DNA of 64,000 nt from Mytilus californianus (Eukaryota): assembly GCF_021869535.1 (NCBI RefSeq), contig NW_026262593.1:28148001-28212000 (forward strand). Direction: 5' to 3'. The notes below the pieces were generated by a model. The model was not told the origin of the DNA. It saw only the letters and a list, made by a program, of their open reading frames with translations, and did no database searches. Both the position numbers and the translations under genes were made by a program. Each line of letters begins with the position of its first letter. Positions within the stretch are counted from its first letter, which is position 1. Shown one piece after another: positions 1 through 64,000 of the stretch.

Positions 1-1859
1 TTTATGTTGTAAACAAAAATATTTTTATCAGTATTCATTGAAGAGATGTATTTATATCAAACGATAAGGAATGTTATTTTGCACTCGTTTATGTGCGCAT
101 ATTTTTCATGTTTATAGATCGGTTACAAACCCAAAACTGATTTACATAATGGAAATCTATGCGATAGCAATACATCGGAATGACCTCAAGGTCATCGCGA
201 TGTAAAAATCAGTTGAAAAAGGCTTAACTCATCAGATCGACACAAAGCAGAAAAACATCAAACATAAACAGTTTAGCAAAGCAGTGAAACATATATTTTT
301 ACATTTCAGTGATCACACTTGCTTGAACTATAACTTTATTTGTATATACTCTTGCACTGAAATCTACTCACTAGTAATTTTCATTCTTCTTATTGGATAT
401 GTAAATTTTCTTAGTTTTATCTTTGATATTACGTTGAAATTAATGTTTGTAAGGATCTGTTCCTACTCCTTTACGTTCGCCTAATGGTCTGCCGAACTGT
501 TCTTTCATTTTGTTGCATCATTTTATTTTTGACACTGTCAATATTGAATCTTATCATATTTTTTTTGTGCAGTAAGGTTTGTTTATTAATGAATAACAGT
601 AAGCTGTGTTTAAAGATTTGTCACTGTCATTCCCAATTTGACGGAAGTAATATAACATAAGGAGATGCGGTATGATTGCAAATGAGACAACTATCTACCA
701 GTGACGGCCAAATGATGTAGATTCGCAGTACGGCCTTTAACAATGAGCAAACCCCATATCGCATAGCAAGCTATGAAATGGCCGCCCCGACAACCACGGA
801 AGTCTTGTTACTCTATTAACACTTTAATGTTGTTCCTATTCTAATGCAATACTATAAAAATGTTCAAAATGAAATAATTGAAATACTACCCAAAACGTCG
901 ACTGCAATTGCTCAAAGTTGTTGCAAATGACTTCACTTGTCAACCGCAGAATTGACGGCAGACTGTCTGGTCGTCAAATCATAATGGCTTTGAAAATTAT
1001 GTTGCAAGAGTAAAAAATAATATGACCAGGGAGAAGATAAAAATATTCTGATTGAGAGAATTTTGTTTTAAATTTAATTTTAAGTTCTTTACAAAATAAA
1101 TAATTCGATGCTTGTGTGTTGATACAAACAAATCAGAATGAACAAAAAAACGTTTAGGATAGTCAGTACAATATTGAAAATCTTCTCAAAAGTAGAATTA
1201 GCTTATGAAAAATATCTTTTTAGACGAGGAATTTGCTTATTGATAAAAGGTATGATCTATAAGTATTACAAATGTTTTAAATGCACAACTGTTTTATACA
1301 AACATGACAGGATGAATGTTGGACATTTCCATAATAGTAAATATGCCTGTACTAAGTCAGGAATATGACAGTTGTTTTCCATTCGTTTGATGTGTTTGAG
1401 CTTTTGATTTTGCCATTTGATTAAAGAATTACCGTTTTGAATTTTCCTTTGAATTCTGTATTTTCTTTTTATTTTAACTTTTTTTATGAGTTGATCAACA
1501 CAATCAGCACCATTGGCATGACTCACGTTGGATGTCAATGGTGGCGCATAAACCATTTGCGAAAGAAATAGCATGATAATATTCTAGATGAATATTAACA
1601 TTGGAAACATAATAGGAACACCAGGAGGTGTAAAAACTCAAACAACACTATTTAACAAAGTAACACTACAGCTCAATATATATAGTCTTCAATGACAGTA
1701 TATACAAGATAAAGAAATTATAAATAAAACATGGACAGGCTGCCAATTGGAAACTGTCTTTGTTGATTATTGTTGAACCTTTCTATGTTGTATTTTTACC
1801 TCTTTTGTATTTTCCCCAAGGGTTGACTGAAGTATAATAATGAACTGCCCTTCAATCAT

Positions 1860-2090
1860 AGGGATGTCCGTTTGACTGTGCGACCGGGATGTATAAATAC
1901 ATACCCTCGTCCGGTCAGAATGGGATCGACCCTCTTGTAGTGAGAGTTTTAAGCTTTCTGCGAATTAAAAACCTCTTGGTGGTAGTCTGGTGCAAGGAAA
2001 AATGTCTGCCCATATCCAACATGCCTATTTTCCAAAGGCAGTCCTAGTCTATCTTTATTCATCCCGGACTATATCAACATGCCGAGCATA
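1860..2090 (+). mobile_element. SINE-like interspersed repeat fragment
   Basis: Shares GGGATGTAT..A and GCAAGGAAAAATGT.TGC..TATCCAACAT.CC blocks with 54440-54690 (same strand) and about 53050-53110 (opposite strand). No coding capacity. Confidence 0.5.
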
Positions 2091-2592
2091 CCTATTGTTT
2101 TTATTATAAGTTGGTTCTCGTCCTGAATATCCATGACATTTTTGCACATTAACTAATATTAAACAAGCAACAATAAATCAACTGCTATTATATTTTCACC
2201 TAAAGAGTACTTTGTAAAAACTACGGAATCTGTGCATAGGTAATGTATAAAGTATGTGTATATATCTCTATCTTTCTTTTGTCAAAAATAAACAAATTAC
2301 AAACATGTTTAAATTCAGTTCGCATTAAAAGAATCTCAGTATATTGTCTCCTGAGTATTTATGTGTATATGTGATAAATTATACCCCCAGTGCTATATAA
2401 GTACTGACTACCGATGCAATACTATTTAATTAGAAGTGTTCATCGGGATTGGTATCGACACATGCTGTAGTAAGGGAACCGCCGTTTATATGTTTTGGGG
2501 AATTCCGACACAAAAGAAAACCGGGGTGTTATAGTATTATTCTTGGGCCACAACTGGTTCTGAACATTTCAATAGCCAGTCAGAATCAGAAG

Positions 2593-2676
2593 TTGTCTCC
2601 TCTCTATTGCACTTATAGACTATTTAGATGATTTTTGTCTCCTCTCTATTGCACTTATAGACTATTTAGATGATTT
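2593..2676. repeat. 42-bp direct tandem duplication
   Basis: TTGTCTCCTCTCTATTGCACTTATAGACTATTTAGATGATTT occurs at 2593 and again at 2635. Confidence 0.9.
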
Positions 2677-3084
2677 AAAGAAATAAATAAATATAAATAT
2701 ATTTCTACAACCGAAGAAAGTACTAGTGTCCCTTCCGAAAATATATCCTGTATTATCCGAACGGAGACGTGTTGTATAAATATCTGTGAAGACCATATGA
2801 TAAAACCTGAAACAAGAAGAAAAATTTTTGCTGAAGCAGCATCAGCTATTGGATAAAATTTACGCCATGAACGTCTTGCAAATGTTTTACTGAATAAGGA
2901 AGAGAAAAATATTAAGTGAAAATTTGGCGTCCAGTTATATTGTTTTGTTTGGTTTAAAAATAATTCTCACACGAAATAGATTTAAAAATGTTGTGAAAAA
3001 CAATAACAGACAGACACAAAAAAGGTTTTTAAGAAGGAGGTAAATTGAAAACTATGTACGAATTAATGCAGAAATATTAGAAGA

Positions 3085-3335
3085 TATTAAAGGACAGTTT
3101 TTGCTAGATGATTGCGAAAAGGCCTTCAACGCGATCGAACGACCTTTTATTTAATACATTTGAATTTTAACGGTTTTCGCCCCACACCACATAGATGGAT
3201 AAATTATTTTATACAAACATAAGTAATGCTATTACAAGTAATGACAATCAGTCAGAGTTTTTTAAGCTAGCAATTGGTGTCCGACAAGGAAATCTTTTAT
3301 CCCCTTATTTCTTCGTCATTTTATTGGAACTTCTA
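3085..3335 (+). pseudogene. Decayed L1/Tx1-like LINE reverse transcriptase fragment
   Basis: Manual translation gives LDDCEKAFNAIE (cf. DFEKAFDSVE), RWIKLFYTNI and GVRQGNLLSPYFF (cf. GVRQGDPLSPYLF), with frameshifts between them. Confidence 0.8.
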
Positions 3336-3439
3336 AGTGCAAAGTAACCGTCTAAGAGTATTTTTTTTTCATATTTGCGGATGACTCCTTCCTGAAACTG
3401 GTTGCAAATTGTATAGATTGATCCAACTATAAAAAAAAG

Positions 3440-4780
3440 TGGCGAAAGATACAAAAGGGACATTCAAAAGTAATAAGTCAAAGAAAACTGACAACGCCTT
3501 AGCAAAAGAAAAGAAGAAGAAGTCCACAAAACACTATACATAGAAAAACTAACTAAATACTAAGCAACACGAACTCACCGAAAGGTTTTTTTCAACTTTA
3601 CCACTCGAAACTATCGGTTCAGTAGCTTCCTTATAAGCAACAACCCTCTATCAAGGAAATCATGATAGGACACGCAAGCTCTAGAATATCGTATCAACTG
3701 AGAGACATATATTCCAAATTCAGACGCTGCTGAAGTGTTGCTAAAAGGAATAAGTTCACAATTTGGAAGCTGAAATCACCACCTTTGTCGTAAAAGTTTA
3801 GTCACAACTGACCCTCATTGTCAATTTCTAGATAAGATATGAGGCAGACTTAACTGTATCTGTTGTATCCTTTATTTTAAGTTCGATGGGATAGATGCGT
3901 TCAACATAATCACCAACCTTTAAAATATTTAGTAAGAGGACATTATATTTATGGCGGAACGTGAAGTTAAAGGATAATGCTATTTTCTATTCATTCTTTC
4001 TGAGAAGCTCCTGAATTAAGTCTGTCTCATATGAATAAAGGAACAAGACGACAAGAAGACAATAAGTTCCTATAGGAATGCCAATTGTTTTGTTAAACAT
4101 GTCCTCCAGACAAAACATGTCAATAAAAAAATCAGACCTCTTGAGGATGTCAGTTTCAGTAAATTTTCCATTTGAATCAGAGGTATTTCACAGAGTATAA
4201 TGTATCCCTTCCTAAAACAATGTATTTTTATCTATGTTGGCAATCCTTTTTTCTTATTAAACACAGCAGGACTATTTTATTGATTCGGTTTTTAAGTTTA
4301 GCATTTGTTATACTAGTGTAAAGGTATGAGATGTCAAATGTTTTTTATAAGTTTTTGCAAGAGGAAAGGGGCGTAGACTGAATGAACTCTGAAAGATCTT
4401 TCGCATTTTTAGTATCCACATCTGATTCACACCGCGCGCCGCCTCTATAGTAGGTATAGTTATCAGTATCTCCGAAGTCTGATTATGATTGCTGATAAAA
4501 TTGATGTTGATAGTTTGGAAAGAAATTTCGTGGAAATCTTGGTAGACCCAGCTATTTATGTGTAACATTGTTTGTAAGGAAACTTATGTTAATTTTGGTA
4601 TCCAGTACAGTGAAGGAAGATCAAGTTCTTTATTTTTGGTTGAAATTCAAAAGTAACATAGAATAGACCTATGGTTGTTCGTGATTTCCTCTTAGATAAT
4701 ATTTAATAAGCAAATGGCCCGTTTGTATATTGTTGAATCAACAAAACTGACATATGAATCTTTGTTGTTACAAAAAGTAT
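3440..4780 (-). mobile_element. Decayed Penelope-like element (RT pseudo-ORF plus 3' terminal repeat)
   Basis: Minus-strand motifs in the expected order: ELDLPSLYWIPKL, GVNQMWILK, TIGIPIGT, FNFTFR, RIYPIELKIKDTTDT, FGIYVSQLIRYSRACVSYHD. These are followed by the AAACTGACAACGCC repeat family (3440-3600). Many stops and frameshifts. Confidence 0.85.
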
Positions 4781-5495
4781 TATAACTTAATCAAACACTT
4801 GCAATTAAAGCTTAAAGACGGATGATTTTTTTTAAACCACAATCAGAGTTAAATAATACGACAAAAATCGTAATGTAAAATAGTATACGTAACATATTAT
4901 TGGTTAAACCAGCAGCATAAACAGTCCTTAACGTAATAACCTAAATCATGAACAGGTCTCCTCAGCAGAACCATGCAAAATAACAACAAACCTATTCTGA
5001 TCAACCAATAACATTAACGAACCAACTAAATTTTTTATAAAGCCAACTATTTAAACATAATGTACTGTCGTTAAAACACAAATCAGGATTTGAAACTGAA
5101 TAAAAAATTTCAAAAATGATCAGAGTCGCTTTTCCCTTCCTTATTTGTTTTTTATTGGAAAAGGTATTATTTGGTTCAAAGTTTTACCAGGAAGATCAGA
5201 CACCTACAATTGACACCAAACTTATCAGGATATGCCATCGATGAAAACAAAGAAATGTATTTTCTTCATCTATGTTTGATGTAGAATGTATGCCAAGGCC
5301 GACTATCGGTGCCTTGAATTAGAGAATTATCTTGTGTTTTTATTCTTTCATTGGTTATGACTTAAAAAAAAACAACTTTAAATTCTCAAACTCAGTGCTT
5401 TTAAGTTTTATCTGCAAACATTGTAGTTGTTTAGCAATAACATTTCCACTTTGAAGTGTGAATCTAATAATTATGAAATGATGCTTTCATACTCT

Positions 5496-5903
5496 TTAAG
5501 GATGTACTTAGGTGATCTAAGGTAAAATTAAATAAATCAAGAATTCAAAATTGATACTTTAAGCTGGAAGAGTATTAGTTAAGGATCAAAATAAGCTAAA
5601 AATATTGATAGGTCATGGAGTTCCTTTTCGAGATATTTGATTTATAAAATATGGCGGTAAAAGGCTGACTCGGACTTTTACCTTATATTTGCATTGGTAT
5701 TATTTTGGTCTCAAATCAAAAGAAAGAAAATCAAGAATCTGCTTAAATTTTGTCAAATGACCATTTATGAGCTATTAAGTCTTATGTTAAAAGATAAATA
5801 GGTGTTATGGGGCAAAATATTTTACCTTGTATCGTATGGAAAAACACTGAGGAGTCCGAACATTTGACACTTATTCCAAAACCTCACCTAAGTACATCCT
5901 TAA
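5496..5903. mobile_element. Kolobok-like MITE (TTAA TSD)
   Basis: TTAA-GGATGTACTTAGGTGA at 5496 and its perfect reverse complement TCACCTAAGTACATCC-TTAA ending at 5903. TTAA with purine-purine termini fits Kolobok better than piggyBac (CCY termini). Confidence 0.8.
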
Positions 5904-6134
5904 TGTAGGCCACTGTACTTATGATTTTTTTGCAACGTTATAAATAGTGTTCAAAAATTACTATGACAGAATCGAATAAGTAAGTGAAAAAATACAAATT
6001 ATATCAAATAGGGAATGAAAAACAAGTTTGAATTGTATTTCAAAGTGTTGAAAAGCAGATCAAATTTTATCCTTAAACTACAAGACGTAAATTATTATAC
6101 AACAATGTTATAAGTTTAACATTTTCTATAAGCT

Positions 6135-6320
6135 TAAAATTGAGAATGGAAATGGGGAATGTGTCAAAGAGACAACAACCCGACCACAGAACAGACAACA
6201 GCAGAAGGCCACCAACAGGTCTTCAATGCAGCGAGAAATTCCCGCACCCGGAGGCGTCCTTCAGCTGGCCCCTAAACAAATATATATACTAGTTCAGTGA
6301 TAATGAACGCCATACTAAAC
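6135..6320 (+). repeat. Abundant interspersed repeat (AAAATTGAGAATGGAAATGGGGAATGTGTCAAAGAGACAACAACCCGACC family)
   Basis: Inverted copies at 18875-19156 and 24910-24967. I recognise this as a very common mussel repeat; its class is not determined from the sequence. Confidence 0.8.
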
Positions 6321-8844
6321 TATTTACAGAAATACCCAAAGTCTTCAGCAGTTTTGCTTTGATAAAAACACTATCTGTAATTTATTAGTATACGATTTTT
6401 CATTATTACTTTTTTTTAATTCTTATAAGTGGAATAATAGTTTATAATAATTCTGCGGATTTGTGCTCTGATGTAAGTATATAAGGCGTGTTCATTCAGA
6501 AATATTTTTTTTCTAAAAATTGAAAAAAATCAAATTGAATCATTATTATGGTGTGCCATTTCAAAGCCTATACAAGGCTCGGTTTACACAACCTACATTA
6601 AGCATTTCCTGAAAAAATAAGACTGCGATCAAACAAACCCTACAGCTTATGTACAGAGGAAAATCTACATACGGAAAATTTCAAGGAATTAACTCCTATC
6701 CCTAAAGCGTGACCAGTGCAAAGTACAACTTGTACAAGGAGGATATCAACTTTTCCAGATAGGCTAAGATGAAGCTTTCTTAATTCTTCGATTTACTTTC
6801 TTTAGATTTTCAAACTTTTTCGGGTTTTTTTTTCACTCCTAAGTTCTGTGTCATTGACTCAGATGTATTTTGAGATTGCAGGATACAATTTACCAAATAC
6901 TTTCACCTTGTATTCGCTAAAACATGTGTAACAAATATAAATATTTTACCGCATTTGGCTTCATGAAAAACAGTCAAAGGGGAAAAGACAAGGCTTGGAA
7001 ATTAAAAACGGTTTCCTTAGTAGATATATAGCGTAAAATAGAATTTCTGAGGTTAAATTTACCGCCTGAGGGATTTTAAATCTTAGCTATTTGTAATTGA
7101 GAATTCATTGTATAATTCGTGTCAAATGCCAAAATATTGACCACTAGCCGGATGATATCCTTCAAAAACTCCTCCCTTCATCACACATGCACACAATGCA
7201 CCTATATCGACTTTTATAGAAAAGTAAATTAGAGTTAAATGTATCGAATTTGCTGCTTTGCTAAGCATTTTTGTAACATGTCAAATTATATATATGTTCC
7301 TGTAAATTGATACATAAAATGTTTATTTCAAACAATATATGTACCTTTAAAAAAATCAACCAAAGATTTAAATTTCTTGAACTAGATGAAAATAGTTCAA
7401 TATGCTTTAAACATTTTTCTAACTGTACAACACACGAAGAATATGATGTCATAAGTAGACATTCGTGCGAACAAGTCAAGATGATAGTGTGTGATAAATA
7501 AAAGCGAGGGATTATAATTTTTTTTGAGTTTGAATTACGGGAATACCAAATCATAAACTTGGTCTCTTTGATGAGTTTTGACAGGTGGTACTGAATTCCT
7601 CGGGTACACTCGATACAAACTATCGGATACATTTTTTTAAAGCAGTATATACACGAAGGCAATACATGCAATTCTTGGCCAATTCTATTGTTTCGGTCAG
7701 ATACAATTATACTTATCAAGTCGTAGGATGTCTTTTTCTTATTTGCAGGGGGTGATGTATTTATAACAAAAATCCTTGTTAACTTAGTTAACAATATATT
7801 TTATATACCCCAACTGTTATATAGTTGCTCTTTTTCTTGAACTTTGTAACATTGATTTAAGGGGAAAAATCTACTAAATTTCATATTATATTCCTCGAGT
7901 TGTTTTTCTTCATTATAAATAGTCGGTTACTAATCTTTTTGGTATCAAAAATATGCAAATGAATCCCAAGGTTTGATAAATGATCACTTTGTGTCTAAAT
8001 TTACAAACAGCTTTGCTGACTGTGTTCATTTTCAATCTTATACATTCCTTTCTTTGTAGTCATTTCCTGTGCAAGTACATTGTTTGCATTCTTTTCATAA
8101 AACGCTTACGCTGCAAAATATAATCCATACAATTTTGATATTTATGCATACAACCCTTTATTTATTGTATTTAATGACTTCAAAATCATCTAACATTTGT
8201 CAGATGTCTTTTCAAAACCAGTTGCCCTTGTCTGTAATAAGTAGCAGAGTCATTTCCGGTCTAGAGCGCTAATGGTGGCCATGTTTACATTTTACCTCGA
8301 TATCGGCGGGTTTCCATCAATATGAATTATAAATTTATCTTTGCGGTTTGCAGCAGATAAACAAGCTGATTTTTGTCTATTATATATTCTGTGCCATCAC
8401 GTGCACTTTTTGATCCTATGATCTTTTGATTTCACCGGGACATCGCGTACTATTACAAGAGGAGGATCGAAAACTTATTTGAAGAAAAAAACGTGATGAA
8501 CATCGACATCTGACAGTCATAAATTAAGAAATTGATGAATAATATATTTACATTCTGGAACAAAGTAAGCCCTTAAACAGATTGGTATATCTTTATTGGC
8601 AGAAAATTGCGGTTAACTTGGAAGAACTCCAAGTGACCGAATTTCAGCAAAGTTCAATAAGTTACGTACTTTTAAAGTAAAGAAAAATATTCGTTTTGCC
8701 ATAATTAGGTCTTCTGTTTTCCATAGAGAAAATTGCTAATAAAGATTAAAAAAAAAACAATTAGTTCAAGTAAACAAATCTGTGAAATTCTTATAATGCT
8801 AAATAATTCATTTTTTTTCTTCTGAAAAAGAATAAAAATGAAAA

Positions 8845-9170
8845 AAATCATCAAATCCATAACAAATTAACCATAGGGTGAGCCAAACCACAGGGAAAAC
8901 ATTATACAAAGGGGTTTACTTAGGTGCATTTATTTCAATGATTTCGGATCTTATAATATTCAAAAAATACTGACAATCATTAGGTGAAGTAAAAAATCTG
9001 TGATTTTATTATGATTTTTAATAAAAAAAATTTAAACAAATAAAAAATCAAATTCATAAAAAAAATTAACCATAGGGTGAGCCAAACCACAGGGAAAACA
9101 TTATACAAAGGAGTTTATTCCGGTGCGTTTATTTCAATGATTTCAAATATTACAATAACAAAAATACTTA
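8845..9170. repeat. About 199-bp tandem duplication
   Basis: CCATAGGGTGAGCCAAACCACAGGGAAAACATTATACAAAGG occurs at 8871 and 9070, and the flanks also align. Confidence 0.85.
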
Positions 9171-11790
9171 TAATAATAAAAACAGATTATATATATCCAA
9201 CTTACATCCAGACCTATCCTTTCCCTTAACCACAACTTTAAAGATGTGTAGAAAAGAAATGATTCATTCACTGTAAATAAATCTGTAGGAACAATTGATT
9301 TTCTTATTTTTCTAATATATAAAATGAGGTTTACATCTGGATTTTTTGTTTGTAATCATGGAAATAATTATTCAGTTACAAATTATAAGGGGAGTATACA
9401 TAATGATATTTATTTATTTCCATTGTAAAATATATTCTAATTCGTGAAGTCTTTATTCCGTAATACCTGCTTCATTATATTTTTGGATACACTATAATAA
9501 CCTAAGTTTGTATGTTTCATAATGGAGATTTTCCGCTTTTCTACTCTATAGGGAAGATTTTTATAATTTTCTTTCTTTTGTAAACTTATTTTGATTGGTT
9601 AATTTGTTTTGTCTTGTTGTCTTTTTCATTTCATTTCGAATATACTATGTATCAACCTAAGCTTAAGTCAGGTTAAAAACAACTAATCTATTTTTTTTCA
9701 AACGAAAAGAAAAACAAAAACAAGCAACCGAAGGTATTCTCTCATTTTTACCAACCGTGTTTCAGTTGAACAAAATCCTTTTGTTGTGTTTCAATCAGAA
9801 AGAATTTGGTTTTTTTTAAGTCTTCATTTTTTTTTATTTCTTTCTAAACCCACATTATTTCAGGCAACATTCTTGCAAATAATTTACGTTTTGCTGAAAA
9901 TATTTACAAAAAAATGCATTTTACTTATTTTACTCAAAATAAAGGTGAAAATAACGCACAAAAAGGTTTTTTTTTCTGTAAATGCATGTATTTATTTATT
10001 TATTAATTTATTAATTAATTTATTTATTTATTTATTTATATTATTTCAATTTTTCAATTTTATTTATTTTGTTTGTTTTTATTTATTAAATTGTTCATTT
10101 TTATTACTCTATTTATCTTATTTATGTTGCTATATACTTCCGTTCTGGAAGTTATGTCATCTCTTATTGTTCATGTTAAACACAATATGAACGAAAGAGT
10201 TTATCAATTACTCGATCAATTACTAAAATCAGATACCGATGCAATTTGTTTTATCAAATGTTTAAGCAGAATAAAAAATAGCAAACACTTTTATTATTCC
10301 CAATCGAATCTCAAATATGTGTAATGAATATATTAGAACTCTCGAAGGCCGAATAAATCGCGTCTTGATTAAAATGATTTTATTGTCAATTTATGATATT
10401 TTATTACTTTATTCATTAGTAAAATGTGCCTCTCACAATTTTTGATAGATTCACAAATATTTTGTTGCTAAATATGTGCACGGTTCTTTATTTATGCCAT
10501 TCTAAATACTGCTCATACAAATATTTGTTAATGTTTTTCTTAATTTCCTTAGGGAATTTTCCAATATGCCAAACCTATGTATTTGTTTTTTTTTTAATAC
10601 ATAATGAAATATGTATAATTTCTTTACAAAGTGAGCACAGTTTAATTTTCTGTATTGAAGTAATAATCATTATTTATGTTAATATTGAAATTGGAGGCAT
10701 AATTAATTTCTTCTGATATTGAATTATCTCTTGATAAGTATGTCTTTAGAAACGATCATCTCCTCTTTTTTCAAAAGTATATATATAGCGGTATAAACTT
10801 TTGATACAAAAGTATGGCTACTAAACGGACGTGCAGTATCGGAAATAAAATAAATAATGCTTTACGCATAAAAAAAAGTATTTAAGTGTCGGAATGAAAA
10901 CATAATTGAATTTTGTTTGATTAATTTATTGTTATAATCAAAATTATTGGAATTGAGAATATGTCTTTGTTTCATTGAAATTCTTTCTCACAATGCACAC
11001 TGTAAGAGCTTGATTTCATTTATGTACTAATGTTTTTAGCAATTTTTTTTTAAACTTTGAATTTTGAAACAACTTTCAGAAATTTACCTTTATCTTTGAT
11101 GAGTTTTTTTTCTTTCAAAATATCAAATAAGAGGTTTCTATATGCTGTTTCAAAACCTTCAAAGTCCGGAAAATAAGGCGCTTACCATTCATGTTTTAGA
11201 GCATCGGTGTTACTTTTTCGGGACATACAATTTTAAGCTTCAATATAAAACAAGCTATTTTTTCAATTACATACAGGAACGAGATTAGTTTTAATCAGTG
11301 TTTTTTTTATCCAAAGAATTTAGAATCTAGAATCAAACAATTTACTTAGAAATATACTTTTATCAAAAGATGAATGTTCGGTGCGTTAGTGAGCTCTGTT
11401 AATTTTGTGTACACACTATTTACATTTAGTACTAACTTTTAACTAAAATCTCAACTTTGAATTTACTTTTACTTGATTGTTTTCTTTTTTACTTCTGTTT
11501 CAAGTCTTTGTATGTGCTTCTTTCTGATGCGTTTCCAATCCACGGCTGAAAATCGATCAGGAAAATTTGACCGAAATTTGCTGTTATGCTTAAGCCCTTT
11601 TGGTATTTAAGCTATCACACTTTTAATATTTTTGTCATGAGCGAACGTACCCTATGAAGGTTATTTCAAAAACACACATCGTGGGCACGAAAATTAAATC
11701 ATTTTTTTATTTGTATGTGTGTTTGTTTAATATGTTTTGTTCATCTAAAAATTATTTGTATTTGATTTGGTATTCTATCTGTTGATTTGA

Positions 11791-11820
11791 GCGCCACTGA
11801 TGAGTCTTATTTAGACAAAA
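11791..11820 (+). ncRNA. Degenerate hammerhead ribozyme (family A)
   Basis: CTGATGA-GTC-TTATTTA-GAC at 11797. GAAA is mutated to AAAA and stem III is deleted. Confidence 0.6.
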
Positions 11821-12262
11821 TCATAAGCCTTGTATCTTTGTTCGTTTTTAAAACGAATGGGTCGATGCTAATACTAGTGGATATTCGTACCCGAGGGAAA
11901 CACCAGCGCAGTAGACAGCAATTTTGTGTCGACATGAAATATCATTATGTGTTTATTTTCTGTAAATTTATTGTTAATGAAACGTGAAAGTTTTCGACAC
12001 ACTAAGGTGTTAATTTCTACCCAGGCTTAGATTGCCTTAGCCATATATATTTGGCACAACTTTTCGGAATGTTTGTTTTCTTTTATACTCTTCATTTTCG
12101 TTTTTGATTTGGTCTTCTATATGTTTTGAGTAGAGATCTTATGTAAATGAAACGTCTGGCTCACCAAGTTATAAGCCTCGTATCTTTGATGAGTTTTTCC
12201 ATATTTTAATCTTTATTTTGTTTGAAGCAATAACGAGAACCATTAACGATACAAATTTTTAC

Positions 12263-12308
12263 TGCACCAGATGTGCATTTCAACAATAAATGTTTCCTCA
12301 GTGATGTT
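12263..12308 (-). ncRNA. Minimal type I hammerhead ribozyme, intact core (family B)
   Basis: Minus strand reads ACATCA CTGAGGA AAC-ATTTATT-GTT GAAA T-GCAC-ATC/TGGTG. It has the CUGANGA and GAAA boxes, a 3-bp stem II, an AUC cleavage triplet and a 5-bp stem I. Confidence 0.75.
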
Positions 12309-13801
12309 CGAGGCCAAACGTAAGACGCTTACAATTCATATTTTGTTGGAGCATCGGTGTAATTTTTCCGGACAAACAATATTGAGCTTGAACAAAAAAC
12401 AAGCTATTTTTTCAATAGCATACAAGAACGAGATTATTTTTAATCAATGTTGTTTTTTTTCAATATATTTAGAATCAAACAATCTACTTCAAAACTATAC
12501 TTCTACAAAATATGAATGTTCGGTGCCTTAGTGAATTAAATCGATGGTGTGTAAACAACATTCACATTTAGTACTAAATTTTACCTAAAATTTCAACTTT
12601 GAATTACATACTTTTATTTGAATTTTCTTTTTACTTCTTTTTTCAAGTCTCTATATGTCCGTCTGTCAGATACATTTTCTCTGTGCATTACCAGGCTGAA
12701 AATTGACCTGGAAAAGTTGCCTAAGACTGGTTTCTGTTTAGACCCTTTGGTGTTTATGCTTTCAAACGTTTATATTTTTGCCAGGAGCGAGCTACACGAT
12801 GAAGGTTATTCCAAACACATACGTTGTGCACACTGTAATCAAATCATTTTTTAAATTTTAATCTGTGTTTGTTTAATATGTTTTGTTCATCTAGAAATTC
12901 AAAGACAAAAAAAATCAGATTATTAAACGCTGTCTATAATATTAACGATACCAATTTTACTGCACCAGATGCGCATTTCGACTGGAAAATTATTTTACCT
13001 CGCATTTTTACAAATAATTTTACAATAATGAAATATACTTAACTACCCTTAAATAAACAGTTTTTCATAGTCTTTAAATGTATTAAAAAGTATGAAATTG
13101 TTTCAAAATATATATTCGTCACATTTCAAACAAACACAAAGTCTCTACAGCACAAGAAAAATGATTTTATTAAAATCATTCATGTAAACTTTGGGTTGTG
13201 CACAAAAAAGGTTAAATTGTATAATTATCCTTTTCATGATAAACACATCGTGGATATGTATAGCTCTCAATAGCAAACATTCAGAAACCAAGCTGCTAGA
13301 ATACATTTTTCATATGAAAAATTAAAAGAATTACCAGTATCGCAGTACTACACTCTATAGTTATAATTGACTTTTAATTGTACTTTACAAAAACTTACAG
13401 TTTTACATCTTTATTCTTATATCTTAGACCCAATCTTTTTCTGGGACAAAGGGACTGACCAGTGACGACTATGTTTAAAAAAAACTCCGAAGAGTCAGAA
13501 ATTTTGCGTTGACATGAAATATAATTGATATGTTGATTTTCTTTAAATTTCTGTTGATGAAATGTTGAATTATTCGAAACAATAAGGTTTTTGTTTTTGC
13601 TAGCCTTACATTGCATTACTCGCATTCGGAACAACTTTCTGATGTTTTCTGTTTTTTTTATTCTTTTCAACTTCGTACTTACTTTTGTCTTCTAACTGTT
13701 GATTTGAGTGCCACTGGTGAGGCTTATTTAGACCAAGTTATATGTCTGGTATTTTTTTATGAGTTTTTACCACGACTGAGTCGATGCAACTGTTGGTGGA
13801 C

Positions 13802-13918
13802 ATTCGTCCTCGAGGGTAACATCAGCCCAATAGTCAGAACGTTCGTTTTCGAGGGCAACATCTGCCAAATAGCCAGAACGTTCGTCCCCAAGGGTAACAT
13901 CAGCCCAATAGTCAGAAC
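13802..13918 (+). repeat. 39-bp x3 tandem repeat inside a family A monomer
   Basis: GTTCGTCCCCGAGGGTAACATCAGCCCAATAGTCAGAAC-like units at 13802, 13841 and 13880. Duplicated at 16485-16602. Confidence 0.9.
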
Positions 13919-14232
13919 TTTCGTGTCCACATTAAATATCATTTTTATTTTCTGTTAATTTATTGTTAATCAAACGTGATAATATTCAAAACACTAAGGT
14001 TTTTATTCCCCGTCTTAGATTGCCTTATCCATATTCGACACAATTTGTCGGATTTTTTTTTTTTATGTTCTCTTTAACTTCATATTTGATTTAGCCTCCC
14101 ATATGTTTTTATTCCAAATGCAAGGTCTGGCTACCAAATTATACGCCTCGTATCTCTGATGGGTTTTCCACACTTTAATCTGTTATTTGTTTGAAGCAAC
14201 AACAAAAACATCATTAACGATACAAATTTTAA

Positions 14233-14278
14233 TGCACCAGATGCGCATTTCGACAATAAATGTCTCTTCAGCAATGCT
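14233..14278 (-). ncRNA. Minimal type I hammerhead ribozyme, intact core (family B)
   Basis: Minus strand reads GCATTG CTGAAGA GAC-ATTTATT-GTC GAAA T-GCGC-ATC/TGGTGC. Stem III plus its loop (ATGCGCAT) is a perfect palindrome; stem I pairs with G-U wobbles. Confidence 0.78.
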
Positions 14279-17200
14279 TGAGGCCAAAATATTTAAAAAT
14301 CAAATACTAATTTTAATTGTTTTTAAATAATTTAATTATGTTCCTGTACACATAGTGTTCTTATTCACTTTTGAAACCATCAAAATAAAACATTTGCAAA
14401 ATATTTGAAAATCCAAAACTTATTCAAACAATGAAGAACTTGTTATCCAAAAAGAACAAAAAGTCTAACTAAAGCTAGGCAAGAAATTCGAGCTTTACGT
14501 GAGAAAGATATTTTCATTAATTTCAAAAATTTTGTAACAGCAAATTTTGAAACAATTTCTGTATTTGCATGCCAGTACCGACGTACTGGCTACTGGGCTT
14601 GTAATAACATCGGTGACTAATACCACCAGCAGGGCTATCGACCCAATGAATGAAAAACATCAACGGTACCAATTTTCTGCACGAGATGCGCATTTCGACA
14701 ATAAATGTCTTTTCAGTAATTCACCAGGCTAAAATATTTGAAAAAACAAATATTATTTTTGTACTTGTTCTTAAATAAAGACATTATTTTCAAGCACATG
14801 CACATATGGTTCTTATTTAGTTTTGAAATCATAAAAATAAAATATTTACAAAAGATGTACGGTCGATGCCGAATTGATCTTAACCAATGTTGTCTAAAAC
14901 TATTTACATTTTATTCTAAATTTTGACTCAAATATCAACTTAGATACTGGGGGAACCATGCTTTTACTTGTTTTTTTTTCAATTTTTATAGGTCTGTCTA
15001 TCTGAACATTTTCCATGTGAATTTCCGGTTCACAAAATAATGTAATTGTGCTTAAATAAAGGCTTGAACGCAAATCATGGAAAGTTTATCACAGAAAGTT
15101 TTCAAACGGTTCTCTTCCTGCTTATTTGGTATTGTGTATGCTCTCAAACGTGTAATAGTTTTGGCTGTTAAAAGTATTACGACTTATCAGAAAGCAAATC
15201 ATATCGTTTTTATGTTCATTTTATGTATGTCTGTTTACTATGTTTGTTGAATAATAATAGAATTCACTTTCAAATTTGATAATTGTCTTAACACAATCTG
15301 CAACAGGAAACTGTACCAGGAAAATGCATTTTAGCTTTATTTAATAGAATTGTAATTTTTCAATAATACCTCAATTGCCATATAATGAACTGTGTATCTA
15401 TGTCTTTTAATCTATAGAAAATATGTTCTCAAGCCTAGCAAAATACATATACGTTCTCTATGAAGCCAACGCAAAGCCGTTCCAATAACCCCCAAAAAAA
15501 ATTAATAATATCATACATGTTTACATTGTTCTTGCAAATACTGCTTCAAGAGTTTTGTGTCTAGAAATTCAAAGACAAAAAAATCAGATTATTAAACGCT
15601 GTCTATAATATTAACGATACCAATTTCACTGCACCAGATGCGCATTTCGACTGGAAAATTATTTTACCTCGCATTTTTACAAATAATTTTACAATAATGA
15701 AATATACTTAACTACCCCTTAAATAAACAGTTTTTCATAGTCTTTAAATGTATTAAAAAGTATGAAATTGTTTCAAAATATATATTCGTCACATTTCAAA
15801 CAAACACAAAGTCTCTACAGCACAAGAAAAATGATTTTATTAAAATCATTCATGTAAACTTTGGGTTGTGCACAAAAAAGGTTAAATTGTATAATTATCC
15901 TTTTCATGATAAACACATCGTGGATATGTATAGCTCTCAATATCAAACATTCAGAAACCAAGCTGCTAGAATACATTTTTCATATATAAAAAAATTAAAA
16001 GAATTACCAGTATCGCAGTACTACACTCTATAGTTATAATTGACTTTTAATTGTACTTTACAAAAACTTACAGTTTTACATCTTTATTCTTATATCTTAG
16101 ACCCAATCTTTTTCTGGGACAAAGGGACTGACCAGTGACGACTATGTTTAAAAAAAACTCCGAAGGGTCAAAATTTTGCGTTGACATGAAATATAATTGA
16201 TATATTGATTTTCTGTAAATTTCTGTTGATGAAATGTTGAATTATTCGAAACAATAAGGTTTTTGTTTTTGCTAGGCTTACATTGCATTACTCGCATTCG
16301 GAACAACTTTCTGATGTTTTCTGTTGTTTTTTTTTTTTTTATTATTCTTTTCAACTTCGTTCTTACTTTTGTCTTCTAAATGTTGATTTGAGTGCCACTG
16401 GTGAGGCTTATTTAGACCAAGTTATATGTCTGGTATTTTTTATGAGTTTTTACCACGACTGAGTCGATGCAACTGTTGGTGGACATTCGTTCTCGAGGGT
16501 AACATCAGCCCTAATAGTCAGAACGTTCGTCCCCGAGGGTAACATCTGCCAAATAGCCAGAACGTTCGTCCCCGAGGATAACATCAGCCCAATAGTCAGA
16601 ACTTTCGTATCCACATTAAGTATCAGGTTTATTTTCTGTAAATTTATTGTTAATCAAATGTGGAAGTATTCGAAACACTAAGGTTTTTATTCCCCGGCTT
16701 GGATTGCCTTATCCATATTGGACACAATTTGTCGGATTTTCTGGGTTATTTTTGTTCTCTTCAACTTCATATTTGATTTAGCTTTCCATATGTTTTTATT
16801 CCAAATGCAAGGTCTGGCTACCAAATTATAAGCCTCGTATCTCTGATGGGTTTTCCACACTTTAATCTGTTATTTGTTTGAAGCAACAACAAAAACATCA
16901 TTAACGATACAAATTTTAATGCACCAGATGCGCATTTCGACAATAAATGTCTCTTAGCAACGCTTGTGGCCAAAATATTTAAAAATCAAATACTTATTTT
17001 AATTGTTTTTAAATAATTTAATTATGTTCCTGTACACATAGTGTTCTTAATCACTTTTGAAACCATAAAAATAAAACATTTGCAAAATATTTGAAAATCC
17101 AAAACTTATTCAAACAATGAAGAGCTTATAATCCAAAAAGAACAAAAAGTCTAACTAAAGCTAGGAAAGAAATTCGAGCTTTACGTGAGGGAGATATTTT

Positions 17201-18115
17201 CGTTAATTTCAAACATTTTGTAACAGCAAATTTTGAAACAATTTCTGTATTTGCATCCAGTACCGACGTACTTGCTACTGGGCTGGTAATTACTTCGGTG
17301 ACTAATACCACCAGCAGGGCTATCGACCCAATGAATGAAAAACATTAACGTTACCAATTTTCTGCACGAGATGCGCATTTCGACAATAAATGTCTTTTCA
17401 CTACAATAAATGTCTTTTCACTAATGCACCAGGCCAAAATATTTGAAAAAAACAAATATTAATTTTGTACTTGTTCTTAAATAAAGACATTATTTTCAAG
17501 CACATGCACATATGGTTCTTATTTAGTTTTGAAATCATAAAAATAAAATATTTACAAAAGATGTACGGTCGATGCCGAATTGATCTTAACCAATGTTGCT
17601 CTCAAACGTGTAATAGTTTTGGCTGTTAAAAGTATTGCGACTTATCAGAAAACAAATTATATCGTTTTTTTTTTTCATTTTATGTATGTCTGTTTACTAT
17701 GTTTGTTGAATAATAATAGAATTCACTTTCAAATTTGATAATTGTCTTAACACAATCTGCAACAGGAAACTGTACCAGGAAAATGCATTTTAGCTTTATT
17801 TAATAAAATTGTAATTTTTCAATAATACCTCAATTGCCATATAATGAACTGTGTATCAATGTCTTTTAATCTATAAAAAATATGTTCTCAAGCCTAGCAA
17901 TATACATATACGTTCTCTATGAAGAAAACACAAAGCCGTTCCAATAACCCCCAAAAAAATTTTGATAATATCATACATGTTTACATTGTTCTTGCAAATA
18001 CTGCTTCAAGAGTTTTGCGTCAAAAAGAAATAAAATATGCAAATTGAATTTAAGATAAAACGTATGAACTTATTTCCAAGTACTAAAAGCGTGCTTTTAG
18101 TTTATTTAACATCAT

Positions 18116-19748
18116 CAGGGGCCGTGTCAACGAAGCTGTCCTAGGCCTAGGACACGTCTTAGTCCTAAATCAGGTTAATGAAAGTCTCCTAAGATAAGAT
18201 ATGTCCTAAATTTTGTTCGTAAGTTAGGATATACACATAGGTGTCTTAGGACGGTCTTAGGATAGTCCTAAAACGTACGATGTCCTAAGTCGAAATAAAA
18301 AAAAAATAGGAAATATGGCGGTCAGTCAGTATTTTCAGAATTTATCTCTGTGTAGACACCATACCATGTCTTCTCCTTAAAATTATTCGTCGCCACATTT
18401 GATAGCTCGCCAGAGATAGCTTGCTGAATAATATTCCCCTTTGCTTATTTACTTCGGCAAGCAGAATTTAATAATGATAATTTTTTTTTTATTTTAACGG
18501 GATAAAGTATTTTACAACATAAAGTATAAAATTCAATAATAAAAATACTAATACAAATATCAAATTATTCTACTGTTATTAAAATTAAATATAAATATAC
18601 GTTTCTTTTAAAGATTTAGTTGTGTTACATTTGTTAAAATTTGTATACAAATTGTTCCATAAATAAATTCAAAAATATCAACAAGGAGCGTTTATAGTAT
18701 TCAGTTTTTGATTTTGGAACAAAAAGCATTTTACAAATAGTTTGTCTGGTTGTTCTAGAACAACAAACCTGATGCCCATATCTGAATACACTGAGATATT
18801 CCGAAGCCATTTGGTGAAGTTCTTTAAGAACTGAAATTACTATTTTGTATAAAAGATATTTTAAAATGGGCATCCCCGCTGCATGTTTGCGCCTGTCCCA
18901 AGTCAGGAGCCTCTGGCCTTTGTTAGTCTTGTATGTTTTTTTTAATTTTAGTTCATTTATATGTTTCGGAGTTTAGTGTGACGTCCATTTTCACTGAATT
19001 AGTACACATTTTTGTATAGGAGCCAGCAGAAGCCCGCCTCCGGGTTCGGGATTTTCTCGCTGTGTTGATGACCCATCGTGGCCTTGGCCTGTTTTCTGCT
19101 CTTTGGTCGGGTTGTTGTCTCTTTGAAACATTCCCCATTTCCATTCTCAATTTTATCCATCACAGCTCTCCAAAAAGTATGTTTGACGATGTCATATTAT
19201 TACGCTCATTTAAAATAATTCCCGCTGCCCCTTTTTGAAGCTTAAACATTCTAGCAATATTTTTTTTTCCACCTGACCAAATTGTTCAATGATTGAAACA
19301 AGGAAAACATTTGAATTTCGGTTTTAGAAAAATTTGGACTTCTTTTCTCACTAAGGCTGATTCAAAACATGTAATGAAATCGAATGGACCAAATGACAAA
19401 ACTAGTTTATATAGCTTAAATTGAAACACGATAAGTATCTCTAACAAAGTTTTGTGACAATTTAGTATTACTTTAAAATTTTATTTAGGGTAAAAAAAAT
19501 CATAAAAGATTCAACCTCCTGTCTTTCACATATATACTGAAATACATTAAAATATACTTGATTTAATTCTCTACTTACTTTCATTAATTCAAAAAATGTG
19601 TTAGGATGGTTTTTGGACAATCGTAGTTAGAACCGTCATAAGATAGCTCTGTTTAACATTCTGAGACATGTCTCAGACACGTTATAAAATCATCCTAAAT
19701 AATGTCCTAAGGACATATCCTAGGATACTTTCATTGACCTGGCCCCAG
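18116..19748. mobile_element. PIF/Harbinger-like non-autonomous element (CAG TSD)
   Basis: Left end CAG-GGGCCGTGTCAACGAAGCTGTCCTAGG; right end (reverse complement) CTG-GGGCCAGGTCAATGAAAGTATCCTAGG. A 3-nt CAG duplication lies on both sides, both subterminal regions are rich in CCTAG/CCTAA, and another repeat is nested at 18875-19156. Confidence 0.65.
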
Positions 19749-20428
19749 GCTCGCTTCATTACAAGACTTTGGCAAGCATAAATACAAACCTTTTTTGCAG
19801 AGCATTAAAACAAGAGAGCATTACAAAATAGAGAACGTAGAGTCTAAACCTCATAAAGTCAACTGTGCCTTGGTAGTAGCAACCTTTTTTTCTGTAAAAA
19901 TGGAATTGCAATATGCTAAGTTAAACGCCATGTTGTAGAAAAAACTATGTTAAATATGATTTTTCATTTTAAGAAACCATTTTTTCATAGGAAGTTAAAA
20001 TATTGATGGTAATATGCTTGAAAATATCCCACAAATGTAAATGTCCGTGTCCACAACAAATATCAACAAATATTCTAAAAAAAACCTTTATCAGGTATTT
20101 GGTGCTGAAGTATTTGGCAAAGTGAACCAAACACATCGATACGATGTTTTAAAGAAAACATGAAAAGGAGCCAATGAACCATCAAGGAAAGGAACATTTG
20201 CAATTTGGAAAAAAATATCGTCCTATTTATTATTAATTTGTATGTATATGAGGCTTTTTTCGGACGAAGTTGTCTAAAATATTACCAGTGATAAACAATC
20301 GTCTATAAAAAAAAACATTGTATTAAGCTTTGTATATCGACTCAGAATAAAAAAAGCACATACTTTCATTTTTCCCATTCGAATTCTTAATATGAGTAAT
20401 GAATATATTAGAACTCTCGTCAGCCGAA

Positions 20429-21856
20429 TTAAGGTAGATAGGGGGGCTTAATTTAACTCCATAGAATTTTTTAATAATTTGTCAAAATGTAGTTTATATC
20501 ATGTTTTTTTCAAAAATATATTAAAAAGTATGGGTCACCGACCTTTTTTTCACGCTACAGGTTGTGTTGTGAAAATTTGTCAGATTTTGTATAGATTATG
20601 CATGGAAAACCCTATTTTGTGTGAGAAAAAAAACTACACCATAGAATTTTAAGATAAAATATGAGAAGATAGCTCTAATAATATGCTTTCAGATAAGATA
20701 AAGAAAAAATGGGGTCACCGGACTCGTTTTCTTGCTACATAATAAAATAGGTAAATTCACAACACATTATATTATAAAAATTACTTTATCTGAGTTATCT
20801 CCCCTTATGTTGCAAATTTGAAAAAAATGAAACAAACAAAAATAATCTGGGTTTTTTTGTAAAATACAGCCGTGAATATGATACAACACATAATTTTCCA
20901 TATTAACATGAAAAGTCTTACAAAGTCTTATAAACCAAATCTTGAATTATATTCTAATTCTATCCTATTTTGGGGAAATTTCAGAAATTCAAATGTGACG
21001 TCACCTTTTGTTTGCGTTGATCTCTTCGGTTAACTCGGCTGTGAATTTTTATGTGCTGGTTTATGTTGTTTTATGTATCCGTTTTTATTCTGTAGTTAGT
21101 CACCACCTCGGTGTTATCATTTTTATAAATTTACTGTTTGCAAAAGTATGAATTATTCTAAATACTAAGGATTTTCTTATCCCAGACATATAACCTTAGC
21201 CGTATTTGGCACAACTTTTTGGAACTTTCGGTCCTCAATGCTCTTCAACTTTGTACTTGTTTTGGCTTTCGTACTTTATTTATCTGAGCGTCACTTGTTA
21301 GTCTTGTGTGGACGAAACGCGTGTCTTGCGTATTAAATTTTAAACCTGGTACCTTTTGTTAGCTATTATCCGTATGTTTCTCTGTCCTATATGTTCTCCC
21401 ATTTATTTGGATTGTAGTCCTGTCATGTAATGTTGTCATTTTTATGTTATATCTAACATTGCCATAAAAGCGGGAGGTTTGGCTAGCCACAAAACCAGGT
21501 TCAACCCACCATTTTTTTTTCTTTAAATGTCCTGTACCAAGTCAGGAAAATGGCCATTGTTATATTATAGTTCGTTTCTGTGTGTGTTACATTTTAATGT
21601 TGTGTTTCTGTTGTGTCGAAGTTCTCCTCTTATATTTGATGTGTTTCCCTCAGTTTTAGTTTGCAACCCAGATTTGTTTTTTTCTCAATCGATTTATGAA
21701 TTTCGAACAGCGGTATACTACTGTTGCCTTTATTTACACATTAATAACATACTACTCCCGAAATTTGCACATTTGCACATTTCATTAAAGATCTAGACCG
21801 ATTTTTATCTGCTATTTCAAAATCCAAGATGGAATAAGACACCCAAGCTACCTTAA
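20429..21856. mobile_element. Kolobok-like element with TTAA TSD and a nested retrozyme/PLE-derived insert
   Basis: TTAA-GGTAGATAGGG at 20429; right end (reverse complement) TTAA-GGTAGCTTGGG. The paralogous empty site at about 10345-10370 (GCCGAATAAATCGCGTCTTGATT) joins the two flanks. About 20995-21735 is a family A monomer with a mutated hammerhead (21285-21332) plus a common terminal repeat. Confidence 0.8.
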
Positions 21857-23457
21857 TCGCATCTTGATTAAAATGATTGTATTGTCAATTTATGTTATTT
21901 TGGGTTTTTTTATATATTTTTTTGTTGTTACTTTATTCATTAGTAAATTTTGCCTCTCACAGTTTATGATAATTTTTATATTTCCTTTTATTGTTATTAT
22001 CAATAGTTATTATTTTTTACACGGTTTTGATATCAATAATGTAGGTTTTTCTTTTTTTTCTTTTTCTATTGAAACTACATATACCAACAACCTGGAACTA
22101 GCTATCTATTGGTCACAGCCAAGAAAAATATAACTTTTTGCTAAATTTGTGCACGGTTCCTTATTTATGCCATTCTAAATACTGCTTATACAAATATTTG
22201 TTAATGATTTTCTTAATTTCCTTAGGTAATTTTTCAACATGCAAAGCCTATTCATTTGTTTATTTATAATACATAATGAAATAAGTATAATAACTAACTT
22301 TACAAAACTGAGCACAGTTTGATTGTCTGTATTGAATTAATAGTCATCATTTATGTTAATATTGGAATTGGATGCATAATTAATATCTTCTGCTACTGAA
22401 TTAATTGTTGATTGGTATGTCTTAAGAAACGATCATCTCCTCTTTTTTCAAAAGTATATATGTAGCGGTATAAACTTTTGAAACAAAAGTATGGCTACAA
22501 AACGGACTTACACTATCGGAAATAAAATAAATAATGCTTTACGCATATAAAAAGTATTTAAGTGTCGGAATGAAACCATAATCGAATTCTATTTGATTTA
22601 TTAATTGTTAATCAAAATTGATGGAAATGAGAATATTCCTTGCATCATTAACTTTTTTTATCTCATAATGCACACTACAAGAGCTTGATTTTCATTTATG
22701 TACTAATAGTTCTATCGATTTTTTTAAAACTTTATATTTGAAACAACTTTCAGTAATGTACCTTTATCTTTCAAGATTTTTTTTTTTTTTTTACTTCTAT
22801 GAAAATGTTTGAAAACAGGGTACCTGAAAGAGAATTTCAAGGATTCGCTTAAAAAGGTGTCCAAAACTTGGAATTTCAAAATATTTAATAAGCGGTTTCT
22901 GTATGCTGTTTCAAAACCTTCGAAGTTCGGAAAATAAGGCGCTTACCATTCATTTTTTTTTGGAGCATCGGTGTTATTTTTTCGGGACAAACAATTTTGA
23001 GCTTGAACTAAAAACAAGTCATTTTTTCAATAACATACAGGAACAAGATAAGTTTCAATCAATGTTTTTTTCCAAAAATTTATAATCTAGAAGCAAACAA
23101 TTTACTAAGAAATATACTTTTACAAATGTGAATGATGATGATGTGTTCGTTTTCTGTAAATTTATTGATAATGAAATGTGACGATTTCGACACACTAAGG
23201 TGTTAACTTCTACCCCAGCTTAGATTGCCTTAGTTATATATATTTGGCGCAACTTTTTGGAATTTTTGATTTTTTATACACTTCATCTTTGTATTTGATT
23301 TGGCCTTCCATATATTTTATGTCGAGATCTTATGTAAATGAAACGTCTGGCTCACCAAATTATAAGCCTCGTATCTTTGATGAGTTTTTCAACATTTTAA
23401 TCTGTAATTTGTTTAAAGCTACAACAAAAAAAAAACATTTATGATACAAATTTTACT

Positions 23458-23502
23458 GCATCATATGTGCATTTCGACAATAAATGTCTCTTCAGTGATG
23501 CT
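23458..23502 (-). ncRNA. Minimal type I hammerhead ribozyme, intact core (family B)
   Basis: Minus strand reads GCATCA CTGAAGA GAC-ATTTATT-GTC GAAA T-GCAC-ATA/TGATGC. Perfect 6-bp stem I and an AUA (NUH) cleavage triplet. Confidence 0.8.
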
Positions 23503-25707
23503 CGAGGCCAAAATATCTGAAAATCTAATAAATATTCAAAAATAGGGCGCCTACCATTCATATTTTTTTGGAGCATCGGTGTTATTTTTTCGGGACAAAC
23601 AATTTTGAGCTTGAATAAAAAACAAGCTTTTATTTTAATAGCATACAAGAACGAAATTATTTTCAATCAACGTTTTTTTTTTCTCAAAAATTTGAAATCA
23701 AACAATTTACTACAAAACTATACTTTCTACAAAAGATTAATGTTTGGTGCCTTAGTGAACTAAATTAATGTTATGTTAACAATATTAAAATTTAGTACTA
23801 AACTGTAACTCAAGTTTCAACTTTGAATACTATAGTTTTACAAATTTTCTTTTTACTTTTGTTTAAATTATTTATATGTCCGTCTTTGAAAAACATTCCC
23901 AGTTTCAGGCTAAAAGTCGACCCGGAAAAGTTGACTTTATACATGTTTTGCTGTTCTGTATGGGTCGTTTTGGTGTTTTTGCTATCAAACGTTGTCACGA
24001 TCGAGCATACTCTTTGAAGGTTTATCCAGAAACACACATTGTGCGCGCGGAAATCATATCATATCTATTTATTCTTATTTATGTTTGTTCAATATGTGTT
24101 GTTCATCTAGAATTTAAAGACAAAAAAAATTGGAATATTGAACATTGTCAATAGAATTAACGGTACCAATTTGACTGCACCAGACGCGCATTTCGACAAT
24201 TAATGTCGCTTCAGTGGTGCTCAATAAAATAATTCAATAAAACAAAATTTAGAATGTGCTAACAAAAAAGCAAAGAAACTAAGCATATAATATAATTCAA
24301 GAAGAAGTCGTATGATTGACAATGAGACCAACTAACGTAGATGTAGATGTACTATGACAGTTTTGTGTAAGACAATTTTACACAACCTCTGATCTTACGT
24401 TTATTTAACTTGCGATCATGAGTTTTAAATTTTTTGAAATACATTTGGAGGGCAGGATTTAGCAATACGATAAATGTTTTTTCCCGAACAAAATACTTCA
24501 ATTTCTAAAAAATATCTTAATTAATCATTTTATAAGTAATAGAATCTGCACAATTTGTTGTATAAAATTTTACCAGGTAATTCCTTACAACCGTTTTTAA
24601 TATGATTTTACAGTAATGAGATAAGTTAAGAGGCTTATACAAGACTATCCCCCTAGATATAAACAGTGTTTCGATATTGTTTGATTTATTAAAAGGTGTA
24701 GAACTGTTTAGAAATATATATACGTCTTCTTTACAGTCGGGATTTTTTTGTTTGATGATATCATTCATGTAAACTTTTTGTCGTGCACAACAATTGTTCA
24801 AATGCACAATTATACTTTTCATGGTAAACACATAGCGAGAACTTCTCTATGTTCATTACTGTAGGAATATTTATCTAAAACTCATATTTCACTATTCAGC
24901 CCCATTCTAGCTCTTTGGTCGGGTTGTTGTCTCTTTGACACATTCCCCATTTCCATTCTCAATTTTACATTGTGGATAACTGCAGTTCTCAATAGACAAG
25001 ATTCATCTAAGCTACTAGACAAGTATTTGTATGAAAAGTAACAAAATATATAACATAATTACACCCTATAGTAATATTAGAATTTTATAAATGATTCACA
25101 AAAAACTAATAGGTTTACATCTTTATTCATATTGCTTACACCATATTGTTTGCTTGGGCATATGAACCCGTTAGGTTTTACTATGTATCTTACAGTTGCA
25201 ATCTCACTAGTATTACATGAATGACCATGAATGGAAGAGATTGTAATCTAAATTTACATCTGCAATGAAGCAAATTTTCATATTTATTTTTTTTTTATAA
25301 AATTTATGAATATATTTTTCCACACAAAAAAAAATATTTTATTCAACTTCATCAAAATGAATTAAAGGAGATGTGGCGTCTATGAGACAGCAATGAGAAA
25401 GGCACGCTTTAGACCAAAAATTTGGAAAGCAAAACTACGAAACTTCTGTGGTCTTAAAATCCAATACAGAATCATTCGTAAAAACCTACTTTTCACAAAA
25501 GATAAGTGATAGATTCCTTCTTAAAGTCAATCAATGTCTATAGAAATGTTTTAAAACTTTGTTGTAAAAAGAAATCATTGAAATTATTTAGAATTAACAA
25601 ATATATCTCGTCTCTCATGAAAAGCTCTAATTCCTTGTCCTGTTTTGGCAATACTTTTGTCTTTTTTGTAAATAATAAGTTTTTAATTTTCAAGTAGTTT
25701 GGCCTCG

Positions 25708-25752
25708 AGCTTCACTGAGGAGACATTAACTGTCGAAATGCGTATCTGGTGT
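25708..25752 (+). ncRNA. Minimal type I hammerhead ribozyme, intact core (family B, inverted copy)
   Basis: GCTTCA CTGAGGA GAC-ATTAACT-GTC GAAA T-GCGT-ATC/TGGTGT. The core is intact; stem I has one mismatch. Confidence 0.7.
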
Positions 25753-26592
25753 AGTAAAATTGGTGCAATCAATTTAGTACTTTTTTTTTACTCGAATTGT
25801 CATTTTCAAATTACATAAAGGGTTTGGCTGTTCTGTTTAGACCCTTTTGATAGATATTTGATCGCATGTTTTACATGTTGTGTATTGTGTATTGTTGTTT
25901 GTTTTTTTTGTCTTTTTCAATTTTTTTTTCCATGGGTTTGTCAGTTTATTTTCGACTATGGGGTTCAATGTTCCTCTTTGCCTCTCTTTGGCCGTTCCAA
26001 TGTTTTGTCATGAGCGTACCTTATGAAGATCATTCCAGAAACAAATGTTTTGCGAACGGAAATCAAATCATTTTTGTATGTACATTTGTATGTTTGTTTA
26101 ATATGCTTTGTCATATAGAAATTCAAAGACAAACAAATTACGAATATTGACTGTTCTCATATAAAGAATTATTAATATTGTTGTTTTCTTTTATTAGTTT
26201 CCTTTCTTTCATTTCAAATATGAATCGATGACATCAAAATACCCATAAAATTCTACATCAATTTTTTATGTCCATGTTCTTGTATTTACCTAACGAGTCA
26301 AAGTATCTACCACGTCCATTCTAATAACAAAAGAGTTTCTGAACCTGCTTCTATACGAAAGCTTGGTGTTTTTATTTATTTGCTCATCCACAAACAATCT
26401 AACTGACATTGTCGATACTGTGGACCAATATCGCTGTTGTTTCTACTTAAGACGTCTATATCTGTCATGATAAAAAAAAATATTAAACAAATATGTACCA
26501 TCAAATTTACATGCTAAAAAGAGAATAAAATACAAAATTTCGAGTATGACAAAAAAACAACAGAGAAACTAAACGTATGCCAGGTTTTTGGA

Positions 26593-27098
26593 AAATTTCA
26601 CATAATTGTATATAACTTGAGATCATGAATATTAATATTCTATTAATACAATGGGAAATCATATTTTATCAATACAAAAGATATTTATCCCCCATAGAAC
26701 TCCAAATTTAATAGATATAATTATTTTTAATTAATCTTTTTTATGAATACTCGCACAATCTACAATATAAATTCTAAGGAAAATGCCTTTTTCAAAATCG
26801 TATATTGGGACACATACCTTACTCCCCATAATATGAATATTGTTAAATTTCACATAATTGTAGATAACTTGAGATCATGAATATTAATATTCTTTTAATA
26901 CAATGGGAAATCAGATTTTATCAATACGAAAGATATTTATCCCCCACAGAACTCCAAATTTAATAGATATAATTATTATTAATCAATCTTTTTTTAAGAC
27001 TACTCGCACAATCTACAATATACATTATAAGGAGAATGCCTTTTTTCAAAATCGTATATTGGGACACATACCTTACTCCCCATAACATGAATATTGTT
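26593..27098. repeat. 252-bp tandem duplication
   Basis: AAATTTCACATAATTGTA.ATAACTTGAGATCATGAATATT starts at 26593 and 26845. Both units end in TACTCCCCATAA.ATGAATATTGTT. Confidence 0.9.
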
Positions 27099-27764
27099 TC
27101 TGTGTCTTTTAGGCTATTAAAAACTCTTAAATTGTTTATAGATATATATATATATATATATAACGAGCACAAAGCCATCACAGTCCGGGAAAATAACTTT
27201 AATAATATAATTCATATAAACTTTTGGTAGTGCACAAAAAAGGCTCAAATGCATAATTATCCTTGTTTATGGTAAATACATCGTAGTTGTAGCTCTCAAT
27301 AGCAAACATTCATCCAAGCTGCTAGAATACATTTTTCATGGGAAAAATTAAAAGAATTATCGCATAACTACATTCTATACTCATATTCGAATTTTAATTT
27401 TACAATGTACTTTACAGAAACTAATAGATTTACATCTGTATTCTTATATCTTATATCCAATCTTTTTCTGGGACATAGGGACCGACCACTGGCGATTATG
27501 TGGTTTGATATTGTAATATCACTAGTTGAAAATGAATGGAATAGATTGATTTTAAAAACACCCGAGTGGTTAGCACGTTTGTGTTGACATGAAATGCCAT
27601 CGATATGTTGATTTTCTGTTGCTGGAATGTTGAATTATTCGAAACAATAAGGTTTTTTCAACCCAAGGCTTAGATTGCATTACTCGTATTCGGCACCACT
27701 ATCCGATGTTTTCGATGTTTAACTCTCAACATCGTATTTAATTTGGTATTCTAACTGCTAATTT

Positions 27765-27812
27765 GAGCGACACTGATGAGTCTTATTGAGACAAAACTAT
27801 ACGACTGGTATC
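27765..27812 (+). ncRNA. Near-intact but mutated hammerhead (family A)
   Basis: CTGATGA-GTC-TTATTGA-GAC at 27773, then AAAA instead of GAAA and GAC instead of the GTC triplet. Confidence 0.55.
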
Positions 27813-29449
27813 GTTGATGAGTTTTTACAACTACTGGGTCGATGCGACTGCTGGGTGACGTTCGTCCCCGAGAGGATGCCACTGCTGGGTGACGTTCGTC
27901 CCCGAGGGTAACAACAACCCAGTAGTTAGCATAATTGTGTCGACATGACATATCATTGGAACGTCTGGCGTACCGAATTGTAAGCCTCGTATCTCTGATG
28001 CGTTTTTCCACATTTTAATCTGTAATGTATTTTAAAGAGCTTATGAACCTTAAAAAAAACCAAAAGTCTACCCAAAGCAGGGTTCGGATTAAGAGCTTTG
28101 CATGAAGGATGTACTAGTATATTCATTATTTTAAAATAATTTTCAAATTTTGTAACAGCATTTTAATAACACAATGTCCGTATTTTTTCATGCCAGTACA
28201 GTGGTACTAGCTACTGGACTGTGATACCCTCGGGGAATATCAGTCCACCAGCAGCGGTACCGACCCAGTGAAGGAAAAAAACATAAACGGTACCAATTTG
28301 ACTGCACCAGATTCGGATTTCGTCTTAAATGTCTTCAGCGATCCTCGAGGCCAAAATACCGGAAAATTCATTACTAGTATTAATTTATATTTGTTTTTAA
28401 ATAATAAAATTATTTTCAAGTACATAGTGTTTCTAACTAGTTTTGAAGGCATCAAAATAAAACATCTACAAAAGATGTATGGTCGGTGCTTTAGTGAACT
28501 ATATCTTTTTTTTTTAAATAAATAGAATACAATCTGCAATATACCGTATTTCTAAAAGCTTATTTTTTTCAATTATCAAGCGCTTCGGAAACACGGAATT
28601 TATGAAGTGTGATTTTCATTTGAGGACATTAAAAACGCACAATTTAAGGGAATGCTCACAGTTACCATTTGATAAATATTTCCTTTTTTACACTATTGCA
28701 ATGTTAACGTTCAAATACATTTTGTTCATATATCTCTTATAAAATCTTAACATTTTATATATATATGACAAACATTATATTTGTATATATCTTAAATAAT
28801 TGATGTGCATAACCATAAATTTCAGGCAGTGTAAAAGTATTTTCTTTTTTGGACAAATGACGTACTCCCTACCCTGGGGTCCTTCCTCTTTTCGATTATG
28901 ACGTTACATGTAGTAACATGTAATTCGTGGTCGAAAAACATATTACTACTTGAAAGTTAAAGTACAATAGAAATATTGTTTGATAAATTTTCGACATCCC
29001 TTATACAAAGCCACAAGAAAACGTCCTTTTATATTTGATGTTGATTTCGATTTTTCCGAATTATATAGCCTATTCAGAAACTGTTCTTTACAAATAGAAT
29101 TTAATTAATTATTTATTAATTAATTCCTTGTTTTTTTTAACCAAACAAACAAATATATATATTTCATCTTTTCATGTTCTGTGACATTGTTTACACTGGC
29201 AAAAAATCGCCATGCTAATTCATAAACAATAGACGAAATATTGTTTGTTCTTCTTGGAGTTTTCTTTCATATAAATATGTATTATTATACTAAAAAAAAA
29301 TTAATAAAAAAACAACAAATGAAGAAAAATAACAGCAATGAAATGATTACAAAAATATTGTGCCAGGAACGAGAGATATATATCCATATTTGTGAAAAAT
29401 GTAGTAAGTAAAAGTATTAATAAATTTATGATATCTATATCCCTGCGGT

Positions 29450-29885
29450 AAAAGTCTGCTTTGTATCGATCTGATGAGTTAAGCCCTTCAACTGATTATT
29501 ATAGTTTGTTCTTATGATGTGCTGTAACACCACTGTCCTAGGTTAGGGGAAGGTTGAGCGCTCACAAATATGTTTAACCCCGCCACATTATCTATGTGCC
29601 TGTCCCAAGTCCGGAGCCTGTAGGTCAGTGATTGTTGTTGGTTAATGTCTGTCATATCTGTTTGTCGTAAATTGTTTTGCCATAAATTAGGCCGTTAGTT
29701 TTCTCAATTAAATTGTTTCATATTTTTCTTGTCGGGGCCTTTTATAGCCGACTATACGGTATGTGTTTTTCTCATTGTTTAAGGCCGTTCGGTTGCCTTA
29801 TAATTATTGCTAACATCCACTTCATTTGAACTTTGGTGGATAGTTGTCTCATTGGCAATCATACCACATCTCCTTATTTTATATG
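29450..29885 (+). repeat. PLE-associated terminal repeat family (CTGATGAGTTAAGCC...GTCAGGAGCC...CATACCACATCTCCTT)
   Basis: The same modules follow the PLE RT relic at 39230-39890. Inverted fragments at about 200-290, 655-780, 35100-35460, 51495-51780 and 56300-56500. Confidence 0.7.
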
Positions 29886-31226
29886 TACGTGTCAATGACA
29901 AACATTAAACTAACACAAAAAGATGACTCTTTCAGAAAACACGAAAAAGGGATCCGGAGTTGGTATTATTAATATAAATGGTCTCATGCCTTCAATTGTT
30001 GGCCAATGCCGGTCTAAATCATTGTGATTTGCCTAGAACCTCGTTCTGGAGGTGCCGATTTCAGTGTTCTTTAAAATAAATATTCGATTCATTTTATTGA
30101 ATGAAAAAAACTAGTTTCTTCCCAATCGCTTTTCTAGATTTACCTTGTTCATGAAAGCTCAATGCCAGACATTTTAAAGACTAAAGACGTATGCGTAGTT
30201 GAAAAGGTGAAGTGCTGTATAGCCAAAAAAGACTTAAACAGAATAGCAAGGTCCATCTGATGTCAACTTTGACTGACGGAGTAGGAACTTTAATTTCTTA
30301 CCAATTTCTTAATTCATGAACGGGAAAAGGTATGTTTAGTTCATGTCAGTCCCAAAACACTGACCAATAACATAAACCAAATTGGAAGTATTCTGAAAGC
30401 ATAAAGTCAGAACAAAAGAAGAGTGTGAACAAAACACTTCAAACTTAACAAAACCAAGAAAGTGTAAAACAAGACCATTCAGTACATAAGTTTATATAAA
30501 TGTATCTGAAGAAAAAGCAAAGTAAAATATGAAAATAACACTTTCGGAATTACATGTGTCCGAAGCGCTTCTCTGGATTAAATTTACCAGGAACGCTCAA
30601 AATCGAATATTTGAAAGCCAATGATGTATAAGGACCGAAATACTTGAAGAGCTAAATGACCAAAAAAGGACCTAAAATATAGCCAGATCCATCTAAGCTC
30701 AACTTTGCCTGAGGAGTTGAAACCAACTACGGAAAGTTTAATGTTCTGCATTTTAGAATTTTTTGTATGGAATGTACATGACATATTCTATTTCAAACGT
30801 AATTTATCTGCACTGGTTCGGTACCGATCCTGTCGGACTGTATATCCCCGAGCATTCAACCAACCCAGTAACCAATGCTTTGGTACTGACATGATTAAAA
30901 TGATAGAATTCTTGAAATAAATTCCTTGTATATATTATGAAATAGTATTAAGACTAACGTGACAACTCCATCCAGCAAACGTGGCCTTACAGATGGCTTT
31001 GTTCTATTTTTGTTATTTTGTTTTGATGGTCATTGGTAATATTCTTTTCATTGATATGGTTATAATTACAAATTAACTTAACAAACATATTTTTGAAATA
31101 CTTAGCATTTTCTATCCAATGCAAAGATAACTTTAGCTGTATTTGGCAAAAACTTTCGGAGTTTTGGGGATCTCAATGCTCTCCAACTTTCTACTTTATT
31201 TGGTCTTTTTAACTTTTTCTGATTCG

Positions 31227-31272
31227 TGCGTCACTGATGAGTCTGTTGTAGACGAAATACGCGTCTGGTGTG
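31227..31272 (+). ncRNA. Minimal type I hammerhead ribozyme, intact core (family A)
   Basis: TGCGTCA CTGATGA GTC-TGTTGTA-GAC GAAA T-ACGC-GTC/TGGTGTG. Canonical CUGAUGA and GAAA, a GUC triplet ending at 31265, and a wobble-rich stem I. Preceded by a full family A monomer body (about 30830-31226). Confidence 0.78.
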
Positions 31273-32095
31273 TACATTGTTTAGCCTTGCATCTATAATG
31301 AGTTTATTTCGTTGATGGTGATATTCGGTTTGCTCCTTCTTATGGAGTGTATTTTATTTTATTTTAGTGTGTTCAATATACGCATGTTTTCAGTTAGCTT
31401 TCAGATTTCAATAAAGGTAATATTTTCTTTACAATGCTTTCACATTTTGTGTTTTTATAATAACAACCCTGCACATCCGAGGTATGCACTTTAGGGATCT
31501 ATCGTACTGAAGATTTACCAGGCGTTGGTTCATTATTGTTTGTAATTTCTTTACAATGCATAGTTTTTACCTCAGGGATATAGATATCATAAATTAATTG
31601 ATACTTTCACTACATTAATCACAAATATGGATATTTATTCTGAGAGTATAATTCTACATGCAGGAATTAAATTAAAATTAGTATTTAACACCAGCTTTTT
31701 ATGGTAATATTATTTATAAAGTTAACAAGTTTATATATATAGAATTGTCAATTTTTAGGCTTGGTAATTATAAATGTTATTATTATCGCTGTTGTTGGTG
31801 TTTAATCATTGCAAATGATAGAACAGAAACTTATAAAATACGTAAAAACAATATTTAATCAAGTTTCAAACAGGAAATAAGTTAATCGGTATTATTTTTA
31901 AAAAATCAAAATTTTTATTGTATATTTATCAATAAGTCTATCAATCAAAACAGAAAGTTTGGAAGTCTTTATAAATACTATTATTGTTATAAACGAAAAA
32001 GCTGAAATAACATACCTTTTTTGTATTATAGTCTTTGATATAGAACCATACATTATATGGACAAACTTTTGTATTATTGTCTTTCAAATAGAACC

Positions 32096-32455
32096 ATAAA
32101 AGAGGGGCGAAAGATACCAGAGGGACATTCAAACTCATAAATCGAAAATAAACTGACAACGCCATGGCTAAAAAAGAAAAAGACTAACAATAGTACACAC
32201 AACACAACATAGAAAACTAAAGACTGTAGCAACACGAACCCCACCAAAAACTGGGGGTGATCTCAGGTGCTCCAGAAGGGTAAGCAGATCCTGCTCCACA
32301 TCTGGCACCCGTCGTGTTGCTCATGTTAGTACAAACCCGGTAAGTAGTCTAATTCGGTAGGTCATATTCGTGAAAAGGGAACGGGATTGTAATATCGACA
32401 TTAGGAACATATCCGCTATCATTTGTGAAACGGATATTCCATAACGGTCATAAAT
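32096..32455. repeat. PLE 3'-terminal repeat family (GATACCAGAGGGACATTCAAACTCAT...AAACTGACAACGCCATGGC)
   Basis: Other copies at 3440-3600 (directly after the PLE RT relic), 34320-34600 and 54925-55020. Confidence 0.7.
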
Positions 32456-32779
32456 TATGTTTACAAAATATCCCTTACTTCGTGATAACAATTAATAAAA
32501 AAAAAATTAACGAATTCATATAAGCTATATCCTAGTTGTTTAAGCTATTTCTTGATAAAATAATACCAAAGAAAAACAAAGGATATGGGGTATCCATCCA
32601 TGACACAAAATCTGTATATGCACAGCAAAAAAAAACCACACAAAAAGCAAAGGAACAGCGCCAATGTTCAGCTTTCAAGGTGCAAGATTTTTTATCACCT
32701 TGAAGAAACACTCCGACAGAGACAGGACTATCTCAGAGAGGATAAAAACATGCGGGTAAAGTATTTCTTTGTCTCCGAT

Positions 32780-33078
32780 CACACAAGAACTACTGGACAG
32801 TCATTGTATGTTAGCTTTCACGCAATGAATTTAACCAATCACACAAGAACTCCTTGGACAGTCGTTGTATGTTTGCTTTCACGCAATAAATTTAACAAAT
32901 CACACAAGAACTCCTGGACAGTCGTTGTATGTTTGCTTTCACGGAATGAATTTAACCAATCACACAAGAACTCCTGGACAGTCGTTGTATGTTTGCTTTC
33001 ACGCAATGAATTTAATCAATTACACAAGAACTCCTGGACAGTCGTTTTTTGTTTGCTTTCACGCAATGAATTTAACCA
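32780..33078. repeat. 60-bp x5 minisatellite
   Basis: CACACAAGAACTCCTGGACAGTCGTTGTATGTTTGCTTTCACGCAATGAATTTAACCAAT repeated 5 times; one unit is 61 nt. Confidence 0.95.
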
Positions 33079-34659
33079 TGCAAGAATTGGATTTGAAATT
33101 TTTTATTAACCATTAAAATAAAAACCAGAAAAAAGTCATAGATCTGAAGCAAAAATCATTATCATCAATATTATAAATAATTATTCTATTTATCATTTCA
33201 ACAATATTTATAGGTATATAAATAATTGATATAAAGTTGTTTGTTGATTAATATGTTTCCCTTTCTTATTCATTGAAAAAGTAAATTCAAAACCTAATGA
33301 AATGATAGTGCTTTTTTCAAATTAAAAACTGCAATTGACATCTTGCTTTATTAGAAAAGGAAGTAACTAACTGTACTTAATTCTAATTGTCATGTGAATG
33401 CCGAACGACTTTATTATACAGTGGTGTTTAAAATCATATCATTCTTTTGCATTATATGGAATGATATTTTAAAGAGGCTTACTCTCAAAGCATCAAGAAT
33501 TTGATGTATTAATATTATATTTAAACATTTATATATTACTTGTTTTCGTTGGGTTTAGAGTGATTTATATTTTAATTTGGTATTCAGTGTTCTTTAACAT
33601 CGTATTGGTTTTGCCTTCAATCTTTTTTTTTGAACGCCGCTAATAAATCTTACGAGTCTTGTAGACGATATGCATACTAAATTGTATTCCTGGGTATCCT
33701 TGACGTTTTTTTTTCCGCATTTTGATTTATTGGTATATTTTCTCACAGTAGCGATTAAAATATTATTTTTTTCTTTAATGTAAAGTATTTGAACGTGACA
33801 CAACGTATCTTAGAATAATTGTACGATGAATGATACATGCATATATAGTGATAACTGATAACTTTATCAATCTCACTCCTTTTAAAAAAAAGAAGTTAAT
33901 GTGAGTCATTCTTATGTTTGTCAAATTCTACATAGGCTTATGAGACTTATACAGACTTCGGTATATTATGCTCATATTTAATTGGTCAATTGTTTCAAAA
34001 CTTTGAGTTTGGAAAGCAAATGAGACATGATTTCAAAATATTAGATAATTCAATCAGACCACTTAATTGTAGATTTCTATTTTCTATTGCATGCCTCTCA
34101 TAATTTCTCCAGGGAAGTGATATTCAACAGAAAGAATTTATCAATGATAGATAGTGATACTTTGTCATTCTTAAGGCCGCAACATGATATTTTTTTTTAT
34201 ATAGGAGTTATATAATGTTAATGTATCATATGACTTTATTGTACACATACAAAGATTAATCTTATCAGACTGTCAACAAATTATTCTATTCCTTATGCTT
34301 CTTTCCCGCCAAATAAAGCCGGGAGGCGAAAGATACCAAAGTAATAATTCGAGATTAACTTAAAACGTAATGGCAAAAAAACGAAAGACAACAAAAAGAC
34401 AAACAAGTGCACAAAACATCACATAGAAAACTAAAGACTAAATATAAAGAACCCCATCAAAAAACAGGGGGTGATCACAGATGTTGCAGAAGGGTAAACA
34501 AATCATTCTACACTAATGGCACCCGTCTTGGGATTGTGATTACAACATTTGCAGCATATCCATGGTGATCTGTAATAAATATATCACACAACGGTCATGC
34601 TCGCCAGGGTCTGCGTAGATTTGTATCAAGGATAGACCATTGCTCTTATTCTAAATAAA

Positions 34660-34830
34660 ATCGTATAGGTTGTAAAAATATTATACTACACTGTATAAAG
34701 AATATGTACACAGTAATAGTTTGTAATCTTAATATACTACAATGTATAAAGGATATGCACACAGTAATAGTTTGTAATCTTATACTATACTGTATAATGA
34801 ATATGCACACAGTAATAGTTTGTATTATAA
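34660..34830. repeat. About 49-bp x3.5 minisatellite
   Basis: CACAGTAATAGTTTGTA recurs at 34709, 34759 and 34807. Confidence 0.85.
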
Positions 34831-36599
34831 TTTTAGTCGTATGATACACATTTAATTATGTATACTGACTTTCAAAATCAATATATTTGTCTGATATTTG
34901 ATGCATGTGCACTTTAGTATTTCAAAAACATATTTGATTCTGACGTTAATTGCGGTTCCTATACGTTTTTATCGATCTTTAAAATATACAATCAACTACT
35001 GAATGCATTAGAACATAGTATCCTTTCTTTCAAACATTGAAAAACAAAAATAAAACTGGATGTTTTTACTGTATATTTAGTTTTAAAATATAATGTTATG
35101 TTATATATATAAGGAGATGTGGTAGGATTGTCAATCAGACAAATATGCATCAGTGACCATAGTACGAGAATATAAACAACTGTATGTCTCCATACATCAT
35201 TAAACAATGACAGTATAGTAAGCTAAACAAAATACGTACAACAAAATATAAAACAGTTCGAAAGAGAAAACTAATGGCCTGAATTAGGCTATAGACAATA
35301 AACGAAAACAAGAACGAATATGGCAGACCGCAACAATTGACAACCACCACTAAACTACAGGCTCCTGACAGCCACATACAGAATGTGGCGGAGTTAAACA
35401 TTACTGTGAGCGCTGAATCCTCTCCATAACCTGAAACAGCAAGATATAAGAAGAAACTGCAACAAATGTGAAAGGACTTGACTCGTCTTACTGGCACGAA
35501 GCACAAAACACAAGTAACAGAAAGACAAAAGACACAAAGAACCGTACTACGAGAAGTTTGCTCAAAGCCCAATTTCAACTTATAAATTACCCATGTCTTC
35601 CCAGAGTAAAATACCAATCAGTACATGCACATCTATCGGATTTAGTGTAAATACGTTATAAACATAAACAATCTGGGATAAGCAAGACCGTGTGCAATGC
35701 CGAAATGTAAGTATCGACATGATGAAGGATCATCAGTATTTATAATTGCATGCATTGCAACACATATTTAGTTATGTTTAATCTATAACAAATAAATCAA
35801 TGTAAGTACCGATGAGGACTTTTTTTCATTACAAAAGAATGCTTTATATAAGTTGCAGCAAACAATTTTTTTCAAAGGGTTATTTGATTGAATAAGAAAA
35901 CTGTGTGATCAGATTGTGTGGAAGTATGGTGTAAGTCTACCCTATAGGGAAGTAAATGAGCTGAACTGAAAGCCTGTTCAAAGCCAATTTCAACTAATAA
36001 ATATATCACGTTTTTTTCTAGACTAAGTATCAATCAGCACATGCACATCTAATGGGTTTAGTGTACAGACGTTATAAACATTAGCAATCTAAGAAAAGCA
36101 TACTTCATTATTGCTCAAGATATCTTTTGTATTATATTCGTTTTATGTATGTTATTGTTTTAAATATTCAAATGGGGATGTCCTGAACTATTAAGATTTT
36201 GTTAAATACGAAGCTTTCAATATCCTAATAATATCCGTTAAGGAAGTCATTCTTTGTATCTACAAAATTAGTCTAATAAAAAGAAAATACGAAATTCCCT
36301 TTTCTCGAAAGTTGTTTATCAATAGAAAGATCAATCACTTTATATTTTATTTCAGTTTTTTCTTCCTTAACCAAATGACTACATTGAAACGTGGGACAAT
36401 AAAAAGCCTTTTGTTTGTATTACACGAAAGCTATATTCAAACGTTTTTCTGTAATGTTTTATTCATCTTAGGAGACTAATTTCTATTGACCATTTTGTTA
36501 ACTCTGTGAACAGTTATGATTCTTCTGATTAAAAAATGTTGAAAAACTAATTGAACGGACTTTTAAAAAATCAGTTACAATACTAAGTAATAATCGGTC

Positions 36600-39500
36600 T
36601 TTCTTGATTTTCATAAAAGACATAAAAATGATTTTCGTAGAAATGCGCAGACATGATGAAAGGTTCACAGTACTTACTCAACAATATTTTTGCTCATTTT
36701 GGTAAGATATTTATCGTCAAACTATCGAAATTTCTATAGGTACTAACTGCGCACCTCTTACTTATGATCTTTTTCTTTTGGGAATGTTTTTTCATGAACA
36801 AACTTCAAAAATGGAAAATTAAAATTAAAATGTCTGATAAAAAAGTTGACAGTTTAACAATACTACCAATTCTAGATCCCGTCGTCGTAGTCACCATTTA
36901 GGTTCAGTCTGAAAATAAAGGTATTTTTGACATAAATAACCAAGTGTCAAGCCTTCTCTGAAATTTCTGTAAAACTTTACCAGTAGATTCTTCATAATCA
37001 AGATATGCCATCTAGGGAAATAAAAAATAATTTCCATATTTTACTCATCAATGGACATTTTTTTGAAGTCAACATATCGGTAAATTAAGTCAGTAGTTAA
37101 AGATTTTTTAAACTTGAATAACTTTGTCATACTTTTGGAACTTTACAAAACTTGGACAGAAGTTTCTTCATAATCAAGAGATAGCACCATGAGCATTGTT
37201 TAAATTTTCTTTTTTCAAAATAAATGGACATAGTTTTTTGTCAGTCAACATTACATTTGTACACGGACTACAGCAATCGCAGACAAGACACAGTAATCCG
37301 CGGAACCCTTCACAAATTTCTGTTTATTTTTATTATTAAGGAATTATGTACAATCTTATTCCTACTCATACGGTGACCTTCGATGAATCTACATGTAGTC
37401 TAATCTAAATATAATAGAATATTGTCTTACTTTTATTTCAAATAACCTTGTGATAGCTGTTATCTATTAAACATTGTAAGTATTGAAATATATTGTGGTG
37501 GTCTAATAATAGCGCTCAAGATTACTTCTATATTGGGATCCGAGGTACGAATATAGATATATGATTATATATTTATCGATTCCAAATTTCTTATGTCTCT
37601 TACGACAAAATTAACAACATAAAAGCGGAATATATGGTTTCATATAGTATGTGCTTAAACTCTATATATAAATATTCATTCTGTTTATAGCAATTGTAAA
37701 TACTTTGCATTCTAATTAAGTCTATTGTATTCATATATGAAATAAAAACAAATGTATTATGGAATTTATGAAATGCTATTTGTATTATCGCCGTCGAAAT
37801 GATTAACATTTCATTTCAATCTAGGACAAGATCAATTTTACTATTCAGGCATAATGATTGCCTGGACGATCCTTTCAAATCAATAAAAACTGTTTATCTT
37901 ATGTTTTAAATTTTAAAATATCCTTTCATAAATTCTTTCATTTTTTTTTTAATCAACTCAATCTCTTTTGACTTCGGTTGTTCCGTTCAATTGGGAAAGT
38001 TACATTCAAGGCTTGTGTTGAAGGGAAGCAACTGAGGGCGATGTTGTACGGATAAATTGCCGAATCAAAACTGAATGTTCGTTTTCAAGTGACATGCAGT
38101 CGTCGTGTAAAACTGTCATTTGCTTTCAAGTACAAGTCAAGAATATAACCCCTGCCCCAACTTCTGGCTATACTTTATGAAATATAGTTTACTTTTCCCT
38201 TCAGAGGTAGTCAACTTTCCCTGCATTCAATTATTTGTACTAGGTCCATTTTCCAAAATTTCTTCAATCATTACGAAAGTTTTCAGAAGCATAGCTTCAT
38301 ATGTGAACTTTGAGGCTATAACCACATAATGTCGTTTTAAACTGCCGAACAAGTAGAATATTTTTAAATGCACAGAGCCTGCAATTTTGAAAGATTTAGG
38401 CAAATTTTGAAGATGTATCCAAAAAGGGAATGCCAATGCAGCTGCGTATGGAGAAGTATCGAGACAAAACATATAATATGTTTTGTGGTTTGTATTTATG
38501 ATTTCCATGCATAAGCTGACTCAAATACTCAGTTATAAATAGTTTTTTTCACTGGCAATTGTTATAAATTGAATAAGATTAGATGCTGGTCATACTTCAG
38601 AGACACAAAAGAAAGACAACTGTTGGTAAACATACCGTTATCAACAATATACAAATGATTATAAAAATTCAAACAAATGATCTAAGAAATGTCTGAGCTT
38701 ACAATAACTGTCCTTTTCTAGATTAACATATTTCAGTTTTACACAGGAAACTCGGCACAAAAATTTAAGATAAAAGGGACGATTTTTCGTTCCCTATTTT
38801 GTTTTTTTTTCTATTTTTTGGGCGGGGATGTTCCTTTGGCACCGTCTTACGGTGTTATTATATCCCATATCGATCGCTATGCCAGTGTCTAGTGACTTTT
38901 GGGTTTCAATGAATGCAATCTGTGTATTACAGTCAAATCATTAAATCAAGCATTTCGTTACTATAAATTACTTAAAACGTTTACTAAATTCTCTCATAAA
39001 TACAAAGATTTGGTTTGGAAGTTTGGCTGCACCCCTAGAAAAACTTATTACAAACTGGATAGAACATCCTAATGTTTACGGTGGTTTTGTTTATCGAGGC
39101 CGTAAATTTAGATATGATACGTGTAACCTTGTCGATTCTTTAAATAAAACTATTCTAAAAGGTTACCAATTCAACACTGTCATTAGAATTTTGAATAATG
39201 TTTATAAATATCGATTTTGTAATCAGTAAATTAAAACCCAACTAAATATTATTGCTATACACCTATGAACATTCTGTCGATACCTACATTTGGCATAACA
39301 CAAGATCATGTTTTATCTGTCTGTTAATGACATATTAACACTAAATCCATTGGATGGTGGATGTGCACTGATTGATATTTTAGTCTTTGATAAATGATTA
39401 GTGGTTGTTTGCTTTGAACTACCTTTCAAAAACTGCGAGTACTCTCATATCTCATGTACTTTGTGTCGTTAGCGTTTTTGTAAGATGTCTATGTGCTTTG

Positions 39501-39890
39501 TATCAATCTGATGAGTTTATCCCTTTTCAACTGATTTGTATGTTGCTGTTACACCACTATCCCAGGTTGGTGGAGGGTTGGTCGCCCCACCAAATTATGT
39601 ACACTATGTGCCTGTCCCGAGTCAGGAGCCAATAACTCAGTGGTTGTCGTTTTTCACTGCATATCTTTTTTCGATTATTGTTTTGTACATAAATCAGATC
39701 GTTAGTTTTCTCGTATGAATTGTTTTGCATTTGTCATTTCATGGTTTTTTTAAGCTTGCTTCACAGTATGGGGTTTTCCCATTGTTGAAGGTCGTGCGGT
39801 TACCTATAGTTGCTAGCTTCTTCATCATTTGGTCTCTTGCAGAGTTGTCACAATGTCAATCACACCGCACCTTCTTATTTTTATATTAAG
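36600..39890 (+). mobile_element. Fragmented Penelope-like element (RT core, C-terminus and 3' end) interrupted by about 1.8 kb of inserts
   Basis: YLLNNIFAHFG / IYRQTIEISIGTNCAPL..DLFL at 36670-36780 and FNNT at about 36855. After an insert (about 36870-38640) it resumes with PFLD, GKLGTKI*DKRDDFSFPI and GGDVPLAPSYGV at 38700-38870. The 3' non-coding repeat is at 39230-39890. Confidence 0.8.
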
Positions 39891-41466
39891 TTAGATGTTT
39901 GAAAATTCTACCTTGTGAATTGAGTTGCGATTTTAATCTCCCTGGCAAACGTCTTTGTAACTTGGCCGTAGAAATATATTTCAGGCGCAATGTATCCGAG
40001 AACTAAATGAAATGTTCATAAATATGATGAACAAACAAACTAGGTGTAGATCACATGATTGAATTTCCGGCTAGAAATAAATTATCCATTGTCAGGAAAA
40101 TGAAGAACTTAATTAAACAGAGACTATATCCTGGATATTATGTTAGTTTTTAGTCTTTCTCCGTATATGAGAAAATAGACATCCATTGAAAAATCTAGAA
40201 AAGTAAGTCGAAAAAAGGGCATTTTCCCTATATATCTATGTAAATTTGGCGCCAAAATTGACATTTACTTATCAAAATTACAAAAAAACAAGAATGGTGA
40301 CCCCCATTTTTTATTTCATATTCCGATGTAACTCGAATCAAAGTACAAGTGTGCCAAAAAATTTAGAAATCGGGAGATATGCCATTCGGTATCGTGTTAC
40401 CTTAAATGGTGACCGAAGGCACTTAACGCAATGATTTCTATTCTGACAGTTAAGTGATTCTATTGAAGGTAACAGAAGGCCCCTTGAATAGAACCTCTTA
40501 CATATTCAATGGGGGTAAAGTCATTACCTTAATAATAATCAACATATTATACGTTTTCAAAAAATTTATTTTCATTTTTTCCCTCCCCGTATTTTCCTTG
40601 AAGTCGTCTGCTGAATGGGGTTATTTCTTCGTCAACATTATCTGTAAAGAAATAGTTATAAGCTAGTAACGAAGAAATTTCAAAGTTCATGATTGAAATT
40701 TTTGTTGATAAAAAAATATACAATTCTATAGACCGGCTACCATTTAATGTGGTTGTCCATAGATAAACTAATCAATCAAATATTCAATGCGCATCAAAAA
40801 GGCTACAAATAATTGTTTTGCTATTCTAATGATGTATGTATACATAAATGATGAACAAATTCCAAAAGGGGTCTAAATTGTGATAAAGACGGTCTACTAC
40901 GTTGATATGCATACACTTAGTAATCAATTTTGTAAGTTTTATTGGTCCCTGGATGTGGAACGAATAAGTTTTAGCTTTTAACAAAGTTTGTTGAAAATCA
41001 GATATAACATTTCTGTGACGACGAATTGAAATCCCTGCTAAGCTAGCTATGCAAGTTTATCGGATAACTTGGTCAATATATATTTAAGTTTTCCCCAAAA
41101 GCAATATAGTTTAGACATAAAACGAATTAATTGCTAAGGTCTGTTCGTGTCTTTGGAGAAGAAATAGTTGTATAATCTGTAGTAAACAATATGTATTTAT
41201 TTCACATTTATTTTGCATTATTTATAATTGACTCTATAAGCATACGTATCTTAAAACATTAAACGTATTGTTTCGTGTGTGCTTAACAATAAAAAAATGA
41301 TGTGCTTACCAGTCTAGTCAGAAATTGTGGGGTCAAATCTAACCGGCGATTCTGTTTCCTGTGAAGTTGAACAGGTTAAGGAAGTAGAGTCCTCCAAGAA
41401 CTGAAAATACATTTCAATGATTAATATTTGTATATCTACGAGTATAATGTTTTCTAATTTTTGTAT

Positions 41467-41751
41467 GAGGGTAGGAATGCCCTTTACCGTCAGGCGTCAA
41501 ACGGTCATTTTCGGCTACCGTTAGCTTCAAATTGGTTAAAATTTTAAAGTGATTCGTCAAAATATCCTTATCGTGATTCGTCAGAGGTCTCAAATAATTA
41601 TCGTTACCGTTATTTTTTTGGAAAAAATTTAACGTGATTCGTCAAAATCAGTCGATTTTTTTATCGTCTAAATGAAAGTGAACATTTTATCGTCATGCAC
41701 CATTCGTCATTTGGCAAGAATTTTTACCGTTTATTCGTCATAACGACCCTC
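41467..41751. mobile_element. Small MITE, possibly Sola2-like
   Basis: GAGGGT at 41467 and ACCCTC ending at 41751; flanks GTAT/TTAT (3 of 4 match). Five internal ATTCGTCA motifs. Confidence 0.5.
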
Positions 41752-42247
41752 TTATATGACTGCTTTTCTAAAATTCACAAAGTTTAACCCAAGACCAGTT
41801 CGAATAAATAGGTCGTATACAGAATTTCGTGGAATAAAACAGTTTTAAGTCAAAAGAGCTTGGATGAAAACATCTTCACGATAGAATCTAAATAAAAATT
41901 GTTTCCTGAAAATAGCCGATACTAAATAGAATATAGCACGTAACAAGGATTTTTCAGCTTCTTGTCTTATGGTTAACCAAATTAGTCTTCGATCAAATTA
42001 TTAATAAGGCTATTTAAATAAAAAAAGAAAAAAAGAAAAATTATGCTTCAAATTACTTTAGTTCAGTTTGAGAATCAATGTAAGACGGTGATGAGAAGCA
42101 TTGTCTTGTGCTCAAGAGAAAGTTTCGTTTCACAGGAAAATTCGTTGTTATAAATCAAACGATAGTTTTGTTTCACGGGAAGGTTCATTTGTATATAACA
42201 AAAGCAAGTAGAGAATGTGTATTATAAAAAGCCCAAACGTATAGTTA

Positions 42248-42481
42248 TTAAAACTTACGATAGTTGAAAAGTCTAGCCTGTTTGACTGCGTTGTTGCTGT
42301 TGGCTGCATATGCTGCATAAGGGGCAACGTTTCTTTGTTGTCCATACATGTATTGTTGTCCATATCCCATTGGATACTGCTGTCCATATCCGTATTGTTG
42401 TCCATATCCGTATTGGTCTGCATATACGGTTGCAATGGCAACAATGCATGGCAAGACAATGAGGATAATAGCTTTGTTCAT
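42248..42481 (-). CDS. Small secreted Tyr/Gly/Gln-rich peptide (77 aa; predicted 21-aa signal peptide)
   Basis: MNKAIILIVLPCIVAIATVYA followed by D-QYGYGQQ-YGYGQQ-YPMGYGQQ-YMYGQQ-RNVAPY...NYRKF. A strong acceptor (TATTTTTAATTTTCAG, ending at 42525) lies 43 nt upstream of the ATG, and there is a double TAA stop. Confidence 0.85.
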   Translation of the reverse strand: MNKAIILIVLPCIVAIATVYADQYGYGQQYGYGQQYPMGYGQQYMYGQQRNVAPYAAYAANSNNAVKQARLFNYRKF

Positions 42482-43489
42482 CTTGATGATTTTTTTAACA
42501 AAATCTGACTTTTCACAAATTTAACTGAAAATTAAAAATAATTGTAATTAAACACCGGTTAGGAAATTACTGATACGTGTTTCAGAGGTCTCTTTCAATT
42601 TAACCGTGGCATTTAAACTAATTTGATTAAAAAACTGCTTGATTAAAACTGCTTTTCGTAAATGTTCCTGCTGTTTACATGTCACATGTCTCCGTTTACG
42701 ATGTTATAATGAAATGAGTTTAAAACATAAACTGGTGGTGTATTACAAGGTTGTCGTATACAACCTACATTGTTTTTGGTAATTCAAATGGAAGTAAGTG
42801 CATTTTAGACAGATTTATATTAACCTGGTCTAATATAGATTATTTGTGATTTTCATACCGGTTAAGTTAAGTGAAAATAACATTAACTTGCCTCTGGTTA
42901 TTATATCAAATATTGTTTTTAGATAAGAACATGTTGCCTTTTAAAAGATGAAACTAAACTGTCTTCTGAAGAATTTTTGGACTTTAAATATGATTTCATT
43001 TACAATACATATGTTTTAAAGCTGTTATAATTTTTATTTACACATGTTGCTATTAAAGTGATTTTTTCTATGTTTTTAATTTAGAATTAGAATTAAGTGT
43101 AAGATTAATAAAGTATGTCTTAATATATACACAATTTATAATATTTACAAATATAGAACAATTTACATTTGTAGTCCTATTTCATATTTGAAAAAAAAAC
43201 CAAGACTTATCGAAAACATTAAATGTATTTATATTTTCAAATGTTATAATTACAGTATATCTTAATATCGATTCAAATGATTAAATTTTGAATTTGTTTT
43301 ATTTATAGCAAGTAACTACAATATTTAATCAATTTACAAATTATAGTTTCTAGTATATAGATTCAAATACAAGAGCTGATATTTTTAAAATTGATGTGAA
43401 AAAATGTATGAATACAAAATTACTGTTTTCACGACTTTTTTTTATATTTAAGATATATAAACTAATAGTGTATTACTGTGTTTATACTG

Positions 43490-43538
43490 ACTTACCTTGA
43501 GAGAAAGTGATTATCCTAATTTTTTTCTCTCATTTATA
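43490..43538 (-). promoter_or_regulatory. Core promoter and 13-nt non-coding first exon of the YGQ peptide gene
   Basis: Minus strand has TATAAAT starting at 43538, initiator TCACTT with A at 43508 (exactly 30 nt downstream), then AAG|GTAAGT donor at 43496/43495. This implies a 971-nt intron to the acceptor at 42525. Confidence 0.7.
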
Positions 43539-45414
43539 CTGTCAACCCGATATGAGTTCTAATATTGCGCAATGCAATATTACATATGACTTCCTGGGCG
43601 AAGGAACATTTTGTTAAGAAGTGTTACATATCGTCATTAAAATTAAGGTAATATTATAGAATGCTTACCTTTTTGATGTCGTGAACTATTTTAATTACAG
43701 GAAGTTATTTTTTACAGTTAGATATTTTTTTCTGAAAGAAATCATATGGAAATAAGGTATATGGGTATAAGCTTTTTAATCTCATTCAATTATTGTCTGG
43801 CAACATGAAAATATTACCATATTCAGATAACTTGTTTTCAAGTTATTTTTAGTATTCATATGGGGAAAGTATATTTTTGCCGTTGTTTCGGGGAAAAGTA
43901 TATCATTGTGGGGAAAAGTTTATTTTTACAAAATGATATGTGTATCTTTACAGTCAATTATATCAATTAATCCGTTGTGGATATATCTAAATTGATATAT
44001 ATTAACTGAAATACTTGTAGAATATGTGAATTCTGTCTATGAGAATGTTTTGTTTGGTGTTTCAGCGGATGGCATTAAGATCCAACTTTGAAATGTTTAG
44101 TCTAATCAACGTTTATAATTGTTATTCTATTTCATATTTTTTTTACTGATAGAAACGTGGTTGTTAATTACAATATAAAAAAATGAAGTTAATGATATTT
44201 TCATTAAATTCAAATAAAATCCAATGTTTTTCCTCTTTTTTTTATACATATCTATCTGTATATTTTGAAGATCTGGTTGTTAGTTTCTAGTATCTTTCAA
44301 ACTTAATATCTTTGAGTATATTTTTGATACACAACCTTTTATATACTTCTGATGAGAGGGACAAAACAAGGAAAAAACGTCTTAAATGATTAAACATATC
44401 ATAAACTTTTTAAGGCAATATAAATCAAATTCAAACGTAGTTTCTTCTGGTCTGTTTCGATATGCAGTTTTTAAATTAGATAAATCAATACCAGAGCCAG
44501 GGATCGGGATTCAACAGGGTGAATAAGGCACCGACTATTTATCTTTTTGGAGCGTGGGGAGGATTTTTTTTTTGGAGGGGGGGGGTCTTGGGACGTACCT
44601 TTTTTTCAAACTTCAAAATAAAACAACTCTTTTTTTGTTTGTCTTTCAATAATATAAAGCGAACAAGTTTTATTTTTAATTATTGACTTTCCCCATCTTA
44701 ATAACGATAGAAACAAAATTTTTTTTTCACTTCCCTTTTGAAAGATGAGGGGGTAAACTTCTACAATAAAATCTTTTTAGGATTCCTACACTTGATGACA
44801 AATTATTTGTTATCTTCAAAGGTCGTTCACTAGAAACGAATTTATTTGTTATCAACAAAGGTCGTTCACAGGGAAAGCTAGAACCAAAGAGTACCAAAAT
44901 ACTAGGGTGAAAAGGTGAAATTTGACGTATGTGTCATTAACGTTACGAAAGTTTTGAAAGACTAGAAGATTGCTAGGAGATGTTTGTTTTACTAAAGATT
45001 GTAACGCTACCATCAGAAATCCTTAAATACCCCAAACACTTTATCAGTAGAAAAAAAGCTTACAGGGACGAACCCATGCAGTAGTCATATACGTCACTGT
45101 CCACACCCTGGGTTAATACTCATAAGTCTTTTATGGAATACTACATGTATGTATTATGATCTAGTAACTGGACAACTATCGAATCATACTATTATTGGAT
45201 CATCGAGGATTAAAAATTGCATTGATAAATGTATTCGTACGGCATATGAGATTGTCAATTTAGAATATCACTTTACTTTTTGAGATATATTGTTTGGTTA
45301 AGATTTTTCAGCATTTGACGCACAAAATCACAAAATTGTAAATCACAAAAAAAAGTAGACTCTGGTATTTTCTATCGCACACCTGCAGAACATCTATGTA
45401 AAATAATGATTGCC

Positions 45415-45660
45415 TGGTGCCTATTCAACGTCCAGTGGCAAACATTACAGTCATATTTAGGACGTTAACATGTTTATGTAATATGAAGATTACCTGCTCT
45501 GTATTATAGACCGACCTGCTAAGTCGGATTTTTACCATGCTAGCCATCAATGTAATAGTACACAAAGAATAAAGAATGATCAACTCGTGAGTCTACACCA
45601 TGTCTGGACACATTATTCTGACTCGATTTGATCACTCTATACTCTTATCGTCCAAAATAT
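45415..45660 (-). mobile_element. SINE body/tail fragment
   Basis: GGACACATTATTCTGACTCG is the reverse complement of the body motif (cf. CAGAGTCAGTATAATATGTCC) of the SINE at 61258-61457. Confidence 0.55.
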
Positions 45661-46627
45661 CGTCTGCTTGACTGAAAAGTAATTGGTAACAATCTGAGCC
45701 CCTCGATTGAAAATAAGGATTTTTGGTTACTCAACAGAATGAAATCGACAAGCGTTCCTTACGTCAGAGGGATAATAGAGAATTTTCCATTTATCATTGT
45801 TGGAAACTTATCAATTGGTAACATGAATTTGTCTTCTGCATCCTTTCAGCTTCATAATGCAGCAAAACTCTCTCATTTAGGACAATTCAGCTATATTGGA
45901 CAGGTTTCACTGTATCAAGTCTAACAAGTAAGTAGGCAATTTAAAAGTAAATAAATTGGCATTAAAATTTTGGCGATCTGTACCTTATCATACAAAATAA
46001 AGGAATAAAAGTTCATTAACGTTCAAGGACTGAGTCTGTGTCAAATCAAGTGTGTCACATGAAACGAAATCATAGCATGCATTTTTTAAAGCTAATTTTT
46101 CATTTATATTTTTTTACAAATATCTACATGAATAACAGATTTTTTCTATCGATTTTTTCTCTCTCAAATCTTTAATTAGACCAAAAGCAGCTTTACCTAA
46201 AACCTGTAATTATTTATTTATTACACAACTATATAAACGTAAATAGACTAAATATTTACTAGCATATAGCTAGTAAAAACTTCCTTTGTGTTTGTTACCC
46301 CTCCCCTCCCCCCCCCTATTTTCTATTAAAACAATAACACGGGAAAGTTATTGCTTGGCAGGCAAAAAAAACACGATATTCAAATATCTAACAAATTGTT
46401 CATCGTTGGTCCAAATCTGCAAATTACAGAGGATGGTTTTACATGAATTATAGCAATAGTCCACAAGGTCAAAATAGATCAGGTGAGGTCAATCGTTTTT
46501 GCAGTATGAAACATCGTATGATTTATTGGGTTAGATTAGATACATATATATGTAAAAGTGATCATATTTAAAAGTGATAACCTGTATTGGAATTGTAATT
46601 TTCTAAACTGACAATAATAACCGAGAC

Positions 46628-46673
46628 ATGGATGTTTTTTTATTTTGCATTGCCCAGGCTATTTGTCTTTGTG
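46628..46673 (+). CDS. C-type lectin gene, exon 1 (signal peptide)
   Basis: ATG GAT GTT TTT TTA TTT TGC ATT GCC CAG GCT ATT TGT CTT TGT G|GTAAGA gives MDVFLFCIAQAICLC. The phase-1 donor matches the phase-1 acceptor at 48249. Confidence 0.65.
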
Positions 46674-48249
46674 GTAAGAATTTGTATTTTTTCTTTTTAT
46701 CCGTTTTTTGGTATCTTTATATCTATAAAAAAGAAATATAAATCATTAATATATAGAAAATATATACATGTAAACTTAGTCCTCTGTTCGGTGAAAAAAT
46801 GTACCTCGAATCTAATAAAATAAAGATATCGAATACTTGCACTTTGTATTCATTAAATTCCCGTTTATATATTGCATGTTTTAATAGATAAATTCCAAAA
46901 TAGTAGAAAGTAGACATAACTTGCTGAATTCTCTGTTACTACTGATGTCACCAAAGTACTTGTAAAGAAAGGTCAGAGTGCATTTCAAATCGTACATGTA
47001 ACTCAATGTTCTCATGCAAAGATGAATTTAATATTTTGCAAATTCAAGTACGCTGGTCTGGAAATGAATGTTCATTCATTAAGTGTATGCTAAAAAAATA
47101 ACTCCCGCTGTAAACACAATGTTTCTTGTTTTATATGATGTACTGTGGTGCTATAATTGGTAACTGTTGTATGCAGAAGTATTAACCGTTACAGATCTAT
47201 AGAAGCACGCGTCTTTAATGAAACGTCCAAATATAATTTGAGGTACATGAAGCATATAAAGAAAGTATAGCTTGACTTTTTTGGGGGCATTCCAACTAGT
47301 TCTGCATCGAAAATACATTTCAACTATTCAAATTATATCATTCTGTTCTTTAAAACGGATTTTGAATAGCATAAAGGCATCCAATTTTTAATTTTTGTTT
47401 CATTTTTTCTAAAGTGGGTACCCAGCTAAATACATACAGTTTTTACCGATATATAATTGAGTTATGCCGCTTTGTCTGACGAATATCATTTTAAACGACT
47501 AAAACTGACGAAAAATGGAAAAATACACAATTTTTTAATTTTCGTCGCCTCAATATATCTTTCAAAAACTTATAAGACTGTTAAAATAAGATACAACATT
47601 TATTCTGAACGGTGCTTTTTTTGCGAGTTGGAAAGGAAAACTCTCAATTTAAGCCGTAAAATCATCGGTAAAAAAGTTGTATACAACGTTTATTGGAATG
47701 CCTTATTTGTTTCACTGACAGTAGGGTCAAAATTAGAAACTAGCATTTGACTATAAAGATTTATTTCACATAGATCTGTTCCATCAAAATTTTGTTCACT
47801 ACTGACTTTTTGTTGTTTGTAGTCTATTTAGCAAGTTTACGCGTTTTGGTAAAATTTTGCATTGAAGGACATCGTTAATCAAAATGAAATAATAGCATAG
47901 CTGTATTTCTAATAAAACTTTGGTCTTATATATATAAGAATATCCACCTTCGTTATCTTGCGGGAAAACACTAAAACATTTGTCAAACTCCGTCAAATTT
48001 GTAGTGTGAGCTAAGTCTAGATATTTATCACTTTGCAACATGATCTATAACACCCCCATAAAGTTGTTTAAAACTCAAAGTACACACACATGAATCATGG
48101 TATTGTAAATGTTTGGTCAAAATTTAAAGACGTTTGAAAAAATGACCATTACGTAATAAATTCAGGCCAAATTGTCCCTACCATTTTGCGTAATGCACGC
48201 ATGGACAACTAGTTATACAATGTTTTTTTTATTTATGTATTTGTTGCAG

Positions 48250-48558
48250 AAATTTTCAAGTTATCATGGAGTATGCCTTTGGCATATTCGACATACGACT
48301 GCCCTGCGAATATCAACACTGGTAATACACATTTAGTATTTGAGAAAGTTTGCTACGAGTTTGTTTTGAACCGGAAGGAGTATTGGGATGGCGCAAGACA
48401 TGACTGTAACAACAGAGGTGGTGATCTGGCTCTTGTAAAAAGTTACGATGTCCAATATTATCTGCAGACAACACTACAGAAATTGAATGTTGGTAACAAG
48501 GCAGTTTGGATTGGACTAAACGATAGACACCACGAAGGACACTTTGTATGGGTAGATG
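48250..48558 (+). CDS. C-type lectin gene, exon 2 (CTLD N-terminal half)
   Basis: TTGCAG acceptor; (E)IFKLSWSMPLAYSTYDCP...CYEF...WDGARHDCNNRGGDLA...VWIGLND...FVWVDG; then G|GTATGT donor, phase 1. Confidence 0.92.
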
Positions 48559-48657
48559 GTATGTTGTGGTATATATAGAATTCAAAATCAGAATAAGCAC
48601 AGGGCGTTACCACAGAATTTAATGGGGGGATAAAGAAGAATTGAATAAACAATTGTC

Positions 48658-49131
48658 TAGTCGTATTTTTCTAAATACCAACCAATGGATGTTTTAAATT
48701 AAAATTTAAACATTCAATTACACCACCCTTAAGAAGACAAATATGTAGGTAAAACTATCATTGATACATATTTTAAAATCCCATGCCATGCTACCTATAT
48801 ATAAAAACGTTTTATCGTATCTCTGGATTTAATTTTTTGACATTTTTTCCCTTGAAAATGCTAGATCCATCACGAAAACGTAATAAAATTTCATACAATT
48901 GTACAACTAACCACACTTTTGTTTCTTTATTTACCATGCAGATACAGAAGTTTTATTTCTTTTTCTATTTTTCTATTTGTTTTTTGGGGATTCGCGATCC
49001 TAATTGTTTTCGCAACATATTTAATCTTTGACTTTTGAGACTACATATTTGTCTTCTTAAGGGTGGTGTAATTAAATGTTTAAATTTTAATTTAAAACAT
49101 ACATTGGTTGGTATTTAGAAAAATACGACTA
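48658..49131. mobile_element. MITE with about 91-bp TIRs in lectin intron 2
   Basis: 48658-48748 (TAGTCGTATTTTTCTAAATACCAACCAATG...GACAAATATGTAG) is nearly perfectly inverted at 49041-49131. TA at both outer ends is a possible Tc1/mariner-type TSD. Confidence 0.85.
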
Positions 49132-49264
49132 ATTTACATTTTTATTTATCTTAATTATCTGTAAAAACTCAGAAATCGGTTGTACGAAAATAGTGTAGTT
49201 ATCATTTTAACGTGCAAATAAATGCAAATCATTGCAATATAACATCTGTATGATTTTATTTTAG

Positions 49265-49423
49265 GTTCACCCTTAACATATAGTCATTGGGCAGTACATG
49301 AAGGCAACGGATTCTTACGTCTTACACAAGATTGTGCACAAATACATATGGGAGACCATGGCTTGTGGCATGATAGGGAATGCCACTTGTGGCCAAATAA
49401 ATTTTCTTACATTTGTCAGTTTC
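49265..49423 (+). CDS. C-type lectin gene, exon 3 (CTLD C-terminal half)
   Basis: TTTTAG acceptor; (G)SPLTYSHWAVHEGNGFLRLTQDCAQIHMGDHGLWHDRECHLWPNKFSYICQF; then C|GTAAGT donor, phase 1. Completes the six-cysteine long-form CTLD. Confidence 0.92.
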
Positions 49424-49672
49424 GTAAGTATAATGTTAAATGTATCTCCTCCTTTTATTCGTATATTTTCATTTTGTCGCATTTGCTGTTTTTTAACCTG
49501 ATACGTAGATTTGGATTCGATTTCAACAATAAAACTATATTTGGGCTGCTTAATACACAACATGGAGGGCAACATGCAATTATTAAAATAGTTTTACTTA
49601 CTTGTTTTACTCTTAATATTCATATATAAGTACATGTATACTGATTAGTCGTATTTTTCATTTTTAATTTAG

Positions 49673-50365
49673 CTACAGTAGAAACCGTGCACACAGTCAA
49701 ACCCAAAATACCAACAACAACAAGATCTTCAACAAGATCAGCTACTGTCCAAACGAAAATGGCGAGTACGACAAAACCGTCGACGGCAACATTTCCGACT
49801 ACAACAACAACACTGTCTAGCGCAACAATGTCAAAACCTAAAACAGAATATCCTTCTCCAACGACAATATTTCACCAATATCCTACAACAACAGAATTAC
49901 CCAAACAAGAATATCCCATCACAACAACACATTTACCAAAACAAGAATATCCCATTACATCAACACATTTATCCGAGAAAGAATATCCTGTGACAACAGA
50001 ACATTTATCCGAGCGAGAATATCCTATTACAACAGAACATTTACCAGAGCGAGAATATCCTATTACAACAAAGTTACCTGATAGAGAATATCCTATATCA
50101 ACAACACCGGAACCTGATCGAGAATATCCTGTTACAACAAAATATTTACCCGACCGAGAATTTCCTATTAGATCAACACTTTTACCCGAGCGAGAATATC
50201 CAATTACAACACCACAGTTACTAGACCGGGAATATCCAACCACAACCACATCATTGCCTGATAAGGAAACCAAAACTAAGCTTATGCCAATTCAGGAATA
50301 TCCTGCAACGACAGCTATGAAAAGAATTTCTTCTAACAAAGATAGTGGGAACGGACATTTTCTCA
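49673..50365 (+). CDS. C-type lectin gene, exon 4 (Thr-rich region with about 13 EYP repeats)
   Basis: TTTAG acceptor in phase 1; PTVETVHTVKPKIPTTT...(EYPITTEHLPER)n...DSGNGHFL; then A|GTAAGT donor, phase 1. Confidence 0.88.
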
Positions 50366-51156
50366 GTAAGTTTCAAGTCAATATTCTGTGATAAGAAAAA
50401 AATAAGAAGATATTATTGCACATGAGATCAACTGACGAAGATGTGTAGCAACTACAAATATATGTTTGGTTTACAAATTTACACTTTTTGTAATTTATGT
50501 TGAATTTGTAACAAAATTCCGTTTGCATTTTTCTTAATTGCATGTTTGCCGTTTATTTTATTTTTTTATAAATGTCCAGTGGCAAATATTTCATGCATAT
50601 TCGGGACGAGAATTCTTAAAAACACAAATATATTCCAGTTTACATGTGCTCATGGTTCATGTACTACACACCAGTATAGCACCAATGCAAATGTTTATTT
50701 GCAATTATATGTCTTATCTCACAATTCTTTATAGCAATAGGAGAGGACATCAGATAATAACAATCCCATTTAACTGTACTTTTTTTATGAAACAAATGTA
50801 CATCCTATATTTTTGTCAATCCCAGTGGTCACAATCTTCGTCAGTGATTGTCTTTAAATATATAAATTTTGTCGGTTACCTATCACTATAAATTTAATCA
50901 AAACTTTTAGTGATTCTAATGATAGAAGTTTAGTGCTTGACATTTTGTGCAGATATGTATGTCTATTGTTTTAAAGACCACATATGCTGACCCCTAGTTT
51001 TACGTGTCGTTAGGTTGCTGTATCATTGAAGTTTCCACTTCATCTGCTTTTATTCCTCTTCTCTGCAGATGATTTTTTTTTCAATTTATTTATCGTGTCT
51101 GTCTTACATGTAGTAAAATAAAATATTCTTATCTTACTCTTTTTTCTGTCTTTCAG

Positions 51157-51170
51157 CTCCGGCACCATGA
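51157..51170 (+). CDS. C-type lectin gene, putative terminal exon (TPAP*)
   Basis: Strong polypyrimidine acceptor CTTACTCTTTTTTCTGTCTTTCAG, giving a 1221-nt CDS (406 aa). Alternative phase-1 acceptors at 51068 (NDFFFNLFIVSVLHVVK*) and 51418 (KCCLHKC...*) cannot be excluded. Confidence 0.4.
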
Positions 51171-51844
51171 AGTGACAATATATAAAGTCGAATTTAGACG
51201 TGATGTAGACTGCATGTTCAGAAACAATCACTTTCTTGGTTTAAATCGATGCTTTGATTGGTTTAAATCGATGCCTTGATTGCGAGTGTTATAAATGCTT
51301 TATGATCGATATTGATATTATATATTATATTTTATTATTTCAGTGCTGTTATTTTTATATTATATATATTAACTTGTGTGTTTTGTTGACTTTAAAGAAT
51401 GTACGTAGAGTTCTGTAGAATGTTGTTTGCATAAATGCAACTATTCACCAGATACCAAACGGCGTGTGTGTTTAAGCAATTAAAGGTCAAGCTAAAAAAT
51501 GTCCCGACATGGCAAATGTAAAACAATTCAAAAGAGAAAATAATCGGCCTGATTTATCATAAAACAATAAACGAAAAACGAAAATGACAGACAGCAACCA
51601 ACGACAACGGCTGGTTTACAGGCTTCTGACTTTGGACAGACGCACATAGAATGAGGAGGGTTAAACATGTTTGCAAGCGCTCAACCCTTTTCTAACCTGG
51701 GACATTGCTGTAACAGCACAACATAAGAACAAACTGTAAAGGCAGCTGAAAGGATTTGACTCATCAGATCAGCATGAAGCGTTAACAAAATCTAACAAAA
51801 AAAAAACTGAGACACCAAGTACCGATCTAGAAGCATGCATAGTC

Positions 51845-52463
51845 TTAAGGGCATACGATACAGTTTTGATCCCATGATGAAAATTTGCAAATAGGCTATT
51901 TTTTACCTGATTAAACCAAATATGTAATAAAAAATATACCTTCATGTGCTACGTTTCGAGTAAAATGAGTTCGAAATTTCAGATATTTGCTCAAAATTCG
52001 GATTTGTGGACGTATTTTTCCTTCCGACAGAAATGCATAACTTTTTTGTTTTAAAACATAAACACAAACTGTTTTTTGTTAAATTATTTGTAATTTCTGT
52101 TTTATATAAGTATCCGATAAATTTATGAAATCTTTTGTTTAGAAATAACTCAAATTCATCAAATGTTCATGAATGTAGAAAAAAAAACGTAATTTTTTGC
52201 TATATATTTATCAAATTTTAAAAAATTGCATTATTGACTTTTTCATGAAAATTGGTACAAATAATCTTCATACGTAATCAAACCGAATGTCATTTTAAAA
52301 AAGAGGGGTCCATGAACTCGTTTTCAAGTTAAATCAGTTTGAATGATAAAAATCAGTCGAAAAATACAACTTTTCCCGATATGTCACAGTTTGACGTCGC
52401 CAAAATAACATTTTACGTTAGCAACGTCATTAACTCCCCTGAAACTGTATCGTATGCCCTTAA
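51845..52463. mobile_element. Kolobok-like MITE (TTAA TSD)
   Basis: TTAA-GGGCATACGATACAGTTT at 51845 and AAACTGTATCGTATGCCC-TTAA ending at 52463. Confidence 0.85.
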
Positions 52464-52475
52464 CGAGAATAAATT

Positions 52476-52843
52476 AATGCCTCGTTCACACGTACATTTA
52501 TGCCTCGTTCACACGTACATTTATGCCTCGTTCACACGTACATTTAATTCGAATTGAATTCGAATCGAATGCGAATCGAATTCGCTAATCGCGTTCACAC
52601 ACTCTTCTTTTTTAATTCGAATTGATTCGAATTGGCTAAATCGCATTATCCAATTCGCACTAGAAATGCGTTTTTGTTAATACGAATTAAAAGTTAACGT
52701 CGTTAGGACAGTAAAGCGAATTTGACGCGCATTGCAATTCGCATTAGAATTTACGTTTGGACGTTAAACGTTTCGAATGCGAATTAAACTAATTCGAATT
52801 AGTTAATGCGAATCGAATTCGAATTACGTGTGAACGCAGCATA
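52476..52843. mobile_element. Palindrome-rich MITE with a triplicated left TIR
   Basis: ATGCCTCGTTCACACGTACATTT x3 (23-nt period from 52477). Right end TACGTGTGAACGCAGCAT. The interior is dense in GAATTC/TTCGAA/TGCGAAT. Confidence 0.8.
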
Positions 52844-53149
52844 AATAATAAATCAAATTTTGTGGTTCAATAAATAAATGTTGTAGGTCTCGAAATTGGT
52901 TGACTGGGATAAACGGCGGGGCAATAGGGGTGTCATTAAAAGGGGATGATATGTTGAATATGGTTAGAAATTTTGCCTTTCAGTAGGTCATACATATTCC
53001 CCTTGAATAGTTAATTCAACGGATTGATTAAAAGTCCTCATTCTGACTTGCCGTGACTATGTATTTATACATCCCGCACAACCAAACGGACGCCTTTAAT
53101 CATGGATCTTACTTTGAACGTTCTGGCGGAGGTTGTCCATTTGTACATA

Positions 53150-53800
53150 TTTCTACACCCCTGTTGAAAATTACTAATAGATTTGTGTTTTCAAACTTGA
53201 ACAATTTTGATTCCATCACTTTCGTTTCCCGTTTTTGCCCAAAACACAAAATATGGGTAAAAATCAAGGGCAATTACTTCCAAATGAAGTTTACTGACAA
53301 TTTCGACCTTGTTGGCCAATTGTAGATATATTGTCTTGCAGATCATTTACAATTTCTCTGTATCATCTATAGATTTGTCTAAAACATTAAAAGGGTAAAA
53401 TAGTCGTCATTTAAGGGCAATACCTCCTATAAGGAATCACTAGGGCTATGCTGACTTTTCTTTAGATCTTGTCATGCTCATCTTTTTTATTGTTCACAGT
53501 ATATTTTTTTCTTTCTATAGTTTCGAAGAAGATGGGTAAAAATCATCATTAAAGGGTAGTTACTACTTTAAAGGGTCGACTCACAATTTCAGCTATTTTC
53601 ACCTATATATGGTATCTTGTCTTGCTGATTATTTTTGCTGTTTACAGTGTTTATTTATTTATCTACTAAAGTTTTCCCAAAGTTGTAAAAAATGTATAAA
53701 AATCATCATTCAAGGACAATTACTCTTATAAGTTGTTTACTGACAACTTTAGCCGTGTTTGACAAGTTTTGCCCTGTCAGATTTTCTTTTTCTATAATGG
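53150..53800 (+). repeat. Element with about 140-155-bp diverged internal tandem subrepeats
   Basis: AAAA(TCA)TCATT.AAGGG.A.TTACT...ACTGACAA-like motif recurs near 53256, 53393, 53534 and 53695. Confidence 0.6.
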
Positions 53801-54439
53801 TTTTCAAAATAATAGACAGTACTTGCATTTTTAAAACGCCCTTTGTTCTATCTTTAAACTTGGTTGTCTGATATTTTTGTCGATCAACTATTTACACGAT
53901 ATTTTACACTAAAGAATTAAAAAAAAATCAATACCCATCAATATTTTTTCATGTCACCAAATGTTATGTTTATTGGACAATTTTGAATTATCTAAAAGTA
54001 TGTAGAAATGCTCATTTTGTAACTAAGCATCTGTATTCGAAGGTATACATATGTCAAACGTATTTTTAACACGCAATATGTTTTTCTCGTGCATGATGTT
54101 CTGGACTTTGATTTTTTTTAAAGCAGTATTTAACCAACCTTAGCAAGCCTCCTGGATTAAGGAGCATATTTTTCCCTGACTTCCAAATTATGTGCCGTCT
54201 TTTTCCAAAAGACAGGCTAACGAGCTTGTGTTGTTCATTTTCGCTTATCTTCGTTTTTACATCTATGTTTTTGGAGTCTAAAAAGAATTTTTTGGTACGT
54301 GTATTTTTTTTTGCAGGATTTGGGGCGTTGGGGGTAAGGGTGGTTTATGCAAGCCATACATAACTTGCGTAACGATCATCCCAATGGTTGACTGGGGTAT
54401 AAAAACATTATCTTCCCTTCACCCGTTCGGTAGTTTAAC

Positions 54440-54690
54440 CCTTCCTAAATTGTTGTATCCTTTTGACTGTGTGGGATGTATTAAAAGGTGCAGTCAAGTC
54501 CAGGATAATTCGATGCCTGGTAAAGGGTGGTTGCCACGCTCTCTGAACCGTTGAAACCCCCTTGCAATAATTATACGAGGTGTCCGTAGGTGGTTTGTTG
54601 CAAGGAAAAATGTTTGCGTTATCCAACATACCCTCATTTCCAAGTGACAGTTCAAATATATCCCGCCCTTCGTCCCGATCGACCTACCTT
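54440..54690 (+). mobile_element. SINE-like interspersed repeat
   Basis: Homologous to 1860-2090. This accounts for the locally higher GC and for the ORFs at 54435-54730. Confidence 0.5.
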
Positions 54691-55488
54691 TTTGTATTAT
54701 TTTTCTATTTGTTAATATTTGAATATGCATGAAATAATTGTCACTGAACGTTAACCAAGCAACAATCTATCAATAATCAGACCATGTTCCTTTTACATGT
54801 GATATTTCAAGGAGTGTATTATCAAATAGTCAGATTTCTGCAAGATTCAGAACAAGAACTGTCAATTAATAATTCACTTCAATTGTTAATTATCTGGGTA
54901 TCTTTTCTGTCACTGTGTACAAAAAGAGGCGAAGAATACCAAAGGGACATTCAAACTCATAAGTTGAAAATAAACTGACAACGCCATGGCTAAAAAAGAA
55001 AAAGACAAACAAACAAGAGTACATTGTGTGTTTGTTTTTTAATTGGCTTATACCTACTGTGTTTCGGGTTGTTTTTTTTTCAATTGGCTTAAATTTCCTT
55101 TTATTCATATTTATCTATATTCCAACCATAAATGAATTTACATGTACTTGACTTGCATTCAATGGGAGATAACTCAAATAAATCAATATAAAACTTACTT
55201 AAAATACGACTGACTTACCTAGCGGTGAACCGATTCACTTTACTTCATTCCGAGAGTCCAATGAAAGATTTTAAAGATGGATATAATTGAAAAATAAAAC
55301 AAAAAGTAACGGGTGTCATATTAAGGCAGACAAACATGCTATAATAGATGGAGCGTTTGGTGCATACAAATAATTCAGTATATTTTCAAATTCAATAAAA
55401 ATTCGCTTTACAATGTACGGATATGCAATGAAGCATGCATAACCTTTTAAGCTGGTAATTTTGGTTCTGTACACCATAATATTTCACA

Positions 55489-55999
55489 AGACATTTTTTT
55501 AATTGATTTGAAGCAATCATTTGTTTTATCCGAGCGGGCTAATTATACCTATAACGGCTCAAAAGATCCTGCTTGGTCGCTCGTCTGGCAATTTCCTGTA
55601 TATGCACTACAATGCACCATGAATGATCTAGGGGTTATATAATTACTACTTTAAAGGGTCGACTCACAATTTCGGCTATGTTCACCTACTAGTATGTGGT
55701 ATCTTGTCTTGCTGATTATTTTTGCTGTTTACAGTGTTTATTCATTTTTTCCCAAAGTTGTAAAAAGTGGGTAAAATCATCATACAATATTACTCTTATA
55801 AAATGTTTACTGACAACTTCAGTCGTGTTTGACAATTTTTACTCTGTCAGACATTTTTTTAATTGATTTGAAGCAATAATATGTTTTATCCGAGCGGGCC
55901 AATTATACCTTTTACGGCTCGAAAGATCCTGCTTGGTCACTCGTCTGGCAATTTCCTATATATGCACTACAATGAACCATGAATAATCTAGGGCTTATA
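55489..55999. repeat. X-Y-X structure: 150-bp direct repeats around a copy of 53558-53785
   Basis: AGACATTTTTTTAATTGATTTGAAGCAAT...GATCCTGCTTGGTC...CTAGGG.TTATAT at 55489 and 55849 (offset 360). The spacer matches the 53.6-53.8 kb repeat. Confidence 0.85.
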
Positions 56000-56939
56000 T
56001 AAATGATCAATGGGTACAAAGAAGGATTTTCTTTAGTGGTATTCTTTGCATAGTTACCTATGCTCTTTGATCAACAGTATTACTCAGATATAAAAGTCTA
56101 TCAAAACTTGCATGCATTTGAACCCAATTATGTAGGATCAAACTACCTTCGGAGAATCTAAATTTTAACTTGTAAAGACTCGAAGCAATTATGAGCTTTA
56201 ATGGTACATATTCAGTATGTGCGCACGTTCATCAAGTCAAGTTATTGAAAATGGTATGATGACCTTCAAATGCGACGGTCTCCTTTGGTTTACCCGTGTT
56301 ATTTGATTGCTGTCTCACCAATGCCGATTATATCAATAGACAAATGTATTTATGAGAGCTCGAATCCCTCCTAAACTTGGGACCCTCCTTAACATTGGAC
56401 AGTGGTGTAACCAAGGATTTGTATAGTTAGAGTTGGCGTTACAGCACAACATTAGAACAAACTAAAAATAGGTTGAAAAGGCTACGACTCATGAAATCGG
56501 TAACTCTAACAATTAGCATACTTGCAGTTACTGAAAGCTAGTTCAAATCCCTATTTCAACTACTAAATGCACCATATTTTCCCAGGTGACTAACATTTCA
56601 ATCAGTACGACCCATTGACGGATTTAGTATAAAAGGCATCATTAAACAATATGTGGAAAGAATGCATGACCTTGTCATATGCCAAAATATAAGCGAGTAT
56701 CGACAGAATGTATGATCAGAGACATATAATGATCTATTATTTTATTCAGGGGAAACTGGTTCAGGCTAAGCTAGTCCATCCATCTAACCATGCAATGACA
56801 GACTCGTGACATGGCTTATATAAGATGCATTCCCGACTGATAGACTTTCCAGGGTATACACATTTCTTGTGAACAGGCCAAAATCTTGAGGCCATTGTTG
56901 ATAATTTAATACAAATAACTTTAGACAGAAAATACGGGA

Positions 56940-57390
56940 AATGAATTCAAATTACAGTCAATGATTAAAAATATATCTGCTTACCAAACAATCGAACATG
57001 AAATTTCCAATAGAAACTGGAAGATGGCAAAACATAGAAAGAGAAAACAGAAAATGTGTATTGTGTAATTCAGATGCCATTGGTGATGAATACCATTACA
57101 TTTTTAATTGTTCAGCTTTTGATAACTGTAAAAAACAATGTATTGCATTTTACTATAGAAATAGACCAAACACATTGAAGTTTTATGACTTAATGAATTC
57201 TAAAAAATGTACAGAACTGAACGAACTATGTAAACTTATTAAGGAGATCAATAACAAATTGAACTTTTCTGGGTGAAGAATTGTGAATGCCTCTATCTAC
57301 TTTCGTACATTATTTATTTATGTAATTGTATTGAAATATGTATAATTATCTCTATACCTTTGTAATTTGGTTTGTGAGAATAAAGAAAGA
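56940..57390 (+). mobile_element. 5'-truncated LINE 3' end (C-terminal Cys/His domain and tail)
   Basis: ORF 56998-57276 KFPIETGRWQNIERENRKCVLC...IGDEYHYIFNC matches the ETGR...C-x2-C...EDE.HF...C C-terminus of CR1-group LINE ORF2. An AATAAA-containing tail follows at about 57380. Confidence 0.8.
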
Positions 57391-57739
57391 CAACAAATAA
57401 GCTAACTGAGTCCATATGAATTTTTGGTTAATTGGTAAATAATTAATTACAGAGCAATTGACCTAGTATAAAAGATCATAAAAAGGTTCGAATCAAAAAT
57501 GATTTTAAAATAATCGACAGTACATAAATTTATATGTCTTATTCTATTTTCTTTCTCTAATTTAGTCCCAGTTTTATCCAAGAATAGAACCATAAAAATA
57601 GGCCAGAAATTTGATTCGTTGTTATATTTGGATTTAAACTTCGGACATATAACACCTGAATTTGTGTATTGTCGATCATTTGAATGTTGACAGGTGCTAC
57701 GTTACTAGTGTATTTATTGGAGCTATTTAAAGAAGAACA

Positions 57740-57990
57740 TCACGTCATAAACGCATGCGCTGTAAGTTTTTCCGGTTAAAATTGGATTAACTGAACACCC
57801 CGGAAATTAGTATTGTAGGTATTGTTTGCATGATTATCAACAAAAGATCTAAGTAAGAAGCGAGCTAGTTTATAAGGCATCAACTCAAAGGACTTATTTG
57901 GGATTTAGCTTTCCTTACTATCACTGAAATTCTTTTTCTATTGAATTCTTGTGCGGAGTCTGTCAAAAATAATGGCGGCATGGCTTCCGG
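57740..57990. promoter_or_regulatory. Candidate housekeeping promoter (possibly cdc42)
   Basis: Cluster of CACGTCA (CRE-like, 57741), ACGCATGCGC (NRF1-like, 57751), CCGGAA/TTCCGG (ETS-like, 57770, 57800, 57984) and AATGGCGGC (YY1-like, 57971) in otherwise AT-rich DNA, 5.6 kb upstream of the cdc42 acceptor. Confidence 0.45.
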
Positions 57991-59023
57991 TGCCTGTTAA
58001 TGTTAATGTTCTCCTCTTTTATCCTCGTCAATCTCATATTTAACGTTTCTTTTGAAGGAGGTTTATTCCTTGAACTGTTATCTAAACGAACTGTGTATTT
58101 TTTGGCAAATAAATACAAGGAAACGTAACTTTTTTAAAACAAAAAGGGGGCTTGGGAGTGCCTTGTTTATCATTTATGTATGTACAGTCACTACAGTGTA
58201 CTGCTTCTGTATGTTAAATCGTGTGCAAAAGCCTGTTTAAGTTCATCATATTTGCTGTTTTATATATGCGTAGATTTTAACTTAAAATAATCTAACATCT
58301 TCTGTCTTATCAAAAAACAGAGGAATCGATCATCAGAATTCTCATATAGCTATTGGTGTGTACTCATGTCTGATTTCATAAACCTGAGTGTTGACAAAAC
58401 ATGTCCTGCATATACTTGCTTAGTCTTGTTTTAAAAAAGATTGTTCTTCAGCTGTCATAAATTATCCTATAAGGTACATGTACTTCTTCAGGGGTCGCTC
58501 TAGGACTCCCCACTTAACTCTAGAGAAGCTCCAGGGAGAAGTTTATGTCGGCCTCGATTTTCAGTAAAATTCCCCAATGTCGCCTCATGATTTTCGAAAA
58601 ATTCTCGATCCAAACGTTAATGACCTGATAGTCGACGAAATACAAAACAAATTTTATCCCCAAATTTAGAACTGAGTTGTCCGAGGTATTAAACTCCAAC
58701 ATTAAAATTGCTTGACAGGATGCACTGTAAGCTAGAAACAAGAAAAAAACTTGATTTTGCCATGTTTGTTTATTGTCTGCCATCTTTGTTATTAAAATTG
58801 TAGAGGGCGCCCTTTTTTCTTTTCAAAACTCTTATCATTTACCTAATCCATATTTATATGCAAGTTTAATTTTGATAATACTTTAACATTAATTCGCTAA
58901 AGGACGGCACTATTTTACTTCCAAAGTAGTATATTTTTGTAAAGTTTTAAGTATGAATTTTCCATTGCGTCCCGCATAGTATTTTTTTTGATTTACACAT
59001 ACTTATTCAATTTCTGGTTATGT

Positions 59024-59694
59024 CAGTCAGGGGTACTACTTGTACAAGTAATTTTTAATTACTTGAAGAAGTAAATAAAATACACTCATACAAGTTAATT
59101 ATATTGTTTGAATAATCTCCCCTTAATTTTCTAAAAAATTTACTTGTATAAGTAAATTTTTTTACAATTCCACAAAAATTCTCAAGTTTTGAGATGTTAA
59201 ATCATGCCTTAAACAATTTTTCTCAGGTTAGCTCATAATTTTTGATAAGAGTTCAATGTTTCATCTCATTAATTCAACAAAGAAACTGATTGAGCAAAGA
59301 TCTTAAGTATTTGCGCAAGGCCTTCAAAAATTGCTCCTTGGGGGCTTGTAAATGAGCAGTGTTCTAAAGATAACAGACAAATGAGATTTTCATTGTCCAT
59401 GAAATTACACTTAAATGAATAGTAAAGACATCTGCAAAGGACAGACAATTCAAAATTCTGTTAGAGCAAAGAAGTTCTAAGAATTCAAGAAAAGAAGATA
59501 GGATGACTTTTTTACTTGTATAAGTAAAAAAATCTGAATGTCTAAGGGACATAACTAGGCCAAAAAAATAATTTACTTATACAAGTAAATAAAATACACT
59601 TGTATAAGTATCCTACAAACTTACTTATATAAGTATATTATAATTACTTCTTCAAGTAAATAAAAATAACTTGTACAAGTAGTACCCCTGACTG
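59024..59694. mobile_element. MITE with about 50-bp TIRs and a 5-bp TSD (TATGT)
   Basis: CAGTCAGGGGTACTACTTGTACAAGT...TTACTTGAAGAAGTAA is inverted at the right end, with TATGT on both flanks. Many internal ACTTGTATAAGT motifs. Confidence 0.85.
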
Positions 59695-61257
59695 TATGTT
59701 ACTTGTTCTGATTTTGTCATATTTTAACACTTGTGTAGTACTAGTGTTCTAGGATCATTTATTTGCATTTCCAACAGCAATGTGATGCTGGAAAACAGCC
59801 TTTTCCATGAAAATATCGCAAACTTTGAAATTAACGAAAGACAGTGAAACCGTATTCAAGATATTTAAACTTACTTAACAATTGATTATTATTTAAAGGG
59901 TTCCTGCTTTATTTAATCATTTAATGTTATTAAACACATATTGTGAGCAATTCAAAACATGCTTTTGTTTGAAAAATCTTTGAGATGCAGCAAAATTTGA
60001 CCAATGTCAAATCTTCAATTCGTTCAGACCTAGCTGCATAACCGTAGCTCTTATGATATTTTTTGACAATTTGAGTCCGTAGATACAAATATAAATTAAT
60101 TCAGACCATAAGCATGGCAAGGCAAGGAAATACCACCTTAGCAGTTGTCATGCAAAAATGCTTTGAAAAAGTAACAAAAAGGTAAAGATGCTTGACAAAT
60201 TTGATTCTTAAAAAGAAATAACTTGATCCTTCAATTTTCCCTGAAGTCTCCCTGTTGGGTTTTAATTCACTTATCCCAGTTTGGCTGCCAAGGAGAAGTC
60301 ACTTCTCCCTATAATTCTGAAGTGAGGTGACCCCTGCTTCATAAATTTTTTTCAAAGCATGACAGGAATTTATTTTCAATATTGTATACTATTTGTGATG
60401 TGCTAACGTAGATTCATCAATGTGCAGACTGTTTATTGTTTGATGTCTTCATCAAATCTCATCCCCCCCCGAAAAAAATATTTCATTTTGAAACTCCCGA
60501 ATTTTATTAATGAAAATATAAATATTTTGATTTATACATCTAAACAGCATCTAATGATTCAATCGGTATAGGAAGCGAACAGACCTGATACCGGGATAAA
60601 ACCAGAGGAGATCAAATTTTCTTTATATTCGCACATGTGTACCTATTAAAGAGGTTTAAATCCTATTGTGATAAAAGATAATTCCATTCATGGAAGCAGT
60701 CTTCACTTTAATCAAAAGGCCAGTCAAATTTTGCCAGGGCAGTTAATTTTCCTAAAAAAAAGAGCTCCTCTATATGCCATATAGATTTACAGAAATTTTA
60801 TGACTGATTTTCAAGCTGATTAAATGAAAAAAAATTTCAGGAAGTCTGAGGAAGGCAAGTTCAATAGCTGAAAAAGATGGTTCAGATCAGAACTATATGA
60901 GCTACTGTACTTTAGACACGTCAGAATCAACTGGGACCCACCCTATAATTATCCAGTGAGCAACCTATGGTCATGTCAGGAATGACTTCAAGTTCCAATG
61001 TACAAACTTCCCATTGTTGCCAAGGAAAAGGTTTATATTTTGCATGTTGTTTTCAGAAAAAAGTCTTTCCAATTAACTGACCCATTAGGAACAAATTTAC
61101 ATTTCACTGCGTTTGTTTATCCACAGTCACCTGAATTTGTAGTAATATACATGTGGGATAGAAAATAGGAAAGAAAAAAAACAAATGCCCCTACATATGT
61201 ATATTAAACATGTACATATACTTTAGTTTCCTCCCAAATTTTCAATTCTTTATATCA

Positions 61258-61457
61258 GCCTTGGTGGTGTCATGGTTGCGTGTTCGCCTCAAGTGTGGGA
61301 GGTTGTGGGTTCGAACCCCAGCCGGGTCAAGCCAAAGACCTCAAAAGTGGTATTTGCTACTTCTCCTCTAAGCATGTGGCATTAAGGAGTGAGAGCAAAG
61401 ATTGGTCGGCTCAGAGTCAGTATAATATGTCCAAGTAAGGTGACATGCGGACTGTTG
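61258..61457 (+). mobile_element. tRNA-derived SINE (mollusc Meta/MESC-type body, 3'-truncated)
   Basis: A box TGGTGTCATGG (61265) and B box GGTTCGAACCC (61308), then GGTATTTGCTACTTCTCCTCTAAGCATG...AAGGAGTGAGAGCAAAGA. There is no tRNA 3' acceptor stem, so it is not a tRNA gene. Confidence 0.75.
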
Positions 61458-61815
61458 CGTTTTTACTTTCCCGTGAAAAAAAGGTACTCCAAACGATTCA
61501 GCTACAAAAATGTACAATGTATGTTTCTTTATTTTGCATTTATTTATAATTAGAATGCAGAAAGTGAAATTTCATATAAAGAATATAAGAAGTATCATTT
61601 TCATAGTCCATTCAGGTTATATTCAGATCGCATGGATATTGTCATTTCTACCTGTCTACAGTAGAAAGTTCATTTTTACCCACTCAGATTTAATCTCAGA
61701 AGTTTTAAAAAATAAATATTGAATAATTAGAAAAAGTTAACTTATTTTGTTACAGTTTTGTATGTTCTATTCTAATGCTGAAAGAAATGAAATGACGACT
61801 TTTGACGTGTGTACT

Positions 61816-63009
61816 TAGTGTTTCCTGTAGCTTTTGAAAAAGGCAGGGTAATTTTTTTCTCAGAGGGCACTCTTAGCGCAATTGGCTTTAAGGGCACCCT
61901 TTGCGCCGAGGACTACACTTTTAGGGCACTCTTCACATAGATATAAAGGCAAAGGCACTGTAATAGATTTAATGGAATATACCATTGTTTAATATTTATT
62001 GGTAAGAAATAATGATATGTATATTAGGTTGTTAACTTAATCCCTTTTTGTAATAAAATTAACACTTCTAGACTCAGCTAATAGAATCTTGATCATGTTC
62101 ATTGTTCAAGTGCCTAATTTCAATCAATAATTCCAGTTATAAACTTTAATACTGGATCACTGAGACTGATTGTCTAAGGACATGAAGGATGTGTTGTGAA
62201 AGTGGACTTTGCATGACCAAGAGCATATGCAATGCATTGCTTTTTAGATGCACAAAAGAAGTGACAATTAATACCTTTTGGATCTCACATGTTTTTACCA
62301 ATCAAAGTTACCTTGGCTCATAACTGTACAAATAGTTTTAAGATATTCAAAGATTTGTATAGCAAGACTTACTATACATATTCTTCTGCTTTTCATCTTT
62401 GTTCAATGTGTTTTTTTGTGTTTATTTTTATTGAAACGTTGTTGATTTTTTGTACTATTCAAAACTATATCAGCTATATTCTTATCTTTAATTTTATTAA
62501 GATAACATAAGTATGAAAGCCATCGTTAATTCACACCCAATCCAACGTCTCAACGGACCGAATAGTATAAATAGAAAATATAAACAAACTGTGGTAATGT
62601 TCATCCCATTCATCATAAAATTATAACTCAAATGATCGCCTGGTTCCCTTTTAAATTGTCTACATTTTAAATTCGTAGAGGCCTAGGTAAAAATCCATGT
62701 TGTCCCTACTAGATTCAATCATTGATCATGTTGATCGTATTTGTACTCTGTTGCTTCAAAACTGTTCAAACATTACGAAATTCAATAAAATGTGGGCCAT
62801 TAGAATTTAGATTTTCGTTCGAAGGGAAATTACTCGAAATGGTCTTGCTAAAAGATGAATTGCAGAACCGATATTAAAATATGGCGGGGCGTTCTAAAAT
62901 ACGACAGAAAAGGGGCATGGCGCCTATTTTTTTTCTTAAAAAGGGCAGGGCGTCAAGAAAAACATGACAGGGCGCCATACCACGTCAAAACATCCTGCAG
63001 GAAACACTA
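61816..63009. mobile_element. Non-autonomous TIR element with a 5-bp TSD (GTACT), hAT-like termini
   Basis: TAGTGTTTCCTGTAG at 61816 and CTGCAGGAAACACTA ending at 63009, with GTACT on both flanks. AGGGC(A/G)C subterminal motifs near both ends. Confidence 0.75.
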
Positions 63010-63522
63010 GTACTTCAAAACTTTGCCACAAGGGACTTTTTAGAAGTTTTTCTCATTCTGTACAAGTTCCAGCACCCACTGTGGAAATGACAATATATTA
63101 ATTTTGGTTTAGGTTTACTTAATTTCAGTGTACGAAAATAATTCTATGGAAGAAATATGATTAATTTAAAGTCATATAAACCAAGTATGGTAAAAAATGA
63201 CAATGTTTACACATGGGTTTCGTCATGTAGAATAAGGAAGTAAATTCCAGGGTAACCCATGTTAATCTTGACAATTACTACAACTCAACCATTGCCTCTA
63301 TTTAATTGCTATGAATATTGAAGAACTTAAATTTCTACCGACTTTAGCTTTATTTTTAGTGTTTACCGGTAATTATAATATTTTAATAAAAAACGGACAT
63401 GCATTTTTTCCGTGCATTGAGTGGGATCACTTCTAGCTGACGCCGTAAGAAATATCATACTTAAGCATGATTTGAAACCTAATCATTCCTTTAAGTATCA
63501 TGAGTATACAATTTTTGTATGA

Positions 63523-63792
<270 letters not shown>

Positions 63793-64000
63793 TAAATCTT
63801 GTATACAATGTGATGATAATGCAAAAAAAAAAAATCAGCATGGTGTTGTATTTTAGTGCATCAAAATATTATTTTTAGGCATTAAATGATTTATAAACAT
63901 GATGAAAGAGAAAATGAATTTTTTGTCCCCTTAAAGTTTTACATCAATAAAATTTTTCAGCTTAAATTCAAGATTTATACTGTCAAAAACTTTAAAACTG

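What the first reader, a model, noticed from the sequence alone, without database searches (positions are those of the whole stretch)
11630..31275. 20-kb array packed with about 20 minimal hammerhead ribozymes from three families, on both strands
Seen in the sequence: family A (CTGATGA-GTC-loop-GAC-GAAAC..GTC) at about 11797, 12140, 13714, 14125, 16398, 21290, 23340, 27773 and 31234. Family B (CTGA[A/G]GA-GAC-loop-GTC-GAAAT-GCGC-ATC) at about 12263, 12960, 14233, 14680, 15630, 16921, 17365, 23458, 24177, 25708 and 28300. Family C (GCGTACC.[G/T]ATGAAGG.TATTCCAGAAAC, all degenerate here) at about 11640, 12790, 24005, 26015 and 30560. Five copies keep the full CUGANGA/GAAA/NUH core. Established: minimal type I hammerheads with a 2-bp stem III and palindromic loop occur in Penelope-like elements and in non-LTR retrozymes of invertebrates, including mussels. 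Inference: this is not an ordinary single-family head-to-tail retrozyme run. It is a mixed three-family, bidirectional ribozyme field amplified at the DNA level, which no ORF-based annotation would show.
Basis: partly seen in the sequence, partly recalled or inferred. Interest (0 to 1): 0.85.

Follow-up and report, generated by a model that had tools for sequence, protein, structure and literature searches.

The report
Decayed mussel hammerhead retrozyme cluster
This 20-kb stretch of a mussel genome holds about 25 mostly dead relics of small self-cutting "hammerhead" jumping elements (retrozymes), multiplied mainly because the DNA block carrying them was copied locally about seven times; it is real but ordinary for this genome.

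Summary
A covariance model built from genome-wide copies finds 12 hammerhead (HHR) matches at E<1e-3, and 17 at E<1. All lie in 11644-31272 and none in the other 44 kb.

Family A is the published Mytilus galloprovincialis retrozyme. Family B is a sister retrozyme with its own 350-bp tandem arrays elsewhere. Family C is a dispersed HHR-like motif whose ribozyme status I could not confirm.

The "field" is not about 20 insertions. One composite block, [580-bp C-unit][optional spacer][A array, +][B array, -], occurs about seven times locally at 68-96% identity. Its non-repeat parts exist nowhere else in the 1.65-Gb genome. That points to about three founder insertions, then DNA-level unequal crossing-over, then three later solo insertions.

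No two intact same-strand ribozymes sit one unit apart. There is no ORF and no RT. The one RNA-seq run laid on the locus gave zero locus-specific reads.

Verdict: a fossil retrozyme cluster inside a local higher-order repeat. The scan has noted hammerhead retrozymes 143 times in this genome, including another window with about 20 relics.

The parts
11170..11754 (+). C-unit, local copy 1 (about 580 bp). It carries the family C HHR-like motif at its 3' end (11644-11687).
   Evidence: 78% identical to 12321-12899 and 74% to 23539-24116. The full unit is found only in this window. R1 scores 11.9 bits, E 0.51.
11790..11836 (+). Family A hammerhead, dead (G12>A). It is part of a decayed A unit at 11755-12230 whose next HHR, at about 12140, keeps only its 3' half.
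   Evidence: R1 24.5 bits. Unit match 70-75%. Alignment A3.
12263..12308 (-). Family B hammerhead with an intact core. Stem II shows a G-C to A-U compensatory change. Cleavage is predicted 3' of 12270.
   Evidence: R1 58.1 bits, E 1e-14. Regex hit. The element is only HHR plus a tail of about 42 nt.
12321..12899 (+). C-unit, local copy 2. A degenerate family C motif lies at about 12775-12820.
12968..12993 (-). Family B hammerhead, 5'-truncated (3' half only). Its duplicate is at 15637-15662.
   Evidence: R1 partial match to model positions 14-39. Alignment A1.
12994..13492 (.). Spacer: non-repeat sequence that belongs to the long form of the composite block.
   Evidence: The genome search finds it only at four places inside this window.
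13493..14203 (+). Decayed family A array of about 2 partial units. It holds a dead HHR at 13707-13753 and a remnant at about 14125.
   Evidence: Unit matches of 67-78%. R1 8.4 bits. Alignment A3.
14204..14757 (-). Family B 1.3-mer (period about 449 bp). HHR 14233-14278 has an intact core, with cleavage 3' of 14240. HHR 14678-14723 is dead (G8>A).
   Evidence: R1 62.2 and 45.4 bits. Unit match 78-88%. The only exact genome-pattern B match in the window.
12880..18021 (.). Youngest tandem duplication of the composite block: 12880-15551 against 15552-18021. It duplicates the A sites (16391, about 16810) and the B sites (15637, 16920, 17363), all dead.
   Evidence: 94.6-96% identity over 2.06 + 0.42 kb. 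Core defects are shown. The junction does not fall on any HHR cleavage site.
21117..21367 (+). Solo 5'-truncated family A insertion. HHR 21287-21332 is dead (core reads CUUGUUA).
   Evidence: 77-81% to the A units, positions about 150-365 plus 3-41. R1 32 bits.
22874..23538 (.). Composite block copy: C-unit 5' part, A 3' part, then B. B HHR 23457-23502(-) has an intact core with H17 = A. Cleavage is predicted 3' of 23464.
   Evidence: 79-87% to 11113-12318 at an offset of about 11.2-11.7 kb. R1 63.9 bits.
23539..25160 (.). Composite block copy: C-unit (motif at about 24005), B HHR 24176-24221(-) dead (A9>C), then spacer remnants at 24659-25160.
   Evidence: R1 55 bits with the core change shown.
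25546..25790 (+). Solo 5'-truncated family B insertion in the opposite orientation. HHR 25708-25753 has an intact core, with cleavage 3' of 25746.
   Evidence: 74.5% to B unit positions 136-350. R1 52.4 bits. Inverted-repeat pairs I1-I5.
26003..28520 (.). Oldest composite block copy. It holds the C-unit 3' end (C motif 26013-26056), a 252-bp local tandem, the spacer, a dead A (27766-27829, G12>A), a remnant at 27960, the B body, and a dead B (28303-28345, -).
   Evidence: 68-84% to 12776-14869. R1 14.9, 17.6 and 24.5 bits.
30520..30580 (-). Degenerate family C-like motif on the minus strand. Small B-unit fragments lie at 30638-30894.
   Evidence: Read by eye against locus L056. Unit fragments. 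R1 only 9.5 bits.
31045..31307 (+). Solo 5'-truncated family A insertion. HHR 31227-31272 has an intact core but a weakened stem III. Cleavage is predicted 3' of 31265.
   Evidence: 79% to A unit positions 140-365. R1 50.3 bits. Rfam Hammerhead_1 23.1 bits, below the cut-off.

Best explanation
The region is a fossil cluster of non-autonomous hammerhead-bearing retroelements (animal non-LTR retrozymes) in non-coding DNA of a Mytilus-type mussel.

Inferred history:
1. One family A element (+ strand), one family B element (- strand) and one family C-motif element became neighbours in a stretch of unique DNA.
2. This composite block of 1.15-2.7 kb was then amplified about seven-fold in place by unequal crossing-over or tandem segmental duplication. 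That is a DNA-level process. The youngest round is about 95% identical and the older ones 68-87%.
3. Three later solo insertions were added: A at 21117, B(+) at 25546 and A at 31045.

How the parent families work is established for family A in the literature, not shown here. Tandem units are transcribed, the hammerhead cuts the RNA into unit-length pieces, a tRNA-type ligase circularises them, and a reverse transcriptase supplied in trans copies them back into DNA. That enzyme is probably from a Penelope-like element.

At this locus the machinery is spent. About 20 of about 25 motifs carry inactivating core changes or truncations. The five with an intact core are isolated. The locus appears transcriptionally silent. 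Its most likely present function is none.
For: - HHR identity and clustering: custom model hits occur only in 11644-31272.
- The fold is supported at family level. 90% of cells are paired, with 10 of 14 pairs changed on both sides. In copies chosen by homology only, 95% (A) and 91% (B) are paired, and four pairs are fully compensated between A and B.
- Family A equals the published mussel retrozyme. The A unit from L004/L002 shares long identical stretches with the clone and consensus printed in the supplement of PMC7229834, and the 46-nt HHR of L028 is identical.
- Families are abundant and tandem elsewhere: 350-365-bp arrays, with 4,061 and 707 exact cores against 0 in controls.
- Block duplication: order, orientation and flanks are collinear among the copies. 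The spacer and the C-unit are absent from the rest of the genome. The youngest junction is not at a cleavage site.
- Decay: core defects are listed.
- No coding capacity and no RT.
- Silence: raw RNA-seq reads give depth 0 on all unique parts of 22900-28800. Every read that was laid fits only partly, so those reads come from repeats elsewhere.
Against: - A tree of the 120-nt B module is a star. It does not group the window copies, apart from the 95% duplicate pair. Common descent of the B copies therefore rests on flank collinearity, not on shared mutations.
- The RNA test used one cDNA library, of which about 6% was read, and such libraries lose small circular RNAs.
- Five cores are intact, which is more than nothing. 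The 3' half of the B motif is better kept (85-95%) than the flanks (about 77%). That could reflect subfamily conservation, gene conversion or some constraint.
Confidence: 0.8

Rival explanations
1. The locus is an active ribozyme or circRNA source. Its transcripts would be cut by the five intact hammerheads, possibly acting as dimers, and would feed retrozyme circles or other processed RNAs.
For: Five cores are intact by sequence, with paired stems I and II. The palindromic stem III would allow dimer action. Family A RNA is abundant in mussel tissues (PMC7229834).
Against: There are no locus-specific RNA reads. No two intact same-strand HHRs lie one unit (350-450 nt) apart; the neighbours 14678, 24176 and 12968 are dead or truncated. 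The copies are 12-33% diverged from the unit consensus. MFE folding gives the hammerhead junction for only one of the five.
Confidence: 0.07
2. The composite (C-unit, spacer, A, B) is itself a compound mobile element that amplifies as a block through an RNA intermediate, for example by rolling-circle reverse transcription of a large circle.
For: The block recurs about seven times with conserved order. An earlier first-stage note proposed this reading.
Against: The spacer and the full C-unit occur only in this window of a 1.65-Gb genome. The copies are adjacent and in register, as unequal crossing-over would produce. The youngest duplication junction (12880/15552) is not at a ribozyme cleavage site. 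The A and B ribozymes lie on opposite strands, so a single RNA cannot use both.
Confidence: 0.04
3. The repeated A/B/C arrangement reflects independent, site- and orientation-specific insertions into each paralogous block. Penelope-type integration is known to make tandem and inverted structures. On this view the elements did not hitch-hike on DNA duplication.
For: The B-module tree is a star. In 7 of 8 other loci that hold two families, the families lie in opposite orientation. Insertions here and elsewhere share a fixed 3' end about 45-50 nt past the cleavage site and a variable 5' truncation.
Against: Terminal branch lengths of the window B copies (0.08-0.18) match about half the pairwise flank divergence. 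That fits one insertion just before amplification. Identical truncation points and junctions recur in paralogous blocks. Intact A and B copies are not within 5 kb of each other over the first 55 Mb of contig C1.
Confidence: 0.05
4. The convergent A(+)/B(-) relics act as a dual-strand small-RNA (piRNA-type) cluster that silences active retrozymes.
For: Only circumstantial: a dense, mixed, bidirectional set of dead transposon fragments in non-coding DNA.
Against: No long-RNA signal on either strand. No small-RNA data could be examined.
Confidence: 0.04

Closest known systems
Mytilus galloprovincialis non-LTR retrozyme (Mg353; Cervera & de la Pena 2020, NAR, PMC7229834)
   Same: Family A units in this genome are 355-365 bp. 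They carry the same hammerhead; the 46-nt motif of L028 is identical to the cloned one. They also carry the same downstream conserved module, have low GC, encode no ORF and form tandem arrays. Family B shares the conserved downstream module and the unit size (350 bp).
   Different: The window copies are 5'-truncated or partial units, 67-88% identical to consensus and mostly with dead cores. They are not a clean tandem array. Family B differs from the two published consensus ribozymes at U7>A, a flipped stem II and stem III C-G>U-A. The paper's legend says its two consensus forms differ only in loops 1 and 2 and upper helix I, so B seems not to be one of them. I could not see the figure.
Minimal hammerheads of Penelope-like elements and Terminons, which cleave as dimers (Lunse, Weinberg & Breaker 2017; Arkhipova et al. 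2017; cited from my own knowledge and via PMC8557442)
   Same: Short stem III formed by an 8-nt palindrome (ACGCGCGU, AUGCGCAU; one subfamily has AUCCGGAU), a stem I of about 6 bp, and no loop-loop tertiary contacts. Tandem and inverted insertion structures and a short tail beyond the ribozyme are also shared.
   Different: No RT or GIY-YIG ORF and no pseudo-LTR occur anywhere in the 64-kb window. The elements are non-autonomous.
Hammerhead-bearing repeats of newts (satellite 2) and schistosomes (Sm-alpha SINE), from my own knowledge
   Same: Type I hammerheads embedded in high-copy non-coding repeats of animals.
   Different: No sequence relation was tested or expected. Those are single-family arrays or SINEs, not a locally duplicated composite.
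Higher-order repeats and tandem segmental duplications made by unequal crossing-over
   Same: In-register local copies of a 1.15-2.7-kb composite unit. Identity is graded from 68% to 96%, and the unit is confined to one locus.
   Different: There are only about seven copies, with large indels between them. This is not a homogenised satellite.

Membership tests
Hammerhead ribozyme, type I (Rfam RF00163) | Catalytic core C3-U4-G5-A6-N7-G8-A9 ... G12-A13-A14 ... A15.1/U16.1-H17 | tested here: met
   Met by 5 sites: 12263-, 14233-, 23457-, 25708+ and 31227+. The other 20 or so sites do not meet it, through point changes, deletions or truncation.
Hammerhead ribozyme, type I (Rfam RF00163) | Three helices around the core, open at helix I, kept by compensatory change | tested here: met
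   At family level 90% of cells are paired, 10 of 14 pairs change on both sides, and slid controls give 16-51% paired. Copies chosen by homology only are 95% (A) and 91% (B) paired, with four pairs compensated between A and B. The rows were pre-selected for pairing, so one search is the fairer test.
Hammerhead ribozyme, type I (Rfam RF00163) | Score at or above Rfam's gathering cut-off (34 bits) | tested here: not met
   There is no window hit at gathering score and the best is 23.1 bits. Genome copies of family A do pass, at up to 44.8 bits. Family B and C copies are not reported by Rfam.
Hammerhead ribozyme, type I (Rfam RF00163) | Self-cleavage 3' of H17 | not testable with these tools
   This needs transcription assays. 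RNA-seq showed no molecule ends at the predicted sites, but there was no coverage either.
Metazoan non-LTR retrozyme | Sequence homology to a characterised retrozyme | tested here: met
   Family A units match the published mussel clone and consensus. The window copies match those units at 67-81% for A and 74-94% for B.
Metazoan non-LTR retrozyme | Head-to-tail units of 170-400 bp, each with one hammerhead | tested here: inconclusive
   Other loci show clean arrays of 350-365 bp. The window has only vestiges: a B 1.3-mer at 14204-14757 and decayed A partial multimers at 13493-14203.
Metazoan non-LTR retrozyme | No coding capacity, low GC | tested here: met
   GC is 27-33%. No ORF of 120 aa or more lies in the region, and there are no Pfam hits.
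Metazoan non-LTR retrozyme | Expressed as linear and circular unit-length RNA | tested here: inconclusive
   No locus-specific reads in one RNA-seq run, of which 6% was read. The library type is poorly suited to small circles.
Penelope-like element (pLTR hammerhead) | Adjacent ORF with RT and GIY-YIG endonuclease | tested here: not met
   Only six ORFs of 120 aa or more occur in 64 kb, and none has a Pfam domain.
Family C as a hammerhead | CUGANGA core plus paired helices I-III | tested here: inconclusive
   The 21-mer occurs 1,506 times against 2 in the control. Only 10 of 20 independent copies have CU before GAUGA. The helix I/III fit is no better than with permuted partners (65 of 1000 permutations as good). 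Stem II would be 2 bp closed by A.A. Rfam gives no hit. All window copies are degenerate.

The most novel reading that the evidence does not exclude
Two things that the evidence does not exclude:
1. Family C is a genuine, undescribed hammerhead variant with about 1,500 copies. Its stem II would be 2 bp closed by an A.A pair, and its helix III an 8-nt palindrome.
2. Hammerhead-bearing elements of different families preferentially integrate next to each other in opposite orientation (7 of 8 other loci, plus this one). That would be a signature of Penelope-type target-primed integration, and this locus then froze and amplified it.
Probability: 0.15. Interest if true: 0.5.

Novelty: new member of a known kind. 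Interest (0 to 1): 0.22.

Why it matters
Mainly as annotation. It shows that an apparently striking 'ribozyme field' in a mussel genome comes from a few old retrozyme insertions that were copied along with a local DNA duplication. Counts of hammerhead motifs per window therefore should not be read as counts of insertion events or of active ribozymes.

It also gives a natural series of paralogous ribozymes with single core changes (G5 deletion, G8>A, A9>C, G12>A) beside intact ones. These could serve as ready-made controls in cleavage assays.

Two side points deserve a genome-wide look. Family B is a sister retrozyme family of 350-bp units that I did not find described. Neighbouring families also show a possible orientation bias.

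Tried and rejected
- Rfam at gathering score gave nothing in the window.
- MFE and cofold folding of the five intact copies gave the hammerhead junction as the minimum for 23457 only. This is not informative either way.
- A tree of B modules was meant to test local common descent. It came out unresolved as a star, with only the 95% duplicates grouping.
The bias therefore rests on 8 loci.
- The listed exact A and B sites on contig C1 show no A-B pair within 5 kb. Strong co-clustering of intact copies is therefore rejected.
- Family C as a proven hammerhead is rejected for now.
- No Penelope RT or other coding context was found.
- The RNA peak at 24910-24967 is a 58-nt piece of an unrelated very high-copy repeat. 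Reads run on into unlike sequence on both sides, so it is not locus expression.
- I did not align the published clone computationally, because that would have meant typing a long sequence. The comparison is by reading the strings printed.

Full report
**Observation**

The window is G000:C13:28148001-28212000 of a 1.65-Gb, 175-contig assembly. GC is about 31%.

Rfam at curated thresholds reports nothing. With permissive thresholds only 31228-31271(+) appears, as Hammerhead_1 at 23.1 bits against a cut-off of 34. A plain core-plus-stem-II search finds five sites: 25715+, 31234+, 23495-, 14271- and 12301-. The family B pattern has 3 exact hits where shuffles give none. Aligning the eleven family B coordinates shows a real, roughly 100-nt conserved module.

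I then built a covariance model, R1, from 41 copies taken from other loci of the same genome. I ran it over the whole 64 kb with filters off. It gave 12 hits at E<1e-3 and 17 at E<1. All lie between 11644 and 31272, and nothing comparable lies in the other 44 kb.

The five highest-quality sites with intact cores place H17 at 12270, 14240 and 23464 on the minus strand, and at 25746 and 31265 on the plus strand. The remaining sites are homologous but broken:
- 24176: A9>C
- 16920: G5 deleted
- 14678: G8>A
- 17363: C3>G and G8>A, plus a 20-nt internal duplication
- 21287: core reads CUUGUUA
- 11790 and 27766: G12>A
- 28303: stem II deletion
- 13707 and 16391: several changes
- 12968 and 15637: 5'-truncated
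- 12140, 14125, 16810, 23340 and 27960: only the 3' half survives

**What the families are**

Both modules are genome-wide repeats. The first look gave more than 1,000 candidates for B and more than 2,300 for A. Exact core patterns occur 4,061 times (A) and 707 times (B), against 0 for the reversed controls.

At other loci they form clean head-to-tail arrays. L015 is a 350-bp unit in 6.9 copies (family B). L002, L009 and L004 are 354-365-bp units (family A).

The family A unit shares long identical stretches with the genomic clone and the circRNA consensus of the Mytilus galloprovincialis retrozyme printed in the supplement of Cervera & de la Pena 2020 (PMC7229834). The 46-nt ribozyme of L028 is identical to the cloned one. 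That paper reports about 5,000 type I hammerheads in 350-390-bp repeats, self-cleavage at about 0.1 per minute, and abundant circular RNA in gonad and mantle.

Family B shares the conserved module downstream of the ribozyme, so it is a sister retrozyme family. It differs from A by U7>A, a flipped stem II, and C-G>U-A in stem III.

The hammerhead fold is supported at family level. 90% of cells are paired and 10 of 14 pairs change on both sides, well above the slid controls. Those rows had been pre-selected for pairing. In copies selected only by BLAST homology, 95% (A) and 91% (B) of cells pair, and four pairs are fully compensated between the two families. A B subfamily with stem III AUCCGGAU in place of AUGCGCAU keeps the palindrome.

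Family C is different. Its 21-mer is frequent, at 1,506 copies with up to 2 mismatches against 2 in the control. Conservation is limited to about 70-100 nt, with unrelated flanks. Only half of the independent copies have the full CUGAUGA. The proposed helices I and III fit no better than permuted partners (65 of 1000). Stem II would be two G-C pairs closed by A.A. Rfam does not report it. I treat it as hammerhead-like and possibly hammerhead-derived, but unproven. All window copies are degenerate.

**Architecture of the locus**

Matches to the A and B unit consensus occur only within 11755-31265. A lies on the plus strand. B lies on the minus strand except for one copy. Identity is 67-94%.

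Self-comparison shows that these matches are not independent. A composite block recurs about seven times, starting near 11170, 12321, 14832, 17503, 22874, 23539 and 26003. Its layout is:
- a C-unit of about 580 bp, ending in the C motif;
- an optional truncated B plus a spacer of about 500 bp;
- an A array on the plus strand;
- a B array on the minus strand.

Order, orientation and junctions are collinear. Identity ranges from 94.6-96% (12880-15551 against 15552-18021), through 79-87% (10462-12982 against 22135-24197), to 68-73% (13035-14869 against 27068-28489).

The decisive point is that the non-repeat parts exist only here. A genome search with the spacer returns four places, all inside this window. 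The full C-unit likewise occurs only in this window.

The composite is therefore not a dispersed mobile element. It is a local higher-order repeat made by DNA-level duplication. The youngest junction is not at a ribozyme cleavage site, which argues against an RNA-circle origin for the block.

Three elements lie outside the block pattern and are later solo insertions: A at 21117-21367, B(+) at 25546-25790 and A at 31045-31307. Like copies at other loci, each is 5'-truncated and ends about 45-50 nt beyond the cleavage site. That pattern is expected for target-primed reverse transcription from a fixed 3' end.

The roughly 25 sites thus reduce to about three founder insertions plus three later ones.

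A tree of the short B module could not confirm common descent, because it is a star apart from the young duplicate pair. The terminal branch lengths (0.08-0.18) do match about half the divergence of the flanks, which fits insertion shortly before amplification.

**Activity**

No ORF of 120 aa or more lies in the region. The six such ORFs in the window, and ten shorter ones, have no Pfam domain, so no reverse transcriptase is nearby.

No two intact ribozymes on the same strand lie one unit apart, so no unit-length RNA could be released.

I laid one raw RNA-seq run of the same species label, two probable RNA contig sets and one DNA set on 22900-28800. The DNA set covers the stretch. The RNA reads give zero depth on every unique part. 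All 1,846 laid reads fit only partly and run on into unlike sequence, so they come from repeat copies elsewhere. No pile-up of molecule ends was reported.

The large RNA peak at 24910-24967 is a 58-nt piece of an unrelated very high-copy repeat.

There are caveats. Only about 6% of one library was read, and cDNA libraries under-represent small circles.

**Comparison and verdict**

This works like, and for families A and B is, the animal non-LTR retrozyme system described in mussels. The ribozymes have the minimal, palindromic-helix-III shape also typical of Penelope-like elements, but no such element is present here.

What is particular to this locus is only that relics of several families were caught in a local duplication. 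The scan's own notebook lists 143 notes on hammerhead retrozymes in this genome, including another window with about twenty relics of several families. I used those notes as leads only.

In the loci I hold, two different families within 3 kb lie in opposite orientation in 7 of 8 cases. I could not extend this test. Intact A and B copies are not close neighbours on contig C1. I record the pattern as unexplained.

Overall this is a real feature, correctly seen, of a known kind and probably functionless. Interest is low.

Noticed in passing
L001, L043, L053, L054, L055, L059, L063 (other loci of G000) and window 11.7-28.5 kb: Where two different hammerhead families lie within about 3 kb, they are in opposite orientation in 7 of 8 independent loci, and A against B in the window as well. 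The one-sided binomial gives about 0.02-0.04. This may reflect Penelope-type inverted co-insertion, or chance.
   Followed up: partly
L043:286-331, L043:824-869, L055:2758-2803: A family B subfamily has helix III AUCCGGAU instead of AUGCGCAU. That is a double compensatory change that keeps the 8-nt palindrome, as expected if the palindrome (hairpin or dimer helix) is under selection.
   Followed up: no
L069 (G000:C110:35979354-35982374) and G000:C165:37929525-37929865: The family C motif also forms short-period satellites, with units of 59 bp and 45 bp and dozens of copies. These are much shorter than any retrozyme unit.
   Followed up: no
window 24905-24967 (also 19094-19155, 97% identical): This is a 58-63-nt fragment of an extremely abundant repeat. 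Summed contig depth is about 527,000 in a DNA run, against 5-15 for the unique flanks. RNA-seq read depth is about 200-280 on each strand. Reads continue into varied sequence on both sides.
   Followed up: no
window 32778-33078: A 60-bp tandem repeat in 5 copies at 93% identity lies inside a 174-aa ORF (32585-33109, +). It has no significant Pfam match. This could be a repeat-protein exon or a minisatellite.
   Followed up: no
window 26593-27098: A local 252-bp tandem duplication at 94% identity lies inside the oldest composite block copy.
   Followed up: no
window 13803-13924 and 16486-16608: A 39-bp tandem triplication lies within the conserved downstream module of the family A unit (the part containing CCCCGAGGGTAACATCAGCCCA). 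It is a local expansion inside a retrozyme relic.
   Followed up: no
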